Shown here: piece by piece, positions 1-64,000 of the stretch | Layout of the letters: each line of letters begins with the position of its first letter | Position numbering within the stretch: the first letter of the stretch is position 1 | Assembly: GCA_004376575.1 (NCBI GenBank) | Contig: SOJN01000148.1 | Coordinates: 2-64,001, forward strand | Source of the DNA: a candidate division TA06 bacterium | GTDB lineage: Bacteria > Hydrothermota > DG-26 > E44-bin18 | DNA: 64,000 bases | Direction: 5' to 3' | Notes under the pieces: generated by a model | The model's database searches: none | Told to the model about the DNA's origin: nothing | The model's input: only the letters and a program-made list of their open reading frames with translations | Made by a program: the position numbers and the translations under genes

Positions 1-170
1 TCGTGTGCGGAAGACTTTTTGCCTTGACAAGGTGCCTTTTAATGGGTGCTTCGTCACCCTTCGATGAACTCGGGAGGCCGTGAAACGCCCGCTCGTAAAA
101 CGAGCCGGGCGGGCAGGCAATATCTTCGACAGTTCGGAGTTTGTAGTTTTGGGGAGTTCTCCAGGGGTTA

Positions 171-199
171 TTGACATGGCATTTTGTTTTTGTTAGTAT
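171..199 (+). promoter_or_regulatory. Sigma70-like promoter: TTGACA (171-176), 17-bp spacer, TAGTAT (194-199), upstream of operon 1
   Basis: Perfect -35 hexamer and near-consensus -10 with 17-nt spacing, ~45 nt upstream of the ATG at 245. A purine-rich RBS (aagggaagg) precedes the start. Confidence 0.35.
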
Positions 200-244
200 C
201 CATGTCTATCCGCAATTCACTAGGCTAATAAAGGGAAGGTAGAA

Positions 245-1489
245 ATGGCCGAAGAGACTAAAGTGAAAAGAAAAAGGATCGCAGCGACAGGGATGATGAA
301 AAAGATCATGGCAGACTATTTCTACGAGATGGACAAGGCTGTCAAAGCTGGAGCCCCGAAGGTCGCGTGGTGCACGAGCGTGGGGCCTGCCGAGCTCCTC
401 CGGGCAATGGGTTTCCTCGTCCACTTTCCAGAAAACCACGGGGCAATGCTTGGAGCAACAAGGACAGCCAACGATTACATACCACTGGCAAACGCAATCG
501 GCTATTCTCCTGATATATGTTCTTATCTTACCAGTGATGTTGGGGCTTATCTGAAGGGAGAAACACCTCTTTCTAAAGCATATCCTGGCATAGAAAACGT
601 GCCCAAGCCGGATGTTCTTGTCTTCAACACCAACCAATGCAGGGATGTACAGGACTGGTTTGGCTGGTATTCAAGGGAGTTCAAAGTCCCCATCATGGGA
701 ATCAATACTCATAGAGGAGTAAGGGAAGTCACCAAGTCCCACATCGACAGTGTGGCGAGGCAGATAGCTTCTCTGGTCCCGGGGCTCGAAGAGATATCAG
801 GAAACAAATTCGACCTGGAAAGACTTCAAGAAACTGTGGATCTCTCTCTTGAATGCAGCCAACTCTGGCGCCAGGTTCTGGAAACGGCTGCCAACATCCC
901 ATCTCCATTCACATTCTTCGACGGAACCATCCACATGGGTCCAGCAGTAGTACTGAGGGGAACAAAGACAGCTGTGGACTACTACAAGGCCCTTCTTGCA
1001 GAGCTGAATGACAGAGTCGATAAGGGAGTCGCGGCTGTGGAAGGTGAAAGGTACAGGCTTTACTGGGAGGGGATGCCGATCTGGGGTAGGCTGCGAGACC
1101 TCTCGGAGTTTTTCGCTCATCTGAAGGCCTCTGTGCTTGCATCCACCTACTGCAACTCCTGGATATTCGATGCATTTGACCCAAAGGAACCCTTCGGAAG
1201 CATGGCCAAAGCATACACACTCCTCTTCATTGTCCGCTCTGACGAAGAGAAAGAGAAGTACATAGAGGATATGGTCACGAAATTCAAGCTCGACGGCATA
1301 GTATTTCACGACTCCAAGACGTGTCCCAATAACACAAATAGTAGATATGGAATGCCGGAGAGGCTGCGGGAGAGTCTGGATGTCAACACTGTTACCATCT
1401 TTGGAGATCTGAACGACCTCCGCTGCTACTCGGAGGAACAATCAAAGACAAACATTGAAGCCTTCATCGAACAACTGGAGAGGAAATAA
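245..1489 (+). CDS. Stand-alone 2-hydroxyacyl-CoA dehydratase D-component / benzoyl-CoA reductase BcrB/C-family Fe-S protein (HgdB-like; double-cubane-cluster-protein-like)
   Basis: 414 aa. C-terminal ...GIVFHDSKTCPNNT... region typical of the HgdB/BcrB/BadD family. Multiple conserved Cys. Translationally coupled (TAATG) to the activase gene. No partner HgdA-like subunit is present upstream. Confidence 0.75.
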   Translation: MAEETKVKRKRIAATGMMKKIMADYFYEMDKAVKAGAPKVAWCTSVGPAELLRAMGFLVHFPENHGAMLGATRTANDYIPLANAIGYSPDICSYLTSDVGAYLKGETPLSKAYPGIENVPKPDVLVFNTNQCRDVQDWFGWYSREFKVPIMGINTHRGVREVTKSHIDSVARQIASLVPGLEEISGNKFDLERLQETVDLSLECSQLWRQVLETAANIPSPFTFFDGTIHMGPAVVLRGTKTAVDYYKALLAELNDRVDKGVAAVEGERYRLYWEGMPIWGRLRDLSEFFAHLKASVLASTYCNSWIFDAFDPKEPFGSMAKAYTLLFIVRSDEEKEKYIEDMVTKFKLDGIVFHDSKTCPNNTNSRYGMPERLRESLDVNTVTIFGDLNDLRCYSEEQSKTNIEAFIEQLERK

Positions 1490-2259
1490 TGGTCCTGGGA
1501 ATCGATGTAGGAGCCTCCGCAACAAAAGGAATTCTTCTCAATCAGGACCGGCAGGTTGTGTCCTTCTATGTAAGAGATTCAGGCGTAGACTTCAAACAAG
1601 CAGCGGAAGATACCCGCATGAACTGTATGAGTACTGCGGGAATAGCTGAGGATGATATCAAATACACTATTGCCAGTGGGTATGGGAGAAGGAGTGTCTC
1701 TTTTGCAGACGATATCAAAACCGAAATATCCTGCCACGCCAGAGGAGGTTACTTCCACCATCCCAAAGCCTGTACAATCGTTGATATTGGGGGCCAGGAC
1801 AGCAAAGTCATCAGAGTAGACGATGCAGGTAAGCCCATTTCCTTCAAGATGAACAGAAAGTGCGCGGCGGGCACAGGCGCATTCCTGGTGGAGACTGCTG
1901 CCAGGCTCTCAATTCACCTTGAGCAAATGGAAGGCCTCGCACGGGGAGCCCAGAAAGAGATAGAACTGGGATCATTCTGCACTGTCTTCACCAAGACAGA
2001 GATACTGGCCAGGATCTCTGAAGGAGCTTGCGCAGAAGACATAGCAAGAGGAGTATTTGGTTCGGTCATCAAGAGAATCATAGAGATGGATCCACTGACA
2101 GGAGATGTGGTGATGACCGGTGGAGTCATCGCACACAATCCTTTTCTTGGAGAGATGTTTGAGAAAAAACTGAACAGGAAACTGTTCGTCCCCGAAAAGC
2201 CGCAGTTTGCTGGAGCCCTTGGCGCAGCACTTTTCGCTCTTGAACAATCCGGAGGCTGA
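1489..2259 (+). CDS. CoA-substrate-specific enzyme activase (HgdC/BcrAD/BadFG-family ASKHA ATPase)
   Basis: 256 aa. N-terminal GIDVGASATKG (actin-fold phosphate-1), ISCHARG and KCAAGTGAF motifs typical of HgdC-type [4Fe-4S]-bridging activases. Confidence 0.85.
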   Translation: MVLGIDVGASATKGILLNQDRQVVSFYVRDSGVDFKQAAEDTRMNCMSTAGIAEDDIKYTIASGYGRRSVSFADDIKTEISCHARGGYFHHPKACTIVDIGGQDSKVIRVDDAGKPISFKMNRKCAAGTGAFLVETAARLSIHLEQMEGLARGAQKEIELGSFCTVFTKTEILARISEGACAEDIARGVFGSVIKRIIEMDPLTGDVVMTGGVIAHNPFLGEMFEKKLNRKLFVPEKPQFAGALGAALFALEQSGG

Positions 2260-2261
2260 GT

Positions 2262-4352
2262 ATGCTCGACTACCTCTTCAAACCAAAATCGGTTGCTGTC
2301 ATCGGTGCATCGAACAGAAAACTGACCATCGGCTACAGGATACTCCAGAATCTTTCAGAATCGGGATACAAGGGGCAGGTGTATCCTGTCCATCCCAAGG
2401 AAGATAAGATTAGAAACCTCAAGGCTTACAGGTCCGTACTTGATGTTCCGGCTGAACTCGATGTCGCGCACATAGTCGTGAAAAGTTCTCTTGTGCAGAC
2501 AGTGCTGGAAGAGTGCTGCAAGAAGAAGGTTAGATCAGTAATCATCAATACAGCAGGCTTCAGCGAGGTCGGTGAAGAGGGGAAAGAACTGGAGAGTAAG
2601 ATAGTGGACATAGCCCGAAAAGGGAATGTTCGCGTCTTCGGCCCGAACTGCCAGGGAATCATGAATTCTGACCCGGATGTGAGGGCTTACTGCAACTTCA
2701 CCTTCACAAGGATGAATCCGGGGACAATATCCATTGTCGCCCAGAGCGGTGGGGTTGGCGAGGTCATAAACCAAAGGCTCTACTCACTTGGTGAAGGGTT
2801 CAGGATGTATGCATCGACAGGAAATGCAGCAGACATAAGCATTCCCGAGATAATGAACTACTGGGCGAATGATGATGGAACAAAAGTGATAATAGTCCAC
2901 GTAGAAAGCCTTGCGGATCCAAAGAAATTTATGGATATAGCAGCTGAGGTCGCAAGGAAGAAGCCTGTACTGGGAATGAAAACCGGAAGGACGGTCGAGG
3001 GTGCCAAAGCCGTCGTCTCGCACACTGGAAGGCTTATGGGGGAAGGAATGCCCATAGAGCTGATGTTTGAGAGATGCGGAATTGTCAGTTTCCGTGACCA
3101 GGATGAGCTGTGCCAGGCGGCAATTGCGTTTGCAAAGCAGCCTCTTCCGGAGGGAAACAGAGTTGCCATTGTTACCAATTCCGGTGGACCTGGAATTATA
3201 GCCACTGATGGATGCATTGAGGCCGGGCTGGAGCTTCCTACGTTGTCGCACGATACGCAGACTACACTTAAGGAGAATCTTTTCCCGGAGGCCACTGTAA
3301 GCAACCCTGTAGATGTTCTCGCTACGGCAACACCGGAGCACTATGGGCTCACCCTCAGAGAACTGATAAGAGATTCCAAGGTGGACTCAATACTGGTCAA
3401 TTTTATCACACCTTTCTTTGTAGATTGCGAGGGTGTCGCACGCGAAATAGTGAAGGCCTCTGAGAAGAGAGAGAAACCCGTCATTGCCGTGATAATGACA
3501 GACAGAGAACAACAAGCAGAGACCTTACGAATCATCAGAAAAGGAAACATACCCACATACGACTTCGCTGAGATGGCCACAAAAACACTGCGGGCCATGG
3601 TGAGAATGTCTGATTATCATCAGAGAGCCAAGGAACCCTTTGAGCCATTTGGAGACGTAGACAAAAATGCTGCCCGTTCGCTGGTAACAACTGCCCTGAA
3701 AGAAAAGACAAACATACTTGGTGCGGAGCAGTGTGTGCAAATTCTCGATTTCTACCGGATACCACAGGCACCAGCACTGGTGGGAGCAAATTTGCACCAG
3801 TGTCTTTCGGCTGCAAGAGAGATTGGTTTCCCCGTTGCCCTGAAGGTCGATTCTGTGGACGTGATTCACAAAACCGAGGTCGGCGGCCTTTCTTTGAACA
3901 TTGCCAATGAACAATGTCTGAAAAAAGAGTTTAATAATCTCCGCGGCAAATTCAGGAACTATAGTCCGCAATATCTTGTCCAGAAGTACCTGACAGGCGG
4001 AATAGAGGTGATTGCAGGGGCCAAAACAGTAGACGGCGTCGGCCACGTCGTAATGTTCGGCCTGGGTGGTGTCCTTGTGGAGGTCATGAAGGACGTAGTA
4101 TTCCAGTTCGCACCACTCAATAGAACTGGAGCCCAAAGGATGATCAAATCTACAAAGGGTTATCCTGTTCTTAGAGGTTTCAGAGGCCGGGAAGGTGCAA
4201 ACACAGAAAGGCTCATAGAGATATTGATGAGAGTGTCACAGCTCGTGACTGAAGTTCCAGAGATAGCCGAGCTCGATTTGAATCCCATAATCGCGTACAA
4301 AGACCCTTCCAGGACAGTCGCGGTAGACGTGCGGATCAAGATCTCTGGCTGA
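2262..4352 (+). CDS. ADP-forming acyl-CoA synthetase (NDP-forming), fused alpha/beta (CoA-binding + ATP-grasp)
   Basis: 696 aa. N-terminal CoA-binding SVAVIGAS... domain (succinyl-CoA synthetase alpha-like). C-terminal ATP-grasp domain. Architecture of acetyl-CoA synthetase (ADP-forming). Confidence 0.8.
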   Translation: MLDYLFKPKSVAVIGASNRKLTIGYRILQNLSESGYKGQVYPVHPKEDKIRNLKAYRSVLDVPAELDVAHIVVKSSLVQTVLEECCKKKVRSVIINTAGFSEVGEEGKELESKIVDIARKGNVRVFGPNCQGIMNSDPDVRAYCNFTFTRMNPGTISIVAQSGGVGEVINQRLYSLGEGFRMYASTGNAADISIPEIMNYWANDDGTKVIIVHVESLADPKKFMDIAAEVARKKPVLGMKTGRTVEGAKAVVSHTGRLMGEGMPIELMFERCGIVSFRDQDELCQAAIAFAKQPLPEGNRVAIVTNSGGPGIIATDGCIEAGLELPTLSHDTQTTLKENLFPEATVSNPVDVLATATPEHYGLTLRELIRDSKVDSILVNFITPFFVDCEGVAREIVKASEKREKPVIAVIMTDREQQAETLRIIRKGNIPTYDFAEMATKTLRAMVRMSDYHQRAKEPFEPFGDVDKNAARSLVTTALKEKTNILGAEQCVQILDFYRIPQAPALVGANLHQCLSAAREIGFPVALKVDSVDVIHKTEVGGLSLNIANEQCLKKEFNNLRGKFRNYSPQYLVQKYLTGGIEVIAGAKTVDGVGHVVMFGLGGVLVEVMKDVVFQFAPLNRTGAQRMIKSTKGYPVLRGFRGREGANTERLIEILMRVSQLVTEVPEIAELDLNPIIAYKDPSRTVAVDVRIKISG

Positions 4353-4378
4353 GAACCTACAGAAACCCTCTGGAGGAT

Positions 4379-5950
4379 TTGGCAATGGGTGTACCCTGGC
4401 TCAATCTAGGCGAGATCCTCGTAGTGAATTCCAAAAAGTACAGAAACAAGCTGGCCCTCAAGGAAAGAGACAGAGCGTTCACGTTCGGGGAGCTGAACGT
4501 GAGGACCAACCAGCTCGCCAATGCATTGGTTTCAATGGGATTGAAAAAGGGCGAAAAGGTGTCATGCCTTCTGGAGAACTCCATCGAAATTGTCGAACTC
4601 TATCTTGCCGCTGCCAAAACGGGAATGGTGCTGAATCCTATCAACTTCAGACTGTCCCCTAACGATGTGGAATACATAGTGGGCGACTCTGACGCAAAGG
4701 CGATAGTAGCACACGAGGAGTTCACCCCCTGTATCGATGAGATCAGGGGGAATCTTCCAAACGTAAGAAACTTCGTCTCGGTAGGAGAAGAAACCCCTCC
4801 GGGATACGTAAACTACGAATCTCTGCTGGCTGAGTCCTCAGATGATGAGCCCAGGGCAAAGGTCAATCCTGAGGACAACTGGGTACTCCTCTACACCTCC
4901 GGGACTACAGGGAAGCCCAAGGGTGTTGTCCGTTCACACGAGTCCTATGTTGCGTTCTATTTGATAAATGCAATAGATTTCGGTTTCAGTGAACATGACG
5001 TCTGTCTTAACATAATGCCCCTATCCCACGTCAATTCTACCTTTTTCTCTTTCACCTTTACATACATCGGCGGAAGCCTCTATATCCATCCAGCCAGCCA
5101 TTTTGACCCTGTTGAAATCCTGGAAATCATCCAGAGAGAAAAGATAACCTTCATATCTCTGATACCTACTCATTACAATCTCATTCTTAATGTGCCAGAA
5201 GAAGAGAGAAGGGAATACGATGTCAGTTCTATCAAGAAACTTCTTTGTTCCTCGGCTCCTGCCCGGAAAGAAATGAAGAAAGCAGTGATGGAGATGTTCA
5301 AGGGGGTGGAGCTGTACGAAGGATATGGATCCACTGAAGCAGGCATAGTCACAGTTCTCAAGCCTTATGAACAGATGACAAAACTCGGTTCGATTGGCAG
5401 AGAGTCGTGCGGTACGAGTATGATCAAGATTCTTGATGAGCAAGGCAACCCCGTTCCAGTGGGACAGGTCGGAGAACTTTACTCCAGGGGTCCAATGCTA
5501 TTCGACAAATACCACAAACTTCCAGAAAAGACTGAAGAATCTTTCAGAGAAGGCTGGTTCACAGCAGGTGACATGGCAAAAGAAGATGAGGAAGGATACT
5601 TCTATATCGTCGATAGAAAAGACAACCTGGTAATCACGGGCGGGGAGCATGTCTATCCATCCGAGGTTGAGGAAGTGGTTGCGCGCCATCCGGCCGTTTT
5701 TGACGTGGCTGTAATCGGAGTTCCACACGAAAAATGGGGAGAAGCTGTCAAGGCAGTCGTAATCCTCAAGCATGGAAAGATGGCGACTGAACAGGAGATA
5801 ATAAAGTTCTGTGTTGGAAAGATGGCCTCCTTTAAGAAACCGAAATCTGTCACATTTATTGAGCCAGAGGAAATGCCCAGAACCGGTACAGGAAAGATAC
5901 TCCATCGGGAGTTGCGCAGGCGTTTCACAAAGAACAAGAATCAAGCGTGA
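4379..5950 (+). CDS. AMP-dependent acyl-CoA synthetase/ligase (candidate aromatic/alicyclic acid-CoA ligase)
   Basis: 523 aa. AMP-binding signature LLYTSGTTGKPKGV. C-terminal GEAVKAVV...KILHREL. Assigned to the ANL superfamily. Confidence 0.85.
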   Translation: MAMGVPWLNLGEILVVNSKKYRNKLALKERDRAFTFGELNVRTNQLANALVSMGLKKGEKVSCLLENSIEIVELYLAAAKTGMVLNPINFRLSPNDVEYIVGDSDAKAIVAHEEFTPCIDEIRGNLPNVRNFVSVGEETPPGYVNYESLLAESSDDEPRAKVNPEDNWVLLYTSGTTGKPKGVVRSHESYVAFYLINAIDFGFSEHDVCLNIMPLSHVNSTFFSFTFTYIGGSLYIHPASHFDPVEILEIIQREKITFISLIPTHYNLILNVPEEERREYDVSSIKKLLCSSAPARKEMKKAVMEMFKGVELYEGYGSTEAGIVTVLKPYEQMTKLGSIGRESCGTSMIKILDEQGNPVPVGQVGELYSRGPMLFDKYHKLPEKTEESFREGWFTAGDMAKEDEEGYFYIVDRKDNLVITGGEHVYPSEVEEVVARHPAVFDVAVIGVPHEKWGEAVKAVVILKHGKMATEQEIIKFCVGKMASFKKPKSVTFIEPEEMPRTGTGKILHRELRRRFTKNKNQA

Positions 5951-7554
5951 AGCATCACAGATCTGCCCCTTCTGCCCACCGTTCTGTCCCTTCCGACCGG
6001 CCGTGGTTTCGACACTGGCCCAGCGGTGCACCCAAACACATCGATTATCCGCAAAAGCCCCTCCCATTTCTTTTGGAGGACACGGCAAGAAGAAGCCCTG
6101 ACAGCATCGCCTTCAGTTCCGGCACAGATTCAATAGCCTTCTCAAAACTTTCGCAGAAATCGGACGCATTCGCCTCCGGGCTTCATTCAATCAACATACG
6201 CAAGGGCGACCGTGTACTTCTTCTTCTACCAAATATTATTGAGTTCGTTATCAGCTTCTATGGGACGCTTAAATCAGGTGCAGCCGTCGTGTCGCTTCAT
6301 CACCTTGTAAGGGAGGCTGAACTTTCAAAAGCCCTTGAAGAGAGTGAACCAAAGGCAGCAGTCATCCTGAGCAGCCTCTCCCCCGCTGAACGTGAGGTTC
6401 TGAATAAGTCCAGGGTGAGAGTCATAGAAGTTGGTGAACTGGCTGCAAGCAAATCGATCAGTTTTGGTCAATTCGTCTCGAAACGGAGAGCGTACCCACA
6501 CGTATCTGTTAGCGCTGATGACCCTGCCGTAATTCAATACACGGGCGCTACAACCGGCGCACCAAAACCAGCAGTCATGTCACATTTCAACCTTCTCGCC
6601 AATGCAGTGCAAAATGCAACCTGGTTTGGGTGGGATGAGAATGAAAAGGTTCTGGGAATTCTGCCGCTTTGCCATACATGGGGATGCTCGTGCTGTATGA
6701 ATTCCCCAATATACACAGGAGCAAAAACCATTTTTGTGGGAAGATTTGATCCTGAGGTTGTTCTCCAGACCATCGAAGCTGAACATGCAACCGTTCTCTA
6801 CGGATCAGCGACTATGTTCTCAGTGTTGTTGAATAGCCCCGGGATTGAAAGGTTCAACCTTTCCAGTCTCAAATGGGTGAAGGCAGGAGCCATGCCAATT
6901 CCTGTTGAACTCAAAAGGAAGTGGGATGAGAAGACAGGAATACCGCTGGTGCTAGGGTATGGCCTGACTGAGGCTTCCCCTGAGACCCACGACAGTCCTC
7001 CAAACAGAATCAGAGAGGGGACGATCGGAATTCCAATCATAGATACGGACGCGAAGATAGTCGATCTGGAGACGGAAAATGAATTAGAGCCCGGGAAACC
7101 AGGTGAACTGCTGATTCGAGGGCCTCAGGTTACAGAGCTTGGATACCTGAACGATGAGGAAGAGACAGAACGTGCACTCCGAGGAGGCTGGCTTCATACC
7201 GGAGACATAGGAATAATGGACGCGGAAGGTTATTTTACCCTTGTGGACAGGAAGAAGGACATAATCAAATACAAAGGCTACACCATATATCCTGTAGAAC
7301 TGGAAGATCTGCTCTATGGACACCCCGCAGTAAGAGAGTGCGCCGTGGTCGCAAAGAAACACTCTGAGTTTGGGGAGGTCCCCAAGGCATTCATCGTGTG
7401 CAAAGAGGATTCAGCGTTAACGGAAGAAGACGTAATTGAATTCTGTGAGAAGAGAGTTGCTCCATACAAAAAGATAAGAGAAGTCGAGTTTATTGAGTGT
7501 TTGCCCAAGACGCCGGTGGGCAAAGTTTTGAGAAGAAAGCTGAGAGACAAATGA
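5947..7554 (+). CDS. AMP-dependent acyl-CoA synthetase/ligase (FadD-like)
   Basis: 535 aa. N-terminus RPWFRHWPSGAPKHIDYP resembles the FadD N-terminus. AMP-binding motif IQYTGATTGAPKPAVMSH. GTG start overlaps the previous stop (GTGA). Confidence 0.8.
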   Translation: MKHHRSAPSAHRSVPSDRPWFRHWPSGAPKHIDYPQKPLPFLLEDTARRSPDSIAFSSGTDSIAFSKLSQKSDAFASGLHSINIRKGDRVLLLLPNIIEFVISFYGTLKSGAAVVSLHHLVREAELSKALEESEPKAAVILSSLSPAEREVLNKSRVRVIEVGELAASKSISFGQFVSKRRAYPHVSVSADDPAVIQYTGATTGAPKPAVMSHFNLLANAVQNATWFGWDENEKVLGILPLCHTWGCSCCMNSPIYTGAKTIFVGRFDPEVVLQTIEAEHATVLYGSATMFSVLLNSPGIERFNLSSLKWVKAGAMPIPVELKRKWDEKTGIPLVLGYGLTEASPETHDSPPNRIREGTIGIPIIDTDAKIVDLETENELEPGKPGELLIRGPQVTELGYLNDEEETERALRGGWLHTGDIGIMDAEGYFTLVDRKKDIIKYKGYTIYPVELEDLLYGHPAVRECAVVAKKHSEFGEVPKAFIVCKEDSALTEEDVIEFCEKRVAPYKKIREVEFIECLPKTPVGKVLRRKLRDK

Positions 7555-7653
7555 TGAATCACAAACTACGAATTACTAATTGCAAAAGTGTAAGAGGATC
7601 GATTTACGAATCCCGTCGCGTTTTTCGGCGTGGGGGTTTCCTTCCTTTCCCTC

Positions 7654-7682
7654 TTGACAACATTTTTGTGTCAAGTTATGAT
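7654..7682 (+). promoter_or_regulatory. Sigma70-like promoter (TTGACA-17-TATGAT) embedded in the palindrome CTTGACA-N9-TGTCAAG, upstream of bamA operon
   Basis: Near-consensus -35 and -10 hexamers with 17-nt spacing. The -35 lies inside a 7-bp inverted repeat (cttgaca / tgtcaag), suggesting an operator. Confidence 0.35.
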
Positions 7683-7772
7683 AACAGTCCGCTCTCTTTA
7701 TCTTCGATGGTTTCCCTAAGTGTTTGGTGCTGTTGGCTTTAAGCCGCCAAACTAAAGCACAGGAGGAAGAAA

Positions 7773-8912
7773 ATGTCACTTGATTGGCTGCCCAGGGACG
7801 ATGAAGTGAAGAACCACGCGCTTTGGGGCAAAGAACATTTCGGCACAGAGCCCCCCTGCGTGATTTATGAAAAGAGACCTGTCATAGATTCAGATGGAAA
7901 TGAAGTCAAAGGGCTCTATTCTGCATGGGTCATTCTGAACAATCCTAAACAGTACAACTCATACACTACTGAAATGGTCAAGGGAGTGATAGCAGGTTTC
8001 CAAAACGCCTCACTCGATAGGAGCGTTGTCTCTGTGGTCTTCACCGCCGTGGGTGATAGAGCATTCTGCACTGGCGGAAACACCAAAGAGTATGCTGAAT
8101 ACTACAGCAAACGGCCCAATGAATACGGGGAGTACATGGACCTGTTCAACCAGATGGTGGATGCTATCCTCATGTGCAAGAAGCCTACCATATGCCGGGT
8201 GAATGGGATGAGAATTGCTGGTGGCCAGGAGATAGGAATGGCCTGTGACATAGCCATTGCGGCTGACACTGCAACCTTCGGGCAGGCGGGACCGAGACAT
8301 GGGTCTGCCCCTGACGGGGGCTCAAGCGACTTCCTTCCGTGGTACTTGAGCATAGAAGACGCACTGTGGAACTGCGTATCATGCGAGATATGGAGTGCGT
8401 ACAAGATGAAAAGGCTTGGTCTCATTACCAGAGTGGTCCCTGTCATAAAGGACGGAGAAAAGTGGATAAGAAACCCGATGGTAATCACAGGCAAATACGT
8501 GGAGGACGGGGAAATCGTTTATGGAGAGCTGGTTAAAGGAGAAGAACTGAAGAAAGCAAAGGAATTCTTGAAGGGAGGCAAGAAAGATTTTGGACTCCTG
8601 GACGCGGCAGTTAATGAAGTCATCTGGAAATTTGTCAACCTGATGCCTGGATGTCTGATAAAATCAATAGATGGTGTCCGAATGAAGAAGAAATTCTTCT
8701 GGGACGTGGCCAAACTGGCAAACAGACACTGGCTTGCAGCAAACATGTCCACGGAAGCGTTCCTTGGTTTCCACGCGTTCAATACTAAGAAGATAACCGG
8801 CAAAGACGTGATTGACTTTGTGAAGTATCGTCAGTTGATTGCCGAGGGACACGTGTTCGATGATTCACTTGCTGAGGAGGTATTCGGGAAGCCGAAACCA
8901 GAAGCTGAGTGA
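7773..8912 (+). CDS. bamA: 6-oxocyclohex-1-ene-1-carbonyl-CoA hydrolase (ring-cleaving crotonase-family hydrolase, BamA/Oah)
   Basis: 379 aa, crotonase fold. Contains QYNSYTT and GQEIGMA, the peptide motifs encoded by the bamA functional-marker primer sites. Length matches BamA/Oah (~380 aa). Confidence 0.85.
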   Translation: MSLDWLPRDDEVKNHALWGKEHFGTEPPCVIYEKRPVIDSDGNEVKGLYSAWVILNNPKQYNSYTTEMVKGVIAGFQNASLDRSVVSVVFTAVGDRAFCTGGNTKEYAEYYSKRPNEYGEYMDLFNQMVDAILMCKKPTICRVNGMRIAGGQEIGMACDIAIAADTATFGQAGPRHGSAPDGGSSDFLPWYLSIEDALWNCVSCEIWSAYKMKRLGLITRVVPVIKDGEKWIRNPMVITGKYVEDGEIVYGELVKGEELKKAKEFLKGGKKDFGLLDAAVNEVIWKFVNLMPGCLIKSIDGVRMKKKFFWDVAKLANRHWLAANMSTEAFLGFHAFNTKKITGKDVIDFVKYRQLIAEGHVFDDSLAEEVFGKPKPEAE

Positions 8913-8974
8913 GAACGACTCTCACAAAACCTTCATCCAAACAACCCCAGATTGGGAAAGGAGTAATCGAGGAA

Positions 8975-10219
8975 ATGAAGAAAAAGGAAATCTTCTGGAT
9001 TCCCAAGAAAATCGACGGCGGCGGTCCCGCCCTCATGAAGAAGATGAAGAAGAAGATTGTCTTTCTTTCCGCCACGCGCACACCCTTTGGAGAGGTGAAT
9101 GGCTCCCTGAAGACGTTCACTCCTATTGAGCTGGGGGCGCTGGCAGCGAGAAGCGCCATTGAAAAAGCGGGACTGAAGGGACGTGAACATCTGATAGATG
9201 AATCAATCTTCGGGAACGCCCAACACACAAGCATCGACTCGCACTACGGTGGAAGACACGTTGCCCTCCGCGCGGGTCTACCTTATGATAAGCCCGGACT
9301 CACGGTCAATCGGATATGTTTCTCAGGCGGAGAGGCTGTCATACAGGGTGCAAAACAGATTATTCTTGGCGAAGCAGAAATCGTTCTTGCTGGGGGGTAT
9401 GAAAGCAGCAGTCAGGCACCCAGTCTGCAATATGGCGCCTCACTGGGCTTCCCGTACATGGCCGGGGCAAGAGTATACCACTTGTTCAAAGACGGTCTTC
9501 AGGATACATACATTAACATGGATATGATGGCGACTGCTGAGAGATTAGCAAAGCTGTATGGCGTGACGCGAAAAGATGCTGATGAATTCGCCTACTCTTC
9601 CCAGATGAAAGCGAAGGACGCAATAGAGAAAGGGAGACTGGCCAAAGAGATAACGCCCGTGGTCATAAAGACCAGGAGGGGCGAGCATGTCGTCTCAGAA
9701 GATGGACACACAAGGCCCGAAGTCACGCTCAAAACACTCGCCGGGCTCAGGAATGTGAAGCCCGGGGGAATTCAGACTGCCGGCAACTCAAGCGGAATCG
9801 TTGATGGCGGCGCTGCCATAATAGTTGCCTCGAGTGAAAAGGCAAAGAAACTGGGGCTCCAACCGATAGGCGAGATTATCTCCTGGGGGACTGCGGCTGT
9901 TGATCCATATTACATGGGTATCGGTCCGGTGCCATCAAGCACAATTGCTCTGAAACGTGCAGGCATGACCTGGAAGAATATTGACCATATAGAGATCAAT
10001 GAGGCATTTGCCGGCCAGTATCTGGCCGTAGAGCGTGAACTGAAATTGGACAGAGGCAAGGTGAACCTGAATGGCGGTGCGATTGCACTTGGCCATCCGC
10101 TTGGAGCAACCGGCACCAGACTCATTACTGCACTTATAACACTTGGGGGCGTCGGCCTGGCATCTGCATGCATAGGTGGCGGCCAGGGCGGAGCAATGAT
10201 TCTGAAAAGTTACCTCTAG
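8975..10219 (+). CDS. Acetyl-CoA C-acyltransferase (thiolase)
   Basis: Thiolase motifs NRICFSGGEAV, NEAFAGQYLAV, GGAIALGHPLGATG, GGGQGGAMIL. The Lys-rich N-terminus makes the start ambiguous (ATG 8975 with AAGGAG upstream; the homolog-consistent start is ATG 9044, MKKKIVFLSATRTPFG). Confidence 0.8.
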   Translation: MKKKEIFWIPKKIDGGGPALMKKMKKKIVFLSATRTPFGEVNGSLKTFTPIELGALAARSAIEKAGLKGREHLIDESIFGNAQHTSIDSHYGGRHVALRAGLPYDKPGLTVNRICFSGGEAVIQGAKQIILGEAEIVLAGGYESSSQAPSLQYGASLGFPYMAGARVYHLFKDGLQDTYINMDMMATAERLAKLYGVTRKDADEFAYSSQMKAKDAIEKGRLAKEITPVVIKTRRGEHVVSEDGHTRPEVTLKTLAGLRNVKPGGIQTAGNSSGIVDGGAAIIVASSEKAKKLGLQPIGEIISWGTAAVDPYYMGIGPVPSSTIALKRAGMTWKNIDHIEINEAFAGQYLAVERELKLDRGKVNLNGGAIALGHPLGATGTRLITALITLGGVGLASACIGGGQGGAMILKSYL

Positions 10220-10225
10220 CGCCCG

Positions 10226-12586
10226 TTGAAAGGAGCACTAAAGATGGACAAAGGACTTGCATACAAAGCTGGGAAGAAATCAAAAGGTTGGAGTGATGTG
10301 GAGATCCTGGTGATCGGGGCAGGCACAATGGGTTCAAGCATAGCCCAGGCATATGCTCAGAACGGGTTCAACGTGGGCCTTCTGGACATATCTGGTGAAA
10401 TCTTGGACAAGGGATTCGATACGATCCAAGCTGAGCTTGACAATGCGAAAGGACGTATATTCTCCCCAGAACAGGTGGAAGATATCAAGAGCAGGATACT
10501 GGGAACGACCAGTTACCCGAAGGCCTGCAAGGGGAAAAATCTTAAACTGGTCATTGAAACAGCCACTGAAAACATAGATATCAAGAAGAAGATCTTCTCC
10601 CAATTGGACAGGTTGTGCCGGCCTCACGTCGTTTTTGCAACCAATTCCTCTTCTCTTGACGTAAACCTGCTGGCACGATCGACAAAACGGCCAGACAAGG
10701 TTGTGTGGATGCATTATTTCTACCTACCGCACAAGAACAGAGCTGGAGAGTATGCCGGTACGGACACTGCAAGCAAGAAAACCATCGCACTGGCAGCCAA
10801 ATACATGAAGCTCGGTGGAAAGGTGGCAACACCAATCCTGAGCAGCAGAAAGGGTGGTGCAGCAGACATTATATTCGTGTCTTTACTGCATGAAGCCGCA
10901 CTGATGAGAGACGAAGGGTATGATATTGCAACCATTGAGGCTGCGGGAAAGAGAGCCTTCAGCATGCCAATGGGATTTCTGCAACTCATGGACGTGACCG
11001 GCGTGGCTGTTGGAATCTACGCCATGGAGTCTTTCTCAGATGATTCCAACAGAAATGATCCTGTCTACAAGGTTTATGGAGACTTTTTCTGGCCACCTGA
11101 ATCATGCAGGGAGCTTATGCGGAGGTACAACAAGGCCGCGGACAAGTCCAGGGTGAGATGGGTCTCCAAAGATGACCTGGAAGCAAAACCCAAAGACGAA
11201 AAGACCGTGCAAATGCTGACTGAAAGATTCTTGGCCATCGGTTTCGTCACTGCCACTGAAGTGGTTGACGCAGGGGTCATAGAAATGGAAGATGTGGACA
11301 GGCTCGCGGAGAATGCCTTCCTCTGGAGCGAGGGGCCTTTCGCCATAATGAATAGAATCGGAATCAAGAATGCGAGCAGTATGGTTCAGGCAAGAGCTTC
11401 GCATGCGAAAAAGCAGCATAGAAGTTTCCCCATGCCAAAACTTCTGAAGACTCAGGCACAGAAGGGGAAACCATGGTCGATCACCATGAGTCCGGTGCTG
11501 TACAATGAGGAGATGGGCGGCAAGGTCGCCAGAATAACAATCTCTAATCCGAAGGCTGCTAATGCCCTCGATAACCGGGTTTTCGAGGAGCTGAGGAGCG
11601 CTTTCAAAAAAGCGAACAGTGACCAAAAAGTGAAGGTGATAATCTTCGATTCCGCCCCAATCAAGACTTTTATAGCGGGTGCCAACGTACCCGACTTCGT
11701 GAAGAACATGAAGGCCGGACGGTTTGAAAAGATACGTGATGATACTGCAATGTGGCAAGATGTTCTTTTCGACTCTATGACTGGGAAGGGCAAACCGAAG
11801 ATCGCGATCGTGGATGGGCTCACCCTTGGCGGAGGGGTCGAAACTGCCCTTTCTTTTGCATTAGACCCCGACTCAGTTGTCATTGCAACTGACAGGACGT
11901 CTTATACCCTACCCGAGACAAAGCTTGGAATCTTCCCCGGGCTACGCGGGACTCTGGTGCTCCCTCAAATTATTTACAACAAGACCAAGGATTCTGAGCT
12001 GGCAGTGGCCATGGCAAGGTACTATATCCTCGCAGGTGGCACGTCCACATCTTCCCCCAGGCTTCTCAAATACCTGGGATTTGCGGATTTGATAGTCCCC
12101 GCACATGAGAGAGACGACGCTGCAGCAGAAGTTGCGGATGCAATAATCAAGAACAAAGGGAAACCCCTCAGTACGAAACAATTGAAAAGTCTCAAGATTA
12201 ACGAGCTACCATCTGAGTTGAGCCTCGAAGAAAGGGAGGAGCTGCGGACGATGAAAGAGCTCTTCCTGACGCAGGATTTGATACCGGCTCTCTACGCTTA
12301 TGGGCGAGGTGACAGAGAGCTCTTCTTTGTCGGAGAAGCTCGCTCGTACGCACGGAGGATTGCGCGGAGGGTGGCAAACAACTCTCCTAATGCGGTGTGG
12401 ATTTCTAATTGGCTGATAAGCAAGGGGTTTGAGGACTTCCTGAAAGGAGTGGACACCAAGACGATCGCAGAGAGGGAGCTGAATGACTATCTGGTGCCGA
12501 CATTCATGCACCCCGATGCTATGGTGGGATTGACTTCACTCCTGGAGCGTAAGTTCCCTGAGTTTCCACGGAGATATCCATTTTAA
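10226..12586 (+). CDS. Bifunctional 3-hydroxyacyl-CoA dehydrogenase (N-terminal) / enoyl-CoA hydratase (C-terminal), reversed FadB domain order
   Basis: 786 aa. N-terminal Rossmann VIGAGTMGSSIAQ (3HCDH_N). C-terminal crotonase region ITISNPKAANALD...GLTLGGG. Confidence 0.85.
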   Translation: MKGALKMDKGLAYKAGKKSKGWSDVEILVIGAGTMGSSIAQAYAQNGFNVGLLDISGEILDKGFDTIQAELDNAKGRIFSPEQVEDIKSRILGTTSYPKACKGKNLKLVIETATENIDIKKKIFSQLDRLCRPHVVFATNSSSLDVNLLARSTKRPDKVVWMHYFYLPHKNRAGEYAGTDTASKKTIALAAKYMKLGGKVATPILSSRKGGAADIIFVSLLHEAALMRDEGYDIATIEAAGKRAFSMPMGFLQLMDVTGVAVGIYAMESFSDDSNRNDPVYKVYGDFFWPPESCRELMRRYNKAADKSRVRWVSKDDLEAKPKDEKTVQMLTERFLAIGFVTATEVVDAGVIEMEDVDRLAENAFLWSEGPFAIMNRIGIKNASSMVQARASHAKKQHRSFPMPKLLKTQAQKGKPWSITMSPVLYNEEMGGKVARITISNPKAANALDNRVFEELRSAFKKANSDQKVKVIIFDSAPIKTFIAGANVPDFVKNMKAGRFEKIRDDTAMWQDVLFDSMTGKGKPKIAIVDGLTLGGGVETALSFALDPDSVVIATDRTSYTLPETKLGIFPGLRGTLVLPQIIYNKTKDSELAVAMARYYILAGGTSTSSPRLLKYLGFADLIVPAHERDDAAAEVADAIIKNKGKPLSTKQLKSLKINELPSELSLEEREELRTMKELFLTQDLIPALYAYGRGDRELFFVGEARSYARRIARRVANNSPNAVWISNWLISKGFEDFLKGVDTKTIAERELNDYLVPTFMHPDAMVGLTSLLERKFPEFPRRYPF

Positions 12587-12597
12587 GGGGGAAAATC

Positions 12598-13344
12598 ATG
12601 AAGGACCTGAAGGGGAAATCAGCTATTGTCACAGGTGGTAGCTTGGGTATAGGGACTGCGATAGCGCTGGATCTTGCGGCCAATGGTGTTAATATCGCTA
12701 TCAACTACAGAAAGCACGCAGACGAAGCCAACGCCGTAGTCGAAAAGGCAAAAGGGATGGGTGTGAAGGCGTTGGCCGTGAAGGCCGATGTATCCAATTT
12801 TCAGGATGCTCAGAACATGGTTGACACGGTCGTCAAGGAGTTCGGGTCGCTGGACATACTGATCAACAATGCAGGAGTCAACTGGGATGGTGTCATCTGG
12901 AAGATGAGCGAAGAACAATGGGATACAGTGATAGGTATCGACCTGAAAGGTTGCTTCAACTACATAAGAGCAGTCTCCCCCATATTCAGGGAGCAGAAGC
13001 ACGGGAAGATCGTCAACATAACCTCCATAAATGCGCTGAGGGGCAAGTTCGGGCAGAGCAATTATTCGGCTGCCAAGGCAGGTGTCATTGGCCTGACAAA
13101 GACAGCTGCAAAGGAACTCGGCAAATACAGCATCAATGTCAACTCCGTAGCTCCAGGACTGATAGAGACAGAGATGATAAAGAAGATGCCAGATGATGCG
13201 AAACAGGTGTCCATCAATGAAACGACTTTCAAAAGGCTGGGCACGCCGGAGGATGTAGCTCACGTGGTCGCATTTCTGTGCAGCGACCTTTCCAGGCACG
13301 TGACTGGCGAAGTCATAAAAGTAGACGGCGGGCAATATATCTGA
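12598..13344 (+). CDS. Short-chain dehydrogenase/reductase (FabG/BadH-like 3-oxo/hydroxyacyl reductase)
   Basis: 248 aa. TGGSLGIGTAIA cofactor motif and YSAAK catalytic motif. Classical SDR. Confidence 0.85.
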   Translation: MKDLKGKSAIVTGGSLGIGTAIALDLAANGVNIAINYRKHADEANAVVEKAKGMGVKALAVKADVSNFQDAQNMVDTVVKEFGSLDILINNAGVNWDGVIWKMSEEQWDTVIGIDLKGCFNYIRAVSPIFREQKHGKIVNITSINALRGKFGQSNYSAAKAGVIGLTKTAAKELGKYSINVNSVAPGLIETEMIKKMPDDAKQVSINETTFKRLGTPEDVAHVVAFLCSDLSRHVTGEVIKVDGGQYI

Positions 13345-13351
13345 AAAACAG

Positions 13352-14557
13352 ATGTGCAGGAGGATAGCAATGGAACTGAGGGACGTAGTAATAGTGAGCG
13401 CTTGTAGAGCTCCGATGGGAAGGTTCGGAGGGACTTTGAAGAATATGGCTGCCTACGACGTAGGAGCTGTGGCGGTGAAGGAAGCACTCAAGAGAGCAAA
13501 GCTGAAGGGCGAACAGGTGGACGACGTCTTGCTCGGCTCTTGCAGACAAGCAGGAAATGGACCCAACCCTGCAAGAACTGCCGCGGTCAGAGGTGGAGTC
13601 CCCGCACAGGTACCTGTGATGACACTCAACATGGCGTGTCCCTCGGGCATGAGAGCGCTCGCGCAGGCCAGCCAGGCAATAAGGCTGGGAGACGCGAGCA
13701 CAATCCTTGTCGGTGGATTTGACTCTATGAGCACCATCCCCTATCTTCTGAAAGACGTGAGGTGGGCCGGGTTCAAGATGGGTGACAAAACACTTCTCGA
13801 TGGTTGGGCAGACTCTATAGATCCCCTCTGCGGGTTCGGAATGGGGATGACCGCGGAAAACGTTGCTGAGAAATACAAGATCACACGCGAAGAGCAGGAC
13901 AAGTTTGCCTATGAAAGCCATATGAAGGCGGCGAAAGCGCAGGACGAGGGATGGTTTAATGAAGAGATCGTGTCAATCGAGGTTCCTCAGAGAAAGGGTG
14001 ATCCCATCATCTTCGATAAGGACGAAACGATCAGGCGCGATACTTCGCTGGAGAAACTGGCCAAGCTTCGTGCTGTGTTCAAGAAGGACGGGTGCGTCAC
14101 TGCCGGGAATGCGTGCGCAATGTCAGACGGTGCGGCAGCTATGATTGTTATGTCGCGGCCGAAAGCAAAGGAACTTGGTCTCAAGCCGCTCTTTTCGATC
14201 GTTTCCTATGCGCAGACTGCTGTGGAACCAGAAACCATGGGAGAAGGGCCGGGGTTTGTCATCCCTATGGCACTCGAGCGGGCAGGGATGGAGCTAGGAG
14301 ACATGGATCTCATAGAGGTGAACGAAGCCTTTGCCGTTCAGATTCTGGCCAATGAAAAGAAACTCAACTGGGACCGCACCAAGCTGAACGTTCATGGTGG
14401 AGCGATAGCCCTTGGTCACCCGACTGGGATAAGTGGTGCACGGATCATTGTTACTCTATATCATGCGCTGAAGCAGAGAAACAAGGAGCACGGCATCGCG
14501 GCAATCTGCGGAGGCGGCGGCGTCACCATGGCCACTGTGATCCGCAGAGAAAACTGA
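13352..14557 (+). CDS. Acetyl-CoA acetyltransferase (thiolase II)
   Basis: 401 aa. VVIVSACRAPMGRFGG N-terminus, NEAFAVQ, GGAIALGHPTGISG, CGGGGVTMA. Confidence 0.9.
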   Translation: MCRRIAMELRDVVIVSACRAPMGRFGGTLKNMAAYDVGAVAVKEALKRAKLKGEQVDDVLLGSCRQAGNGPNPARTAAVRGGVPAQVPVMTLNMACPSGMRALAQASQAIRLGDASTILVGGFDSMSTIPYLLKDVRWAGFKMGDKTLLDGWADSIDPLCGFGMGMTAENVAEKYKITREEQDKFAYESHMKAAKAQDEGWFNEEIVSIEVPQRKGDPIIFDKDETIRRDTSLEKLAKLRAVFKKDGCVTAGNACAMSDGAAAMIVMSRPKAKELGLKPLFSIVSYAQTAVEPETMGEGPGFVIPMALERAGMELGDMDLIEVNEAFAVQILANEKKLNWDRTKLNVHGGAIALGHPTGISGARIIVTLYHALKQRNKEHGIAAICGGGGVTMATVIRREN

Positions 14558-14630
14558 TTTGAATTCCTTCGACACAAGAACCAGGGCCTGTCTTCTGCGA
14601 GGGGCCTTCTCATTTCCTTCATCATTGACC

Positions 14631-14878
14631 CAGATTGCTTCGCTATCGCTGACCCTTGTCCTCCCTCGGCTCACGCCGATGAAGGACCAAACATGCCTCG
14701 TCTTTTCTCTGGAAAAGCCGGACCTTTTTGGCTCGCAATGACAATTGTCTTTCGGTACGAATGGAGCGTGGGCGCGGAAGCCGCGCCCCTACTTGCCTTG
14801 CGGGAAGTTACGAAGAACAAAAGAAGAGCTTGTCGTTGCGAGACCTGGGCCAACCAGGCCGAAGCAATCTGGCACAAG
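14631..14878. repeat. Intergenic hairpin repeats (family B: GATTGCTTCG...CGCAA(T/C)G; GC-rich hairpin GGCGCGGAAGCCGCGCC)
   Basis: cagattgcttcgctatcgct (14631-14650) and ccagattgcttcggcc...tctcgcaacg in inverted orientation (14835-14872). Perfect 7-bp stem at 14771-14787. Related copies at 29891-29921 and 63915-63972. Confidence 0.6.
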
Positions 14879-14965
14879 CAGATCCTTCGACTCCGTCCTT
14901 CGGACTCTACTCAGGACGAAAAATGACTCATGCCATCAAGCGATGGCATGGCCCTTTTTCGTTTT

Positions 14966-15475
14966 CTATTTTCCGGCGGCGGTGGGGCTGGGTTGTGTAC
15001 CGGGCCATTCAGTCGATGCCGGTTTCTCCTTCGGTTGAGTGTACAGTTCCACCGTATTCCCCATTGGGTCCATCACGCTGAAACCCCAATAACTATCCTG
15101 TCGCCATTCGGGCTTATCCTTGAAAGTCCTTACATCTGCAGAGTTCAGTCGATCGACCACCCCGGCAAACATTTCTTCGGGGATATGTATGCCCCACGAG
15201 GTCATCTCAAGCGTTCCACCCTCGTAGCCGGGCTGCACTGTCCACTCTTCGAGCACCGGGAGCTTCTTGTCTGCACGGAAGAACATCATTTCGAATCCTT
15301 CACTCTTGTAGACAAGCCAACCCCATTTCTTCTCATTCCGGAATGATCCCTGCTTCAGGCCTATCAGATCTGTGTAGAAGTGACGCATGCTCTGCACATC
15401 ATTGCACATATTAAAGATGAAACGGATGTTGATATCAGGCTTTCTAGTTGCCTTTTTTTCTTCCGCGTTCTCCAT
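14966..15475 (-). CDS. VOC (glyoxalase/bleomycin-resistance/dioxygenase) family protein
   Basis: 169 aa with a glyoxalase-like domain (…NDVQSMRHFYTDLIGL…). Confidence 0.55.
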   Translation of the reverse strand: MENAEEKKATRKPDINIRFIFNMCNDVQSMRHFYTDLIGLKQGSFRNEKKWGWLVYKSEGFEMMFFRADKKLPVLEEWTVQPGYEGGTLEMTSWGIHIPEEMFAGVVDRLNSADVRTFKDKPEWRQDSYWGFSVMDPMGNTVELYTQPKEKPASTEWPGTQPSPTAAGK

Positions 15476-15570
15476 AGTACCTCCTGCCCCAAGAAGATGA
15501 AAACCATACTCCTTTCTGGCCAGGTTGCCTGAAACAAGGAGCTTCTATTGCAGAATGTGTTGGCCCCAAA

Positions 15571-16362
15571 TCACTCCTTTCTTGCCCAAAAGATAGCGCG
15601 AACACCTTTTCCGGTATACGGATTGCCCCGTCTGTCCCCAAAGACTTCCAGGACCCGGAAATTGTGGTTTTTCAACCAGCCTTCAACCTCATCAGCAGTC
15701 ACAGGATGTTTGCGACCGAGATGCTCGACACTGTTTTCCGTGCCGTCTGGATCTCGTGTGTACCAGGTGCGTTTCACGTGGAGAATTCTCTGTCCCCCGT
15801 AAAATTTCACCCACTCTACGGTCCACCTGCCCAGAGTGCCGTCTTTGCCTGTGCCCTCGAATATGACCAGCTCTTTTCCAAATGGCCCCTCCCCCCAATC
15901 TCCTTTGTAGTCGTTGTTGTCAATGTACAGTCGTCCGCCAACCACGAGCACTTCATATGCCAGCTGGATGCATCTTTCTTGAGTCTGTGCTGAGGGCAGT
16001 TCATAAAAAGCGTTACCGCCCATGATCACCAGATCATATCCAGAACCCCATTGACCGTCCAAAACGTCCTGCACCCTTAGCTTAACTCTGCCCTCCGCAT
16101 TTGAACCGAGCCTGGAGACCTTCGCCACTGCCCGGGCATTCATAGCCGGGGCTATTTCTATGCCTGTCATTGTGTGGCCGTCCCGGGCTAAAGGCACCAC
16201 AATTCGCCCTGTCCCGCTGAAGCATTCGAGGATGTTCAAAGGCTTGGACTTGCCGATAAGAGTACGGATCAACTCAATATCGTCTGTGTATGTCTCTGAG
16301 CGATCGTACAACTCAGCAAGTAGAGGTTGGTCGTAATTGGCTGAGTATCTGTGTTCTTCCAT
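15571..16362 (-). CDS. Class I SAM-dependent methyltransferase
   Basis: SAM-binding motif ILECFSGTGRIVVPLA. Start refined to the ATG at 16362, preceded by GTGAGGA RBS. The ORF-track N-terminal extension lacks an RBS. Confidence 0.7.
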   Translation of the reverse strand: MEEHRYSANYDQPLLAELYDRSETYTDDIELIRTLIGKSKPLNILECFSGTGRIVVPLARDGHTMTGIEIAPAMNARAVAKVSRLGSNAEGRVKLRVQDVLDGQWGSGYDLVIMGGNAFYELPSAQTQERCIQLAYEVLVVGGRLYIDNNDYKGDWGEGPFGKELVIFEGTGKDGTLGRWTVEWVKFYGGQRILHVKRTWYTRDPDGTENSVEHLGRKHPVTADEVEGWLKNHNFRVLEVFGDRRGNPYTGKGVRAIFWARKE

Positions 16363-16577
16363 GGTCCTCACGAATCGAACAAAATGACCTTCTGACAAGT
16401 ATATACGAATTCTCTGCCGTATGACAACTCGAAAAGACATCCCCGATCCTGCATTTGCAGGGGAAAAACCTTTTAGATTGGATTGGAGCAGGCTGTTCAG
16501 CTTCTTGAACTGCGACGTAATCACATGAGATCAGTGTGACTGCCATGGCTGAGAACCGAACCGCTACCTTTTCTCTT

Positions 16578-16672
16578 CCCGCCCGGGCCGTTTAACGGCC
16601 GCTCGTTTCACGGACCCCCTTGCCAAGGGGGAAGCCTGCCTGGGTCGTTCCACGGGGTATTTTTCGTCCTGT
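16578..16672. repeat. Intergenic repeat family A copy (inverted orientation) plus the perfect hairpin CCCCCTTGCCAAGGGGG, then the GTATTTTTCGTCCTG motif
   Basis: cccgcccgggccgtttaacggccgctcgtttcacgg matches the reverse complement of the element at 77-117 and 21569-21608. GTATTTTTCGTCCTG is shared with 29849 and 30065. Confidence 0.6.
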
Positions 16673-16905
16673 TTAGTCTTTGTTAGAGGTCACAAGCGAA
16701 GCGCAGTGAGCTCGTTACAAAGAGTTAATCCCGAAAGGAGTCGAGGGGAGCAAAGCCGAAGGAGAAGAGAAGGAGAGGGATGTGCAGAAATCTGAGGTAC
16801 GCATAGAAGCCAGGTCTGCAGATTTCTCAATCTTATGCCTTGTTCAGAACCGGTTTTCTGTTAATATTGTCGGTGTTCTATGCCATTTCAGAAAGGAGAT
16901 GTAAT

Positions 16906-18249
16906 ATGGACAAAGCTGTCAGTAAAGATGATATATCGCGTTTTTCGGAGGTCTTTGACGCGGATCCCAAGAACGTCCTTGCGTTGAATGCTGTTGCCAA
17001 GAGCGGAATCGGTGCCGTGGCATTGAACAGAGAAGTCGTGAATCGAGTTCACCACACATATTCGCATCTGATAGAAACACCTGAAGTTACGAACCAAAAG
17101 AAGAGTGGCAGGTGTTGGCTGTTTGCGGGGCTGAATGCATTTCGCCTCACTGCTACGAAGAAACTGAACCTGGAGAAGTTTGAACTCTCACAAGCCTATC
17201 TGATGTTCTGGGACAAGCTCGAAAAAGCGAACTTCTTTCTTGAAAACATCATTAAGACGCGCGATGAACCACTCGACGGAAGGCTGGTGATGTGGCTACT
17301 GGCAAACGCCCTTCCGGATGGCGGTCAGTGGGACATGTTTGTGAACCTCATAAAGAAATATGGCGTGGTCCCCAAGTTTGCAATGCCCGAAACAGAAAGC
17401 AGCAGTCAATCGGGCCCCATGAATGCTGTTCTTGTCGCCAAACTGCGTGAGTACGCGCAGGTCCTACGGAATATGCACGCGGATGCTGCCTCCACAGATG
17501 AAATGCGGTCAAAGAAAGGCGAGCAGATGACAGAGTTCTACAAGATGCTTACTATCCATCTTGGTAGGCCGCCGCAAAGCTTCTTGTGGGAATGGCGGGA
17601 TAAGGACAAGGAGTTCCACAGACACGGCAACATCACACCACAGAAGTTCTTTGAGGAATTCGTGGGCTCCGACACGGACGACATGGTTTGCCTGATAAAC
17701 GCTCCAACAAAAGACAAACCATATGACAAACTTTACACGGTGCAGTATTTAGGCAATGTAGCAGGTGGAGAAATTGTCCGCTATCTTAATGTCCCAATGG
17801 AAGTACTCAAGAAGGCTACTGCTGCCATGATTGCTGATGATAGAGCCGTCTGGTTCGGCTGTGATGTCGGAAAGATGATGGAACGCAAGATGGGTATCCT
17901 CGACAACGAGCTGTACGACTATGAGCTTGTCTTTGGTTCTCAGTTCAAATTGGACAAAGCGGGTAGGTTGGATTACGGCCACAGCAAGATGACTCACGCG
18001 ATGGTGCTCACGGGGGTCGATCTTGACGACACCGGCAAGCCAATCAAATGGCGCGTTGAAAACAGCTGGGGGAAGAAAATCGGCGACAAGGGTTATTTTG
18101 TAATGGCCGACAACTGGTTTAATGAATTCCTCTATGAGGTAACAGTAAGCAAGAAATACCTGACTCCAAAACTGCTGGAAGTACTCGATACCGAGCCAGT
18201 TGTGCTCCCTCCGTGGGACCCGATGGGAGCGCTTGCCAGAAATGAATAA
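16906..18249 (+). CDS. pepC: Aminopeptidase C / bleomycin hydrolase (C1-family cysteine peptidase)
   Basis: QKKSGRCWLFAGLNAFR active-site Cys motif. Size ~445 aa from the ATG at 16906 (AGGAGA RBS 7 nt upstream). Confidence 0.85.
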   Translation: MDKAVSKDDISRFSEVFDADPKNVLALNAVAKSGIGAVALNREVVNRVHHTYSHLIETPEVTNQKKSGRCWLFAGLNAFRLTATKKLNLEKFELSQAYLMFWDKLEKANFFLENIIKTRDEPLDGRLVMWLLANALPDGGQWDMFVNLIKKYGVVPKFAMPETESSSQSGPMNAVLVAKLREYAQVLRNMHADAASTDEMRSKKGEQMTEFYKMLTIHLGRPPQSFLWEWRDKDKEFHRHGNITPQKFFEEFVGSDTDDMVCLINAPTKDKPYDKLYTVQYLGNVAGGEIVRYLNVPMEVLKKATAAMIADDRAVWFGCDVGKMMERKMGILDNELYDYELVFGSQFKLDKAGRLDYGHSKMTHAMVLTGVDLDDTGKPIKWRVENSWGKKIGDKGYFVMADNWFNEFLYEVTVSKKYLTPKLLEVLDTEPVVLPPWDPMGALARNE

Positions 18250-18293
18250 GCAAAATCAAAACACAGAGTGGTGCTAGGTAGGCAGGTGTCGAG

Positions 18294-19268
18294 CTATCGC
18301 CTCATACGCACATAGCTCTCATACCTCCGCTCAGCTATGTCTCCTGTTTTCACGGCCTCTTTCACTGCACACCCTGGCTCATGTGTGTGACTGCAGTCAA
18401 GACCAAATCGACATTGTCCTATGTAGGGCCGCATCTCGCGAAACAGATTGGCCATATGCTCGTCATCGATATTCCACAGACCCAGCTCTCTCATTCCCGG
18501 CGTATCAACAACACTGCCCCCGAAGTCCAGCTCAAACATCTCAAGATGACTCGTTGTATGCTTCCCCTTCCTTGTAGCTTCGCTCACCTCCTTCACGCGA
18601 AGGTCAAGGCCTGGCTGGATTGCGTTAAGCAATGTCGTCTTGCCTACGCCGGACTTGCCGAGGAAGACAGATACACGACCCTTCAAAGCCTCCTTAGCTT
18701 CCTCCAGGCCCAGGCCAGTAACCGCACTGGTCCTGACGACTGGATAGCCTATGTCTTCGTAGACAGAGAGTTCCTCCTCGACCTCTTCCCCCTTTGCCAA
18801 ATCCATTTTCGTCATACAGATGAGTACCGGAACCTCAGCCGCTTCCGCGTCTGTCAGGTAACGATCCAAGAGCCGCCACTTCGGCTTGGGACGAGCAACT
18901 GAAAAGACCGGCACAACCTGGTCTATGTTTACGACAATGACTTGTTCGCGGAGCTTGCGTCCAGCAGCCCGACGACTCAATTTCGTTTCCCTGTGCTGGA
19001 CCTCAGTTATCAAGCCAGATCCATCACCTGCATCAAGGAAGCTGACTATGTCCCCGACTGCAATTGGATCGACGGTCCTGATGTCCTTTACTGACACAAC
19101 ATGGGGTCGAATAGAGCTGGGGTCAGCAACCGGATAGATGAGACGCTTCCGTAACTTACTTGAGATGGAGCATGCCACAGTCCGGCCATCCGCCTTCACA
19201 AAATACTGGCCCAGGCTCTTCTTGAATACTCTTCCAGATTTCATATCTCCTGTATGGCTATTGTCCAT
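18294..19268 (-). CDS. rsgA: Ribosome small-subunit-dependent GTPase A (RsgA/YjeQ)
   Basis: GKSGVGKTTLLN P-loop and circularly permuted GTPase order (VVNIDQVV...LICMTKMDL before the P-loop). C-terminal zinc-finger cysteines CRFGLDCSHTHEPGC. Start refined to the ATG at 19268 with GGAGAG RBS. Confidence 0.85.
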   Translation of the reverse strand: MDNSHTGDMKSGRVFKKSLGQYFVKADGRTVACSISSKLRKRLIYPVADPSSIRPHVVSVKDIRTVDPIAVGDIVSFLDAGDGSGLITEVQHRETKLSRRAAGRKLREQVIVVNIDQVVPVFSVARPKPKWRLLDRYLTDAEAAEVPVLICMTKMDLAKGEEVEEELSVYEDIGYPVVRTSAVTGLGLEEAKEALKGRVSVFLGKSGVGKTTLLNAIQPGLDLRVKEVSEATRKGKHTTSHLEMFELDFGGSVVDTPGMRELGLWNIDDEHMANLFREMRPYIGQCRFGLDCSHTHEPGCAVKEAVKTGDIAERRYESYVRMRR

Positions 19269-20067
19269 TCTTTTTGCTCTCCTTTCTATGTGCAACCATG
19301 CGCACAAAGCCAATGTACTGACCACGATCAGCCTCCAGAACCTCCACATCGGATGGAAACTTCTTGGTGCCGGTGGCATGGATCGCCTTCTCATGCTGGA
19401 GCCAGACCTTCCAGCCATCTGGCATTGTGTCCACGAGCTCCACCTGCACCAAGCCAGTCTGCTCCCATAGCCGACGCCACCACGTTGTCGTGTGGAAGCT
19501 GAAGCACTCACTAGGGTCCCAGAAAACACCTCCACTCTTCTGTTTCTTCGTCAAGTATTCTGGTAGAGTGTCACTTTCAAAATCGCGCATCAATCCAGGG
19601 ACCATGATGCCGATCTGTCTCCCGGTCCTGACAAACCTGACGAAATACTTGAGATAGAGATCGTCAGTGCCATAGTAGTGGTAGGAATCGATGCAGACAA
19701 TCGCATCAAAGAACTCTTCAGCGTACGGGAGTGAGTGAGCTTCGGCATGGATTGGAAAGACCTGATCCTCAAGCCCCGCATCGCGAATCCGCTTCCAATT
19801 GTCTGCAGCCTCGATCCAGAGGTCGGTCGCCCATACCTGAACGCCAAACTCTCTCGCCAGAAAAATCGAACTCAGAGCTTTCCCGCAACCCATATCCAGC
19901 ACTCGCATGCCAGGCTTCAATTCCATGTCACTGCACAGCCACTCAGCAAGCCAGAGTGAACTTGGCCCCATTTGATTCTCCAACACCCATTCAGCATCGT
20001 ACTTCGAAGACATTGGGAACTGCTCAAGCTTCAGCATTGACGCCAGATCTCCTTTGCTTGGACTCAT
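19258..20067 (-). CDS. Class I SAM-dependent methyltransferase
   Basis: VLDMGCGKALSSIFLA motif. Start refined to the ATG at 20067 (AGGAGA RBS 8 nt upstream). Confidence 0.7.
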   Translation of the reverse strand: MSPSKGDLASMLKLEQFPMSSKYDAEWVLENQMGPSSLWLAEWLCSDMELKPGMRVLDMGCGKALSSIFLAREFGVQVWATDLWIEAADNWKRIRDAGLEDQVFPIHAEAHSLPYAEEFFDAIVCIDSYHYYGTDDLYLKYFVRFVRTGRQIGIMVPGLMRDFESDTLPEYLTKKQKSGGVFWDPSECFSFHTTTWWRRLWEQTGLVQVELVDTMPDGWKVWLQHEKAIHATGTKKFPSDVEVLEADRGQYIGFVRMVAHRKESKKNGQ

Positions 20068-20390
20068 TTTGTTTCTCTCCTTTCTGTAGATTGAAAGGGC
20101 CGCGAAATCCTTCTCCCGCGGCACATCAGACACTCCATCTGGTCAAATAAAAAACCGCGGACGTTCGTCACGCCTGCGGCTTGGGTATAAAAGAAACGGC
20201 CGCCTCTTCCGGGGCGGTCGCCAGCTTTCAATCAAGAAAACAAACTAACAGCCAATACTCCCGGGGCGTGACAACACCAGAATCTCTATTCTCGCATGCA
20301 TAAGTCACGCCTCCTTTCCAAACGGACCAACAGAACAACTACCGAAACGCCAAAAATATACACCCTCTCCTCAAAATGTCAAGCGGAAAC

Positions 20391-20450
20391 TCCTGGACTC
20401 GGGGGACAGCCCCCGTGTATCTCGCTTTGCGAGAGACGGGGCAGGCATGG
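20391..20450. repeat. Intergenic repeat family A (A2 sub-element: CCCCGTGTATCTCGCTTTGCGAGAGACGGGGCAGGCATGG)
   Basis: Imperfect palindrome. Near-identical copies at 21611-21650 and, reverse-complemented, at 30170-30219. Confidence 0.65.
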
Positions 20451-20637
20451 ATTTTTTGGACTTTTGACCATCTGTCTCATCGGGCCGGGGCGGGGTGTGG
20501 ATTTTCGATCTTCTATTTCCATCCGTCCTGGTTCTTAGCGGTTACCGCGAAAATGTAAAAGTGTCACGCCTGGCACCCGGGTTTGATGGGAAGTAAGGGG
20601 CGTATTGGGCGATAAGCTAAAAACTTGCAGTTTTCTC

Positions 20638-20666
20638 TTGACAGACTTCGCGAAGTAGCCTATATT
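20638..20666 (+). promoter_or_regulatory. Sigma70-like promoter TTGACA-17-TATATT; the spacer holds the perfect palindrome CTTCGCGAAG, and direct repeats TGGTTACCG x2 lie downstream
   Basis: Consensus hexamers with 17-nt spacing about 170 nt upstream of the regulator gene. The 10-bp palindrome overlaps the spacer. Tandem GGTTACCG repeats are at 20691-20715. Confidence 0.35.
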
Positions 20667-20837
20667 TTGTATGAGAGTTTATGGTTACCGATATTGGTTA
20701 CCGGGAAGCCCAAGACCCTGAAACCACGAGATTACACGAGATTAACACAGAGAAACCTTTATCCTAGGAACAAAACCAGAATATGAGAAATCTTGTAGTA
20801 ATCTGTGAAATCTGTGGTTTCAGATTGTGGGGTTGAG

Positions 20838-21506
20838 ATGACTGAAAACGACGTAGAGGCCAAGATATTTGGGGTTCTGCAGAAGTCTGCTGAGGGGTTG
20901 CAGAGTGAGGAGATCGCCGCCAATCTGGGTCTCACCCGCCACACTGTTGCCAAATACCTTGAGGTCCTCAGAGCCAAGAACAAAATCCACTACAGAAAGG
21001 TGGGCAGAACGAAGCTCTGGAAGACCCTCTTCGCAGACATCCACATCCGCTCGCTTGAAAAAGGCGACGTAGACACGATACTTGAAATAATGTCGAACAT
21101 CGGTCGTCCGACAGCAGGAGAAGAAGAAGAATCTCTATCATACTTAAGAGAGACGGTGGAGCGTCACATAGAGAGAAATGAACCCTTGATGAACCTTGGC
21201 GCAGAGCTTGACAAGAGACTGGTCGGCTTCGTCATGGGTGAGATAAGGGCGTGGGAATTCGGCCAAAGGGAGAAGACGGGCTGGATAAAGGTTCTTGGTG
21301 TTGATCCAGACTATCAGGGAATGGGAGCCGGGAGGAAGCTTGGAGAGGCACTCCTTTCCAACTTCAAAGCGAGCGGAGTAGCCAGGGTCAGGACGCTGGT
21401 TAACTGGTACGAAGGTGACCTTCTCTCCTACTTCAGGACTCTCGGTTTCAACACGCTGAACATCATACCGCTTGAAACAAAGGTCACCACGAGGGATCGA
21501 ATATGA
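20838..21506 (+). CDS. Winged-helix (MarR/ArsR-like) DNA-binding domain fused to a GNAT acetyltransferase domain; candidate regulator of the adjacent bzd operon
   Basis: N-terminal ...QSEEIAANLGLTRHTVAKYLEVLRAKNKIHYRKVGRTKLWK resembles a wHTH. C-terminal GNAT-like region. Start chosen at MTENDV (20838). Confidence 0.55.
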   Translation: MTENDVEAKIFGVLQKSAEGLQSEEIAANLGLTRHTVAKYLEVLRAKNKIHYRKVGRTKLWKTLFADIHIRSLEKGDVDTILEIMSNIGRPTAGEEEESLSYLRETVERHIERNEPLMNLGAELDKRLVGFVMGEIRAWEFGQREKTGWIKVLGVDPDYQGMGAGRKLGEALLSNFKASGVARVRTLVNWYEGDLLSYFRTLGFNTLNIIPLETKVTTRDRI

Positions 21507-21561
21507 AGCAGATTCTTCGGCCTTCGACAAACTCCCCTCGATGCTCTCCCCTCGACTTCTC

Positions 21562-21650
21562 TCGGGAGACCGTGAAACGGCCGCTCGTAAAACGAGCCGG
21601 GCGGGCAGGCCCCGTGTATCTTGCTTCGCGAGAAACGGGGCAGGCAGGCC
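21562..21650. repeat. Intergenic repeat family A, full tandem copy (A1 CTCGGGAGACCGTGAAACGGCCGCTCGTAAAACGAGCCGGGCGGGCAGG + A2 CCCCGTGTATCTTGCTTCGCGAGAAACGGGGCAGGCAGG)
   Basis: A1 is nearly identical to 70-117. A2 matches 20412-20450 and the reverse complement of 30170-30219. Both halves are imperfect palindromes. Confidence 0.7.
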
Positions 21651-21694
21651 TCAGAATGACACGGATGAAGTAGGACAGAACCTCTGACAGGAGA

Positions 21695-22825
21695 ATGAAG
21701 ATGAAGGAGATGTTCAAGGAGTTTTACGAAGCCAGGCATGAGTACGCCAAGGAATGGAAGAAGAAGAACCGCGGCAAAGTAATGGGTTATTTCTGTACAT
21801 ACGTGCCAGAGGAGATGCTTTACGCCGCGGGAGTTCTTCCGGTCCGAATTCTGGGAAGCCATGAACCCCAGGACCTGACCGAACCTCACATCTTTGGGAT
21901 GTTCTGCCCGTTTTGCAGAGACTGTCTGGCTCAGGGTTTGAAGGGAAGGTTCGACTACCTGGATGGTATAATGATAGCTCAGTCCTGCCTGCACGTGAGG
22001 CAGGCCTACACTTCGTGGGACCTTCACATACCTACAGAGTACTCATACTATCTCTCCACACCTCATCACGTTCAGTCTCCTCGGGCTATCCCCTACCTGG
22101 CAGGTGAACTGGAGGATTTCAAAAAGTCACTCGAAGGGTGGCTGGGCAAGAAGATAACTGATGCGAACCTTGACAAAGGTATCCAAATCATGAACACAAA
22201 CAGATCGCTCCTGCGAGAACTATACGAGCTCAGAAAACAGGAAGCGCCGCCTCTCACAGGGCTCGATGCGATGTATGCTGTTGTTTCAGGCCAGATGATA
22301 GACAAGGTTGAACACAACCGCATACTTGAGGACACATTGAAGAGTCTAAAGAACAAACAGCCTGAAAGGCCAACAGGAAGCAGACTGATGCTAATAGGCA
22401 GCGAAGATGACGATACAGGCTTTATAGAGATGGTGGAATCCCTGGGAGCCACTTTTGTAATAGATGACCACTGCACTGGTTCGCGCTATATCTGGGAAGA
22501 CGTAAAACCTAACGGAGACAGATTGACTGCAATAGCAGAAAGATACGTCAAACGAGTACCATGCCCCACAAAAGATTGGCCGCTGAGAAACCGCCTTCCT
22601 CACATTCTCAAACTTGCAAAGGAGTACAAGGTGGAAGGTGCAGTCATCGCTCAACAGAAGTTCTGTGACCCGCACGAACTGGACATACCCGCAATCAAAA
22701 AGCTGCTCGAAGAGAATAGCATACCCACCTTATTCCTTGAGTTGGATGTGACTGTTCCCATTGGACAGTTCAAAGTCCGGGTTGAAGCATTCCTGGAGAT
22801 GCTGAGCGAAGAAGATCTATTCTGA
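21695..22825 (+). CDS. bzdN: Benzoyl-CoA reductase (class I, Bzd-type) gamma subunit, BcrC/BadD/BzdN-like (HgdA/B family)
   Basis: 376 aa, HgdAB/BcrBC family (…[21 protein letters not shown]…). First gene of the 4-gene set gamma-beta-delta-alpha followed by ferredoxin, as in the bzdNOPQM order. Confidence 0.7.
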
Positions 22826-22835
22826 GGAGGATAAG

Positions 22836-24143
22836 ATGGCGAAGTATGAAACTGAACGGCTGAAGTGCTGGAACAAGGCGAAAGAGTTGAGAAAGAATTT
22901 CTACGAAGATTACGCGAAAGCCCATGAAAAGGGTGGCATAAGATGGGCTGGAGGTGCGTGGTCCATAGGTTCGATTCCGGCCGGACTGGGAAGAGACGTC
23001 TACCCGATCACTTCTGAGCCGTACGCTGCCAGCATTGCATTTGACAGACCCTTCTCAGAAGAATGCCTCGCGGCGATCGAAAAAGAAGGGTATGCCAGGG
23101 ACCTGTGTTCATACATGCGCAACTACTGGGGAAGTGTTTTGTTGAACAAGTACGCCTTTGGCGGAGAGTTTCCCACTCCTGACTTCATCTGGCAGGATCA
23201 TATATGCTGCAGCCACGCAAAATGGTACCAGGTGGTGAAGGACATAGAAGAAAAGGACATACCCTACTTCTGCCTTGATGTGGCTGTTGGTCCTTACAGC
23301 GAGTTGAATGAGAACAAATTGAACTATGTCGTGGGCCAACTGCACGACGCCATCGAATGGATGGAGAAGCTGACAGGCCGGAACTACCAAGACGAACTGC
23401 TCATAGAGGCGGTCAATGATGAGTGCAGATCAACATCTGTCTGGGCTGAGGTGTGCGCGCTGAACAAGGCAATACCAGCACCTCTCGATGAGAAATCCAT
23501 GTATTCGCTTTATGTCCTGGGCACTCTCAAAAAGCACTCCAAGGATATTGCAGACTTCTACGAGGAGTTGAGAGATGAGGTGAAGGACAGAGTTGACCGG
23601 GGTATTGCCGCTGTTGGAAATGAACGGTGCCGGGTGATGACTGACACTCAGCCTCCCTGGGGATTCTTGAAGATATTTAGATATATGGAAAAGTTCGGTT
23701 GCATCTCTGTCGGTTCTCTCTACACCTTTGGCCTCATCGGAATGTGGGAAGACAAACCTGACGGGACGTGGGGGCCCAAGACGACCCCGCAGCAAAAGGG
23801 GATTGAAATCAAGGACAGGGATGAGGCCTTGAGAATCATTGCTGAGTGGAATCTGTCTAAGCCAGAGTGGCAGCACTTCTATCATCCAAAGCACAAGACC
23901 GACATGATGGTGAGAATCGCCAAAGAGTGGAAGCTGGACGGGGTGATGCTTCACTACAACAGGGGATGCGAGGGATTGAGCATTGGGATAGCAGAGAACA
24001 GACTTGGCATACAGGAAGCTGGATTCCCTGTCATGACCTTCGAAGGAAACATGGGAGATGAAAGAGAGTTCGATGAGGCGAAAACCGTGGGTAGAATCGA
24101 CACATTCATGGAAAGTCTCGGATTCAGCAAGGATGAAGAGTAG
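22836..24143 (+). CDS. bzdO: Benzoyl-CoA reductase beta subunit, BcrB/BadE/BzdO-like
   Basis: 435 aa, HgdAB/BcrBC family (…[19 protein letters not shown]…[13 protein letters not shown]…). Size matches BcrB/BzdO. Confidence 0.7.
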
Positions 24144-24149
24144 GGGGAT

Positions 24150-24929
24150 ATGATGGTGACAGCAGGAATAGACGTAGGCGCGAAGAGCGTGAAAGTGGTA
24201 TTACTTGAGAGTGGCAAGGTGACGTCCAGGAGTCTCAAAACAATTGGCCTCAACACTGAGGCGGCCATTAACGAAGCCTTTGAAAGCGCCCTCTCCAACA
24301 ACGGAATCAAACGTGAAGAGATCTCAAAGATCATAGCCACAGGCGCGGGCAGAAAAGAGGTGAAGTTTGCCGACGGAGAATTGACAGAAGTCGGTGCCTC
24401 GGCAAAAGGTGCCCACCATCTCCTCGACTCGGCCCGCACTGTGATAGACATTGGAGCTGAGGAAGGTCGGGCCATAAAGGTAAACGAAAAAGGTAAGGTG
24501 GCTGACTTCGCCATAAACGAGAAATGTGCCGCGGGCGCAGGCGCCTTCACTGAAGCGATGTCAAGAGCTCTGGAGGTTGACCTGGAAGACTTCGGAAAGC
24601 TCTCGCTGAAGTCCCAGAAGGCCATTCCCATGAACGCACAGTGTGCTGTGTTTGCAGAAAGCGAAGTCGTTTCTCTTATCCACGCCAAGACCCGCAAAGA
24701 GGACATAGCCCGGGCAGTCCACGATGCGATAGCAGACAGGATAGTTTCTATGGCAAGACGTGTCGGTATCGCAAAGGACGTTATCGTGGTAGGAGGAGTT
24801 GCAAGAAACATTGGTTTCATAGATTCACTGAAACGCACTCTCGAGACTGACGTGGTTGTGCCAGAATACCCTGAGTACGCAGCAGCACTTGGAACCGCCC
24901 TACATGCGGCAGAAACCGGAGGTCAATAA
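24150..24929 (+). CDS. bzdP: Benzoyl-CoA reductase ATPase subunit (delta, BcrD/BadG/BzdP-like; activase-family)
   Basis: 259 aa. GIDVGAKSVK N-terminus and KCAAGAGAF motif. ASKHA ATPase of the HgdC family. Confidence 0.75.
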   Translation: MMVTAGIDVGAKSVKVVLLESGKVTSRSLKTIGLNTEAAINEAFESALSNNGIKREEISKIIATGAGRKEVKFADGELTEVGASAKGAHHLLDSARTVIDIGAEEGRAIKVNEKGKVADFAINEKCAAGAGAFTEAMSRALEVDLEDFGKLSLKSQKAIPMNAQCAVFAESEVVSLIHAKTRKEDIARAVHDAIADRIVSMARRVGIAKDVIVVGGVARNIGFIDSLKRTLETDVVVPEYPEYAAALGTALHAAETGGQ

Positions 24930-25810
24930 TGTCGCAGGATTTCTGGAGATGGACTGAATACAGAAAGACTATGCCTGATGTTGACTGGAAGAAGGCTCAA
25001 ATCCTGACGGCAGGTGTCGATGTGGGATCGGTTAGCTCTCAGGCGGTCGTCATGGCGGACGGGAAGCTCTTCGCGTACAGCAACATGAGGACAGGTTCAG
25101 ACAGTCCGGAGTCTGCTCAAAAAGCGATGGACTGGGCCCTTGAAGAGACAGGACTCACCCTGGATAAAATTCAGTTCACTGTGGGTACAGGATACGGCAG
25201 GGTGAACGTCCCCTTCGCCAATAGGGCGATTACTGAGATTGCATGCCACGCAAGGGGAGCAAACTATTTGTACGGCTCTTCAGTCCGGACTGTTCTCGAC
25301 ATGGGCGGTCAGGACTGCAAGGCGATTCGCTGCGATGAGAGAGGCAAGGTGACAAACTTTCTCATGAACGACAAGTGTGCCGCGGGAACCGGCCGCGGCA
25401 TGGAAGTTTTTGCTGAGCTCCTGCAGGTACCCATAACCGAGATCGGTCAGATGTCTCTGGACATAGACGAAGAACCAGAGCCGGTATCATCGACATGCGT
25501 CGTATTTGCTAAATCTGAGGCGACGGGTCTGCTGAGGGAAGGATGGCCCAAGAACAAGGTGATAGCAGCTTACTGTTCAGCAATGGCTCACCGGATTGTC
25601 ACGCTCCTGGAGAGAATCGGGATTGAAAAGGATTTCGCCATTACCGGTGGCATCGCAAAAAATCCAGGTGTGGTGACACGGTTAAACAAGGAACTGGGCA
25701 TCGAACCACTCAAGACCGAATATGACACGCAAACCGCAGGGGCCATCGGCGGCGCCCTTTTTGGATACGCACTGGTGAAGAAAGGCAAAGCAAAGGCAGG
25801 TGCGAGTTGA
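24929..25810 (+). CDS. bzdQ: Benzoyl-CoA reductase ATPase subunit (alpha, BcrA/BadF/BzdQ-like)
   Basis: 293 aa. GVDVGSVSSQ, IACHARG, KCAAGTGRG motifs. The second, non-identical activase-type ATPase implies a heterodimeric ATPase module as in BCR, not a homodimeric dehydratase activator. Confidence 0.75.
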   Translation: MSQDFWRWTEYRKTMPDVDWKKAQILTAGVDVGSVSSQAVVMADGKLFAYSNMRTGSDSPESAQKAMDWALEETGLTLDKIQFTVGTGYGRVNVPFANRAITEIACHARGANYLYGSSVRTVLDMGGQDCKAIRCDERGKVTNFLMNDKCAAGTGRGMEVFAELLQVPITEIGQMSLDIDEEPEPVSSTCVVFAKSEATGLLREGWPKNKVIAAYCSAMAHRIVTLLERIGIEKDFAITGGIAKNPGVVTRLNKELGIEPLKTEYDTQTAGAIGGALFGYALVKKGKAKAGAS

Positions 25811-26094
25811 TAGCAAACTACGGGTACATGGACGGCAGCGGCCAGTACTTCATAAAGATAGACTCAGACAAGTGCGATGGATGTGGAGACTGTGTGACCG
25901 CGTGCCCGGCTGGGGTCCTTGAGGTGGGTGAAGATGAGAACGACCCATTCCGTGAGGAGCCTGTGGTCAAAGTCACTGAGGATCAACGAAAGAAGATCAA
26001 ATACTCATGCGGGCCCTGTAAGCCTGTTGCCAACAGACCTCCTCTCCCCTGTATGGCAGCCTGCAAGCCCGGAGCGATCGAACACTCCTGGTAA
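25807..26094 (+). CDS. bzdM: 2x[4Fe-4S] ferredoxin, Alvin-like with extended second-cluster loop (BCR electron donor, BzdM/Fdx-like)
   Basis: 95 aa. Cluster 1 CDGCGDCVTACP. Cluster 2 CGPC-x10-C-x3-CKP. TTG start overlaps the bzdQ stop. Confidence 0.75.
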   Translation: MIANYGYMDGSGQYFIKIDSDKCDGCGDCVTACPAGVLEVGEDENDPFREEPVVKVTEDQRKKIKYSCGPCKPVANRPPLPCMAACKPGAIEHSW

Positions 26095-26109
26095 GAGGGG
26101 ACTCCAAAG

Positions 26110-28605
26110 TTGAAACTGGTCATAGACGGTCAGACCGTAGAGGCTAGACCGGAAAGCACAATTCTTGAAGCAGCTCTAGAGACACAGATATATATCCCTG
26201 CCATCTGTTACCATCCGGATTTGCCGACATTCTCAAAGGCTGAACCCTCGGGGGGGATATTTGGGGGAGTTGAGAAAATCACTTCAGAAGAAAATGCAAA
26301 ATACCAAGGGTGCGGTCTTTGCATTGTTGAGGTGGATTGGAGAAGTGGTCCAGTCCTTTCATGTGAAACAGAAGCAGAAGACGGTATGGTCATCAAAACA
26401 AATACAGAGAAGATCAAGGACAAGAGACAGGAAGCTCTGGCCAGGATACTCAAAGACCACCCAAGAGCCTGTCTCCTCTGCACTCAAAAAGAAGGTTGTT
26501 CCAGGGAACCCTGTTCAGAGGACGTCCCTATGGAAGAGAGGTGCTGTCCATTACTGGGCAAGTGTGAGCTCGAGAAGATCGCAGACTTCGTCGGAGTCCC
26601 CCAGAACCCGGGCAAGTATAAGTCTCTGAGAATCCCGTTGCTGGACGACGAGCCGTTGTTCAAGCGAGATTACAACCTCTGCATTGGCTGCATGAGGTGT
26701 GTCCGCGCATGCAAGGACCTGAGAGGCGTTGAAGCGCTTGGATATGTAATCAAAAACGGCACCACATACCTGGGCACCATCAATGGATCGAAGCTCAAGG
26801 ACGCCGGGTGCAGGTTCTGCGGAGCCTGCGTTGAAGTGTGTCCCACAGGTGCACTGACCGACATCAAGCCTTTCACCCTTTCCGAGAAAGAGAAAGTTCT
26901 TGTCCCCTGCAGGGACGCTTGTCCGGCAGGAATAGACGTACCGGCGTATGTCCGGGCAATAGGCAGAGGCGAAACGGACAGAGCCCTCTCGATTATTTAC
27001 GAAAGCGCTCCTCTTCCAGGAATTCTGGGCATGGTTTGCCACCATCCATGCGAAGATGTCTGCAGGAGGAAAGAGATAGAAGAACCCATCTCCATATGCG
27101 GCATCAAACGATTTGCTGCAGAAAATGGAAAGCTGACGCACGCCTCTCCCCTGCTTCCCTCTACCGGCAAAAAGGTCGCGGTGATAGGTTCTGGTCCAGC
27201 AGGGCTCAGTACTGCCCATTTCCTGAAGCTGAAAGGCCATCAAGTTACTGTTTTCGAAAGAGAAGAGAAACCAGGAGGAATCCTAAGATACGGCATTCCC
27301 GCGTACAGGCTGCCTGATGCAGTCCTGGACAGCGAGATATCAACTGTGCTGGACGGAATTGAATTGAAGACTGAAGCTGCTCTTGGTCAAGATTTCCAGC
27401 TGAAGGACCTGGCAGACGAGGGATTTGACTGCGTGTTTCTCTGCACCGGAGCCGGAGAGAGTAAGAAACTTGAGATACCGGGCTCAGACAGTGAAGGTGT
27501 ATATTGGGGCCTTGACTTCTTGAAGGAGATTAACAAGGGTGACAAACCAGCTCTCGGCGAGAACGTCGCGGTCATAGGCGGAGGAAATGTCGCCTTTGAC
27601 GTTGCGCTGTGCTGCCTCAGGCTGGGAGTTCGACAGGTGACCGTCGTCTGCCTGGAGTGTAAATCTGAGATGCCCGCTTTCAATAAAGAGATAGATACTG
27701 CCAAAGAGGAAGCGGTCAGAATAATGAACTCCTGGGGACCAAAAGAGATAGAGTGCGCGGATGGCAAAGTCAAAGGAGTCTTCCTGAAGAAATGCACAGA
27801 GGTGTTCGACAAGAAAGGGAACTTCTCTCCTCAATACGACGAATCAGTCGTGGAACACATCGATGCTGACAATGTGATTCTTTCCATAGGCCAGGAGCCA
27901 GATGTGGATCTCATCTCTCTCCCTGGCATGCCAGAACACGATTCTTCAAGACTCCTTAGAGCAGAAGATACGAGAACAAACATCCCTACAGTGTTCGCTG
28001 GCGGGGATGCCACAAGAGGTCCTTCATCGGTAATTGAGGCTGTTGCAGACGGTAGGAAGGCCGCCGACGAAATCGACAGATTCCTGGGAGGCAGGGGCCC
28101 CGTTCGTACTTCCGGGCCTCAGCCCGCGAACCCTGAGATTGGTCGGGACGAACAGTTCTGTGAGCGTCTCAGAGTGGCAATGCCATGCGCTGATCCGTAC
28201 GAGAGAGGAAAATCGTTCACCCCCATAGAACTTGGATATGGTGAGAAAGAGGCAGGCATCGAAGCAAACCGTTGCCTTCAATGCGACCTGAGACTACAGA
28301 TTACTGAAGCTACTCTTCCTCCTGAGAAGTGGATACTTCTTGATCGTGAAGCTTTGAATGAAATCCCTGAAAAGGAAGGCGTGTACCAGCTGGCAGGCGA
28401 GAAGAAGATGGTGACAAAGATAGCCGGAACTCAGAATCTTCTACAATCACTCACGGCCGAACTGGACAGTGAAAATGGGAAGTACTTCTGGTTTGAGGAG
28501 GACCCGATGTACACGAAACGCGAAAGTGAGCTCATACAACAACATCTCCAGAAGTACGGTGAACTGCCAGGAGCAGGTGAAGAAGACCTGGATGACCTCT
28601 TCTAG
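26110..28605 (+). CDS. Multi-cluster iron-sulfur flavoprotein: NuoG-type 2Fe-2S/His-Cys3 4Fe-4S N-terminus + 2x[4Fe-4S] ferredoxin domain + GltD/SudA-type NAD(P)H:FAD oxidoreductase + C-terminal extension; candidate NAD(P)H:ferredoxin oxidoreductase for BCR
   Basis: 831 aa. HPRACLLCTQKEGC (H-x3-C-x2-C-x5-C). CIGCMRCVRAC and CRFCGACVEVCP. GltD-like C-x3-CP...VCHHPCEDVCRR. Dinucleotide folds KKVAVIGSGPAGL and VAVIGGGNVAFD. C-terminal ~170 aa includes an extra CLQC pair. Confidence 0.7.
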   Translation: MKLVIDGQTVEARPESTILEAALETQIYIPAICYHPDLPTFSKAEPSGGIFGGVEKITSEENAKYQGCGLCIVEVDWRSGPVLSCETEAEDGMVIKTNTEKIKDKRQEALARILKDHPRACLLCTQKEGCSREPCSEDVPMEERCCPLLGKCELEKIADFVGVPQNPGKYKSLRIPLLDDEPLFKRDYNLCIGCMRCVRACKDLRGVEALGYVIKNGTTYLGTINGSKLKDAGCRFCGACVEVCPTGALTDIKPFTLSEKEKVLVPCRDACPAGIDVPAYVRAIGRGETDRALSIIYESAPLPGILGMVCHHPCEDVCRRKEIEEPISICGIKRFAAENGKLTHASPLLPSTGKKVAVIGSGPAGLSTAHFLKLKGHQVTVFEREEKPGGILRYGIPAYRLPDAVLDSEISTVLDGIELKTEAALGQDFQLKDLADEGFDCVFLCTGAGESKKLEIPGSDSEGVYWGLDFLKEINKGDKPALGENVAVIGGGNVAFDVALCCLRLGVRQVTVVCLECKSEMPAFNKEIDTAKEEAVRIMNSWGPKEIECADGKVKGVFLKKCTEVFDKKGNFSPQYDESVVEHIDADNVILSIGQEPDVDLISLPGMPEHDSSRLLRAEDTRTNIPTVFAGGDATRGPSSVIEAVADGRKAADEIDRFLGGRGPVRTSGPQPANPEIGRDEQFCERLRVAMPCADPYERGKSFTPIELGYGEKEAGIEANRCLQCDLRLQITEATLPPEKWILLDREALNEIPEKEGVYQLAGEKKMVTKIAGTQNLLQSLTAELDSENGKYFWFEEDPMYTKRESELIQQHLQKYGELPGAGEEDLDDLF

Positions 28606-28615
28606 GTGAACCGTT

Positions 28616-29770
28616 ATGCATCGTATTGAGAAACTGCAAAAGACCCTGGCCGACCACAGTCTAGTTGCGGCGTTTCTTCTTTACCACCGTGACGTTTACT
28701 ACTATGCAGGTACTGCAAGACCAGCGTCTCTTGTTGTGACTCCGGATGATGCAGTCTTGTTCGTCAGAAGGGGAGTTGATTGGCTCGGCGACGAACCGAA
28801 ACTGAGTGATGTCCGTGAGGGAGGCTTAGGTTCAATCCTTGATTGGCTGAAGGCCAAAGGTATACAGACGGGTAACGCAGGAATCGAGATGGATATCGTA
28901 CCTGCAGACATGTACGTGAAGCTGAAGATGCTCCTCCCCGGTTTGGAGTTTGTGGATGTTTCCACGTTCATAATCGAGCAAAGGCTCATTAAAGACAAGG
29001 ATGAGATAAAATCAATAAGGGGAGCATGCCGAATGGTCGAACAATCACACAAACACCTTCCCGATATCCTGAAAGAAGGGATTACTGAGCTTGAACTCTC
29101 AGCAGAGCTCGAATCGGTAGCTCGCAGGCACGGCCACGAAACCTTCGCAGTACTCAGGAAGAGGTTGGAGACGGAGATGGGCTACGCACTCATTCTCTCT
29201 GGTGAAAGCACCAGAGCGATCGGTGGTTATGGACAGGTCGTAACAGGAAAAGGGTTGAGTCCTGCTTTTCCGTATGGCCCTTCGCTTAGAAAGGTGAAAC
29301 GAGGGGATGTGGTCGTGTTTGACATCGCAGGCCTGAGCCAGGGATACCACTCAGATCTGGCAAGAACCTACTGTCTGGGGAAAGCGTCTGATGAGATGCT
29401 GGAAGCCCATGCAGCACTTGTTGCCATCCAGTCGGCAATGCTGGACGCTGCAAAGCCCGGGGTACCGGCAAATCAGATATACAAAACTGCAATCAAGAAA
29501 GCAGAAGCAATGGGTTGGGCCGATTACTTTCAGGGACACGGTAAAGAGAAAGGGACTTTTGTCGGGCATGGACTGGGTCTTGAGATAGACGAGCCGCCGC
29601 TTCTGAGCCCCAAAGATGGAACTGTGATCGAAGAAAACATGACATTCACCACAGAGCTGTTCATCGTGCATCCTGAGTTTGGCGAGGTTAAGCTGGAGGA
29701 CACTCTGCTCATGACGAAAGACGGGCCGGAACTTTTGACGACATTGGAACGGACAATAACTGAAATATGA
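28616..29770 (+). CDS. M24-family metallopeptidase (Xaa-Pro aminopeptidase/creatinase-like)
   Basis: 384 aa. Pita-bread fold motifs HGLGLEIDEPP, ...NMTFTTE.... Start is 11 nt after the upstream stop, so it is likely co-transcribed with the bzd operon. Confidence 0.8.
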   Translation: MHRIEKLQKTLADHSLVAAFLLYHRDVYYYAGTARPASLVVTPDDAVLFVRRGVDWLGDEPKLSDVREGGLGSILDWLKAKGIQTGNAGIEMDIVPADMYVKLKMLLPGLEFVDVSTFIIEQRLIKDKDEIKSIRGACRMVEQSHKHLPDILKEGITELELSAELESVARRHGHETFAVLRKRLETEMGYALILSGESTRAIGGYGQVVTGKGLSPAFPYGPSLRKVKRGDVVVFDIAGLSQGYHSDLARTYCLGKASDEMLEAHAALVAIQSAMLDAAKPGVPANQIYKTAIKKAEAMGWADYFQGHGKEKGTFVGHGLGLEIDEPPLLSPKDGTVIEENMTFTTELFIVHPEFGEVKLEDTLLMTKDGPELLTTLERTITEI

Positions 29771-29848
29771 ACTACAAACTGCAAACTGCGAAAGAAATAA
29801 CCGAAGTACAAAGCGAAAAAGACCCGTGGTGTCGTTGGAGACCACGAT

Positions 29849-30219
29849 GTATTTTTCGTCCTGAGCGGGAGCGAAGGATCCCCTGAGCCCGAGATTGCTT
29901 CGCTATCGCTCGCAATGACAGTACCTCTATTCCGTGTAGCCCAGGAAGTTCAGAGTTTGGAAGCTGACGACTGACAACTGATAGCTTCTGCTGTGTCGTA
30001 CAGCCTACAGCGAGCCAAATAGGTCCAGCTGAAAAAGACCCACACTGTCGATAGACAGGGTAAGGTATTTTTCATCCTGAGGGAACGCCGAAGGACCTCC
30101 TGAATGCTTCTATGTCACTGGATGAGACATATTTGGTCCTTCATCGGCGTGAGCCGATGGAGGAGAAGCCATGCCTGCCGCGTTTCTCGTGAAGCGAGAT
30201 ACACGGGGCCTGCCCCGCC
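29849..30219. repeat. Repeat-dense intergenic spacer: two GTATTTTTC(G/A)TCCTGAG...GAAGGA elements (29849-29925, 30065-30110), a GATTGCTTCGCTATCGCTCGCAATGAC hairpin, GTACAGCCT(A/G)CA...AATAGG motifs, and an inverted family-A2 copy (30170-30219)
   Basis: Direct sequence comparison. 30170-30219 is the reverse complement of the A2 elements at 20412-20450 and 21611-21650. 29891-29921 matches 14631-14655. Confidence 0.65.
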
Positions 30220-30465
30220 TCAAGACATGAACGAGGCAGGTTGCGATGGGTGTCTTGACCCCCTCACTGTGAAGACAATATACACGCGGAAGCTTTCTTA
30301 GCCCCATCCCACCCACACCCAGCCGCAGTAGCCTTCAGTTGTCAGCTCTCAGCCAAGCACACAAGTACGGAGTACAGCTGATAGCGTATTGCGTACAGCC
30401 TGCAAAATAGGATTGACTTTGATGCAAATTCACCTAGAATATGGACTTAAAGTTTTGGAGAAGCG

Positions 30466-31995
30466 ATGAGAAAACTGCCAGAAAACGAATATGTAGCCTT
30501 GACGACTCTCAGCCGACTGGAAAGGCCAGCACCTTTTGACAGCCTGGTTGCTCAGTCTGGTATGGACCAATCCAAACTAATGGCCGCTGCCATATCCCTC
30601 AAGGAGCAGGACCTTATAGTAATCCAGGAGGAGGCAGGAACTCTCATTTCCCTTGCTGACAATGGGAAGATATATGCTGAGCAACTCTTCCCGGAGAGGA
30701 GAGCCCTGAAAGCCATCCAGGATGCCGGAGGAAAGGTGAAGATCTCTACTCTCGCCCAACTCATAGATATACCGGATCTCGATTCCAGAAGAATCGTAAA
30801 GTGGCTTTCCCAGAAGGGCTGGTGTGCAAAAGAAGAGGACAACCTCGTAGTAACGGACAAGGGAAAGCAAGCAGCCAAAAAAAAGGGCCAGGACGAAATG
30901 CTTGTTGATGTGCTTTCCCAGAAAGGCACTGCTGACATCAAGTCCTTGAAGGAGAATGGCATTGATGTTGAGGCCGCCCAGCGACTTCTCAAAGGAAGAA
31001 CCCGAATCGTTAAGGTAAGATCGAAGAAGCTGAGACTTGTGAACCTCACAGAGAAAGGCAAGAAACTAGTATCGGAAGGGATCGAACCGGAAAAGCAAGC
31101 TACCACACTTACCTATGAGATGCTGGCAACAGGCAAGTGGCGCGAAGTCAGTTTGAAAAGCTATGACGTGAGTCTCCCAGGTGCTGTCACCTACCCTGGC
31201 AAAAGCCATCCTTTGAGAAGAATCATAGACGAGGCCCGCCAGGTCTTCCTGGAGATGGGTTTCACCGAGATAGTCTCGCCTTACGTGGACTCTTCCTTCT
31301 GGGTATTTGACGCACTCTTCCAACCCCAGGATCACCCCGCAAGGGAGATGCAGGACACGTTTTACATGTCCGCTCCCAGGCGATCGAAGCTTCCTCCGAA
31401 GAAGTTTGTCGAACCGGTTAAAGCCACTCACCAGAACGGCGGAAAAACTGGGAGCACAGGCTGGGGGTACAAGTGGGACATAGAAAAAGCAAGGAGAAAC
31501 GTACTCAGGACACACACCACAGCAACGACCATCAGATACCTGGCAGCACATCCTGAGCCGCCCCAGAAGGTTTTCAACATCGGCAGGAATTTCAGAAGAG
31601 AGAAGATCACTTTCAAGCATCTCATAGAGTTCTACCAGGTGGATGGAATAGTGATCGACGAAAAGGCGAGTCTGTCCACTTTGCTTGGGACCCTGGCTGA
31701 ATTCTATAAGAAAATCGGATTCCCAAAAGTCGTGTTCAGGCCGTCGTTCTTCCCTTACACAGAACCGAGCGTTGAGGCCTTTGCCTGGCTTGAAGCCAAA
31801 GATGCCTGGATCGAACTTGGAGGAGCTGGCATCTTCAGAGCCGAGGTTACCCGACCTCTTAACTGCCACGTCCCCGTTCTGGCCTGGGGTCTGAGTATTG
31901 AAAGAATCGCCATGATGAGATTTGGCCTGAGTGACATAAGGAAATTGTACTGGTCCGACATAGACTGGTTGAGGGAGGCGGAGCTATGCCGGTAA
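30466..31995 (+). CDS. pheS: Phenylalanine--tRNA ligase alpha subunit, archaeal/eukaryal type
   Basis: 509 aa (bacterial PheS is ~340). Signature HPL...MGFTEI...FWVFDALFQPQDHPARE...DTFY of archaeal/eukaryotic cytosolic PheRS-alpha. Class II motifs FRREKITF and GAGIFRAEV. Confidence 0.85.
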   Translation: MRKLPENEYVALTTLSRLERPAPFDSLVAQSGMDQSKLMAAAISLKEQDLIVIQEEAGTLISLADNGKIYAEQLFPERRALKAIQDAGGKVKISTLAQLIDIPDLDSRRIVKWLSQKGWCAKEEDNLVVTDKGKQAAKKKGQDEMLVDVLSQKGTADIKSLKENGIDVEAAQRLLKGRTRIVKVRSKKLRLVNLTEKGKKLVSEGIEPEKQATTLTYEMLATGKWREVSLKSYDVSLPGAVTYPGKSHPLRRIIDEARQVFLEMGFTEIVSPYVDSSFWVFDALFQPQDHPAREMQDTFYMSAPRRSKLPPKKFVEPVKATHQNGGKTGSTGWGYKWDIEKARRNVLRTHTTATTIRYLAAHPEPPQKVFNIGRNFRREKITFKHLIEFYQVDGIVIDEKASLSTLLGTLAEFYKKIGFPKVVFRPSFFPYTEPSVEAFAWLEAKDAWIELGGAGIFRAEVTRPLNCHVPVLAWGLSIERIAMMRFGLSDIRKLYWSDIDWLREAELCR

Positions 31996-33776
31996 TGGGA
32001 ATTCCGCTTGACGCCCTCTACAGGCTCGTTAAGAAAAAGATCGAGAAGAAAGAGCTGTTCGCTCTCCTCACCAGTCTGGGCTGTGATGTGGAGGGCTACT
32101 TCGAGGTCGAGCGATTCAAATGTACAAGATGCGGTGAGATAGTCGAACTCACATCCCAGGAAGACTCGCTAGGTGAATGCTCTTCCTGCGGTGTGGAGTT
32201 TGAGCCGGGGAAAACCATGCTCAGCATAGGTATGAGCGAAGTTGTCAGAATGGAGCTTCTACCAGCGAGGCCTGACATGTTCGACGTGGGCGGCCTGGCC
32301 AGAGCCATACGGGGATACCTGGGTCTTGAGGTTGGCATGCCGCGTTATCCGCTGCAGCCGTCGAACATGCTTGTCAAGGTGGCCAAATCAGTGAAGGGCG
32401 TAAGGCCCTGCATCGCCTGTGCTGTCGCCAGGGGAATGAAGCTCGACTACGAAACGATAAAGGCAGTTATGAAGATGCAGGAGAATCTCCACTGGGCCCT
32501 TGGCAGAGATAGAAGAAAAGCATCAATCGGAGTCTATGATCTCTCATCCCTGAGACCCAATTTTGTATACACAGCCTATGGCAAGAAAGAGATGAAGTTT
32601 GTGCCACTCGGGGGAATGCCCGGAGGCAGCACCGAGCCGACAACTCTGGAGAATATTCTTGAGCGCCATCCTAAGGGGATGGCATACAAACATCTCCTGG
32701 AAGACTATCAAGTCTACCCCATTCTCATTGACTCGGCAGACCAGGTTCTGTCCATGCCGCCCATTATCAACAGCGAGGAGACTAGAGCGGGAATTGAAAC
32801 AGAAGACCTGTTCGTAGATGTGACCGGTCACGACAGGACAAGCGTGGAAAGGACCCTCAATGTTTTTGTGTGTTCGCTCGCGGAATTGGGCGCCAGGATT
32901 GAAACCGTCAGAATCGCCGATACTACCGAAGAGCTGCGCACCCCCAATCTTGAATCAAGAGAGTCTATCCTGGTTTCCGAGCACGCCTCCTCTTTGATAG
33001 GAATCGATATTCCTCCTGACGATTGTGTCAGGCTTCTGAAGAAGATGCGATTTGATGCTTTCACGTCAGAAGAAAAGATACATGTGAGCATACCTCCCTT
33101 CAGGACTGACATCATGCACGAGTACGATCTGATAGAAGATATTGCTATTGCCTATGGCTATCACAACATAAAGCCTGCTCTCATTCCAACCATGACAATC
33201 GGCGCACAAAGGCCCCTGGAGAGAACTTCCGCACGGCTCAGAAACTGCATGCTGGGCCTCGGATTCTTGGAAGTGGTCACGACTCTGCTTTCTAATCCCC
33301 AGAAGAACTACGGTCTTTTGCAGAGAGAAGATGACAACAGGGCACCGAAGATAGAGAACCCCTCAACAGTTGAACATACAATTCTGAGGACCCACCTCAT
33401 CTCAGGTCTTCTGGAGATGTTCAAGATCAACAGAACCCGCAAGATGCCTCAGAAGACGTTCGAGCTTGGTGATGTTTCTCTCATAGAAGAAAAAGGAGAG
33501 ACCGGAACGGTTGATAAGAGAATTCTCGCCGGTGCAATCATGGATCCAAAGACTGGATTTTCAGAGATAAAATCGTGTGTCGCGGCTGTTATGAGAGAAA
33601 CAGGCAGAGATTTTGACCTGCGCCCTGAAAATGATCCTTCCTTTATCAAGGCCAGGTGTGCGGGAATATACCTGAAAGATTCGAAGATAGGAATATTGGG
33701 GGAGATTCACCCACAGGTTCTTGAGAACTTCGAAATAGTACAACCTGTCTCCCTTTTCCACATGGCAGCTGAGTAG
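31986..33776 (+). CDS. pheT: Phenylalanine--tRNA ligase beta subunit, archaeal/eukaryal type (with a Cys4 zinc-ribbon insert)
   Basis: 596 aa (bacterial PheT is ~800). Overlaps the pheS stop. B3/B4-like and B5 regions. CTRCGEIVEL...CSSCG zinc ribbon near the N-terminus. Confidence 0.8.
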   Translation: MPVMGIPLDALYRLVKKKIEKKELFALLTSLGCDVEGYFEVERFKCTRCGEIVELTSQEDSLGECSSCGVEFEPGKTMLSIGMSEVVRMELLPARPDMFDVGGLARAIRGYLGLEVGMPRYPLQPSNMLVKVAKSVKGVRPCIACAVARGMKLDYETIKAVMKMQENLHWALGRDRRKASIGVYDLSSLRPNFVYTAYGKKEMKFVPLGGMPGGSTEPTTLENILERHPKGMAYKHLLEDYQVYPILIDSADQVLSMPPIINSEETRAGIETEDLFVDVTGHDRTSVERTLNVFVCSLAELGARIETVRIADTTEELRTPNLESRESILVSEHASSLIGIDIPPDDCVRLLKKMRFDAFTSEEKIHVSIPPFRTDIMHEYDLIEDIAIAYGYHNIKPALIPTMTIGAQRPLERTSARLRNCMLGLGFLEVVTTLLSNPQKNYGLLQREDDNRAPKIENPSTVEHTILRTHLISGLLEMFKINRTRKMPQKTFELGDVSLIEEKGETGTVDKRILAGAIMDPKTGFSEIKSCVAAVMRETGRDFDLRPENDPSFIKARCAGIYLKDSKIGILGEIHPQVLENFEIVQPVSLFHMAAE

Positions 33777-33788
33777 GATTCCACACCC

Positions 33789-34763
33789 TCATTCCCAATC
33801 CATCTCCTCGTGACCCCCCATCAGTCTGATCAGTTTTTCATCGAATTCAACAGCAGGGTTATATCCCCATACCTTCAGGAGTTGGGTCCTGGCAACGACT
33901 TCACACAGTATGGCCACATTCTTACCTGGGATAAGGGGTATGTGTACATAAGGAATTTCTACGCCCATTATTTCTCTGGTCTCTTCCTCTATCCCCAGCC
34001 GGACTTCAGACGTTGCCCGCGTCCACTTGACAAGTTCAACCTCAACCTCTATCCTCTTCTGGAGCCTTATAGCCGTTATTCCATATATGGCGTAGACATC
34101 CACGAGCCCCACTCCCTTGATTTCCATATGGTGGCTCAGGCCTGCCTCAGGGGGATTGCAGGAAGAGCCAATCAGAATGTTGTTGCTCTGCTTTACGATC
34201 CTCACTGTGTCGTCTGCAACGAGCCTGTGTCCGCGTTCAACCAGAGCCAGGGCCGCCTCGCTTTTGCCTATGCCGGGCGCTCCTGTCAGCAAAAGCCCCA
34301 TGCCGAAAACATCAACAAGGGTAGCATGGACAGTTTTTTCTGCAGCGAGCGCAAAGTTCAAGTATTCTGTTAACACTAGAATGAAAGCTCCTGTTTCCAT
34401 TGATGTTACCAGTATGGGGACCCCTCTGGCATTGGACATTCTCCGAAGAAGAGCGGGTACTGGCTGAGAGTTCGTCACCACCATACAGGGGATGTTTCCC
34501 CAGGATAGCTTGCTAAGGGCACTCTCCATTTCCTTCTTTCCCAGGTGATTCAGGTAGGAGATTTCGTTCTTGCCCAGAACCTGAATCCTATCATTGGGGA
34601 AGAATTTCAAATAGCCGGCCAGCGCCAGTCCCGGCCTGTGTATGTCAGGCGACCTCACCTCCCTGTCAACACCTGTCTTCCCGGATACCAGTTTCAGCCT
34701 GAACTCATTCTCCCTGTCCGAAAGAATCCAGGCTATCTTTGTGCTCTTCACCTTTGTCATCAT
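33789..34763 (-). CDS. hprK: HPr kinase/phosphorylase
   Basis: Walker A GAPGIGKSEAALALVERGHRLVADD. N-terminus aligns with B. subtilis HprK from MTKVKS. The ORF-track N-terminal extension was discarded. Confidence 0.85.
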   Translation of the reverse strand: MMTKVKSTKIAWILSDRENEFRLKLVSGKTGVDREVRSPDIHRPGLALAGYLKFFPNDRIQVLGKNEISYLNHLGKKEMESALSKLSWGNIPCMVVTNSQPVPALLRRMSNARGVPILVTSMETGAFILVLTEYLNFALAAEKTVHATLVDVFGMGLLLTGAPGIGKSEAALALVERGHRLVADDTVRIVKQSNNILIGSSCNPPEAGLSHHMEIKGVGLVDVYAIYGITAIRLQKRIEVEVELVKWTRATSEVRLGIEEETREIMGVEIPYVHIPLIPGKNVAILCEVVARTQLLKVWGYNPAVEFDEKLIRLMGGHEEMDWE

Positions 34764-35076
34764 ACCTCCCTGTGCCAGCCTCTTTTTTCTTATCCCTGTT
34801 TCTTTCTTCATAGCGTCTGAGCTGCCTGGACATCTTATCAACCGCGTCTTCGATCACATCTACAAGGTCGAATCCCTTCGATTTGGCACTGAAGACCTTG
34901 CGTCGGGCAGTCACATTCAATTCAAGAAGCAAACCTCTCCCGTCCTTTTCGACTATCACGTGGGTACTGACTAGGTGTCTTGAGAATCTGGCAAGTTTTT
35001 CTACTTTGGCTTCGAGCATCCTCCGAACTTCCCCATTAACAAGAATACCGTGTCTAACGGTCACGTCCACATCCAT
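34705..35076 (-). CDS. hpf: Ribosome hibernation-promoting factor / sigma-54 modulation protein (Hpf/RaiA)
   Basis: MDVDVTVRHGILVNGEVRRMLEAKVEKL... typical Hpf N-terminus. Conserved position between rpoN and hprK. Confidence 0.8.
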   Translation of the reverse strand: MDVDVTVRHGILVNGEVRRMLEAKVEKLARFSRHLVSTHVIVEKDGRGLLLELNVTARRKVFSAKSKGFDLVDVIEDAVDKMSRQLRRYEERNRDKKKEAGTGRYDDKGEEHKDSLDSFGQGE

Positions 35077-35077
35077 C

Positions 35078-35887
35078 CTACGATCCCCCTTTCAACCTGA
35101 TAGTCCATAAAATGAAACTGGCTACACCAACAAACCAACAGTAAAAAGAAAAGTAGGATAATCCGCCCTTCCTCACCAGGGCGAGCAATAACCTAACAGC
35201 GGCATATCCCACAACGAAGGCGCAGACCATGCCTACGAGATAATGGGACAGGGACTCCAATCCAACCTCTGACATTCTGAAGAAGTCGTAGACACTGATG
35301 ATAAGAATTGCAGGAACGGCAAGGAGGAAAGCGAAGTCGGCCGCCTCTGACTTGTTCATTCCCCTGAAAATACCTGTACTTATCGTCACGCCAGACCTGG
35401 AAATCCCTGGAAGAAGCGCGAATGCCTGCGCAAATCCAACCAAGATGGAGTCGAGAACTCCTATTTTTTGTCTCCTCTCCCTGGAAAAGCGAGTGAGAAA
35501 GAGAATGATCCCCGTCACGAGAAACAAAATACTTATTGTGTATACTCTGTCAAACAGATTCTCTATGAGCTCGTGAAAGAAGTAACCGAAGAATAAAGCT
35601 GGCACCGTTCCAATTGCAAGATACCCAATAAAAAGTAGATTGCCAGCGTCACCCGGACGCCTCTTCCCTACTACTGCTCTGGCTGAGGATGCCAGCAGCG
35701 CGCTGAGCTTCCTGTAATAGACGCCCACCAGCGCGAGAAGAGTGCCAAAGTGGAGGAAAATCTCCATGTGTATATCGGGAGGTCGACCGCCCATCAGCTT
35801 TTGAGCCAGCGCCAGGTGACCTGAACTGGATACGGGCAGAAACTCCGTAAGCCCCTGAATCAAACCGAGGATTATTGCTCGAACCAC
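35078..35887 (-). CDS. uppP: Undecaprenyl-diphosphatase
   Basis: GLTEFLPVSSSGHL and ISRSG motifs. Polytopic membrane protein. Confidence 0.9.
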   Translation of the reverse strand: MVRAIILGLIQGLTEFLPVSSSGHLALAQKLMGGRPPDIHMEIFLHFGTLLALVGVYYRKLSALLASSARAVVGKRRPGDAGNLLFIGYLAIGTVPALFFGYFFHELIENLFDRVYTISILFLVTGIILFLTRFSRERRQKIGVLDSILVGFAQAFALLPGISRSGVTISTGIFRGMNKSEAADFAFLLAVPAILIISVYDFFRMSEVGLESLSHYLVGMVCAFVVGYAAVRLLLALVRKGGLSYFSFYCWFVGVASFILWTIRLKGGS

Positions 35888-35902
35888 AGTGAGAGTCTCC
35901 CC

Positions 35903-36757
35903 TCAAATCCTGCCTACAACAAGAGCCACGAGGCCGGCGACCATGTCCATTTTGAGCAACGTAGACGCCCGGCTTGTGCTCATCCAACTCCTGCGAGCTA
36001 TCAAGGAAGCAACGATAACTGCCACGACCAGATCGACACCAACCAGAACAAATATCAGATAGAGCGCTCCGTAGAGACCAAACACAAACGGCAACGGTGT
36101 CACCAATATGAGCAAGGCGAAAACCGCTGCAGAAAGGAGAACCCCTGCTCGTTCACCGAACAGAACAGGGAAGGTCCTTGCTTGCACACTTCTATCTCCC
36201 TTCACGTCTGCAACATCCTTCACTATTTCTCTGCCCAGATGAAAGAGGAAGGCAAACGCAGCAGGGAACAGTGCTCCCACAGGATTTCTGACCGCCACAC
36301 CTCCATAGATGAAAGCGAGTGCGGTAAGCATGCTGACCAGGAGGTTCCCCCACAACCCCTGCCTCTTCAACCACACGGCATAAGCAACCAGCAGCGCACA
36401 GCAAGAAATGGCCATCAATAACGCGGAGAAACTTATCAGCCAGGAGAGTAGGATGCCCAGCGAGAAGAGTAATACGCCAATAATAGAAGCAGCTCTACGG
36501 GTGAGCAGCCCGGAGGGTATAGGCCTTTTCGGATTGTTGATGGAATCAGTCTCTGAGTCAGACACGTCGTTTATTGCGTTTCCGGCACCAAGAATCATTC
36601 CCGCAGATACGCATGCCAGAAGAACCTTCAACGCCAATAAGGTGCCGGAAAGGTAGGACCCGATTGCAACAGATATACCTACGATCAACACATTGACAGG
36701 CCTGATTATGCCCAAGCAGCCCCTGATTCTGTCAGCAAACCTGAGGTCGTTTCTCAT
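35903..36757 (-). CDS. UbiA-family aromatic prenyltransferase
   Basis: 284 aa, ~8 TM segments, Asp-rich NAINDVSDSETD motif. Confidence 0.7.
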   Translation of the reverse strand: MRNDLRFADRIRGCLGIIRPVNVLIVGISVAIGSYLSGTLLALKVLLACVSAGMILGAGNAINDVSDSETDSINNPKRPIPSGLLTRRAASIIGVLLFSLGILLSWLISFSALLMAISCCALLVAYAVWLKRQGLWGNLLVSMLTALAFIYGGVAVRNPVGALFPAAFAFLFHLGREIVKDVADVKGDRSVQARTFPVLFGERAGVLLSAAVFALLILVTPLPFVFGLYGALYLIFVLVGVDLVVAVIVASLIARRSWMSTSRASTLLKMDMVAGLVALVVGRI

Positions 36758-36772
36758 AGGCTTCTTCTGGGC

Positions 36773-38356
36773 TTAGATATCCATCCTTACCGAAAGGTTC
36801 CACTGCAACCAGTCCATAGGTTTTTCAGGGGTCATCCCAAAGGCGGTGGGGTTTTTTATCCTTCTATATTCTACACCGGCCTTCAAAAACAACCACCACG
36901 CTGGCCTGTATGATACGTCTGCTGACAGGCAGTTGCAGGTCTCTACTTTGCCTGAGGGAAAAAATGGACGGGGCTCGCCCAGCTCCTCTTCCCACGACAA
37001 ATCGACCGTCCCCTCCCCGTGTCTCAGGTACATGTAGCGGAGAAAGCCCTCAAAGAATATTGACGGACGATGAGATATCTCCAAAATGAGCCTGTCAGAA
37101 TCAGGTCCCAGCATCTCACCTATGGGGGTCCCGGAATGAACGTACTTGTTGCTCGAATCTCTGTGTGTGTATACCCACTTGTTGAGCCGAGTGTATTCGC
37201 ACTTCAGGTCAGAATCGGGAAGTCCAAGGGGATCGGCAACGTGCAGTCCGACCACTCCTGCCAGCTTGTCCGGAGCGCGCGCTCCCCTTTCATACTGAAC
37301 GTCATCAATGAGAAACTCGCCATAGAGCCTGACGCCTCCCAGGGCATAGGTGACCAGGTCGAAAAGCCATAGAGTGTTATCATCCTGGTGCATATTGTGC
37401 TCGGCTGCATAGTAGGGGATGATCGGATTGACATACTGAGGCTCGGGAAAAGATCTACGGTGGTAAACGACAGCTTCCGATATTCCAAATACCGTCTTCA
37501 GGGGAAGCTGGAGGCTCAATCTATGCACAGAAAGGTATATGCCTTCATCAGGTGAGAGGACCGCAGTGAAGCCTCTGGCTGAGATACGCCACAGATCTGC
37601 ATTTAAGGCAATCAAGTCGAGCGGCTCTCCGCTGGGCGATACAAGGAGTGTTCCGAACCTTCCCGGCCCCCACCAGAATCTGTCCCTACCCAGTTCGAGC
37701 TGAATGGGTCCGGTCTTAAGCTTAAAGTACGCCCTGTCGATTTCGGCAGTTCCTCTCTTCCACACCCTCGTTCCCCGGCCTGAATATGTGGAACCAATGT
37801 CCTCATCCCCCTCAATCAAGGAAAAGGTGAGCCGCTCATTGTAGGCAAGCCTCTCGTTCAGTTGCCCATACGTCTCAAAACCCAAGGAAGTTGTCGAAAC
37901 CGTCAGTAAGGTATCAAACAGGGTAGAGTCATTCTTCAGTTCTGCCCTGGAAATAAGAAGTGATTCTTCCAGATACACATCGAAGTTCACCCGGCTTTCA
38001 CCTTTGTCAAAGCGTAGTACAGGCATATCCTGGTACCTGTAGCCTTCTCTTGCGTCTGTGCCCAGCTCCTTTGCAAACTCAGTCTTCAATCTGGCAAGAT
38101 AGTGCCGATCTATAGAGCTGATTGCTGCTTCTCCTTGCTCCGCCTCTTTGAGAAAAGGCTCGAGCGCTTCAGCTATCTTTCCTCGCGTTAAGGGCCTCGC
38201 CTCCGTGTCAACGTATATGTAGCTCTTTGCCACGAATCTGTCCAGGATCGGATAGACCCAGCTGTCCACTTCAACATTTACCAGACTCTGGGGATTTGCT
38301 ATTGCTGCAACTAGAAGGGAAAGCAGAACTGGAAGGCAAACAGCTTTTGCCATCAA
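36773..38356 (-). CDS. Secreted/outer-membrane protein of unknown function (signal peptide; aromatic-rich, possibly beta-barrel, Wzi-like?)
   Basis: MMAKAVCLPVLLSLLVAAIANPQ signal peptide. 527 aa, Trp/Tyr-rich, no recognisable catalytic motifs. Confidence 0.4.
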   Translation of the reverse strand: MMAKAVCLPVLLSLLVAAIANPQSLVNVEVDSWVYPILDRFVAKSYIYVDTEARPLTRGKIAEALEPFLKEAEQGEAAISSIDRHYLARLKTEFAKELGTDAREGYRYQDMPVLRFDKGESRVNFDVYLEESLLISRAELKNDSTLFDTLLTVSTTSLGFETYGQLNERLAYNERLTFSLIEGDEDIGSTYSGRGTRVWKRGTAEIDRAYFKLKTGPIQLELGRDRFWWGPGRFGTLLVSPSGEPLDLIALNADLWRISARGFTAVLSPDEGIYLSVHRLSLQLPLKTVFGISEAVVYHRRSFPEPQYVNPIIPYYAAEHNMHQDDNTLWLFDLVTYALGGVRLYGEFLIDDVQYERGARAPDKLAGVVGLHVADPLGLPDSDLKCEYTRLNKWVYTHRDSSNKYVHSGTPIGEMLGPDSDRLILEISHRPSIFFEGFLRYMYLRHGEGTVDLSWEEELGEPRPFFPSGKVETCNCLSADVSYRPAWWLFLKAGVEYRRIKNPTAFGMTPEKPMDWLQWNLSVRMDI

Positions 38357-38463
38357 ACCTCGCTACCTGACCGCGGGCACCCACACATATGCAATGCGCT
38401 CGCCAGGGCTGAATTGGCACGATCGATACCTGAGGGAGCCGGCATCAACGAGCAGCACAAGCT

Positions 38464-39843
38464 TCAAGGTTCCCTTCTCATTTTTGAAGGTAGAATTCTC
38501 AACTCATCCCTGTACTTCCCCACGGTCCTCCTTGCCACCTCAAAACCCTCACTCTGAAGAACCTCTGAAATTCTCTTATCACTCAGGGGCTTCTTCTTGT
38601 CCTCATTCTTGATCAGTTCTCCAATCCTTGCTCTCACTGATCTGGAAGAAACTTCCTCTGTCCGATACGACTTGACGGCGCCAGAAAAGAAGAATTTGAG
38701 ATTGAATACACCCTGTGGAGTTTGAATATACTTCCCTCTTATCACTCTGCTAACGGTAGATTCGTGGATCCCCAGCGCATCAGCTACCGTCCTCAGAGTC
38801 ATGGGTTTCAAACTGGTCACACCCCTCTCCAGAAAATCGTTCTGGGTCTCACAAATGAAGCTCATCACCTTCATTATCGTCCGCCTTCTCTCATCCAGTC
38901 CATTGATGAGAAAACGGGCAGAGGCAAGTCTTTTTCTCACAAATTCCCTTTCTTTTTTGGATCTACCTCTCCGGCCGGAGAGCACTTCCTTGTAGGATCT
39001 GCTGATTCTAAGATGCGGAATGTTCGTCTCGTTCAAGAAAACCCTGAATTCATCCTCAGTTCGCTCTATCATCACATCAGGAGTCACGTACCGAACCGCT
39101 GAGCCCCACGCGCCGCTTCCCGGCCTGGGCTGAAGCGCAGAGATGACTCCTATCGCCTTTTGCAGAACCTTCTCGTTTACCCTCAGACTCCTGGCAATGG
39201 CTTGATACCTCTTGTTCTTCAGATCGTTCAGATGCCCCTCTACGATTTTGACCTCTAGTCCACCATCTTTTCCACTGTTGCGAAGCTGAATTAGCAGGCA
39301 CTCCTTGAGTTCTCTCGCCCCCACACCAGGTGGATCCAGACTCTGCACCAGAGCAAGTGCATCTTCGACCTTCTCAACTTCAACACTTAGCGCCGTGGCT
39401 ATTTCTTCCACGTTCACAGAACGCAGGTATCCGTCGTCATCAAGACTGTCCACAATGTATTCGCCGATAAGCATCTGCTCATTCGATTCTGCCTTCAGGT
39501 GAACCTGTGTAATAAGATGATCCCTGAGGCTCGCAGGCACTTCAGGAATCTGCTGGGTGAAGTCCTCTGTTTTTCTCCTATCTGGCTTGTAGGCGGAATC
39601 CAGACCGTCCTGGAGGAACTCAGCCCATTCAAACTCGTCTTCTGGCTCAGAGTCCTCTGCGGTTTCTTCTTCGGGTTGATCCTCCTCCAGCTCCTCCTCA
39701 ACTTCCTCAAGAAGCGGGTTCTGCTGCAGTTCAAGTCTTATCAACTGCTCTAGTTCGAGCCTGGGAAGCTGCAGCAGCTTCAGCAGCTCTATTAGTTGTG
39801 GAGATAATTGTAGCCTTAGATCCAGTCTCAGTTCAGGTTCCAA
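38464..39843 (-). CDS. rpoN: RNA polymerase sigma-54 factor
   Basis: N-terminal Leu/Gln-rich region I, acidic region II, and C-terminal RpoN box ARRTVGKYRDEL with the HTH ...ADALGIHESTVSRV.... Confidence 0.9.
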   Translation of the reverse strand: MEPELRLDLRLQLSPQLIELLKLLQLPRLELEQLIRLELQQNPLLEEVEEELEEDQPEEETAEDSEPEDEFEWAEFLQDGLDSAYKPDRRKTEDFTQQIPEVPASLRDHLITQVHLKAESNEQMLIGEYIVDSLDDDGYLRSVNVEEIATALSVEVEKVEDALALVQSLDPPGVGARELKECLLIQLRNSGKDGGLEVKIVEGHLNDLKNKRYQAIARSLRVNEKVLQKAIGVISALQPRPGSGAWGSAVRYVTPDVMIERTEDEFRVFLNETNIPHLRISRSYKEVLSGRRGRSKKEREFVRKRLASARFLINGLDERRRTIMKVMSFICETQNDFLERGVTSLKPMTLRTVADALGIHESTVSRVIRGKYIQTPQGVFNLKFFFSGAVKSYRTEEVSSRSVRARIGELIKNEDKKKPLSDKRISEVLQSEGFEVARRTVGKYRDELRILPSKMRREP

Positions 39844-39864
39844 TTGAGCTTTCCCTTTCCGTCG

Positions 39865-40593
39865 TTACATCTTGAAGTCAGGACCAAGGTAGAGCTCTCT
39901 CGCCTTCTTGTCCTCTATGAGCTCGGTCGCGGTACCCGATAAGAGAATCTTCCCTTCATAGATTATATACGCTTTATCCGTAATTTCAAGTGTTTCTCGC
40001 ACATTGTGGTCGGTGATCAAGACCCCCAAGCCCTTCGCACGAAGTTGTCTGATTATCTCCTGTATGTCACCTCTGACAATAGGATCGATGCCGGTAAAAG
40101 GCTCATCCAGCAAAAGAAAGTGAGGGTCCGTGGTGAGCGCCCTGGCTATCTCCAGTCTCCTTCTCTCCCCGCCAGAAAGACTTCCGGCCACCTGGCGCCC
40201 AAGGTGAGTAATCTTGAGCTCCTTCATCAAATCGGAAAGCCTTTCTGCCTGTTCTGCCTTGCTCAGATTCATGGTCTGAAGAATCCCAAGTATGTTCTCC
40301 TCCACGGTCAGTTTTCTGAACACCGAGGGCTCCTGAGACAGATAGCCTATCCCCTTCCGGGCCCTCTGATACATGGGATGTCTGGTCAATTCTTCCTCGT
40401 CAAGATAGATCCTGCCACCGTCAGGCCTTATCATTCCCACTATCACGTAGAAGGTTGTTGTCTTACCAGCCCCATTGGGGCCTAGAAGGCCTACTATCTC
40501 ACCCTCAGCAACCTGTATGCTGACACTGTTGACCACCTTTTTCCCACGATAAGACTTGCTTACATTCTCTGTCCTGAGAACTGCCACTCTCAT
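39865..40593 (-). CDS. lptB: LPS export ABC transporter ATP-binding protein
   Basis: Walker A GPNGAGKTT, signature LSGGERRR, Walker B LLLDEP. Position between lptA and rpoN. Confidence 0.9.
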   Translation of the reverse strand: MRVAVLRTENVSKSYRGKKVVNSVSIQVAEGEIVGLLGPNGAGKTTTFYVIVGMIRPDGGRIYLDEEELTRHPMYQRARKGIGYLSQEPSVFRKLTVEENILGILQTMNLSKAEQAERLSDLMKELKITHLGRQVAGSLSGGERRRLEIARALTTDPHFLLLDEPFTGIDPIVRGDIQEIIRQLRAKGLGVLITDHNVRETLEITDKAYIIYEGKILLSGTATELIEDKKARELYLGPDFKM

Positions 40594-41618
40594 TCCCCTT
40601 TAGGTTTCATATGATAGGTACCTTTTGCTGAACCACTGACGGTCACTTGACTGACCTTACCCTCCTCAAAATCGACTATCATCTCATCTCCAGAGACCTC
40701 GTTCGTTTCCTGCTCGCTTATTCGATAGAATGCTTGGGCACCTGAGATCAAAACAGCTCTTCTGAGCTTCCTGTTCGTGAACTCAAGTGTCAGGCTGGCT
40801 GATTCCATTCTGTTTTCGTTTTCAGTAATGACTGGTTTACCCAGTAAGGTTGCAGTTTCATCTCTGCTCATGTACACTAGAGTGTCACAGGTCGCCACCA
40901 CGTCTCCCTGATATACTCTGACATCTCCTGTCACCAGCGCCTTTCCTTGTTTTGTGAATGTTTCCATCGTCTGTGCTGTGATGAGTATCCGTTCTTCTCC
41001 TGACGCAGTCAGGACAGGGCTTTCTTCCATTATGCCACGATCTTCTTCAAAATAGTACGTGCCCTTCCCTCCCTCGACATTCATATCATTCACTTTGTCT
41101 TTGAAGCTGACTGAGCCGGTGGCAACTGCGATGCGGCTGTCTCTGTGGTAGACCACCTCGTCGGCCTGCACCAACTGGCGTTCATCCTCTATCTTTACAA
41201 ACCCTCGGAGTAGAGCCTTCTTCTCACCCCGGTAGTACTCTGCGGTTTGAGAGGACATTATCGTTTCACCATCAACTATGTGAACTCCTCCTTCAAGAAT
41301 CGCTACATCCCTGGCTTCTATCGCCCTACCACACTGGCTGGTTATCACTGCTGGACCGTGAGTTATGGTCACCCCACCTCGAAGGAAAGTCACTCTCCCC
41401 TTCTTGGTATTTCTAACCTCCACCGTCTTCGCCCTTACCGTGTACTTCTCACCGGTACGCTCGAGGATCTGCTGGTTTTCTACAATACACGGCATCAAAA
41501 CAAGAATCAACATGGCCGACAATATGAACCATATCTTGAGGAATTGCAAACGTGCCTCACCAGGACCTTTCCGTTCAGCTCCTGGCCTATTCCAATTCCG
41601 AATCTTCTGTCTCCGCAC
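40590..41618 (-). CDS. lptA: LptA-family (OstA-like) periplasmic LPS transport protein, double-length
   Basis: 342 aa with repeated OstA-type beta-jellyroll segments. GTG start with AAGGA RBS. Synteny lptC-lptA-lptB. Confidence 0.55.
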   Translation of the reverse strand: MRRQKIRNWNRPGAERKGPGEARLQFLKIWFILSAMLILVLMPCIVENQQILERTGEKYTVRAKTVEVRNTKKGRVTFLRGGVTITHGPAVITSQCGRAIEARDVAILEGGVHIVDGETIMSSQTAEYYRGEKKALLRGFVKIEDERQLVQADEVVYHRDSRIAVATGSVSFKDKVNDMNVEGGKGTYYFEEDRGIMEESPVLTASGEERILITAQTMETFTKQGKALVTGDVRVYQGDVVATCDTLVYMSRDETATLLGKPVITENENRMESASLTLEFTNRKLRRAVLISGAQAFYRISEQETNEVSGDEMIVDFEEGKVSQVTVSGSAKGTYHMKPKGE

Positions 41619-42102
41619 GGAAGTTCCTTTGTATTTCTATGTGGTCAAGACCCGGGTCGGAGACCAGTCCATCTCCGGTTATGATGGTGCTCCCCTTGGT
41701 CACCCTGACTGAACCCTCAGTCCTTATCTTTTCCTCTTTGGAGACCCATTTCAGGCTGTCGGTCTCCAGAACAGCGCTGTCTCCAGAGACCACGCTAACG
41801 TGTCCCATGGCCTTCATGTCACCGCTTTCAAGATAGTAAATCCCGCTGTCTGACTTGAGAGTCGAGAATAGCTTTTCATCTCTGGAGTAAAACTCAATCT
41901 GCGTATCATACAGGTTTATCTGGCTCTTCTCCCTGTAACTCTTTGCCAATCTGGCCTTCAATACCCAGGCTTTTCTCCCTTCAACTGTCTGCGTGAGCGT
42001 GAAACCTTCAACAACTTCCAGAGCATCCGTCTGGATGGGCTCATTCTCACCGTACTGATTGTTGCAGCCTACGGCCATCAGGGACAATAGAAAAAAGGCC
42101 AT
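41587..42102 (-). CDS. lptC: LptC-like membrane-anchored LPS transport protein
   Basis: Single N-terminal TM (MAFFLLSLMAVGC) followed by a beta-rich domain. Synteny kdsC-(lpxL)-lptC-lptA. Start refined to the ATG at 42102 with AAGGA RBS. Confidence 0.5.
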   Translation of the reverse strand: MAFFLLSLMAVGCNNQYGENEPIQTDALEVVEGFTLTQTVEGRKAWVLKARLAKSYREKSQINLYDTQIEFYSRDEKLFSTLKSDSGIYYLESGDMKAMGHVSVVSGDSAVLETDSLKWVSKEEKIRTEGSVRVTKGSTIITGDGLVSDPGLDHIEIQRNFRAETEDSELE

Positions 42103-42181
42103 AGCGAATCCTTGAAAAGCGAAGACGCCCCCCGGCGCCCCTCTTATTGCAGAATTCTTCTTTGGTTTCGCTGAAGTGTCG

Positions 42182-43060
42182 TCAACTCTCGAATTTGTCA
42201 TGCATCCAAACCCATTCTGTGGGATGCTTCCGTATGAGGGCTTCCACAGCTTTTGAGCAGATCCTGGCACAGAAGGGTATGTCCTTCCTGGGATCTTTGG
42301 TCTTTTTGAAATCTATCGGGTCACATATCTCTATGATATGCTTTCCGTGACTTCCTCTATGAATGGCGAGCGGTACTATGGGTGCTTTCGCTCTCATTGA
42401 GAGAACCACGGGCCCCCTGGTCACCCTGCTTTTCCCTCCAAAGAAGTCGACGGGGACTCCAGACTGGTTCGCCCGCTCATCAATCAGGAGGCCAAGAGCT
42501 CTCCCTCTGTAAAGACACTTTAAAGCTCCTCGCCAGTTCCTATCATCAATGAATTCAATCCCTTTTTCAGCCCGGAACGAACGGACTATAGAATCTATCT
42601 TGGAATCGTAGACCCTCCTCCCCACGACACTAACCGGGTATCCGCAAAGAGAAAAGTATGCTGGCAATAACTCCCAGCAGCCAAGATGACCTGTTATCAC
42701 TATGAGCCCTCTTCCTCTGGCCATTGCCCTCTCAAACTTCTCCAGCCCCCTCACCGAAACAATGTCCTTCACGTTATTCTTACTTACAATGGGCAGCCTT
42801 AAGGTATCGGCCAGGTTTCTACCGAGCTGGATGAAAACCCTTCTGGTCATACTCAGGAGCTCTTTCTCAGACATCGAGTCTCCATAGCCTATCCTTAGAT
42901 TTTCGAGAGCCTTCCTGCTCTGTTTTGGGATGGCCAGGTAAATAAGGACCCCGGCAAAGGAGCCAATCCCTATGGCAGTGCTTCGGGAAACAGAGAGGAC
43001 AATGACGCTCAGGACCCTCACGCCCAGATATACGTACAGGTGTCTCAGCCTTCTCCTCAT
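42182..43060 (-). CDS. Lipid A biosynthesis (Kdo2)-lipid IVA acyltransferase (LpxL/LpxM family)
   Basis: 292 aa. N-terminal TM and HX4D-type acyltransferase region (ITGHLGCWEL). Located within the kds/lpt cluster. Confidence 0.65.
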   Translation of the reverse strand: MRRRLRHLYVYLGVRVLSVIVLSVSRSTAIGIGSFAGVLIYLAIPKQSRKALENLRIGYGDSMSEKELLSMTRRVFIQLGRNLADTLRLPIVSKNNVKDIVSVRGLEKFERAMARGRGLIVITGHLGCWELLPAYFSLCGYPVSVVGRRVYDSKIDSIVRSFRAEKGIEFIDDRNWRGALKCLYRGRALGLLIDERANQSGVPVDFFGGKSRVTRGPVVLSMRAKAPIVPLAIHRGSHGKHIIEICDPIDFKKTKDPRKDIPFCARICSKAVEALIRKHPTEWVWMHDKFES

Positions 43061-43061
43061 C

Positions 43062-44024
43062 CTAGACTACACCTGCCCTCATAAGGTCGTGCAAATGTAC
43101 TACACCAATAGGACATTTCTCACCATCCACAACCAGAAGGGCGGTGATACCGCGGTCCTCCATCATCTTCACCGCCTTCGCAGCCAGAGAGTTCTTATCT
43201 ATCGTCCTGGGGTTCCTGCTCATCACCTCTCCACATTTGAGCGAAAAGATGTCAGAGGTTTTCTCGAGGAGTCTCCTCAGATCACCATCCGTTATGACAC
43301 CCACGAGCTTACCACCGTCATCCACCACAGAGGTTATGCCTCTCTTTGAGGTCATCTCGAGGATTGCTTCCTTCATGGGGGAGTCATGTTTCACTTTGGG
43401 TACATACGTGCCCGTCAGCATCATATCCTCTACCTGGGCAAGTTTTTTCCCCAGCCTGCCACCGGGATGGAGTTTAGCAAAATCTTCCGGCTTGAAGTCC
43501 CTCAGGCTGAGGAGGGCAACTGCCATGGCATCGCCCATAACGAGAGCCGCAGTAGTCGAAGACGTAGGAACAAGACCATGGGGACATGCTTCTGAATCGA
43601 CAGAGACATCCAGTACAATGTCTGCACTCCTGGCAAGCCTGGAGTCAAGATCTCCTATGAGCCCTATGATCAATACCCCCAGACGCTTAAATACAGGTAT
43701 CAACTGATTAACCTCTTCTGTCTCCCCACTCTTGGATATTGCGACAGCCACATCATTTTCGCTGACAAGGCCGATGTCCCCATGAATCCCTTCTGCCGGA
43801 TGTAAAAAGAATGACGGTGTTCCGGTCGATGAAAAAGTAGCAGCCACCTTCTTGGCAATAATACCCGATTTTCCCATACCAGTGACGACCACCCTTCCCT
43901 TGCAGGAGAATATGAGCTTGACCGCATCCTCAAACGACTTGCCTATGCGGTCCACGAGTCCGCTCACTGCGAGGCACTCTTTTCTTATCGCTTCCTTCCC
44001 TGCCTCGATTACCTTATTTTTCAT
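43062..44024 (-). CDS. kdsD: Arabinose-5-phosphate isomerase (SIS + tandem CBS domains)
   Basis: SIS motif VVVTGMGKSGIIAKKVAATFSSTG. C-terminal CBS pair. Start set at MKNKVIEAG to abut the kdsC stop. Confidence 0.85.
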   Translation of the reverse strand: MKNKVIEAGKEAIRKECLAVSGLVDRIGKSFEDAVKLIFSCKGRVVVTGMGKSGIIAKKVAATFSSTGTPSFFLHPAEGIHGDIGLVSENDVAVAISKSGETEEVNQLIPVFKRLGVLIIGLIGDLDSRLARSADIVLDVSVDSEACPHGLVPTSSTTAALVMGDAMAVALLSLRDFKPEDFAKLHPGGRLGKKLAQVEDMMLTGTYVPKVKHDSPMKEAILEMTSKRGITSVVDDGGKLVGVITDGDLRRLLEKTSDIFSLKCGEVMSRNPRTIDKNSLAAKAVKMMEDRGITALLVVDGEKCPIGVVHLHDLMRAGVV

Positions 44025-44541
44025 TCCAACTCTGCCAGATACTTGTTGAGCGTCTCCTCCCACACCCCTTTGGCCTTCAAAATGGCTTCCACCGCTTCCC
44101 TCACTGCACCCTCTCCACCTCCACTCTCGGTTACCAGAACGGCAACCTCCTTCACCTCCGGCATCGCATTTGCCACCGCAATGGGCAACCCAACCTTCCT
44201 CATGGGCACAATGTCAACTATATCGTCTCCAATATATGCCACTTCTTCTGCCGAGAACCCATAGCGCCGCATTATCTCCTTCAAACAGTCCCACTTTCTT
44301 TTCACTCCCTGGTGCAGCTCTATGATACCCAGGTCCGTTGCCCTTCTCGAAACTGGTTCAGACTCTCTCACACTGATGAACGCTATTTCCAGTCTTGCCC
44401 TCCTCGCAAGAGTGATACCCATGCCATCCACAACAGCAAACTGCTTCTCTTCTGAGTCAGAAGAATAGATTATTTTCCCGTCAGTGAGCACACCATCAAC
44501 ATCGATGGCTATCAGCCTTATCTTTTCTGCCTTCTCTTTCA

Positions 44542-44542
<1 letters not shown>
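44021..44542 (-). CDS. kdsC: 3-deoxy-D-manno-octulosonate 8-phosphate phosphatase
   Basis: HAD motif IAIDVDGVLTDG. 173 aa. Confidence 0.85.
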
Positions 44543-47165
<2,623 letters not shown>

Positions 47166-47180
47166 TCAGTTATTGGTCTC

Positions 47181-47924
47181 TCACGCTCTGGATTTCTCCT
47201 CCCGGAGTACTTGTTCCACACGTTCAATGTCTTCCGGCGTGTCGACTGCCGGACCCCACTCACTGACTTTAACCACGCGGATCCGCACTCCCTGTTCAAG
47301 GGCCCGGAGCTGTTCAAGCCCCTCCGCAATCTCAAGAGGACTGGGAGGAGACGCAGCAAGCCTGTCCAATACATCACGCCTGTAACCATACACACCTACG
47401 TGCTTATAGAACTCAAAAGGATGAGATCCTATCACATAGGGAATCTTTGAGCGAGAAAAGTAGATGGCCTCATCATTCATGTCAAGAACAACTTTTGCGC
47501 ATGAGTCGCTTTCCAGCTCAGTCGGGTCAGCAATCTTGCAGGCAAGAGTTGCCATTCCCACGGCCGGGTTGGATGTCATCTCGCTCACCAACTTGTCAAT
47601 AGATTCCGGCCTCAAGAGAGGCTCATCCCCCTGGATGTTGACGACAACTGAGCCAGGTACTTTCGAAATAGCCTCTGCAACCCTATCAGTCCCTGTTGGA
47701 TGTTCCGTTGAAGTCATGACAACCTTGGCTCCAAAGCCCTTTGCTGCCTCGGCAACGCGGTCATCATCTGTTGCTATGAGGAGCTCAGTGATGAGTCGGC
47801 AGGAGCTCGCCCTCTCATACACGTGCTGCAACATTGGCCTGCCCAGGATGGAGGCCAGTGGTTTGCCCGGGAACCTCACAGAATTCCACCGCGCCGGAAT
47901 GACCCCTATGACACCCCCTCCCAC
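47181..47924 (-). CDS. kdsB: 3-deoxy-manno-octulosonate cytidylyltransferase
   Basis: VIGVIPARWNSVRFPGKPL N-terminus. 247 aa. Confidence 0.9.
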   Translation of the reverse strand: MGGGVIGVIPARWNSVRFPGKPLASILGRPMLQHVYERASSCRLITELLIATDDDRVAEAAKGFGAKVVMTSTEHPTGTDRVAEAISKVPGSVVVNIQGDEPLLRPESIDKLVSEMTSNPAVGMATLACKIADPTELESDSCAKVVLDMNDEAIYFSRSKIPYVIGSHPFEFYKHVGVYGYRRDVLDRLAASPPSPLEIAEGLEQLRALEQGVRIRVVKVSEWGPAVDTPEDIERVEQVLREEKSRA

Positions 47925-47926
47925 TT

Positions 47927-49681
47927 CTAGTCAGGCTCCTCCTGGTAGGGAACTTCTTCTTCGTTGTCTCTTTTCGTTAGTCTCTTCCTCTCTCTCCGCT
48001 TCTTCGGGCGAGACCGGGCTTCACCAACCGCGTCTCTTGCTGGTACACTCTTTGCCTGGTAGAACGCTTTTTCGCTAAGAACAACTCTGCGCGACTCCCT
48101 GTTCACCTCTATGAGCACAAGATCAAGTTCCTCGTCCACGCCATACTTGTCAGCCGGAACACTCATGTCCTCCCTAATCAAATGCGAGAAAGGTACAAAT
48201 CCCCGGACATCATCTTCGAGCTCCACAATCAACCCCTGTTCCAGGAGCTCTGCCACCTTCCCCTTCATTTCCAACCCAATCTCATTGCTGCCGCTGAAAT
48301 TCTCCAGCGGGTCTTCTTGAGTCTGTTTCATCCCCAGAGATATTCTTCTGTTTTCTCTGTCGATGCTCAGGACAACCACCTCCACCTTTTCACCTCTTTT
48401 GACCACTTCGCTAGGGTGGTTGATTCTCCTGGTCCAGGACATGTCTGATATGTGAACAAGCCCATCAATGCCATCTTCTATTTCTACGAAGGCCCCAAAA
48501 TTTGTGAGGGTCCTCACTTTTCCGGAAATTGTACTCCCCACAGGGAACCTCTCCTCAAGGGTCTCCCATGGGTCGGCCATGGTCTGTTTCAGCCCCAGAG
48601 ATATCCTTTCATTCTCCTTGTCGATACTGAGCACCACAGCATCAATGATGTCTCCAATGGCAACGACTTGACTGGGATGGTGTATCCGTCTGGTCCACGC
48701 CATTTCAGATATGTGGACCAGCCCCTCGACACCTTTTTCGAGTTCCACAAATGCTCCATAGTCGGTTATTGAGACTACCTTTCCTCTCACCTTTGACTCA
48801 ACCGGGTGCTTCTCTTCTATCTTCTCCCAGGGGTATTCGGTCAGCTGCTTCAGGCCCAGAGAAACCCGCATCTTCTGGTGGTCGATTCCAATTACCTTTG
48901 TATTTATCTTGTCTCCAATGGCGACAAGCTCAGAAGGGTGGATTACCCGGCCCCAGGACATGTCGGTTATGTGCAACAGGCCGTCGACGCCGCCCAAATC
49001 GATGAAGGCGCCAAAGTCAGTGATGTTCTTCACAATGCCTTCCCTCACCTGACCAACTTCAAGCTCCTTGAGCAGTCTGGTTCTTGCTTCTTCCCTCTCA
49101 ATCTCGAGTACGGCTCGCCTTGAAACGACGATGTTTCTCCTCTTCCAATTCAGCTTGATAATCCTGAACTCATGCGTGGTGCCGACAAGCTTGTCCATGT
49201 CCTTGACCGGATGGAGGTCTATTTGAGAACCTGGAAGGAAAGCATCCACAGCCAGAACTTCGACTATCATGCCTCCTCGCACGCGTCGGGTTATCACACC
49301 CTCAAGGGGCATTTTATCATCGTATGCCGATTTGATCGTGTCCCATACACGCAGGAAGTCGGCCTTCTGTTTGGACAGAACGGCAAAGCCTTCATCGTCC
49401 TCAGTCTCTTCCAGAAAAACGTCAATCTCATCGCCGACTTTCAGGGCCTCCGGGTCCTTGAACTCTGACAGAGGGATTATCCCTTCTGACTTGAGACCCA
49501 CATCTATGATCGCCTCTTTTCCCCCGATTTTGACGACAGAGCCCTTGATCACCTTGCCCTCTTCCACATTACCAATGGACTCCATGTAGAGCTCCATCAT
49601 CTCTTCCTGAGATAGTTCCTCCTCCTTGATTTCTATCTCAGGGCTCTCTTCCGAATCGACTTTCTTTTCTTTCTCAGACAT
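47927..49681 (-). CDS. rpsA: 30S ribosomal protein S1
   Basis: Six tandem S1 domains (repeated ...G.V..IT.FGAFV...GL.HIS...). Confidence 0.9.
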   Translation of the reverse strand: MSEKEKKVDSEESPEIEIKEEELSQEEMMELYMESIGNVEEGKVIKGSVVKIGGKEAIIDVGLKSEGIIPLSEFKDPEALKVGDEIDVFLEETEDDEGFAVLSKQKADFLRVWDTIKSAYDDKMPLEGVITRRVRGGMIVEVLAVDAFLPGSQIDLHPVKDMDKLVGTTHEFRIIKLNWKRRNIVVSRRAVLEIEREEARTRLLKELEVGQVREGIVKNITDFGAFIDLGGVDGLLHITDMSWGRVIHPSELVAIGDKINTKVIGIDHQKMRVSLGLKQLTEYPWEKIEEKHPVESKVRGKVVSITDYGAFVELEKGVEGLVHISEMAWTRRIHHPSQVVAIGDIIDAVVLSIDKENERISLGLKQTMADPWETLEERFPVGSTISGKVRTLTNFGAFVEIEDGIDGLVHISDMSWTRRINHPSEVVKRGEKVEVVVLSIDRENRRISLGMKQTQEDPLENFSGSNEIGLEMKGKVAELLEQGLIVELEDDVRGFVPFSHLIREDMSVPADKYGVDEELDLVLIEVNRESRRVVLSEKAFYQAKSVPARDAVGEARSRPKKRRERKRLTKRDNEEEVPYQEEPD

Positions 49682-49700
49682 TGATTTGACTCCCCCTTTG

Positions 49701-50606
49701 TCAATGAAATGCGCGCCCCCTCAACACTGTGTGTTCTGCGCCTGCGCCAATTAGGTCTATCACGTCTTCGATTATCCAGTCTGGAGTAGACGCACCTGCC
49801 GTGATCCCCAACTTGTGACTATTGCGGAACCATGCTGGGTCAAGTTCTTTAGCAGTCTCAATGTGGTAGGTCCGTTTCCCAACGCTTCTACAGAGCTCGG
49901 CAAGACGGGAAGTGTTCGCACTGTTCTTGCCGCCAAGCACGATCATCAGATCGACCTCCTCTGCAAGGTTGAGCGTTGACTCTTGGCGGAGTGTGGTTGC
50001 ACTACAAATAGTATTGTATATCTTCAGTTCAGTCGCAATCTCAAGAAGTGTTGAAATCACAGACTGGAACTTATCCAGCAAAAGAGTCGTCTGGGCAATC
50101 ACACCTATTTTCCTGCTCGCGATTCGAAGTCGGGGATCGTTATCTCTGTAGTCTAGAACTACGGCTCTATCACCCGCGTGACCCAGGATGCCTTTCACCT
50201 CAGGGTGGTCAGCTTCTCCTACCACCACTACCTGGTAACCCTGAGACCCCAGGGAGAAAGCCAGCTCCTGGGCCTTCCTCACAAAGGGACAGGTCGCATC
50301 GACCACAGTGATTCCTCTCGACTTAGCCTCCGACATTATCTTAGGAGGAACCCCATGGGAGCGGATAATAACAGTCCCTTTACGTATGTCAGAAAGAGAC
50401 TGAATGGGTTTCACCCCTTTCTTCTCCAGCTCCTGTACAGCCTGAGGGTTGTGTATTAGCGAACCATACGTGTAGACAGGTACATGGCCCCTCTTTGCTG
50501 TCTGAAACGCTATTTTTATTGCCCTTTTGACTCCAAAACAGAAACCTGAGTATTCCGCCAAGAAAACCTTCATGCTCCTCTCCAAGGTGGATCTACCTCT
50601 CCGCAA
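49701..50606 (-). CDS. ispH: 4-hydroxy-3-methylbut-2-enyl diphosphate reductase
   Basis: MKVFLAEYSGFCFGVKRAI N-terminus and conserved Cys residues. Confidence 0.9.
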   Translation of the reverse strand: MRRGRSTLERSMKVFLAEYSGFCFGVKRAIKIAFQTAKRGHVPVYTYGSLIHNPQAVQELEKKGVKPIQSLSDIRKGTVIIRSHGVPPKIMSEAKSRGITVVDATCPFVRKAQELAFSLGSQGYQVVVVGEADHPEVKGILGHAGDRAVVLDYRDNDPRLRIASRKIGVIAQTTLLLDKFQSVISTLLEIATELKIYNTICSATTLRQESTLNLAEEVDLMIVLGGKNSANTSRLAELCRSVGKRTYHIETAKELDPAWFRNSHKLGITAGASTPDWIIEDVIDLIGAGAEHTVLRGRAFH

Positions 50607-51225
50607 GCATCACAATACTCCTCATCACCTCCTCACTTATCTTACGATATAGGTCCTTCCTGTTTGCTTTCCCACTTATGGTCACGGGATCTATGGGCTG
50701 CGCAAATCTAACCACAAACCGCGATCTTCTCAAAATAAGGTCCAGCAATCTCGCATTGGTCCCCTTCAAGTACACAGGAAGAACACTGACGCCGGTCTTG
50801 GCAGCGACGTACCCAAGGCCAACCTGCGGCTCTTGCATCACTCCCGTTTTGCTCCTTGTCCCCTCTGGAAATATGACCACTGCATTCCCATTCTTGAGCA
50901 GGCCAACTATACGTCTTAGCGCTTCAACGGAAGTCTTGCCTTCTTTTAATGGTATCGCATTGAAATGCGAAATAAGCCACGCGAAAAACTTCGTGCCTCT
51001 GAAGAGTCCTGCTTTGGCAAGGAAATGCAGCTCCCGGACGCCAACTCCAATTCCAACTAAAGGAGCGTCCATATTGGACAAGTGGTTGGGGGCTAGTATT
51101 AGACCTCCGGTTCTGGGCACAAACTGCCTACCTTCGATCTTCAGCCCAAACACCACTCTGGCTACTAGATAGAGAAGCCAGTAGCCTATTCTCCACTCCG
51201 GTCGCATGCCCGGACTAAGAGGCAC
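50593..51225 (-). CDS. plsC: 1-acyl-sn-glycerol-3-phosphate acyltransferase
   Basis: NHLSNMDAPL (HX4D) and FPEGTRS motifs. Confidence 0.8.
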   Translation of the reverse strand: MPLSPGMRPEWRIGYWLLYLVARVVFGLKIEGRQFVPRTGGLILAPNHLSNMDAPLVGIGVGVRELHFLAKAGLFRGTKFFAWLISHFNAIPLKEGKTSVEALRRIVGLLKNGNAVVIFPEGTRSKTGVMQEPQVGLGYVAAKTGVSVLPVYLKGTNARLLDLILRRSRFVVRFAQPIDPVTISGKANRKDLYRKISEEVMRSIVMLAER

Positions 51226-51907
51226 AGGCAGTTGCCTTGCGTACCGCCTCTACTACCTGGTTCACCTCCTCTTCTATAGTAAGGTCAGTTGTGTCCATGA
51301 GGATGGCGTCTTCTGCTTTTCTCAAAGGTGAAACTTCGCGCGCAGAGTCTTCTCTGTCTCTTCTTCTTATCTCCTCTTCTATCTGAGAAGTAGGCATATC
51401 CTTCACTATATTGCCAAGCTGTTTTTTTCTTCTCCCGGCTCTCTCCTTCGGAGAGGCAGTTAGAAAGAATTTAACCCTGGCATCGGGAACTACAACCGTC
51501 CCTATGTCACGCCCCTCGCAGACCACTCCTCCCTCTTTGCACATACCCCTCTGAAGGCCAACCAGATGCTCCCTCAGTTCTTTGTGACTCGAAACGAGAG
51601 AGACCCACCTGTCAACCTCTGGCAACCTGATCTGTTCGGTCACATCTTCACCGTTTACCAGAATCATCATCCGCTCACCAGTATCTCTGAACTCAAATTT
51701 CAAGGATCGAGCAAGTCCAGTCAATCTTTTGCTCTCATTCATGTCCAGACTCTTTCTGAGAGCAAGCAGTGTTACTGCCCTATACATGGCTCCTGTCTCG
51801 AGATAGCCGAATCCCAGCCTTCTTGCCGCCAATCTCGCAACCGTAGATTTGCCCGAGCCAGAGGGCCCGTCAATCGCGACCACAATGCCACGCCTTTTCT
51901 TCATCAC
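51215..51907 (-). CDS. cmk: Cytidylate kinase
   Basis: VVAIDGPSGSGKST P-loop and ...YLETGAMYRA.... Confidence 0.9.
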   Translation of the reverse strand: MMKKRRGIVVAIDGPSGSGKSTVARLAARRLGFGYLETGAMYRAVTLLALRKSLDMNESKRLTGLARSLKFEFRDTGERMMILVNGEDVTEQIRLPEVDRWVSLVSSHKELREHLVGLQRGMCKEGGVVCEGRDIGTVVVPDARVKFFLTASPKERAGRRKKQLGNIVKDMPTSQIEEEIRRRDREDSAREVSPLRKAEDAILMDTTDLTIEEEVNQVVEAVRKATACAS

Positions 51908-52173
51908 CAGAATAACATGTTATTGTCTCATACAGTTATGAATATTGCAACAGTGAATTTGGCACCTTTCACACAAAGAAAAACGGAGGAGATTTCCCCG
52001 AGCGGCCTTGTCTATTTCATTCCACAAAGCTAATATGTAACTTGAAATGACACCCGTATCTCATTTGCTTTAAGGGTCTTAACACCCAAACCAGACTGCA
52101 AGTGTACTATAACAGAATTCTTGAACGTCCTTGCGCGCCAAAACCTTAGAAAAACGAGGGCTCAGGACAGTGA

Positions 52174-52941
52174 CTACTCTATTCTTATTGCCTTGCGGAT
52201 CTGGCTGATTTCGGCCTTGCTCAATCTGCGCCATTTTCCTCTAGATAGCCCGCCCAGGACAATGGGTCCAAATTTAACCCTCTGAAGGCGTATCACATGG
52301 GGTCCCAGTTTTCTGAAAATCCTCCTTACTTCTCTTTTCCTCCCTTCTTTTATGGTCAACTCCAGAACCTCACCTTCCTTCTGGAGCCACCTCACCTTGG
52401 AGACTCTGGCGACTCCATCAACCAGCACTACACCCTGTTTAAGACTACTTAGCTGTTTGCCACTGAGTGGCTTATCGAGCGTCACTCTGTACACCTTTTC
52501 CACTCCGAAACTGGGATGCATCAATCTGTGGGCTGCAAATCCGTCGTTGCTGAATAGAAGAAGACCTTCGGTGTCTTTGTCCAATCGTCCCACGGGGAAG
52601 ACCCTTCCTCCCACGCCCTTGACCAGGTCTTTCACACACTTCCTGCCACGCTCGTCTTTCATTGTGGTAAGGTAGCCCCTTGGCTTGTTCAGCGCGATGA
52701 AAATCACCTCCGTCGAGGCCACCACTCTGCGCCCGTTGACTGTAACCCTATCCACGTTCGGATCTATCTTCGTTCCCAACTCCGTGACCGGGCGCCCATT
52801 CACCTTGACCTTTTCGGTCAGAATGATTCGATCCGCGGCTCGCCTGGAGCAGACGCCGCTTGCAGCAAGGTATCTGTTCAACCGAACTCTGGTTTCACTC
52901 ATGTGGATTTGGACTCGATTACCCAGATTTGTCTGCCGCAT
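52174..52941 (-). CDS. rluB: 23S rRNA pseudouridine synthase (RsuA/RluB family, S4 domain)
   Basis: S4 RNA-binding N-terminus (RLNRYLAASGVCSRR) and VGRLDKDTEGLLLFSNDG catalytic motif. Start may be the internal ATG at 52902. Confidence 0.8.
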   Translation of the reverse strand: MRQTNLGNRVQIHMSETRVRLNRYLAASGVCSRRAADRIILTEKVKVNGRPVTELGTKIDPNVDRVTVNGRRVVASTEVIFIALNKPRGYLTTMKDERGRKCVKDLVKGVGGRVFPVGRLDKDTEGLLLFSNDGFAAHRLMHPSFGVEKVYRVTLDKPLSGKQLSSLKQGVVLVDGVARVSKVRWLQKEGEVLELTIKEGRKREVRRIFRKLGPHVIRLQRVKFGPIVLGGLSRGKWRRLSKAEISQIRKAIRIE

Positions 52942-53581
52942 CCCTTACCACACATATGGGTGTGAGTTCATTCCCCTGCCCCATAGGGTTGTCCTTCATT
53001 ATTTCTTCAAGAACGGATGCGTTCACCCCGGAGGTCTTACCAATCACCCACGATCCCCCAATATCGTTAATGTCCATGATAGCAGCATCCACCCCTGTTC
53101 TTCTCCTTATAACCTCCGCCACCATATTGGGATTCCTTGGGCCCATTATTACGCAGGATGTGTACGGCTCAACAGGAGATGTGTGAGCCGCGTCGATCAG
53201 GGCTGCCTGTGGTCCGGCTACTCTGTAAAAGTACCCCTTCTTTCCAAAGGGCTTGGTCAGGGCTGAGGCTATTGCCGCAACAAGAATTCGGGCTACTCCA
53301 CATTCGTTTATTGCGCACTGCATTGTTGCTGGACTTCTCAACCCTACTCCATAAGGCACCCTGGTTACAAATCTCCAGAGAACTCTTGCCAGCAACCCTA
53401 TCCCTATTCTTTCTTCAGGGATGGCCCTCCCCTGTGAGATGGCAACAACACTTTCGCTTACGACTATCACATCGCCAGTATGCACCATTCCCCTGCAGTA
53501 TTTGGATACAATCTCAGCTATGTCTTCACCATCTTTGATCGTATGTGTCTTTATGAGCTGTCTTTCGAGCTTTTCTCTCAT
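52919..53581 (-). CDS. CofE-like (F420-0:gamma-glutamyl ligase family, PF01996-like) protein of unknown function
   Basis: N-terminal pattern IKDGEDIAEIV...GDVIVVSESVVAISQGRA resembles the CofE family. Assigned by motif only. Confidence 0.35.
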   Translation of the reverse strand: MREKLERQLIKTHTIKDGEDIAEIVSKYCRGMVHTGDVIVVSESVVAISQGRAIPEERIGIGLLARVLWRFVTRVPYGVGLRSPATMQCAINECGVARILVAAIASALTKPFGKKGYFYRVAGPQAALIDAAHTSPVEPYTSCVIMGPRNPNMVAEVIRRRTGVDAAIMDINDIGGSWVIGKTSGVNASVLEEIMKDNPMGQGNELTPICVVRDAADKSG

Positions 53582-54102
53582 CCCATACCTTTGAGTTCAC
53601 CAACCCGTGGCAGTTCATTCAAATTCTTCAGGTGGAAGTACCGAAGAAACTGCTTTGTGGTGCCATACAGGAGCGGACCGCCCAACTGTTTCGCTCTGCC
53701 CAACACTTGAATCAGATTCCGTTCAAGCAACGTACTGACGACTCCATCCACATTCACTCCCCTTACAGATTCGATGACGGCTTTCGTCACTGGTTGTCTG
53801 AAGGCTATTACCGCAAGAGTTTCCAGGGCCGGCCTCGAAAGCCTCGATGCCCTTCTCCCCTTGTGAAGCCTCGCCACCACCTCAGAGTATTCCTTCCTTG
53901 TATAGAGTTGATAACCTCCAGCAACCTCTTTCAACTCAAAGGCTCTTCCCTGTTCATCATACTCCCTGGCCAATTCTGAAAGAGCCTCTCTCACCTGTTT
54001 TGTGGATGCTCTTGAGTGAGCTCTGAGCTTTTCAATCGAAAGCGGTTCATCTGCAGAGAAGAGCAAGGCCTCTACCCTATTTTTTGATTCCTGCGCATCC
54101 AT
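53578..54102 (-). CDS. scpB: Segregation and condensation protein B
   Basis: RVEALLFSADEPLSIEKL N-terminus. Tandem winged helices. 174 aa. Confidence 0.85.
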   Translation of the reverse strand: MDAQESKNRVEALLFSADEPLSIEKLRAHSRASTKQVREALSELAREYDEQGRAFELKEVAGGYQLYTRKEYSEVVARLHKGRRASRLSRPALETLAVIAFRQPVTKAVIESVRGVNVDGVVSTLLERNLIQVLGRAKQLGGPLLYGTTKQFLRYFHLKNLNELPRVGELKGMG

Positions 54103-54115
54103 CCTTTTCCTCCTC

Positions 54116-55708
54116 TTATGCCCGTCTTACCCGGTCTCGAAGGTCTTTTGCTATCTGCCCTACCTCTCTTATTGCCATCAGCCTTGCGAAAACAAGAAAG
54201 ACAATTCCACCAAGGATCAAGGGTATTATAAGAAGAATAGCCTTTGAGGCAAGTGAAACAAAACCTATTCTTCCTGAGAGCCAGACGTAGCCACCCCAGG
54301 CAGCGCCCCCCATTAGCAAGGAGGCGGTAAGGACTCTCCCCCCGGTGGATCTGATGGCTTTTGCGTCATAAGGCCCCAGGACGCCACGCACTGCAGCGAA
54401 TAAGAGAGCCATATTGAGAATAGAAGCGAGAGAAGTTGAAAATGCCATTGCCCTGAACCTCATGGTCCACATGAGAGCAAGATTCAGCGCGATGTTTGCA
54501 GCAACACAAGCAAAACTTATCTTCATAGGAAGTCCAGGTCTTTTAAGCGAGTAGAAGACCGATGCAAGTACCTTGGATGCTCCAGCACCCATAATAGTGA
54601 GCGAGTAGAACATCAGGGCTTGAGAAGTGAACAATGTGTCAGCCTGAGTGAAATTTCCCCTCTCATAAACAAGTGCACAGATGGGTCTGGCGAGCACTGC
54701 CGTCAGCACAGCAGCAGGTATGGTCAGAGTAAAGACGAGTCTCATGGAGTAGGAGAACGTGGACCTGACCATGTCCATCTCTCTCCTTGAGACTTCCTCG
54801 GATAGTCTGGGTAGAGCGACAGTCGCAACTGCGACACCAAAAAGCCCTATGGGCAACTGCATCAGCCTGAAGGAGTAGCTCAGATAAGAAACCGAGCCCT
54901 CCTCCAGAAGCGTGGCGAGAAAGATGTTTATGAGCACATTTATCCTCGTTGCCGCCATTCCGGCAGCAACCGGAAGAACAAGAAGGATTATACTTCGAAC
55001 GCCCGGGTGGCGAAAGTCAATCCTGAATCTATAATGGAAGCCAACACTTCTGAGTAGAGGGATCTGGATGATAATCTGAAGTAGCCCGCCGGCAATCACA
55101 CCCAAAGCAACAGAGGTTATCGGGTCCCAGCCTATTCCCGGCATGAATCTGTATAGAAGGACCGCGCAAGTTATGACGCCGATATTGAAAAGGGCAGGAG
55201 CTACCGCTGGAACGAAGAACCTCTTGAAATAGTTGAGTACCCCCATCATCAGTGCAGAGACAGCGATGAGAACAAGAAATGGAAAGATGATCCTGGCCAA
55301 CTGCCAGGTGAGAGCAATTTTTCCCGGTTCCCTTGCGAATCCAAAGGCAATTGCTTTCATGATCCACGGAGCAAAAATAACGCACAGCGCGCATACTACA
55401 CTGACAAAGAGGATGAGAGAGTTAAGGACGGTATTGGCAAACCTGAGCGCTTCCTCTTTGCCTTTTTCCACATACTCACTAGAAAAAATTGGAATGAACG
55501 CCGCGTTAAGCGTTCCTTCAGCAAAGAAGTCTCTCAGCAGATTTGGGACATTGAAAGCGACTCGGAAGGCATCCATCGCATACCCGGCCCCGAACAGGTA
55601 CGCAAGAACTACTTCTCTGGCCAGACCAAGAAGGCGGCTTATGCCGGTTGCCGCACTAAAGGCCGCGGCCCGACCCGTAATCTGACCCCTCTCCCCTTGC
55701 TCCCCCAT
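54116..55708 (-). CDS. murJ: Lipid II flippase MurJ (MviN)
   Basis: 530 aa, ~14 TM. N-terminus ...AAFSAATGISRLLGLAREVVLAYLFGAG..DAF.VAF.VPNLLR. Confidence 0.85.
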   Translation of the reverse strand: MGEQGERGQITGRAAAFSAATGISRLLGLAREVVLAYLFGAGYAMDAFRVAFNVPNLLRDFFAEGTLNAAFIPIFSSEYVEKGKEEALRFANTVLNSLILFVSVVCALCVIFAPWIMKAIAFGFAREPGKIALTWQLARIIFPFLVLIAVSALMMGVLNYFKRFFVPAVAPALFNIGVITCAVLLYRFMPGIGWDPITSVALGVIAGGLLQIIIQIPLLRSVGFHYRFRIDFRHPGVRSIILLVLPVAAGMAATRINVLINIFLATLLEEGSVSYLSYSFRLMQLPIGLFGVAVATVALPRLSEEVSRREMDMVRSTFSYSMRLVFTLTIPAAVLTAVLARPICALVYERGNFTQADTLFTSQALMFYSLTIMGAGASKVLASVFYSLKRPGLPMKISFACVAANIALNLALMWTMRFRAMAFSTSLASILNMALLFAAVRGVLGPYDAKAIRSTGGRVLTASLLMGGAAWGGYVWLSGRIGFVSLASKAILLIIPLILGGIVFLVFARLMAIREVGQIAKDLRDRVRRA

Positions 55709-55820
55709 CAGCTATTTCTATACCACAAAACGGCCAGCACATCAACAGGGATTAAAAAACTATTGACACTAGGGCCTGGTGAGGGTATAGTCGGCACTCT
55801 GCAAATCAACGGAGGATGCC

Positions 55821-56096
55821 TTGGATAGACACAAATCTGCTGAGAAGAGAACTCGTCAAAATGAACGGCGAAGGATGAGGAACAAGGGGATGAAGTCCGC
55901 CATGAGGACTGCCATAAAGAAAGCCTCTGCCGAACCAAAGACCGAAAACCTGAATACCACGTATTCCATGATTGACAAGGCGGTCAAGAAACATCTGATT
56001 CATAAGAAGACCGCAGCCAGGATGAAGTCTAAACTGGCCCGCACCGTGAGCCCCAAACCAAAACCCCAACAAAGAGAAACAAGCGACAAGTCGTAA
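55821..56096 (+). CDS. rpsT: 30S ribosomal protein S20
   Basis: HKSAEKRTRQNERRRMRNKGMKSAMRTAIKK matches the S20 N-terminus. TTG start with GGAGGA RBS 6 nt upstream. Confidence 0.85.
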   Translation: MDRHKSAEKRTRQNERRRMRNKGMKSAMRTAIKKASAEPKTENLNTTYSMIDKAVKKHLIHKKTAARMKSKLARTVSPKPKPQQRETSDKS

Positions 56097-56139
56097 GCTG
56101 AAGGACGGCTGTACGCTTAAGACACAAGCATGCTGTCAG

Positions 56140-56314
56140 CTTCGGGGACGGTTTCCTCCTAAAACCCGAAGGATCTTCGACTTGACATTTGACATTTCGT
56201 CTCTTATGCTAATTTCGTCACATCTGTATCTGACTGCCGTACATTCACTTACGAGCTAACCTCGGGGACGGTGCCCTCCCAAAACCCGAAGGATCTACGA
56301 CTTGACATTTGACA
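56140..56314. repeat. Two 55-bp direct repeats (56140-56194, 56260-56314; period 120 bp), each with an 8-bp stem-loop (CTTCGGGG-N18-CCCGAAG) followed by TTGACATTTGACA
   Basis: Copies are 49/55 identical. Located in the convergent spacer between rpsT(+) and the DUF2723 gene(-). Confidence 0.6.
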
Positions 56315-56353
56315 AAACCCGTGTAGAACCGGCAGCATTTGGTCTCCCCACAC

Positions 56354-58276
56354 CTATTTTTCCTGCAGTTCACTGCGGGCTGCGGCAAGTCCCTTCATGG
56401 CAAGTTGATTGTTTGGCTCGACCCTTAGGACCTTTTCGAATTTCTCTATTGCTTCCTCATATTGACCGAGCATGAACTGGGACCCGCCCAGATGAAGTGT
56501 CGCAGGAAGATTGTCTTCTTCTACTGACAACACACTCTCGAATGCCCGTTTCGCATTAACATACAAACCTTCATTCATCATTCCAATTCCTGACGAGAGC
56601 ATCATCCTCGGATAGATCTCAAGATTATGCCTGGTTCTTTCGTCCCTATAGGTTCTGGCACTGAAACTTGATTTTAGGTTGAGGCTGCCATAGTCGAATA
56701 TTCTCTGTTTCCTTTCTTCTCTGAACTCAAAAATAGTGCCGTAGGGAATCTTTTCCAGGTCCCGTCCGATCTCACGCGCATCAACATCATGGCCATTGAT
56801 AAAAGTCGTGTACGCCCTGCCTGTTTTCATCTGATTATTTATGAATGAGTTGACCATTCTAATGAATCTCCTCTGAATCTCTACAGGGCTTCTTAGTGTT
56901 CCATGCTCGAACTTGTAGAGCTCTTCAAGATACGATTCTATTTCGGGCTTTGATAGATTGAAAGTCCTTGGAGACTGTCTTTCTAGATAGTCGAAATACC
57001 ACGAGCGCCGAAGAAGTTCTTTGTCGATCATAACAACATCTCTTCTTTTGCCCTCGATGTGTTGTATGTAAAGTATGGGAGAGTAAATGTCCCAGTTGTT
57101 GGTGAGGCACAATCCGTTATTTTCGATTGACTTGAGATGGTTTTCGCCATACTCGTATGCGATGCGATTCCTGCTCATATCGCATTTGTAGTAATGCGCG
57201 CCAATTGGAATCAAGAAGACAAAAGCGCCAAGCAACAGGATTGCTTTCCGCGTAGTTTTTCTGAACAGAAACCGTAAGCCAAAACCAGAAACCACGGCCA
57301 TTATCATAAATGCTGGAATGTAATACGCGTCTATGTCCGGTATGTCATAGTTCAGTGAGTACAATAGGTCGAGGAAAAAGATTGCGAGAATGAGATAGAC
57401 CTTTTTAGACTTCTTTGCTGCGAAGATCCCCAGAAGCGGCAGCCACAGGAGAAATGGTGTGAACTGGTCAAGTGCCAGACGGCCGAACTGGATAAGGTGA
57501 ACCTTCAGGACCTGAAGTTCCGAACTGAACATCCACACCCTGTACTGCTTCCCACTGACATGCCATATGAATCTCTCAAGCGTGGATGCATTCCCCCAAT
57601 TCATCACTGGATTCTCATGAGCCCTGATGGGGAGATACGCATATATGGAGAGACCAAGAAAGAAAAGGACAATCATCAAAGGGAGTTTCTTGAGCGTTTC
57701 CTTGCGAACACCCAGTATGTAGATTCCACAGGGGATTCCAACAAGCAAAGCACCCATATGATTGGATAGAGCCAGTCCCAAAGTGTATGCAAAAAGGAGA
57801 GGCGCTTTCTGGTCATCTGAGAAAGTGAGGAAAATAAGAACAGAGATGAGGAATGTGGTCAGTGAATATACTTCAGTGACCACTGCCTGATTCCAGATGG
57901 TTGTACTGAAAGCAAACGAAGAGGCGCAAAAGAAAGCGAGCAGTCTGGACCTGGTTGGATCAGCGCCCTCGGAGGCAAGAATTCTGGAGATAGTGATGAA
58001 CAGAATGAACGTTGAAAGCGCTGCAAAGAACGCAGACATGAAATTTGTTCTCACGACAACAGAGCCAAGAGGAATCAGGGAAAAGAGTCTGCCAAGGAGA
58101 GTATACAGAGGGTAGCCTGTTGGATGAGCTATCCCAAGAGTTCGTGACACAACGCACAATTCTCCAGCATCCACAAAGCCGACAGTACGACACAATGTAA
58201 GACTGTAAATGATTAGCGGAAGAACAAATGCTGCCACACCGAGGATGACTGCGAGCCTCTTGTTGTGCATGTGCAC
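56354..58276 (-). CDS. DUF2723-family polytopic membrane protein with C-terminal TPR repeats (glycosyltransferase-39/PMT-like fold?)
   Basis: 640 aa. N-terminal ~11 TM with FVDAGELCVVSRTLGIAHPTGYPLYTLLG. C-terminal TPR (…EEAIEKFEKVLRVEPNN…). Confidence 0.55.
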   Translation of the reverse strand: MHMHNKRLAVILGVAAFVLPLIIYSLTLCRTVGFVDAGELCVVSRTLGIAHPTGYPLYTLLGRLFSLIPLGSVVVRTNFMSAFFAALSTFILFITISRILASEGADPTRSRLLAFFCASSFAFSTTIWNQAVVTEVYSLTTFLISVLIFLTFSDDQKAPLLFAYTLGLALSNHMGALLVGIPCGIYILGVRKETLKKLPLMIVLFFLGLSIYAYLPIRAHENPVMNWGNASTLERFIWHVSGKQYRVWMFSSELQVLKVHLIQFGRLALDQFTPFLLWLPLLGIFAAKKSKKVYLILAIFFLDLLYSLNYDIPDIDAYYIPAFMIMAVVSGFGLRFLFRKTTRKAILLLGAFVFLIPIGAHYYKCDMSRNRIAYEYGENHLKSIENNGLCLTNNWDIYSPILYIQHIEGKRRDVVMIDKELLRRSWYFDYLERQSPRTFNLSKPEIESYLEELYKFEHGTLRSPVEIQRRFIRMVNSFINNQMKTGRAYTTFINGHDVDAREIGRDLEKIPYGTIFEFREERKQRIFDYGSLNLKSSFSARTYRDERTRHNLEIYPRMMLSSGIGMMNEGLYVNAKRAFESVLSVEEDNLPATLHLGGSQFMLGQYEEAIEKFEKVLRVEPNNQLAMKGLAAARSELQEK

Positions 58277-58507
58277 AGTCTACGCAACCCAACCCATCGA
58301 GTCAATCCCATAACATAGATGAAATGGCGTGAACTATTCTGTTGACCAATTTGCTTTTGTGCAGTAGACTCCTTCTGTAAGAGAACGGTCTTCAAGGACG
58401 GCGCGGATGTTCGGGTGTGTTACACAAAAAGAGAAAAAGCTCAGGTCACGGAAGTGTCCCGCGGGCAACCAATGTCTGCCCGCGACCTCACGATCTCTGG
58501 AGGAGCA

Positions 58508-61500
58508 ATGAATAAAAAGTGTTTGCTCATTGCCATGGCCATTCTTTTCACCTTCGGCTATGCCATGGCACAGGTGCCCAAAGTCTCACACATATATCCC
58601 GATGCTGGAATAAATACACAAAGCGTTGATGCCAAGATATACGGCGCCAACTTCCAAACAGATCCTATAAACGCAGTCAAACTTGTCAGGCCTGGCTACC
58701 CGGACATAGACGGAACCTCCATAAACATCGTCTCAGAGGAATACCTGACCTGCTCGTTTGACCTGACAGGCGATTCAACTGGCCTACATGACCTCACAGT
58801 CTCAAACAGTTCTGGCGAAGATACGCTGCCTCGGTGTTTTACAGTCTATACACCGTCTGGCTCTTCTCTCGTATGGGCAAGGACTGTAATAGATTCGGGC
58901 GCACCTGCCTCCTATTACATTGCTATGGGAGACGCTGATGGGGATCACGAAATCGAGCTATATGGTGCAAAAGGTTGGAGCATCTATCAATACAAATGGG
59001 ATGGGATGGGTTGGTCGAAAACCACCATAGGTGCCGGCAGCGATTACGTCATTGAGATCGCATTGGGGGATGTGAATCGCGATGGCAAGATCGAAATATA
59101 TGTTGCATGCCTGGACGACACACTGTACATGTTTGAGTGGAATGGCGTGTCCTGGATCCGAACACCTATTTGGGCCAGCAGCGGCGGCATACGAGGAGTT
59201 ACGATAGGAGACGCTGATGGTGACGGAGAAAATGAGCTGTACACCGCTGCCCGAGACAGCATCTTCGAGTTCGAGTGGAATGGCGTAGCCTGGCAGTGGT
59301 CAACCGTCGGAGCCTGTTCACTCAGCTTTTTGGGGTTTCGCACAGCTCTTGCAGTCGGAGATGGAAATGATGACGGTGAGATAGAACTATATGGATGTGC
59401 CGTCGACAGTACCATACAGTTCAAATGGGATGGAGTGAGTTGGGTAGAATCAGCAGTCGGTAGGCACACCGGCTTTGCGGTTGCCCTAGGTGACGGCAAC
59501 CGGGACGGAGATATGGAGACGTATGCTGGTGGTGACAGCATCCATCAATTCAAGTGGGACGGGGTGAATTGGACGAAGACACCGATGGGCAGCGTAGGAT
59601 TCCAGGCTGTTCGATTTGCGGTAGCAGATGGCAATGGGGATGCCGAAATCGAGGTATATGTGACGTCCGCTATGGATCCCGGTTTTGCCGTAATCCACGA
59701 ACTATGCCAGTATGAATGGACCGGTGCATCCTGGACAGAGACGACCATCTATTCGATCCCCAGTGTGGAAATACCTGGACTTGCGGTGGGGGACGGCAAC
59801 TATGACGGTGAGATGGAAGTGTATGTGGCAACAGAGAATGGTGACCTTTACCAGTTTAAGGCTGCGTTTATCCCTGACATCGAAGTGTCTGACACGGAAC
59901 ACGACTTCGGCCCGGTTCCTATCGGTGATTCGCTAGACTGGGAGTATCTCATCATAAGAAATGTTGGTGTTGACACCCTGTTTATCGACAGTATCCTGTC
60001 CGACACTGCTGACTATGGAGTGTTGGCCTCATTATTCTCCGACACGATACTTGCAGACGATTCGATGCTTGTGACTGTAAGGTTCAAGCCTTCTGCAGTT
60101 GACACCATAGCAGGAACGTTGTCAATCTTCTCAGATGACCCGGATGAAGCAGTGCTGAATGTTTCCCTTACGGGAGTCGGCATCATCCCTCCAAAGGTCA
60201 GCCATATCTACCCTGACGCAGGCATAAACACGAGTACTGTTGACGCCAAGATATACGGCGCCAAGTTTCAGACAGACCCCGTAAACGCAGTCAAACTTGT
60301 CAGGCCTGGCAGCCCGGACATAGACGGAACTTCAATAACCGTCGTCTCAGACGAGTATTTGACCTGTTCGTTCAACCTTACCGGAAACTCGACTGGCCTG
60401 TATGGCCTTGTAGTGTCAAACAGTTTTGGTAATGATACCCTCCCCGGGTGCTTTACCATATGTTCGCCGTCAGTGTCTCCATACATTTGGGAAAGGACAA
60501 CTGTCTACTCGGGCGGCGGGAGCATTGCTGGACTTGTCGTCGGAGATGCCGATAATGACGGAGATATAGAAATGTATCGTGCAAGCGGTTCGAGTTTGTT
60601 TCGGTTTGAATGGGATGGCTTCATGTGGGTCATGACATTTCTAGGTGGTGACGCATCTGGCATGTTCGACATCGTACTGGGAGATGGGAATGGGGACGAT
60701 GAACTGGAAATCTATGGCGCTTGTTATGACGATAGCGTCTATCAGTTCAAGTGGAATGGTTTTGACTTCACGAAGACAGCAGTCGGCGCTGTCAACAGCA
60801 GCATCCGCTCTCTTGCCTTGGGGGATGGAAATCGGGACGGCGAACTCGAGATTTACGCTTCTGACCTGGACAGTATCTATCAGTTCAGGTGGGACGGAAT
60901 AAGTTGGACAAGGACGACTGTTGGTGCATGTTCACTTGCTTCTATGTCGCTCCGAAGAGTCCTCATTGCCGGAGACGGGAATGATGATGGCGAAATTGAG
61001 CTATATACCTACAGCAGCGACAGTATCTATCAGTTCAAATGGGACGGAATCAGTTGGACAGAATCAGCTATCGCAGAGAACGTAGGTTTTGCCCTTGCAG
61101 TAGGAGATGGCGACCAGGATGGTGAGACGGAGATATACGCAGGTGGGGGCAGTATACACCAGTTCAAGTGGAACGGCACCTCGTGGGGCCAAACAATAAT
61201 CGGCAGCATAAACGGCGCCGTGTCCGGGCTCGTCGTGGGAGATGGCAACGGAGACGGAGAGATGGAGATATATGCAACAGTTGGTATGGAACTCGGTTAC
61301 CCCCCTGACATGGGTATTCATTATTTCAAGTGGGATGGAATACAATGGGCGAAGACAACAATTTCCAACTATGAATTGTATGAGCCTGCTGTGGGTGATG
61401 GCAACTATGACGGTGAGATGGAAGTATATGCGGCAACAGGGGGCGGCGATGTTTACCAGTTCAAGCCCGCCTTCATCCCAGACATAGAATTGGCTGAGAC

Positions 61501-63334
61501 TTCCCATGACTTCGGCTCAGTTCCTATCGGTGATTCGCTTGACTGGGAATATCTCGTCATCAGGAACGTGGGGGTTGACACGCTGTTTATCGACAGTCTC
61601 CTGTCCGATACCGCTGTTTATGCGGTGACGGAACCAACATTCCCCGATACAATACTCTCAGACGACTCAACGCTTGTGACCATAAGGTTCAAGCCTCTTG
61701 TCCCTGATACTGTATCGGGAACACTGAAAGTGTACTCAAATGACCCGGATGAACCTATGTTGAACATTTCGCTGACTGGTGCAGGGATAGCTTCAACGCC
61801 GCCGGACTCCTTCAGTCTCATTTCACCGCCAGATTCCGCGGTACTCGCAATCACGAGACCGACATTTATCTGGGGGGCCTCAGACGACACTCTGGAAGGG
61901 CTCAAAGATTATCATGTTTATATAGATCTTACCCTCAGGGACAGTACAGAGGACACCTCATGGACTTCAGATTTTGATCTGGCCGAAGCATGGCACGACT
62001 GGTACATAGTCGCCTATGACAGCGTGGGGAATCCGCAACAATCATCTGAGACCTGGGCTCTACTCATTGACACCACGGCTCCCTCAATTGTCACCTTGAT
62101 TTCACCCCCTGACAGTTCATATCTGAATGACACGACCGTCAACTTCGCGTGGCATCAGTCAACGGACAATCTCAGTGGTATCGACCACTATATGCTTCAG
62201 CATACCCCGGACAGCAGTTTCTCATCTGGTGTGATTGGAACAACTTCAATTGACACTGTGTTCACCCATTCATTGTCTGATTCTATTTACTACTGGAGAG
62301 CGAGGGCAGTTGACAAGGCTACTAATCAGGGCAACTGGTCGGATGTTTGGAATTTCACCATTGATACCGAAGTTCCCGACGCACCAACGCTCATTTCACC
62401 GACAAACGGGATATTCCTGAGTGACACTCTTGTCATATTCGAATGGAGCGAAGTGACAAGTCTTGCACTTTCCACTGCTCACGACCGAGACAAAAATAGA
62501 GGAGGTTCTCCGTTAATCTTACGATCCGCAATTACATATGTTTTTCAGGTAGATACACTCCTCGATTTTGTCTCTCCCCTACTTGTCGATACACTCGATA
62601 CGACCTCAACCACCTTATTCCTGTACGAGGACTTTCCATTTTGCTGGCGAGTGAAGGCCTATGATCCAGCGAATAATCAGGGGCCGTATGCTGATCCGGA
62701 TAGCTTCGGAGTCGATATCACCCCGCCAGTCATCGGATCTACCACTGTACTTGTTGACACCTCTTTCGTCGGACCGTTCGAAATCTTGACAAAAGCGACG
62801 GACAGCCTTGCAGGAGTAGATTCAGTCGTGCTCTGTTACAAAAGAGACGAGGACCCTGATTGGGTCTCTGTTGTAATGAGCCCGGCTGGTGCACCTGACT
62901 GGTATGTGGATTCAATACCGGCAGTCTCCAATGTGAACGACACGGTTCGGTATTATGTTGGTGCGTTCGATGCCGCTCAACCTCCAAATTCAGCAACAGA
63001 CCCGGAAGGCGCACCGGCTGAATACCATGTGTTCATTGGCAATTTTGTCGGTGTAGCGGAAGCGAAACATTTGCCTGGAGACTTCTTTTTCGGTCTGGAG
63101 AGAAATCCTGCCAGAAACAGAGTGTCCTTCCATCTGGAAATCCCAGAACCCGCTCTAATCTCTTTGGAGATTTACGATGTCTCAGGTAGGCTCATTGATA
63201 CTCCTATGAGGGGCGTAAGGCCTGCTGGGCTCTATGAAATAACCTGGGGCTCAGGCGTCACCTCGGGGGTTTACTTCTATTCCCTCGAATCCCCCTGGGG
63301 AAAGAGAACAGGGAAACTGGTCTTGATACGTTAG
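58508..63334 (+). CDS. Giant T9SS-sorted surface protein: signal peptide, 2x [Ig/IPT-like + 7-bladed FG-GAP/VCBS beta-propeller + ASH/choice-of-anchor-D domain], 3 FN3/Ig-like modules, T9SS C-terminal sorting domain
   Basis: Signal peptide MNKKCLLIAMAILFTFGYAMA (ATG 58508, GGAGG RBS). Repeated GDADGDGE(I/L)E(L/I)Y FG-GAP-like units. DFG.VPIGDSLDWEYL.IRNVGVDTLFI ASH-like domains. C-terminal ...GVYFYSLESPWGKRTGKLVLIR por-secretion tail. Confidence 0.75.
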   Translation: MNKKCLLIAMAILFTFGYAMAQVPKVSHIYPDAGINTQSVDAKIYGANFQTDPINAVKLVRPGYPDIDGTSINIVSEEYLTCSFDLTGDSTGLHDLTVSNSSGEDTLPRCFTVYTPSGSSLVWARTVIDSGAPASYYIAMGDADGDHEIELYGAKGWSIYQYKWDGMGWSKTTIGAGSDYVIEIALGDVNRDGKIEIYVACLDDTLYMFEWNGVSWIRTPIWASSGGIRGVTIGDADGDGENELYTAARDSIFEFEWNGVAWQWSTVGACSLSFLGFRTALAVGDGNDDGEIELYGCAVDSTIQFKWDGVSWVESAVGRHTGFAVALGDGNRDGDMETYAGGDSIHQFKWDGVNWTKTPMGSVGFQAVRFAVADGNGDAEIEVYVTSAMDPGFAVIHELCQYEWTGASWTETTIYSIPSVEIPGLAVGDGNYDGEMEVYVATENGDLYQFKAAFIPDIEVSDTEHDFGPVPIGDSLDWEYLIIRNVGVDTLFIDSILSDTADYGVLASLFSDTILADDSMLVTVRFKPSAVDTIAGTLSIFSDDPDEAVLNVSLTGVGIIPPKVSHIYPDAGINTSTVDAKIYGAKFQTDPVNAVKLVRPGSPDIDGTSITVVSDEYLTCSFNLTGNSTGLYGLVVSNSFGNDTLPGCFTICSPSVSPYIWERTTVYSGGGSIAGLVVGDADNDGDIEMYRASGSSLFRFEWDGFMWVMTFLGGDASGMFDIVLGDGNGDDELEIYGACYDDSVYQFKWNGFDFTKTAVGAVNSSIRSLALGDGNRDGELEIYASDLDSIYQFRWDGISWTRTTVGACSLASMSLRRVLIAGDGNDDGEIELYTYSSDSIYQFKWDGISWTESAIAENVGFALAVGDGDQDGETEIYAGGGSIHQFKWNGTSWGQTIIGSINGAVSGLVVGDGNGDGEMEIYATVGMELGYPPDMGIHYFKWDGIQWAKTTISNYELYEPAVGDGNYDGEMEVYAATGGGDVYQFKPAFIPDIELAETSHDFGSVPIGDSLDWEYLVIRNVGVDTLFIDSLLSDTAVYAVTEPTFPDTILSDDSTLVTIRFKPLVPDTVSGTLKVYSNDPDEPMLNISLTGAGIASTPPDSFSLISPPDSAVLAITRPTFIWGASDDTLEGLKDYHVYIDLTLRDSTEDTSWTSDFDLAEAWHDWYIVAYDSVGNPQQSSETWALLIDTTAPSIVTLISPPDSSYLNDTTVNFAWHQSTDNLSGIDHYMLQHTPDSSFSSGVIGTTSIDTVFTHSLSDSIYYWRARAVDKATNQGNWSDVWNFTIDTEVPDAPTLISPTNGIFLSDTLVIFEWSEVTSLALSTAHDRDKNRGGSPLILRSAITYVFQVDTLLDFVSPLLVDTLDTTSTTLFLYEDFPFCWRVKAYDPANNQGPYADPDSFGVDITPPVIGSTTVLVDTSFVGPFEILTKATDSLAGVDSVVLCYKRDEDPDWVSVVMSPAGAPDWYVDSIPAVSNVNDTVRYYVGAFDAAQPPNSATDPEGAPAEYHVFIGNFVGVAEAKHLPGDFFFGLERNPARNRVSFHLEIPEPALISLEIYDVSGRLIDTPMRGVRPAGLYEITWGSGVTSGVYFYSLESPWGKRTGKLVLIR

Positions 63335-63353
63335 TATTTCACCAAGGAGCTAC

Positions 63354-63809
63354 ATGATGGATAAGAATGCGCTTGTTGGCAGATGTGGCCTGTATTGCGG
63401 TGCGTGTGTCATATACAGAGCAGAAAGAGACGACCCTGAATGGCAGAAGCGGCTAGCTGAGCACTTCAAGTGCCCACCTGAGAAGGTGAGCTGCCAGGGG
63501 TGCGGCGCGCTCACTCCGAATTGCTGGGGTAATGACTGCGAGATGGTCAAATGCCTGGATGAAAGAGGTTACCAGTTTTGCTACGAGTGCTCGGAATACG
63601 AGGCTAAGACCTGTGATAAGTTTGAGGAGATTTGGAAGCGTTACTCCGAGGAAGACTCCGTGGATCTGAGAAAGAATCTATCAAGGATAAAAGAAGGCAA
63701 GGTGGAAGAGTGGCTCAAGGAGAGCGAAAAGCTTTACACTTGCCCACACTGTGGCAAGCCAATAACGACCGGTGCAAAGAAGTGCCATCACTGTAAACAA
63801 CAGTTGTAA
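63354..63809 (+). CDS. Cysteine-rich DUF3795-like small protein (putative metal-binding)
   Basis: 151 aa. CGLYCGACVIY...CQGCGA...CWGNDCEMVKC...CYECSEYEAKTC...CPHCG...CHHC. Pattern typical of the DUF3795 family. Confidence 0.45.
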   Translation: MMDKNALVGRCGLYCGACVIYRAERDDPEWQKRLAEHFKCPPEKVSCQGCGALTPNCWGNDCEMVKCLDERGYQFCYECSEYEAKTCDKFEEIWKRYSEEDSVDLRKNLSRIKEGKVEEWLKESEKLYTCPHCGKPITTGAKKCHHCKQQL

Positions 63810-63914
63810 GATGCAAGACAAATGAAGCTGTCAGCCGTCAGCTAAGCCAAAAAACAAGGCCACAATCAAGCAATCAGTTCTTCCATTTTGCCCTTCGGGC
63901 TTTGTAATCGTGTT

Positions 63915-63972
63915 GTCATTCTGAGGCGCCCGACGAAGCCACGAAGGGCGTAGTCGTGGCGCCGAAGAATCC
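63915..63972. repeat. GC-rich inverted-repeat element GTCATTCTGAGGCGCC...GGCGCCGAAGAATCC (family B-related)
   Basis: Imperfect palindrome downstream of the DUF3795 gene. Shares GTCATT..GAG..CGAAGC architecture with 29891-29925 and 14631-14655. Confidence 0.5.
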
Positions 63973-64000
63973 GCTTGCGCCAAGTTCATCCTTCTAGTAG

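Follow-up and report, generated by a model that had tools for sequence, protein, structure and literature searches.

Arrangement and structure of the A repeats

The window, that is, the whole 64-kb stretch of DNA analysed, belongs to a TA06 bacterium and carries 49 genes, including those of operon 1, an HTH-GNAT regulator gene followed by BCR-like genes, and pheS. Two types of short non-coding repeat units, A1 and A2, were found in it, all copies being intergenic. At least five copies had been claimed in an earlier note, and all five sites hold the described sequences within a few bases; the description as imperfect palindromes of REP/MITE type, dispersed in intergenic DNA, was likewise supported.

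The first copy is an A1 at 69-118 on the plus strand, upstream of the predicted operon-1 promoter (171-199). It comprises a leader CTCGGGAG (69-76), a hairpin GGCCGTGAAACGCCC (76-90), a second hairpin GCTCGTAAAACGAGC (91-105), which can be extended to an imperfect palindrome at 86-111, and a tail CGGGCGGGCAGGC (106-118). Of the operon-1 borders claimed, only the 5′ one carries an A unit; the 3′ border (14558-14965) has other repeat families. A diverged array of three to four hairpins follows on the minus strand (16575-16657), which in minus-strand order reads degenerate hairpin CCCCGTGGAACGAC, CAGGCAGGC, hairpin CCCCCTTGGCAAGGGGG, GTCCGTGAAACGAGC, GGCCGTTAAACGGCC and tail CGGGCGGGAAG. Its 16578-16613 copy is inverted and A1-like as described, with a complementarity to A1 of only 78% over 45 nt, but it lies between methyltransferase and peptidase genes and not at an operon-1 border. 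This array, together with a terminator-like module and other modules, forms a composite mosaic block (16464-16786), which artificially lengthens the N-terminus of the ORF at 15571-16524.

The regulator gene has copies on both sides, as the earlier note stated. On one side, a composite plus-strand element (20397-20469) consists of a leader (A)CTCGGGGGACAGCC (20397-20410), an A2 hairpin (20411-20441), GGCAGGC (20440-20446) followed by ATGG, and a terminal module GATTTTTTGGACTTTTGACC (20450-20469); this A2 (20411-20450) lies between divergent promoter-like sites, with -35 hexamers at 20382 (minus strand) and 20638 (plus strand). On the other side, between the regulator gene and the first BCR-like gene, a composite insertion of 193 nt was found on the plus strand (21481-21674), in which an A1 (21561-21610) and an A2 (21610-21649; hairpin 21610-21640, tail CAGGCAGGC) stand head to tail and have the junction GGGCAGGC in common. 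Both are nested within an outer element with the ends GTCACCACGAGG... and ...CCTCAGAATGACA, and the block alters the last residues of the regulator. The last copy is a minus-strand A2 (30169-30215; hairpin 30178-30208) with GGCAGGC at either side, upstream of the predicted pheS promoter (30413-30440). An adjoining hairpin (30209-30245) was considered as a third unit and rejected, being the remnant of a small ORF.

Over 50 nt, the A1 copies at 69-118 and 21561-21610 share 96% identity, and the A2 copies, compared over 20411-20447, 21603-21649 and 30169-30215 (minus strand), share 87-93%. A 40-nt A1 pattern allowing up to three mismatches matched twice in the window and never in 100 shuffles, while a 23-nt A2 pattern had three exact matches and none in shuffles. 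Moreover, GGCAGGC was 11 times denser in intergenic DNA, where all eight of its matches fell inside A units.

Each unit consists of a G+C-rich imperfect palindrome, with a conserved CGT-loop-ACG top, and a linear motif on its 3′ side that is likewise conserved, (C)GGGC(R)GGCAGGC / GGGCAGGC. The A2 hairpin measures 31 nt, the main A1 palindrome ~27 nt and the small hairpins 15 nt. Units are modular and stacked head to tail, joined at GGCAGGC, both in the window (21561-21649) and on contigs L002, L005, L007, L008, L011 and L097. The hairpin potential claimed earlier is real, with single-stranded DNA folding z-scores of −2.0 to −3.8 for units and −5.0 for a four-unit array on L008; for RNA, the z-scores were −2.2 to −2.8 for A2 and only −0.8 to −1.6 for A1. 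Paired changes that keep the hairpin (TCTCGC/GCGAGA to TCTCAC/GTGAGA) were found in L006 and L100. Pairing in the 15-nt hairpins amounted to 88% of cells, compared with 75% in shuffles, and none of 500 shuffles reached this value; the statistic is inflated because the set was partly chosen by hairpin scan. Rfam 15 gave no match at gathering score over the whole window and none at E-values up to 5 within 14500-30500.

Occurrence in other genomes and differences between relatives

The presence of the repeats outside this contig was confirmed by exact A2 cores on 10 JGI metagenome contigs, which are otherwise unrelated and have only the repeats in common with the window; the neighbours of A2 there include nadA, mraZ, thiazole synthase, riboflavin synthase, MarR-family and tRNA genes. 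Searches of control loci from other phyla (1.26 Mb), of viral contigs and of 185,579 GTDB species-representative genomes yielded no A2 core. Between genomes with only ~73-88% identity in their orthologous DNA, A2 copies have 97-100% identity, a high value that is partly an ascertainment effect, because the metagenome copies were found by an exact 20-base pattern. Several independent assemblies are broken inside units (L001, L007, L008, L009 and L097), as expected for multi-copy repeats.

Among relatives 88-98% identical to the window, whole units or blocks are gained or missing at orthologous sites. At the 20.4-kb site, no hairpin was found in L100 and L101, one in the window and three in L097, and in this series the joins always fall at a G-run, then CAGGC. 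L100 has an additional array, of a short A1 and an A2, at a place occupied in the window by a 44-nt spacer. Furthermore, the 193-nt and ~320-nt blocks are missing from relatives of 88-96% identity. In particular, the ~320-nt block (16464-16786) is present in L100 (a 96-98% relative) and replaced by ~16-20 nt in L102 and L095, while the 193-nt block is missing from L095 and L096, whose regulator and first BCR-like genes overlap. The 193-nt block is flanked by an imperfect 8-9-bp direct repeat (GAAACAAAG / GGACAGAA), and the empty site has a single GAGACAAAA; for single units, the target duplications consist of the G-run only (GGG or GGGG). These duplications are short or imperfect and so do not settle the mechanism. 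Finally, the A2 at 30169-30215 is common to L092 (a 98% relative) and absent at that position in L093 and L095, which have an A2 in the same spacer, in opposite orientation, ~200 nt upstream.

Between strains of 95-98% identity, element edges coincide with the breakpoints of indels and of a 2-kb deletion. The suggestion that the repeats mark recombination junctions thus holds in a weaker form, at strain level, but not for island borders. A elements are the main source of structural difference in the region between such strains, and their consequences there comprise a split operon junction, rewritten gene ends, a destroyed small ORF and the bounded 2-kb deletion.

Comparison with known repeat classes

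REP and BIME elements of enterobacteria and REPINs of Pseudomonas are mobilised by RAYT (TnpA-REP) Y1 transposases. The A units resemble them in being extragenic and non-coding: they are imperfect palindromes of ~27-31 nt, or 15 nt in the case of the small hairpins, the A2 hairpin and the main A1 palindrome falling within the ~20-40 nt of this class. Next to each palindrome stands a conserved linear motif, and the units cluster into mosaics with other motifs. The unit number per locus varies between strains (0, 1 or 3 at the 20.4-kb site), as it does at E. coli BIME loci (PMC3333891). However, the hairpin foot of REPs is preceded on its 5′ side by a conserved GTAG (PMC3333891), while A units have a 3′ GGGCAGGC / (G)GGCAGGC and no GTAG beside any of them. 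The units of BIMEs and REPINs form pairs, inverted or alternating (PMC2817692, PMC3333891, PMC3337134), in contrast to the A arrays, which all run head to tail on one strand. REP and REPIN copy numbers exceed 100 per genome (PMC2817692); the A copies seen amount to five arrays in 64 kb plus 10 further contigs. The hosts also differ, being proteobacteria for REP, BIME and REPIN and an uncultured TA06 bacterium for the A units. Moreover, REPs and REPINs are accompanied by a RAYT (Y1 transposase) gene of their own, present in single copy between repeats, and no such domain was found in the 49 window genes or in the scanned ORFs beside units on L002-L011. The A repeats are without the REP hallmarks of a 5′ GTAG, inverted pairs and a RAYT gene in view.

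Modular MITE-like repeats are known as BOX in S. pneumoniae (boxA-boxB(n)-boxC), Correia/NEMIS, ERIC and RUP. Like these, the A elements are short and non-coding, have a variable number of internal modules between more constant ends (leader ...TTCGA..CTCRGGAG, terminal GGACTTTTGGACTTTTGACC), contain nested insertions and affect the ends of neighbouring genes. No sequence similarity is known to link them to BOX, Correia, ERIC or RUP, though, and the internal A modules differ in being hairpins, each probably mobile by itself, with a fixed motif of 7-8 nt at the joins. Terminal inverted repeats and regular target duplication, which define MITEs, are not clear in the A units, which are themselves palindromes; the duplications are GGG/GGGG for single units and an imperfect 8-9 bp for the outer 193-nt block. 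MITEs moreover share their ends with a full-length IS of the same genome, and no IS lies in the window.

Regarding IS200/IS605 ends and PATEs, the A hairpins likewise have a short conserved sequence beside the foot, and insertion apparently takes place next to a specific short sequence also carried by the element, which would explain the head-to-tail arrays. This likeness is one of presumed logic only, as neither tnpA or tnpB nor a complete parent element was seen. The A arrays also recall those of integron attC sites, in which folded imperfect palindromes likewise share one orientation and every junction has a conserved core of 7 nt. Integrons have GTTRRRY core sites, attC sites of 57-141 nt attached to genes and an intI gene nearby. 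An integron cassette array was ruled out by the GGCAGGC junction in place of GTTRRRY, by units of 15-45 nt without ORFs, and by the lack of any intI/integrase domain in the window; furthermore, the A arrays are dispersed and not at one platform. A CRISPR array, in which unique spacers of similar length separate identical repeats at regular distances, was also ruled out, given that the units abut without spacers and differ from each other, and that no cas domains occur in the window.

Alternative explanations and proposed mechanism

That the units are assembly artefacts or chimeric joins in a metagenome contig is exceedingly improbable. Contigs do often end in A repeats, but the same units occur at the same positions in independent assemblies (JGI 3300022538; GCA_030590645.1 and GCA_030671015.1, NCBI; ERZ25073595, ENA; SRR7716471, Logan), with flanking genes intact and syntenic. 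The earlier note proposed the repeats as junctions of an aromatic-degradation island, and a reading of them as scars or recombination sites of its horizontal insertion could draw on the confinement of all five arrays to the left, catabolic half of the window, on the strain-level breakpoints at unit edges and on the closest homologues of the BCR-like protein being scattered over many phyla. Nevertheless, it is already largely refuted by synteny and retains very little probability, since relatives without units have kept the gene order across all spacers that bear repeats in the window. The order oxidoreductase, M24 peptidase, pheS, pheT and hprK is kept in relatives down to ~65-70% nucleotide identity, which have no A2 at the pheS site, and the region from 10.5 to 31.8 kb is wholly syntenic in an 88% relative with almost no A units there. 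Because synteny predates the repeats, the island-junction idea was not supported. Moreover, the borders are without integrase, transposase or tRNA gene, with transposase, HUH and integrase domains found in none of the 49 window genes, and elsewhere the units occur in housekeeping contexts. The supposed enrichment at the island (five arrays in ~2.9 kb of left-half spacer vs. none in ~1.1 kb of right-half spacer) was not significant (P ~0.2) and is explained by the amount of spacer. The A repeats have no bearing on the acquisition of the aromatic-degradation genes.

Another possibility is a function in cis, the units acting as terminators, operon insulators or 3′-end mRNA stabilisers, the last being a role of some E. 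coli REPs. Stable G+C-rich hairpins are predicted, units lie between transcription units, and an A1+A2 pair separates the co-oriented regulator gene and first BCR-like gene; even so, such a function appears improbable. In intrinsic (Rho-independent) terminators a G+C-rich hairpin is directly followed by a T-run, but the A hairpins have none (their tails being GGCAGGC) and no A unit was reported by the terminator scan; separate terminator-like modules follow operon ends (14928-14951, 29815-29865 and 30031-30081). An insulator or terminator role is unsupported. Furthermore, the 69-118 and 30169-30215 copies are upstream of predicted promoters (operon 1 and pheS), the 20.4-kb copy is between two divergent ones, the orientation relative to flanking genes is mixed, and orthologous sites in close relatives work without units; in the 88% relative, the regulator and BCR genes overlap with no spacer, so that the element is not needed there. 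The units might instead be protein-binding sites, either for a factor that structures the nucleoid, comparable to gyrase and IHF at BIMEs, or as an operator for the adjacent HTH-GNAT regulator. The nested palindromes, the very high sequence conservation across species, the copies flanking the regulator gene and the location of several copies in untranscribed promoter-distal DNA are consistent with this. It is nonetheless quite improbable as an explanation, considering that A units adjoin many unrelated genes, that the regulator gene of L095 and L096 has none on either side, and that the unit number at one site changes from 0 to 1 to 3 among close strains; host protein binding would in any case be compatible with mobile repeats, as it is for BIMEs.

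Taken together with the comparisons above, A1 and A2 probably represent one lineage-specific family of non-autonomous, REP/BIME-like mobile hairpin repeats, which build intergenic mosaics in the TA06 bacterium and its relatives. Units of this mobile family would be copied to new intergenic places, and preferentially into units already present, at their G-run/CAGGC junction; since each new unit supplies a further junction of this kind, arrays would grow head to tail. Copying may proceed via a single-stranded hairpin intermediate, by an enzyme presumably encoded elsewhere in the genome (HUH/Y1 'RAYT', IS200/IS605 type or equivalent), and other small elements would nest around the arrays, giving rise to fast-evolving intergenic mosaics. 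The effects on neighbours (separated operon genes, rewritten gene ends and deletion breakpoints) would be by-products. Against mobility, no enzyme was found (0 of 49 window genes), and the G-run-bounded unit indels could equally have arisen without transposition, through unequal recombination between arrays or through gene conversion. A bolder proposal, rather unlikely, is that of an undescribed REP-like system, in which single hairpins of 15-36 nt insert site-specifically into the G-run/CAGGC junction of earlier units and extend them head to tail, with a divergent HUH/Y1 or other enzyme conserved across TA06-related species; if true, it would explain the high identity of A2 relative to that of the genomes.

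The mobile-repeat reading would extend the REP/BIME-type genome 'parasites or tenants' to the uncultured phylum TA06, with a different grammar, in which units follow one another as direct tandem repeats joined at a 3′ GGCAGGC. On the practical side, the A repeats break metagenome assemblies and produce false ORF extensions in MAG annotation, and they could serve as strain markers. Given a complete genome, the series of 0, 1 and 3 units at the 20.4-kb site offers a defined substrate for finding the enzyme.

Structure of the repeat units

The sequences that an earlier note had assigned to a family of hairpin-forming intergenic repeats were present at all five sites, as confirmed by direct reading. 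Unit A1 (CTCGGGAG-GCCGTGAAACGSCC-GCTCGTAAAACGAGC-CGGGCGGGCAGGC) was located at 69-118 and 21561-21610, with copies 96% identical over 50 nt, and comparison of repeats within the window placed unit A2 (CCCCGTGTATCTYGCTTYRCGAGARACGSGGCAGGC) at 20411-20450 and 21610-21649, as well as reverse-complemented at 30169-30215. Moreover, a diverged array of three to four hairpins occupied the minus strand at 16575-16657. Degenerate patterns matched twice (A1) and three times (A2) in the window, and never in 100 shuffles. When fold prediction was applied to single-stranded DNA, the units surpassed shuffled sequences with z-scores from -2.0 to -3.8, and a four-unit array reached -5.0; when it was applied to RNA, A2 was significant but A1 was not.

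The hairpins followed a common design, with an almost invariant CGT...ACG top over three variable base pairs, as in the small hairpins GGC-CGT-GAA-ACG-GCC, GCT-CGT-AAA-ACG-AGC and CCT-CGT-GGA-ACG-AGG. The same frame was found in A2 (CCC-CGT-G[...]A-ACG-GGG), whose loop holds a second hairpin (TCTCGC-TTC-GCGAGA); in the metagenome contig L006 and the relative L100, this inner stem was TCTCAC/GTGAGA instead. Over 17 distinct 15-nt hairpins, in which the three outer pairs varied on both sides, 88% of the cells were paired compared to 75% after shuffling (0 of 500 shuffles as high), a statistic that is supportive rather than decisive because the set was partly picked by a hairpin scan. Furthermore, (C)GGGC(R)GGCAGGC appeared directly 3′ of every unit, and the density of GGCAGGC in spacers was 11 times that in genes, with all eight intergenic occurrences inside units. 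The units were stacked head to tail on a single strand with no gap, in the orders A1-A2 (window, L007, L011 and L097), short hairpin-A2-A1-A2 (L008) and A2′-A2-short hairpin (L002), frequently starting with ...TTCGA(N)CTCRGGAG and ending with GGCAGGCATG-GACTTTTGGACTTTTGACC. The A units are a real, well-defined repeat family.

Units in relatives and in other genomes

Syntenic contigs of relatives were reached via homologues of PheS, the HTH-GNAT regulator and the C1 peptidase. Their identity to the window was about 98% (L092), 96-98% (L100 and L101) and about 95% (L097), the more distant ones being L102 (87-96%), L093 and L095 (84-94%) and L094 (about 65-70%). Coding DNA aligned end to end with them, and the breaks fell exactly at the repeat-bearing spacers; this comparison is the most informative line of evidence. 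At the 20.4-kb site, L100 and L101 lack a hairpin and ...TTCGTGGGG is joined directly to TCAGGCGTGGACTTTTGG, the window has the sequence ...CTCGGGGG[ACAGCC-A2 hairpin-ACGGGG]CAGGCATGG, and L097 has A2, then 38 nt more (two small hairpins) and then GGGCAGGC. These form a series of three steps, in which the join always fell between the G-run and CAGGC, likewise on L002 and L008. The spacer that follows the peptidase gene contained an extra CTCAGGAG-hairpin-A2 array in L100 compared to 44 nt in the window, and an A2 variant was found at positions 72-107 of L100.

Larger differences were found as well. L095 and L096, whose regulator and BCR genes overlap, had no counterpart of a 193-nt block (21481-21674) in which an outer element encloses A1+A2; on either side of the block, the window carries the empty-site sequence as an imperfect direct repeat of 8-9 bp. 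The block 16464-16786 was absent from L102 and L095 and present in L100, while 18378-20396, carrying rsgA and a methyltransferase gene, was missing in L100 and L101, with the right breakpoint at the A composite's left edge. Upstream of pheS, the minus-strand A2 was common to the window and L092 and all the modules to its left differed, despite PheS being 99% identical. L093 and L095 had no A2 at this site and an opposite-orientation A2 about 200 nt upstream, and none was found in the L094 upstream spacer. Overall, A2 was 97-100% identical between genomes that were 73-88% identical elsewhere, a figure favoured by the pattern search for the metagenome copies and not for those found by synteny.

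Outside these contigs, the exact A2 core had no match in 185,579 GTDB species-representative genomes, and neither A1 nor A2 matched viral contigs. Rfam gave no match when the whole window was scanned at gathering score, nor at E up to 5 over 14.5-30.5 kb, and a full-text literature search with three sequence strings returned no paper. The exact core appeared on 10 JGI metagenome contigs that had only repeat modules in common with the window, beside genes for a solute symporter, LTD-domain protein, HEAT-repeat protein, NadA, MarR-family regulator, HAD hydrolase, MBL-fold protein, riboflavin synthase, thiazole synthase, MraZ and NrnA, and one tRNA gene. Five independent contigs ended inside a unit. 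A BCR-like protein was returned from 80 loci of GTDB representative genomes in many phyla (identity ≤76%), which showed that this gene says little about the organism; as a negative control, blastn-short found no unit in 1.26 Mb of such loci from other phyla. From this distribution on contigs, genomes and control loci, the family is dispersed, multi-copy, lineage-restricted and not bound to aromatic catabolism.

Genomic setting and nature of the units

The window corresponds to positions 88-64087 of JGI contig Ga0247413_1109984 (sample 3300022538), and its proteins are labelled 'candidate division TA06 bacterium' in NCBI and UniRef. This TA06 population was sampled in JGI 3300022538, 3300022540 and 3300022542 and in ENA ERZ25073595 and ERZ25074855. 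It contains an acyl-CoA/β-oxidation-type operon (245-14557; HGD-D protein, BcrAD-type ATPase, CoA ligases, hydratases, thiolases and dehydrogenases), a four-subunit BCR/HGD-like cluster with an oxidoreductase and an M24 peptidase (21695-29770) and, from 30466, housekeeping genes including pheST, hprK, uppP, rpoN, lptABC, kdsA-D-like genes, pyrG, rpsA, ispH, cmk, scpB, murJ and rpsT. No transposase, integrase, HUH or Cas domains were found among the window genes by domain searches, and no tRNA genes were present in the window. The suggestion that the repeats mark junctions of an aromatic island was contradicted by the synteny kept in relatives without units, as well as by units that lie in housekeeping contexts elsewhere, and their enrichment at the island was not significant (five arrays in about 2.9 kb of spacer vs. 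none in about 1.1 kb). A weaker form, that structural differences between strains sit at A elements, holds.

The same note had considered transcriptional insulators. The copy at 69-118 precedes a TTGACA-17-TAGTAT site (171-199), the 20.4-kb composite lies between divergent 11-of-12 promoter-like sites (20382-20355, minus; 20638-20666, plus), and the 30.2-kb copy between two terminator-like modules upstream and the pheS promoter-like site (30413-30440) downstream. No A unit was followed by a T-run, and orientation relative to the neighbouring genes was mixed. According to these consensus scans, the placement is more consistent with DNA settling at the least harmful sites than with a transcriptional device, and the evidence leans against an insulator role.

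Being short, palindromic, intergenic, multi-copy, lineage-specific, strain-polymorphic and prone to nesting, the units behave like non-autonomous repeats of the REP/BIME or MITE type, and the note's comparison with REP/MITE elements was right in kind. As the G-run/CAGGC junction recurs and each unit carries the motif, head-to-tail growth has a simple account: insertion beside a short sequence that the element itself regenerates would produce such arrays, the proposed junction at A2 plus GGGGCAGGC lying between the G-run and CAGGC. The same logic operates in IS200/IS605-type single-strand transposition and, in formal terms, in integron cassette arrays. Arrays undergoing gene conversion or unequal exchange with one another could produce the same indels, and no enzyme was seen. 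Membership in the RAYT-REP family proper is not supported, since 5′ GTAG was absent beside the units, the units are direct and no RAYT gene was in view, whereas that family is defined by 5′ GTAG and by units arranged as inverted pairs (PMC3333891, PMC2817692, PMC3337134). The family is of moderate interest, mainly for work on bacterial repeats and for MAG assembly and annotation.

Other repeats and genes touched by the mosaics

Further repeats were observed. A hairpin repeat, TCCTCCNTCGGCTCACGCCGATGAAGGACCAAA, was found at 14659-14691 (+), 30132-30164 (-) and L100:1-43, the window copies being 97% identical, with both ends in common and interiors of about 28 and 105 nt, which suggests nested insertion. 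The repeat AGATTGCTTCGCTATCGCT/CGCAATGACA was intact at 29892-29920, partial and reverse-complemented at 14860-14872, and split at 14632-14650 and 14731-14743, where an 80-nt insert holding the TCCTCCNTCGGCTCACGCCGATGAAGGACCAAA repeat cuts it and GCT is duplicated at the join. Terminator-like modules at 14910-14975 (-), 16640-16672, 29815-29865 and 30031-30081, also in L004, L006 and L008, had conserved flanks (GAAAAAG... and ...GTATTTTTCGTCCTGAG) and variable stems, that at 14928-14951 being scored bidirectional; apparently they form a further repeat family supplying operon-end hairpins. The repeat GTCATTCTGAGG...CGAAGAATC(C/T)GCTT occurred at 63914-63975, in L007 and L010, and as a split copy (21481-21520 / 21648-21674) forming the outer shell around A1+A2 between the regulator and BCR genes. 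Downstream of rpsT, 53-nt direct repeats (56142-56194 and 56262-56314; 92% identical) both ended in TTGACATTTGACA (tandem -35-like hexamers). The module AGAGTTAATCCTGAGG...GTCGAAGGG had a single copy in the window (about 16735-16780) and about four tandem copies in L100, a 96-98% relative (L100:1932-2180 vs. window 16685-16696). Most direct-repeat families in the window came from a 1639-aa FG-GAP/Ig-like repeat protein (58415-63334) in which about 1.6 kb is duplicated internally at 73-79% identity.

Genes were also affected. A 69-codon ORF (MTPEELKKQGWQKRF...TVKTIYTRKLS), situated upstream of pheS and matching neither Pfam nor NCBIfam, was intact in L093 (3109-3375) and L095 (18978-19187), while only its 3′ part was left in the window (30209-30300) and L092, the rest being replaced by A2 and other modules. 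A supposed third unit, 'A3' (30209-30245), was discarded, as in L093 and L095 it constitutes the 3′ part of the intact ORF. Likewise, a 397-codon ORF directly next to the largest array, on L008, was rejected as a candidate transposase, having no Pfam/NCBIfam match and a low-complexity translation that looks spurious. The methyltransferase ORF at 15571-16524 (-) had 317 codons compared to 263-289 in relatives because reading continues into inserted DNA, and the regulator (20805-21506, +) ended in ...PLETKVTTRDRI in the window vs. ...PLETKPLTGE in L095. PheS (gene region 30466-33776) was a long form of 509 aa, which we take to be the archaeal/eukaryotic type, with its nearest named homologues in candidate division WOR-3 (about 53-55% identity). 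The independent contigs L092, L093 and L094 all ended within the 831-aa oxidoreductase gene (window 26110-28605), at 26852 for the first two and about 26668 for the third, suggesting a multi-copy or strain-variable segment. Finally, L102 matched window 11442-20180 in successive segments of 88.5%, 96.0%, 94.3% and 86.7% identity with switches at repeat-bearing spacers, which suggests homologous exchange between populations.

Follow-up and report, generated by a model that had tools for sequence, protein, structure and literature searches.

Phenyllactate dehydratase of Clostridium sporogenes, FldABC with FldI, is an ATP-activated ketyl-radical enzyme. The other described systems closest to the locus analyzed here are the (R)-2-hydroxyisocaproyl-CoA dehydratase HadBC of Clostridioides difficile with its activator HadI (PDB 3O3M and 4EHT), the double-cubane cluster protein DCCP of Carboxydothermus hydrogenoformans with its partner DCCP-R (PDB 6ENO and 7YYL), and the BzdO/MbdO subunits of class I benzoyl-CoA reductases (BCRs; PDB 8S02 and 9G87), which occur together with the [8Fe-9S] protein BzdN. 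The characterised 2-hydroxyacyl-CoA dehydratases (HgdAB, HadBC, FldBC and LcdAB) are all heteromeric alpha-beta enzymes (PMC7317905).

The module described here lies in a 64,000-nt stretch of DNA (the window) from a candidate division TA06 bacterium, on a contig that begins just 87 nt before window position 1. ORF and Pfam analysis bore out three plus-strand genes already read from the letters at 245-4352: a 414-aa HGD-D Fe-S protein, hereafter HGDx (245-1489; Pfam HGD-D, 208.8 bits), a 256-aa HgdC/HadI-type ATP-dependent activase (1489-2259), and a 696-aa fused alpha-beta ADP-forming acyl-CoA synthetase, or ACD (2262-4352), with CoA_binding, Succ_CoA_lig and ATP-grasp_5 domains. The first two genes are coupled through TAATG, as had been proposed, the stop TAA (1487-1489) overlapping the ATG (1489-1491) in the junction ...AAATAATGGTC..., and the gap between activase and ACD is 2 nt. 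A sigma70-like promoter candidate, TTGACA-17 nt-TAGTAT with a TG extension (171-199, plus strand), is a consensus match only (10/12); its TTGACA is found at the same place in a 79%-identical relative (L006), where the gene upstream of the module is a divergent methyltransferase. The operon content given by the sequence-only reading also held, since two AMP-forming acyl-CoA ligases with AMP-binding domains follow on the plus strand (ligase 1, 4379-5950, with a gene caller start at 4385 and 521 aa; ligase 2, 5947-7554), beside the ring-cleavage operon of the 6-oxocyclohex-1-ene-1-carbonyl-CoA hydrolase Oah/BamA (7773-8912, plus strand; TIGR03200, 578 bits for a cutoff of 464). The best solved relative of the ACD is the ADP-forming 4-hydroxybutyrate-CoA ligase 8wzu (469 bits), and the enzyme could equally work in the ATP-yielding direction. 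Ligase 1 has FadD5/FadD13 and feruloyl-CoA synthetase as nearest solved relatives, and the two best for ligase 2 include 4-coumarate-CoA ligase (273 bits), similarities that are generic for the ANL superfamily. A terminator-like hairpin (7616-7633) and a second promoter-like site (7654-7682, plus strand; 11/12, consensus match only) stand between ligase 2 and Oah, and the ring-cleavage genes may have their own separate transcript. Oah is followed by four plus-strand beta-oxidation genes (8909-14557), namely a thiolase (8909/8974-10219), a 3-hydroxyacyl-CoA dehydrogenase/enoyl-CoA hydratase fusion (10226-12586), an SDR (12598-13344) and a second thiolase (13352-14557). The window also carries, on the same strand, a complete class I benzoyl-CoA reductase, BzdNOPQ (21695-25810), with a 376-aa BzdN (21695-22825; E 1e-148 with 8s02_B), a 435-aa BzdO-like protein and two BcrAD-type ATPases; this set, which adds two further HGD-D genes, had not been listed in the sequence-only reading. 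As a context gene, a multi-Fe-S/flavin NAD(P)H-type oxidoreductase of 831 aa is encoded at 26110-28605 (plus strand); HGDx orthologues from other phyla also have it, at a distance of 6-8 kb upstream (L017, L027, L051, L053 and L075).

By sequence, profile and fold, the nearest relative of HGDx is HadB (3o3m_A, E 2e-50, and E 6e-60 in another comparison; Foldseek TM 0.88/0.91, rmsd 2.5), with ~30% identity over the full length. However, the HadB profile NF052455 gives 215 bits, far under its equivalog cutoff of 750, and the BcrB and BzdO equivalogs score 148 (cutoff 487) and 83 (cutoff 449). HGDx is an alpha, or catalytic-type, subunit like HadB, HgdA, BcrB, BzdO and MbdO, which reverses the HgdB-type label first attached to it; therefore the missing partner would be HgdB/HadC/BzdN-like and not HgdA-like. 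Its predicted [4Fe-4S] ligands, C92, C132 and C360, align with the cluster ligands of HadB and BzdO and are universal in 60 alpha-type relatives. The Glu of the PEN(H/Q) motif is conserved between HadB and HGDx, and Glu63, a conserved candidate base, and Trp42 correspond to Glu65 and Trp46 of BzdO. In contrast, the catalytic His131 of BzdO aligns with an invariant Val135 in HGDx, and HadB likewise has Val.

The match to DCCP/DCCP-R put forward earlier did not survive the profile and structure comparisons. Membership of HGDx in the DCCP family was rejected, as HGDx reaches only 48 of the 350 bits required by NF040772, in a match confined to the C-terminal half, where the similarity reaches E 2e-7 with a family profile; the fold match (TM 0.75-0.78) is poorer than with HadB, and HGDx falls in the catalytic-subunit branch (cluster III of the review) whereas DCCP belongs to cluster IV. 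HGDx is thus most likely not a double-cubane reductase. A DCCP-like enzyme, in which a double-cubane or other second Fe-S site within the single subunit would serve a stoichiometric, ATP-driven low-potential reduction of a small molecule or of an acyl- or aryl-CoA, the activase being its reductase, appears quite unlikely, but several features speak for it. One catalytic gene with one homodimer-type ASKHA ATPase gene is the arrangement of DCCP/DCCP-R (PMC7317905), both sharing the two-Rossmann-domain fold. Moreover, of the six ligand positions of DCCP, five have a conserved Cys in HGDx, exactly or within one residue (C43~C76, C92=C114, C132=C144, C303=C309, C360=C374). C303 is restricted to the superclade of HGDx, the same one that lacks a beta partner, and a further Cys, C394, is ~95% conserved within the core family and found only there. 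C43 and C303 are invariant in the module where HadB has Ser and Pro, although the C43 position is occupied by Cys in MbdO as well; lying at or beside the ligand positions of the double cubane, C43 and C303 are not accounted for by a plain HadB-like mechanism. On the other hand, the 7-Cys spacing of DCCP is not found in HGDx, the sixth ligand being absent (Phe328/Val330 at the position of Cys341/343), and C394, the only candidate for that sixth ligand, is replaced by Phe in 49/59 proteins of the sister clade (clade B) and by His, Leu or Tyr in further close relatives where C43 and C303 are retained. Across the superclade, a second cubane could therefore draw on two Cys at most. Furthermore, the acyl-binding pocket of HadB and BzdO lies where the distal cubane would be (PMC11971306).

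The activase leads to the same relatives. It scores 224 bits with TIGR00241 (cutoff 125) and 172 bits with Pfam BcrAD_BadFG, and HadI is its best activator match (4eht, E 3e-54; 187 bits), followed by MbdQ, HgdC and MbdP, whereas DCCP-R is the most distant (107 bits). All 68 orthologues retain C82, C125 and C164, of which the latter two are the predicted cluster ligands.

A survey of gene neighbourhoods was carried out on 82 orthologous loci (65-77% identical, from many phyla of bacteria and archaea), covering 10 kb to either side. The claimed architecture of one catalytic gene with a single activase proved to be conserved (70/82), and a second, beta-type HGD-D gene, HadC-like or other, was present within these limits in none of the 82. 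The ACD gene adjoins HGDx in 54 loci and the orthologue of ligase 1 adjoins the module in 31. The module thus differs from HadBC in its missing beta subunit, and from BzdO in lacking a BzdN-type partner and in having a single ATPase gene rather than two distinct ones. Since the characterised dehydratases are heteromeric, this absence counts against a dehydratase reading. An alternative, which we consider improbable, is that HGDx is the catalytic subunit of a split-gene heteromeric dehydratase or reductase and borrows a beta-type partner such as BzdN (21695-22825) or one encoded elsewhere. Indeed, a BzdN gene lies 20 kb downstream in the window, the clade B homologue shares operons with BzdN/MbdO-like genes, and unlinked beta genes would fall outside the 10 kb covered. 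However, unrelated housekeeping genes separate the module from the Bzd cluster of the window, the core-family loci without a beta-type gene include Desulfobacterota, Geobacter and archaea with no Bzd genes nearby, and the module brings its own activase, as does clade B, where this activase is often fused to ApbA and is additional to the two BCR ATPases.

PanE/ApbA proteins, the ketopantoate reductase family, make (R)-2-hydroxy acids. Genes of this type were counted in 33/82 loci from genomes and in 52/80 from metagenomes. One is fused to the HGD-D domain (P0122) and two others to the activase (L116 and L148), and a D-2-hydroxyacid dehydrogenase follows in another locus (L057); neither type of gene is present in the window. 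These recurrent and fused 2-oxoacid reductases, together with the ligases, argue for 2-hydroxyacyl-CoA dehydratase chemistry rather than for a reduction with stoichiometric use of ATP. Related loci share with Had the operon logic of reductase, activator and dehydratase, although the reductase is PanE/ApbA-type and not LdhA-type, and ADP- and AMP-forming ligases are found in place of a CoA-transferase. From the family placement, the three cluster Cys, the activase, the absent beta subunit, the synteny and the gene fusions, we infer with about even confidence that HGDx would be a single-subunit 2-hydroxyacyl-CoA dehydratase, probably homodimeric, with the neighbouring HadI/HgdC-type protein as its activator.

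In most other lineages, the pathway would start with the reduction of a 2-oxo acid to the 2-hydroxy acid by the PanE/ApbA-type enzyme. The adjacent ACD and/or the ligases, taking the place of the clostridial CoA-transferase, would activate the 2-hydroxy acid as its CoA ester. The activase would act as a dimer in which C125 and C164 bridge a [4Fe-4S] cluster; upon ATP hydrolysis, it would pass a single low-potential electron to the [4Fe-4S] cluster of HGDx, whose ligands are C92, C132 and C360. The thioester carbonyl would bind the open Fe site and be reduced to a ketyl, the 2-OH would leave, and C3 would be deprotonated, with Glu63 as candidate base. The electron would finally return, and therefore ATP would be needed only catalytically. 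The enoyl-CoA product may enter beta-oxidation through a hydratase/dehydrogenase and a thiolase, and genes for a bifunctional hydratase/dehydrogenase and a thiolase are directly adjacent in five loci (L003, L075, L091, L095 and L098).

With regard to the substrate, the earlier proposal of an acyl-CoA or aryl-CoA was upheld by recurrent synteny in its link of a CoA ester to the benzoyl-CoA pathway, and synteny is likewise what speaks for the aromatic part. An Oah gene is no more than 10 kb away in about 12/82 loci from at least six phyla, BCR and Had genes likewise recur near HGDx orthologues, and IorAB, PaaK-like and Xdh-family (Hcr-like) genes are near in 10, 10 and 10-11 loci. A neighbourhood of benzoyl-CoA pathway genes is thus shared with BzdO and MbdO, and the resemblance of ligase 2 to 4-coumarate-CoA ligase, generic as it is, would fit an aromatic acid. 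In clade B, the homologue is placed between the BCR genes and Had-Oah-Dch. Tentatively, the likeliest substrate class may be aryl-lactyl-CoA, with phenyllactyl-CoA converted to cinnamoyl-CoA and further to benzoyl-CoA and acetyl-CoA, feeding the BzdNOPQ and Oah of the window. This route has already been proposed for a benzene degrader, the step being given there to a "yet unassigned dehydratase", and FldABC catalyses the same conversion of phenyllactyl-CoA to cinnamoyl-CoA (PMC13416013). The clostridial system differs in that FldBC is heterodimeric and needs the CoA-transferase FldA, and its product is reduced to phenylpropionate instead of being beta-oxidised to benzoyl-CoA. A non-aromatic substrate for the same type of enzyme seems unlikely; it would belong to a general route of amino-acid fermentation (for instance leucine by way of 2-hydroxyisocaproyl-CoA, or glutamate by way of 2-hydroxyglutaryl-CoA), and the benzoyl-CoA genes would then be nearby on account of a common beta-oxidation or glutaryl-/glutaconyl-CoA metabolism. 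It fits the leucine pathway of HadB, the nearest characterised relative, the many hosts proposed as protein fermenters, the many loci (most of the Desulfobacterota and archaeal ones) where Oah and BCR genes are absent within 10 kb, and a set of thiolase, hydratase/dehydrogenase and ACD that would suit any 2-enoyl-CoA. However, the aromatic-pathway genes recur across phyla, BCR-Had-Oah operons enclose the homologue both in clade B and in L075, and neither glutaconyl-CoA decarboxylase nor Etf/acyl-CoA dehydrogenase genes turned up beside the module. This module represents a widespread, uncharacterised Fe-S enzyme that has a single ATP-driven activator and appears to dispense with a partner subunit.

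The module opens on the forward strand with the gene of a 414-aa Fe-S protein (245-1489; Pfam HGD-D, 208.8 bits), here called HGDx, preceded by a sigma70-like candidate site (171-199). Its stop codon overlaps the start of a forward-strand activase gene within the sequence TAATG, and the activase (1489-2259, 256 aa) matches Pfam BcrAD_BadFG with 172 bits and TIGR00241 with 224 bits against a cutoff of 125. After a gap of 2 nt follow an ADP-forming acyl-CoA synthetase (ACD; 2262-4352, forward strand, 696 aa) with CoA_binding/Succ_CoA_lig/ATP-grasp_5 architecture and two ligases with Pfam AMP-binding domains (4379-5950 and 5947-7554), the second of them near 4-coumarate-CoA ligases in sequence. 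A previous sequence-only reading had described this same arrangement, and the positions and sizes of the three ORFs, the TAATG overlap with one activase gene and the succession of ACD and two AMP-forming ligases are all as it had stated. The adjoining ring-cleavage operon, also part of that description, is recognised by an Oah/BamA equivalog (7773-8912; TIGR03200, 578 bits against a cutoff of 464) with another sigma70-like candidate site on its 5′ side (7654-7682). Further along lies a cluster that had gone unmentioned (21695-28605), where BzdN (E 1e-148 versus PDB 8s02_B), a BzdO-like protein and two ATPases make up the full class I benzoyl-CoA reductase (BCR; 21695-25810) of the BzdNOPQ type, followed by a multi-Fe-S/flavin oxidoreductase of 831 aa and then by an M24 peptidase. 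Among the remaining genes of the window are those of a phenylalanyl-tRNA synthetase (30466-33776), whose alpha (509 aa) and beta subunits (596 aa, with B3_4/B5 domains) are both long and which may be nearer the archaeal/spirochaete type than the usual bacterial one, and of a probable large surface protein of 1639 aa (58415-63334) that contains FG-GAP, HYDIN/VesB-like Ig and DUF1573 repeats and is followed by a DUF3795/zinc-ribbon protein.

The 414-aa protein had been regarded as an HgdB-type orphan, but its closest models are those of the opposite subunit. In the NCBIfam ranking, HadB (NF052455, 215 bits) comes before BcrB (TIGR02260, 148 bits) and BzdO (TIGR03191, 83 bits), with all three scores far under the respective equivalog cutoffs of 750, 487 and 449, and among solved structures the best matches are HadB (E 2e-50), MbdO (7e-32) and BzdO (5e-22). 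The AlphaFold model (pLDDT 78, pTM 0.84) follows a similar order, with HadB as the best fold match (TM 0.88/0.91, rmsd 2.5), then BzdO and MbdO (TM 0.83-0.84), the double-cubane cluster protein DCCP (0.75-0.78) and finally the beta subunits (0.69-0.74). As placed by sequence, HGDx is a catalytic-type (alpha) subunit, and its missing partner is therefore of the HgdB/HadC/BzdN type rather than of the HgdA type.

The same data bear on the proposal that the pair is a DCCP/DCCP-R-like ATP-dependent reductase, DCCP being the cluster IV of PMC7317905 and the NCBIfam model NF040772. HGDx scores 48.2 bits against this model, whose cutoff is 350, with only residues 164-411 of its C-terminal half aligned, and the match of the HGDx family profile to the DCCP structure 6eno_A (E 2e-7) is confined to residues 173-410. 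The activase points in the same direction, since its ranking against known proteins starts with HadI (187 bits, E 3e-54), continues with MbdQ, HgdC and MbdP, and leaves DCCP-R behind at 107 bits. Its cluster ligands C125 and C164 are invariant in 68 of 68 orthologues, as in an HgdC-type activator, with a predicted [4Fe-4S] bridged by two Cys per dimer. A further cysteine, Cys82 in the motif EISCHARG, is equally invariant in these 68 orthologues. Membership in DCCP was rejected on the HMM score, the Cys motif, the fold ranking and the activase ranking. What does hold of the earlier proposal is the architecture, one catalytic gene plus one ASKHA-type ATPase gene, seen in the TAATG pair and in 70 of 82 loci.

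In HGDx, C92, C132 and C360 align with the [4Fe-4S] ligands C84, C117 and C346 of HadB and C95, C128 and C380 of BzdO, a three-Cys site in which one Fe stays open, and are universal among 60 alpha-type relatives. In the core family, C43 and C303 are also invariant, and C394 occurs in about 95% of sequences. The DCCP 7-Cys motif comprises six Cys ligands for the [8Fe-9S] cluster, and a profile-profile alignment with DCCP, BzdN and HadC places C92, C132, C303 and C360 on DCCP C114, C144, C309 and C374, with C43 within one residue of DCCP C76. Two of the three distal-cubane ligand positions are thus taken, or nearly so, by C43 and C303, whereas the third (DCCP C341/343) corresponds to Phe328/Val330. 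The idea that six conserved cysteines make a double cubane looked promising in the core-family alignment, with C394 as the substitute, but it is weakened by sister clades that lack this residue: position 394 is Phe in 49 of 59 sister-clade proteins, and other near relatives in which C43 and C303 are retained have His, Leu or Tyr there. C394 falls in a low-confidence stretch of the model (residues 392-394, pLDDT <50), in the loop equivalent to D400-D405 of DCCP, which shifts upon docking of the reductase. Moreover, the space of the distal cubane is the acyl-binding pocket in HadB and BzdO (PMC11971306). Because of the Phe328/Val330 position, the loss of C394 in sister clades and this use of the distal space, a canonical double cubane is not supported by the sequences. 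A DCCP-like reductase carrying a second cluster, for which only C43 and C303 still speak, is an unlikely explanation. A related and still rather doubtful possibility is that HGDx would be a self-sufficient homodimeric ketyl-radical enzyme in which C43 and C303, together with C394 in the core family, build a second Fe-S site at the place of the distal cubane, replacing the lost beta subunit. This site could be double-cubane-like or a two-Cys-ligated cluster, and could support net ATP-driven reduction as well. If so, HGDx would represent a third architecture beside the heteromeric HAD/BCR enzymes and DCCP, and the first physiological CoA-ester context for a double-cubane-type site.

The orphan condition of HGDx is a stable feature of the family. 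Each of the 120 closest database clusters shows at least 68% identity, and clustering at 50% reduces the family to about one representative. When one genome per species was scanned, at least 590 species-level carriers appeared, with 65-77% identity across bacteria and archaea. Bacterial hosts include TA06, Elusimicrobia, Planctomycetota, Aminicenantes, Zixibacteria, Desulfobacterota, Geobacter, Ignavibacteria and Anaerolineae, and the archaeal ones are MAGs of Thermoplasmatota and Promethearchaeota (Asgard), taxonomic labels that may include binning errors. The loci analysed were the best-scoring 80 per scan rather than a random sample, and in 82 best-scoring loci (flanks of up to 10 kb) all ORFs were searched with alpha-type, beta-type (HadC, BzdN) and DCCP queries. 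None of these loci showed a second HGD-D gene beside HGDx or a beta-type ORF, the only other HGD-D match belonging to a BCR-like set of its own in one locus (L058). A single activase was present in 70 of them and an ACD in 54, while 31 had an orthologue of the first ligase and 23 a thiolase. For the window itself, the native contig starts 87 nt earlier, and two independent assemblies (L001 and L002; a JGI metagenome and an NCBI MAG) end at the same base, 331 nt 5′ of the gene, a sign that a repeat or a junction varying between strains may lie immediately upstream. Short open frames at this contig end resemble neither the C-termini of beta subunits nor the upstream gene of the closest relative with upstream sequence (L006, 79% identity), a divergent methyltransferase. 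The systems HgdAB, HadBC, FldBC and LcdAB encode a beta subunit alongside, unlike the HGDx loci. A split heteromer, in which HGDx would borrow BzdN or an unlinked beta subunit, is unlikely because HGDx comes with an activase of its own and a beta gene appears in none of the 82 loci with their flanks of up to 10 kb.

In the gene neighbourhoods, the survey of loci found recurrent partners such as a PanE/ApbA-type reductase, the ACD, the ligase and the thiolase. Enzymes of the ketopantoate reductase family (PanE/ApbA) make (R)-2-hydroxy acids from 2-oxo acids, and such a gene is found in 33 of the 82 best-scoring genome loci, from bacteria and archaea, and in 52 of the 80 best-scoring metagenome loci. 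In one protein (P0122, 53% identical) the reductase forms the N-terminal part of a fusion with the HGD-D domain, in two loci (L116 and L148) it is fused to the activase, and a D-2-hydroxyacid dehydrogenase lies 3′ of the module in another (L057). Two other PanE/ApbA-HGD-D fusions (P0131 and P0154) carry Ser, Gly or Thr instead of any cluster Cys at positions 92, 132, 303 and 360, which suggests that they may be Fe-S-free paralogues. A bifunctional 3-hydroxyacyl-CoA dehydrogenase/enoyl-CoA hydratase and a thiolase lie directly next to the module in Zixibacteria (L003), in Anaerolineae (L075) and in the clade of P0124 (L091, L095). Together, the partner genes encode a full route that starts from a 2-oxo or 2-hydroxy acid and yields acetyl-CoA and an acyl-CoA shortened by two carbons. 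Clostridial dehydratase systems use a CoA-transferase, whereas HGDx loci have ligases at that step and no CoA-transferase was seen among the pathway partners, as would be expected if the product were oxidised further rather than released as free acid. In the 64-kb window, no homologues of PanE/ApbA, Had-type ADH, SSF transporter, IorAB, PaaK or Xdh were found.

The acyl- or aryl-CoA context suggested for the module in the sequence-only reading is likewise recurrent. Oah is found within 10 kb in about 12 of the 82 best-scoring loci, from at least six phyla, and the window's 831-aa oxidoreductase, encoded after BzdNOPQ, reappears 5′ of the module in five loci. The Anaerolineae locus L075 is a co-directional cluster of BzdQ, ferredoxin, oxidoreductase, Oah, Had, hydratase/dehydrogenase, HGDx, ACD, ligase, ApbA and activase. 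A sister clade (metagenome loci L096-L167; for example L148:5992-9046 and L116:6004-8918), about 50% identical to HGDx, keeps C43, C92, C132, C303 and C360 and lies in operons ordered as BzdN, MbdO, two ATPases, ligase, homologue, ApbA(-activase), in some cases thiolase, Had, Oah, Dch and SDR, where the reductase 3′ of the homologue often forms one polypeptide with its own activase (573-612 aa). Desulfobacterota loci also contain IorAB, a PaaK-like ligase and ACT-domain genes. Other loci (L011, L013, L014, L018, L023, L037, L040, L062, L065 and L070) have Xdh-family Mo enzyme genes (FAD, 2Fe-2S and MoCo subunits, some fused) within 10 kb, which would be compatible with an enzyme resembling 4-hydroxybenzoyl-CoA reductase. 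This synteny with Oah and BCR prompted the idea of a one-subunit benzoyl-CoA reductase, now disfavoured: complete BCR sets co-occur, and the catalytic His131 of BzdO, beside the Fe-bound water, aligns with Val135 of HGDx, invariant in the family, which argues against a Birch-type reduction. Class I BCRs (BcrABCD/BzdNOPQ) comprise two HGD-D and two different ATPase subunits, whereas the HGDx module has one of each. MAGs of TA06 and Aminicenantes had already been reported to carry class I BCR genes, and a 2026 paper on anaerobic benzene degradation, which described an FldB-like gene of a benzene degrader as 'singular', proposed a route from phenylpyruvate through phenyllactyl-CoA and cinnamoyl-CoA to benzoyl-CoA with a 'yet unassigned dehydratase' (PMC13416013).

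The most likely function for HGDx, with its alpha-type 3-Cys [4Fe-4S] site and HgdC-type activator, would be that of a single-subunit 2-hydroxyacyl-CoA dehydratase. A homodimer would bind the activase at its two-fold axis, in the manner of DCCP:DCCP-R, and carry out a ketyl-radical dehydration of 2-hydroxyacyl-CoA with catalytic use of ATP. The substrate could be an aryl-lactyl-CoA; a non-aromatic 2-hydroxyacyl-CoA, the main uncertainty inside this model, seems somewhat unlikely. The basis of the proposal is the placement by family and fold, the three cluster ligands, the two cysteines of the activator, the absence of beta, the synteny and the fusions.

To our knowledge, every characterised ATP-activated ketyl-radical dehydratase and class I benzoyl-CoA reductase needs two different Fe-S subunits, and the HGDx family does without one of them. 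In the literature, whose coverage here is incomplete, no characterisation was found of this family or of any single-subunit or homodimeric 2-hydroxyacyl-CoA dehydratase, nor anything relevant on the structure of MbdO or on links between PanE and dehydratases. As read from the sequences, the novelty would reside in a HAD-type radical chemistry in one-subunit format with an extra Cys pair. If the proposed function is true, HGDx would be the minimal form of this class of ATP-activated radical enzymes, and metagenomic surveys that label the gene as a generic benzoyl-CoA reductase/2-hydroxyglutaryl-CoA dehydratase subunit would be corrected. It would also provide the missing alpha-dehydratase for the anaerobic conversion of phenylalanine/tyrosine or phenyl-lactate into benzoyl-CoA, the step left unassigned in PMC13416013.

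Follow-up and report, generated by a model that had tools for sequence, protein, structure and literature searches.

Which protein controls the benzoyl-CoA reductase operon of this uncultured bacterium, and is the acetyltransferase-like gene at the head of that operon an enzyme or a regulator? To our knowledge, the regulation of aromatic ring reduction is understood only in a few cultured Proteobacteria, through BzdR, BadR/BadM/BadL, AadR, MbdR and, in Geobacter, BamVW and BgeR, and we know of nothing on such regulation in the uncultured sediment and subsurface lineages (such as Aminicenantes/Acidobacteriota and Elusimicrobia), which account for a large share of the reductase genes in the environment. 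In the 64-kb window (the whole stretch of DNA analysed here), the gene at this position encodes a winged helix joined to a GNAT domain and, as judged from sequence comparison, the product is very probably a regulator of the anaerobic breakdown of aromatics that has not been described before.

A Winged Helix Fused to a GNAT Domain

The ORF extends from 20838 to 21506 on the forward strand and encodes 222 aa from an ATG start; GTG codons at 20814 and 20805 are alternative starts, and the ATG at 20838 is where the homologues begin. A first-pass annotation of the window had placed the feature at 20560-21506, of which the end agrees with that of the ORF but the start sits upstream of the promoter; the functional unit as a whole begins at about 20538, includes the gene up to 21506 and leads on into the operon. 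The same annotation had recognized the protein as a winged helix-GNAT fusion, and this was confirmed. Pfam Acetyltransf_1 (PF00583) matches ORF residues 114-198 at 44.9 bits (cutoff 20.7; 1.6e-11), and two further models of the GNAT clan also exceed their cutoffs (PF13508, 30.9 vs. 27; PF13673, 27.7 vs. 23.6). Several Pfam HTH and winged-helix models fall on residues 15-70, all of them below the gathering thresholds (GerE, 23.3 vs. 23.5; TBPIP, 21.7 vs. 22.8; HTH_11, 20.2 vs. 25), and precomputed matches to HTH_11, HTH_24 or IclR are found on homologues. The AlphaFold model (mean pLDDT 75.6) places a winged helix before a GNAT fold; the N-terminal elements (helices 3-15, 23-30 and 34-46, strands 50-55 and 58-63) are modelled with a pLDDT of 83-95 (about 90), and confidence is low in the C-terminal 20 residues.

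The winged helix-turn-helix domain covers residues 1-66 (20838-21035, forward strand), with LTRHTVAKYLEVL as its recognition helix, and the GNAT domain covers residues 69-222 (21042-21506 with the stop codon, same strand), with the CoA-pyrophosphate motif Q160-G-x-G-x-G-R-K-L. Across 34 homologues, T33, R34, H35, T36, K39, Y40 and L41 of the recognition-helix region are invariant, giving the signature TRHT-x-x-KYL; likewise, in motif A (YQGMGAGRKLG), G163, G165 and G169 are invariant and Q160, G161, K167 and L168 are conserved in at least 90%. Foldseek retrieved the Ard1/Naa-type GNATs Ard1, Naa50 and Naa30 (E 7e-8 to 1e-6; target-normalised TM 0.63-0.71), with a query-normalised TM of at most 0.51 throughout this search of solved structures. 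Sequence and fold searches of solved structures returned generic single-domain GNATs only, with no chain containing both domains, and a tblastn search of plasmids recovered a single unrelated GNAT.

The Putative Regulator Gene Heads Operons for Two Classes of Reductase

The position directly 5' of a bzd-type reductase, also claimed at first pass, was upheld by the NCBIfam models for BzdN, BzdO and BzdQ, all of which score above cutoff (TIGR03190, 504 vs. 453.8 bits; TIGR03191, 698 vs. 448.6; TIGR03192, 438 vs. 380.2). All on the forward strand, bzdN (21695-22825), bzdO (22836-24143; 679 bits to BzdO of PDB 8S02_A), a bzdP-like gene (24150-24929) and bzdQ (24929-25810) make up a class I, bzd-type benzoyl-CoA reductase, with two HGD-D and two BcrAD ATPase subunits carrying the expected Pfam domains. 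They are followed by a ferredoxin gene (25807-26094, forward) and a gene for an 831-aa NAD(P)/Fe-S oxidoreductase (26110-28605, forward), presumed to be the electron-donor system of the operon. This gene order recurs in nearly all bzd-type loci whose sequence reaches that far, and the regulator gene is the first cistron of the bzdNOPQ-ferredoxin-oxidoreductase operon. A toxin-antitoxin reading with a GNAT toxin was dropped, since the gene comes without an antitoxin partner and its place as first cistron of catabolic operons is conserved.

In most bzd loci the stop codon of the regulator gene lies 0-3 nt before the start of bzdN (3 nt in the syntenic locus L051). In the window, an insertion at 21507-21694 (forward strand) separates the two genes; it is missing from L051 and present in L053, contains a REP-like hairpin at 21596-21652 that folds at -32.4 kcal/mol (z = -2.7), and gave no promoter-like site when scanned. 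A 47-nt hairpin repeat flanks the regulator gene on both sides (20401-20447 and 21600-21646), with other copies at 30172-30215 (reverse strand), 69-118 and 16575-16619. We rejected it as an operator or terminator, since it is a dispersed intergenic repeat whose copy on the bzdN side belongs to the insertion missing from L051. The fragment 21650-21700, suggested earlier for gel-shift experiments, is likewise not supported as a target of the regulator, as it falls within this insertion.

The proposal that the gene is a new regulator candidate linked to benzoyl-CoA reduction gained support from the comparison of neighbours, which covered 50 species-level genome loci, 49 of them with downstream sequence; it withstood the refutation set at first pass, a lack of linkage to bzd genes in related genomes. 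A benzoyl-CoA reductase operon lies directly 3' of the regulator gene in 42/49 loci: class I (bzdNOPQ) is downstream in 16/50 and class II (bamBCDE), more often, in 26/50. Three more loci (L003, L009, L013) carry a nitrogenase-like operon of NifB/H/D/K-like genes, one carries a 2-oxoacid:ferredoxin oxidoreductase set, and in six metagenome loci the regulator module also precedes nitrogenase-like genes. As compared by sequence, the bamB assignment is firm, with the 653-aa protein of L031 matching residues 1-652 of PDB 4Z3W_A over its full length at 1142 bits. The bam-type loci have neighbouring Fe-S, HdrD-like and HdrA-like genes, as expected of class II, and oah and had, both above NCBIfam cutoffs, just 5'.

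In a rough neighbour-joining tree of the regulators, bzd and bam contexts interleave at least three times, and the association therefore tracks function and not enzyme lineage. The linkage is also kept on metagenome contigs with unrelated upstream genes, to bzd in L054 and to bam in L055. In total, the gene and its conserved 24-bp palindrome (see below) head reductase operons in about 120 uncultured bacteria. The carriers belong to Aminicenantes/Acidobacteriota, Elusimicrobia, Krumholzibacteria-like and other lineages, and every organism found with the gene is uncultured. One truncated copy (L148) stands in an unrelated context.

The Promoter and a Conserved 24-bp Palindrome

Upstream of the gene we found the sigma-70-type promoter TTGACA-17-TATATT that had already been noticed (20638-20666, forward strand; -35 box 20638-20643, -10 box 20661-20666; 11/12 matches), and both hexamers are kept in relatives, with a variable spacer sequence. 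The regulatory role assigned at the same time to a palindrome in the spacer, CTTCGCGAAG (20646-20655), did not hold. Admittedly, its 10 bp form a perfect palindrome placed between the two promoter hexamers, and the flanking repeat element has a related core, TCGCGA; however, the window contains 48 perfect 10-bp palindromes vs. 59±7 in shuffles, L051 and L053, which are 87-89% identical, have ATTGGTGAAG at this position, and the repeat with the similar core is the dispersed one, of which L051 has no copy between regulator gene and bzdN. We thus judge CTTCGCGAAG, neither conserved nor unusual, to be a chance feature outside the system, and a role as operator is hardly credible.

The conserved element lies immediately downstream. 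The candidate operator ATGGTTACCGATATTGGTTACCGG (20681-20704), a 24-bp imperfect inverted repeat, starts 14 nt after the -10 box and would span roughly +8 to +31, counted from the predicted start of transcription. The TGGTTACCG repeats described at first pass are indeed present (20682-20690 and 20696-20704) but are not in tandem; they are the two halves of this one palindrome. In the window, 9-mers repeated within 30 nt number 14 vs. 5±3 in shuffles, which is mildly unusual only, and the significance of the palindrome comes not from such repeat statistics but from its conservation across phyla: the consensus ATGGTAACCAATATTGGTTACCAT is directly 5' of the regulator gene in 46/51 loci. On the 33-bit matrix built from these 46 loci the window site scores 33.8 bits and is the sole site of at least 8 bits in the 64 kb; a locus of 10-20 kb normally has one. 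The -35 box, a perfect TTGACA in nearly all cases, stands at a fixed distance of about 30 nt 5' of the palindrome in 39/49 loci, and the end of the -10 box is separated from it by 0-3 nt, or by 13-14 nt in the clade of the window and in L001. Conversely, a search with GGTAACCRATATYGGWWACC returned 120 metagenome sites, 76 of which are directly 5' of a regulator gene (start codon 3-30 nt downstream in 69, gene cut by the contig end in 7), and 5 further sites lie 5' of an SDR gene adjoining oah-had-dch.

At most loci transcription would begin within or just before the palindrome, 3-30 nt 5' of the start codon, and therefore the mRNA would begin with a potential hairpin. Could the palindrome be a 5' stem-loop acting on the stability or translation of the operon mRNA, and not a protein-bound operator? 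We consider this very improbable and rejected it, because covariation is no higher than in shuffles (0.138 vs. 0.124±0.013); it is the sequence, not the pairing, that is conserved, with columns 6:19, 7:18 and 10:15 unpaired in about a third of the sequences. Furthermore, L023 has a second site, 5' of oah, which sits upstream of a -35 box and would thus be left out of the transcript.

Two minor features surround the candidate operator. An 11-bp palindrome, GCGGTTACCGC (20538-20548), is kept in L051, L052 and L053, and L014, L017 and L018 likewise have single boxes, about 280 nt 5' of their main site; judging from this sequence pattern, the box is a possible auxiliary half-operator. The leader between operator and start codon (20705-20837, forward strand; 133 nt) contains two tandem copies of CACGAGATTA at 20725-20744. 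In most relatives it is only 3-30 nt long; it is longer in the clade of the window (L051, L053) and reaches about 950 nt in L054. The leader has no Rfam match, and an Rfam scan of 20000-21800 gave two chance-level matches only.

Which Protein Binds the Palindrome?

The palindrome appears to go with the winged helix. In L090 and L165 the same palindrome precedes the gene for a 168-aa protein at the head of sufCBD, which has the same recognition helix (RHTVAKYLE) and a Cys-rich, non-GNAT C-terminus. Moreover, three loci have a variant helix and wing (RHTAAKYL...VRC), and the half-sites there are variant as well (GGTGACC, GGTCACC, GGACACC). From the co-occurrence of gene and palindrome, the co-variation of helix and site, and the suf-linked paralogue, we infer that the regulator binds this DNA.

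The palindrome is not exclusive to this winged helix, since a near-identical one, GGTTACCGATATCGGTTACC, lies 10 nt 5' of unrelated PadR-family genes on about 10 metagenome contigs, so that a different factor might in principle bind there. These PadR-family proteins are autoregulators of Acidobacteria, encoded beside ADOP permease or RND genes, and resemble the present system in having an almost identical palindrome (ATGGTTACCGATATCGGTTACCAT) about 10 nt 5' of their own gene. Unlike it, they have no detectable similarity to the winged helix and belong to another regulon, and the centre of their site is CGATATCG vs. CAATATTG in the regulator site.

Might the protein, then, be an acyltransferase only, acting on a target such as a CoA ligase, the reductase or a small molecule, with the winged helix serving in protein or substrate recognition and the palindrome bound by another regulator, e.g., of PadR type? 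Besides the PadR-associated sites, the annotations speak for it, as every source has 'GNAT family N-acetyltransferase' or 'RimI-like' (some JGI entries for homologues read 'GNAT.../biotin operon repressor'), and so do the Pfam HTH matches, none of which passes its gathering cutoff. In addition, the benzoate-CoA ligase of R. palustris is regulated by GNAT protein acetyltransferases. Nevertheless, the palindrome stays with the regulator gene whatever is downstream, it accompanies the same winged helix on a non-GNAT domain at the suf operon, and it co-varies with the recognition helix, whose residues are invariant across phyla, which would be unusual for a mere adaptor. A pure acyltransferase is, in our estimation, quite unlikely.

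A Model of Regulation

The reading that we favour, with a probability of about 0.6, is that of an autoregulated repressor of the one-component type, with a GNAT domain that responds to an acyl-CoA (probably benzoyl-CoA). A dimer would bind the palindrome at 20681-20704 through its two winged helices, just 3' of the -10 box in the conserved promoter of sigma-70 type, and binding would shut off the regulator's own gene together with bzdNOPQ and the genes for the ferredoxin and the oxidoreductase. Repression, as opposed to activation, is suggested by the position of the operator. The C-terminal GNAT domain, in which the CoA-binding motif is kept, would act as the signal receiver, with an acyl-CoA as the most likely ligand; the obvious candidate is benzoyl-CoA, since nothing else is common to the two unrelated classes of reductase. 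The nitrogenase-like loci (three from genomes and six from metagenomes) weaken it as a necessary common denominator. The DNA would be released on ligand binding or on an acyl transfer catalysed by the GNAT domain itself.

A bolder version of this model, which we regard as doubtful, would make the GNAT domain a dedicated aryl-CoA receptor or a self-acylating switch. The protein would then represent the first transcription factor family with a GNAT as signal domain and a common regulator of both reductase classes in uncultured anaerobes, and the NifB/NifH/NifDK-like operons with the same regulator and operator would encode a third, nitrogenase-like kind of ATP-dependent reductase for aromatic CoA esters.

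Receiver or Enzyme: the GNAT Domain and Its Stand-Alone Relatives

The GNAT domain is 40-43% identical to stand-alone GNATs of 145-153 aa, with which it has a WEFG loop in common, and across the subfamily, whether the GNAT stands alone or is doubled, this loop is shared at 29-43% identity; the cluster names of the stand-alone relatives are 'GNAT family' or 'RimI-like' only. Members lacking the HTH were met in a nitrogenase-like cluster (L056), where the stand-alone GNAT adjoins an enoyl-CoA hydratase gene as well as Hcr-like ones; beside a class I reductase (L060); and at Asgard loci of unrelated content. Such relatives imply that the GNAT part has a function of its own, which by analogy with BadL is possibly enzymatic. 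BadL, a GNAT protein, and the Rrf2-type repressor BadM occur as a pair in R. palustris, Magnetospirillum magneticum and Geobacter metallireducens, encoded side by side in reductase clusters, so that a link between a GNAT and reductase gene control is already established; the acetamidobenzoate products of BadL release BadM from the badDEFGAB promoter (PMC6191541). These HTH-less GNATs in reductase-type clusters, the BadL/BadM pair and the link to class II (BamB-type) reductases all go beyond the first-pass annotation.

The protein could accordingly be a fused device of the BadM/BadL kind, in which an active N-acetyltransferase acetylates a small aromatic amine (e.g., aminobenzoate) and the product, not an acyl-CoA, governs whether the attached winged helix, or some other factor, binds DNA. 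The known pair and the relatives in L056 and L060 favour such a device, as does E140, the Glu of the WEFG loop, which is invariant in fused and stand-alone GNATs alike and, from its conservation, could be the catalytic base. Against it, at the positions of Glu103 and Tyr115 of RimI, which we take to be its catalytic residues, the regulator has invariant Leu187 and Phe199, as read from an alignment in which motif A falls on QRQGLGRALL of RimI. The N-terminal domain, moreover, is not of Rrf2 type but a winged helix of 66 residues, and a product would diffuse off, so that the fusion gives no obvious gain. We consider this device unlikely, though not far-fetched, and retain the acyl-CoA-sensing repressor as our working model.

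Relation to Known Regulators and Significance

The closest known systems are the BadM/BadL pair and BzdR of Azoarcus/Aromatoleum sp. CIB, the benzoyl-CoA-responsive repressor of the bzd operon. BzdR and, in our proposal, the present protein are one-component repressors of a bzd-type operon with an operator overlapping the promoter, in which a DNA-binding domain is joined to a domain that comes from an enzyme fold and binds an effector of nucleotide/CoA type (PMC3602430). They differ in that BzdR combines a shikimate-kinase-like domain with an HTH of XRE type, has a transcript of its own and is restricted to Betaproteobacteria, whereas the regulator described here combines a winged helix with a GNAT domain, is the first cistron and also accompanies class II reductases. 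Pfam and NCBIfam profile searches detected no sequence relationship to BzdR, with no match in the regulator to an XRE-type HTH or a shikimate-kinase-like domain.

The BadM/BadL system likewise places a winged-helix repressor and a GNAT on reductase genes, in organisms with class I (R. palustris) and class II (Geobacter) enzymes (PMC6191541). Unlike the single polypeptide with a short, non-Rrf2 winged helix found here, BadM and BadL are separate proteins, BadM of Rrf2 type and BadL making acetamidobenzoate effectors; the GNATs are compared by description only. The regulator has no Rrf2 match, and its DNA-binding part comprises only about 66 residues vs. about 130 aa, with a dimerisation helix, in Rrf2 proteins. 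Searches of the literature for HTH-GNAT regulators, for GNATs with benzoyl-CoA reductase and for nitrogenase-like genes with benzoyl-CoA found nothing on a wHTH-GNAT family; the one related paper was that on BadL (PMC6191541).

BzdR senses benzoyl-CoA and MbdR, a TetR-type protein, senses 3-methylbenzoyl-CoA (PMC3602430; PMC4424350). As proposed for the present system, a CoA thioester at the entry of the pathway induces by acting on the promoter-bound repressor MbdR (PMC4424350). MbdR and the other acyl-CoA sensors all have other DNA- and ligand-binding folds, and none has a GNAT domain. Among the latter, PaaX (GntR) and CouR/FerR (MarR) are acyl-CoA-sensing repressors of aromatic pathways that follow the same logic. 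In BirA-type bifunctional repressors an N-terminal winged helix is joined to a catalytic domain, and the bound acyl-adenylate or acyl ligand controls binding to the operator. The regulator resembles them in having an HTH_11-like winged helix fused N-terminally to an enzyme domain; enzyme fold, ligand and regulon differ, and the likeness to BirA stops at the winged helix.

If the model is true, one regulator-operator pair stands ahead of both the ATP-dependent and the tungsten-dependent reductase, offering a compact and testable model for how the costliest step of anaerobic aromatic degradation is switched on. The gene and its 24-bp site would then serve as a metagenome marker for dearomatising operons, including the unrecognised nitrogenase-like set, and the protein would be a candidate part for a benzoyl-CoA biosensor. 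It would also show clearly how an enzyme fold, here GNAT, can be co-opted as the sensory part of a transcription factor, in parallel to the shikimate-kinase origin of BzdR.

Additionally, the window encodes a PheRS of archaeal type, but its rsgA and pepC and the conserved TTGACA/TATAAT-type promoters indicate a bacterium; on these grounds an archaeal reading of the window, which would void the sigma-70 promoter, was dropped.

Genomic context of the putative regulator gene

The open reading frame of the regulator extends on the forward strand from GTG 20805 to the stop codon at 21506; an alignment of 34 homologues places the conserved start at ATG 20838, giving a protein of 222 aa, and gene callers also use upstream GTG codons, e.g., for the 230-aa JGI protein P0001. 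On the same strand follow bzdN (21695-22825), bzdO (22836-24143), a bzdP-like ATPase gene (24150-24929), bzdQ (24929-25810), a ferredoxin gene (25807-26094), and a gene for an 831-aa NAD(P)/Fe-S oxidoreductase (26110-28605). BzdN, BzdO, and BzdQ all exceed their NCBIfam equivalog cutoffs, and BzdO matches the BzdO of known structure (PDB 8S02) with 679 bits, which bears out the first-pass annotation in placing the gene directly upstream of a bzd operon. The benzoyl-CoA pathway context is sound as well, since Oah is encoded in the window at 7773-8912 (TIGR03200, 578 bits), and two CoA ligases, thiolases, and hydroxyacyl-CoA dehydrogenases further upstream. An M24 'peptidase' gene (creatinase/prolidase-type, 28616-29770), an odd member for a reductase operon, comes last, after the oxidoreductase, and is kept in the syntenic close relative L051 (17568-18731).

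The regulator gene and bzdN are separated by a 188-nt insertion (21507-21694) with a hairpin at 21596-21652 (-32.4 kcal/mol), shared with the close relative L053 and absent from L051, whose regulator gene ends 3 nt before bzdN. It belongs to a short dispersed intergenic repeat family (REP/MITE-like) with a stable G+C-rich hairpin, of which further copies occur in the window at 69-118, 16575-16619 (-), 20401-20447, and 30172-30215 (-), and in L051 at 18860-18895. Because the promoter scan gave no hit within the insertion, co-transcription of the regulator gene and bzdN would be the simplest reading, and the hairpin could modulate it.

The regulator family is compact and well conserved, comprising more than 560 proteins (90% clusters) that are 50-60% identical across lineages; among 1.84 billion 50% representatives only 31 sequences fall below 1e-30. 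Its lineage labels are Aminicenantes/Acidobacteriota, Elusimicrobia, Krumholzibacteria, Fraserbacteria, and Acetothermia, with a metagenome origin throughout. A genome scan with one genome per species yielded 50 loci, the flanks of which were classed by tblastn and family scans. The linkage to bzd genes in related genomes, on which the first-pass annotation had staked its proposal of a benzoate regulator, is upheld: bzdNOPQ (class I reductase) is found downstream in 16 of the 50 loci, directly after the regulator gene in 15 of these, with a gap of mostly 0-3 nt. In 26 loci the downstream gene is bamB of the unrelated class II reductase, usually with bamC, bamD, and bamE; three have a NifB-like radical SAM gene with two NifH-like and two NifD/K-like genes, one has an NAD(P)/Fe-S oxidoreductase with a 2-oxoacid:ferredoxin oxidoreductase, and in four the contig is too short or the context is another. 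By sequence comparison the bamB assignment is firm, because the L031 protein matches Geobacter BamB (PDB 4Z3W) over its full length with 1142 bits, and the Oah and Had of bam-type loci exceed their equivalog cutoffs; oah, had, and dch commonly stand immediately 5' of these loci. Furthermore, bzd and bam contexts interleave at least three times in a rough neighbour-joining tree of the regulator, and within the window's own clade two metagenome loci have the regulator gene followed by bzd (L054, 74% identity, with unrelated upstream genes) and by bam (L055, 67% identity). The regulator gene is linked to benzoyl-CoA reduction generally and not to one enzyme family.

Some loci have features of their own. 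In L029 (180-3212) the order is bzdQ, regulator gene, bamB, with both reductase classes side by side. In four Aminicenantes loci (L005, L006, L043, and L050) the regulator gene is immediately preceded by an Hcr-like molybdenum hydroxylase, which consists of an FAD_binding_5 protein and a 955-aa Fer2-MoCoBD fusion protein. Only L148 (2018-2476) clearly runs counter to the reductase link: there a truncated gene (a 152-aa ORF, 49% identical to residues 2-153, without a Pfam match), possibly a pseudogene, follows the palindrome and has glycosyltransferase, nitroreductase, and Thi4 genes as unrelated neighbours.

The candidate operator

The promoter proposed for the regulator gene, TTGACA (20638-20643) and TATATT (20661-20666) on the forward strand with a 17-nt spacer, stands up well, as it matches 11 of 12 positions and both hexamers, though not the spacer, are kept in relatives with 87-89% protein identity. 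The spacer palindrome CTTCGCGAAG, to which a regulatory function had been ascribed, is a chance feature: it reads ATTGGTGAAG in the same relatives, and perfect 10-bp palindromes are no commoner in the window than in shuffles (48 vs 59±7). A second, opposed sigma-70-type promoter on the reverse strand (20355-20382, TTGACA-16-TATATT, 11/12), conserved in L051, points towards the methyltransferase and rsgA genes, and the two together make a 700-nt divergent control region.

The two TGGTTACCG copies downstream of the promoter, described as tandem repeats, are indeed present and perfectly conserved in the 87-89% identical relatives, and an extra GCGGTTACCGC box at 20538-20548 is conserved too; together, however, the two TGGTTACCG copies form one 24-bp palindrome and not separate repeats. 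Nearly all loci have a match to GGTWACC in the 400 nt upstream of the gene, usually paired 13 nt apart, and the aligned pairs give a 24-bp palindrome with the consensus ATGGTAACCAATATTGGTTACCAT, present within 7 mismatches in 46 of 51 loci (position matrix of 33 bits). The window contains exactly one site of at least 8 bits, at 20681-20704 (33.8 bits). Normally there is one site per 10-20 kb locus, always directly 5' of the regulator gene; L023 is an exception, with a second site before oah-had-dch. A -35 box, nearly always a perfect TTGACA, lies about 30 nt before the palindrome in 39 of 49 loci, and a -10-like hexamer ends 0-3 nt before it (13-14 nt in the window clade and L001). Because of this fixed spacing, the palindrome is predicted to cover the transcription start region, the classical position of a repressor. 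The 133-nt leader between operator and start codon in the window is missing from most relatives. Were the palindrome an RNA hairpin, its pairs should covary; covariation was not above that of shuffles and 3 of the 11 pairs are broken in a third of the sequences, and we rejected this reading. The palindrome is instead conserved as sequence, as expected of a protein-binding site.

In the reverse direction, metagenome contigs were searched for GGTAACCRATATYGGWWACC, which returned 120 stretches. In 69 of these a wHTH-GNAT gene begins 3-30 nt past the site, followed by bamB in 34, by bzd in 12, and by a nitrogenase-like set in 6, the rest being too short; in 7 more the gene is cut by the contig end. 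In 5 others the site stands after oah-had-dch and before an SDR gene; lower-pathway genes are probably part of the regulon too. In about 10 stretches PadR-family regulator genes are preceded, at a distance of 10 nt, by a slightly altered palindrome, GGTTACCGATATCGGTTACC; these genes adjoin ADOP-type permease or RND transporter genes (L065, L069, L084, L118, L144, L160, L167, and L175, and also L070 and L131; palindrome ATGGTTACCGATATCGGTTACCAT). The remaining stretches are mostly inside coding sequence or not placeable. A real caveat is that PadR, an unrelated winged-helix family, uses nearly the same site as the wHTH-GNAT family, so that the motif does not belong to this winged helix alone.

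The palindrome is nevertheless tied to this winged helix, because a paralogue shares both and variant helices have variant half-sites. L090 (3747-7115) and L165 have this palindrome in front of the gene for a 168-aa paralogue, which heads sufC-sufB-sufD; the paralogue has the same recognition helix (RHTVAKYLE; 43% identity over residues 1-78) and a Cys-rich, non-GNAT C-terminus (C-x10-C-x2-C) that makes it a candidate Fe-S-sensing regulator. In L038, L041, and L044 the helix and wing are altered (RHTAAKYL...VRC), and the half-sites are GGACACC, GGTGACC, and GGTCACC.

Protein architecture and GNAT relatives

The fusion of a winged helix with a GNAT domain, as the first-pass annotation had it, is confirmed. 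The C-terminal two thirds match PF00583 with 44.9 bits (cutoff 20.7), several winged-helix/HTH models of Pfam fall slightly under threshold in the first ~70 residues, and the AlphaFold model (34-sequence alignment, mean pLDDT 75.6) puts a helix-helix-helix-strand-strand unit (pLDDT 83-95) in front of a GNAT fold. A Foldseek search of the PDB with this model returned single-domain GNATs only (Ard1, Naa50, and Naa30 type); neither it nor a profile search of PDB sequences found a solved chain with both domains together.

In the alignment of homologues the CoA-pyrophosphate motif is intact and (nearly) invariant. The positions aligned with Glu103 and Tyr115 of RimI, which we take to be catalytic there, are the invariant Leu187 and Phe199, whereas Glu140 of the WEFG loop is invariant in fused and stand-alone GNATs alike. 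The domain shares 40-43% identity with stand-alone GNATs of 145-153 aa and 29% with a double GNAT of 333 aa, all with an unusual R-x-W-E-F-G loop and a common C-terminal motif. The contexts of five such relatives without HTH (L056-L060) were checked. In L056 (5217-11849) the GNAT gene has an enoyl-CoA hydratase gene on one side and a NifH/NifB/NifDK-like set on the other, with adjoining Hcr-like molybdenum hydroxylase genes; in L060 the double GNAT is beside a Bcr-type class I reductase and two hydratase genes; the Asgard loci L058 and L059 have theirs among acyl-CoA genes; and in L057 the neighbour is a tRNA-synthetase-like gene, without an acyl-CoA link. Judged by these contexts the subfamily has a role of its own, and it recurs near reductive aromatic gene sets. 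This recalls BadL, a GNAT whose acetamidobenzoate products act as effectors of the repressor BadM (PMC6191541).

Proposed mode of action

We propose that the regulator would be an autoregulated one-component repressor encoded by the first cistron of the reductase operon. As a dimer it would occupy the palindrome at the transcription start with its two winged helices; its GNAT domain would bind an acyl-CoA, and ligand binding, or acyl transfer, would lower the DNA affinity. Benzoyl-CoA would be the most likely ligand because it is common to class I and class II reductases and fits the pattern of BzdR, MbdR, PaaX, and CouR. The architecture, the operon position, the conserved and unique palindrome with its association with the winged helix, and the linkage to both reductase classes are observed, whereas binding to DNA, the sign of the regulation, and the nature of the ligand are what we infer; we put the probability of a transcription factor acting through the palindrome on the reductase operon at roughly three in four, and consider benzoyl-CoA bound by the GNAT domain as the signal a tentative proposal, at slightly less than even odds.

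The same regulator and operator also head nitrogenase-like operons in genomes (L003 3221-9529, L009, and L013 10001-16284) and metagenomes (L109, L110, L117, L120, L122, and L132), with a NifB-like radical SAM protein, two NifH-like and two NifD/K-like proteins, all below the nitrogenase and DPOR equivalog cutoffs. These sets may encode an unrecognised nitrogenase-like reductase of aromatic CoA esters, or alternatively a MarBHDK-like enzyme; in the literature searched we found no link of such operons to benzoyl-CoA.

Nor did that literature hold a description of a reductase-linked wHTH-GNAT family. The fusion is not unique in itself, since other HTH-GNAT fusions, e.g., MarR-GNAT proteins of actinobacteria, are already in databases. 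What is new is the regulator family, its candidate operator, and its consistent place before both benzoyl-CoA reductase classes in uncultured phyla; it would belong with the one-component, acyl-CoA-type repressors of aromatic catabolism whose sensor domain derives from an enzyme.

Additionally, the window encodes at 245-2259 a second HGD-D-type enzyme, another putative radical dehydratase or reductase (414 aa; nearest models HadB and BcrB, no cutoff reached), with a BcrAD-type ATPase of its own, followed by an ADP-forming acyl-CoA synthetase and then two AMP-forming CoA ligases. Phenylalanyl-tRNA synthetase alpha and beta (30466-33776) are of archaeal type (PRK04172, 558 bits; pheT_arch, 533 bits), while the rest of the window looks bacterial (rsgA, pepC, and sigma-70-type promoters).
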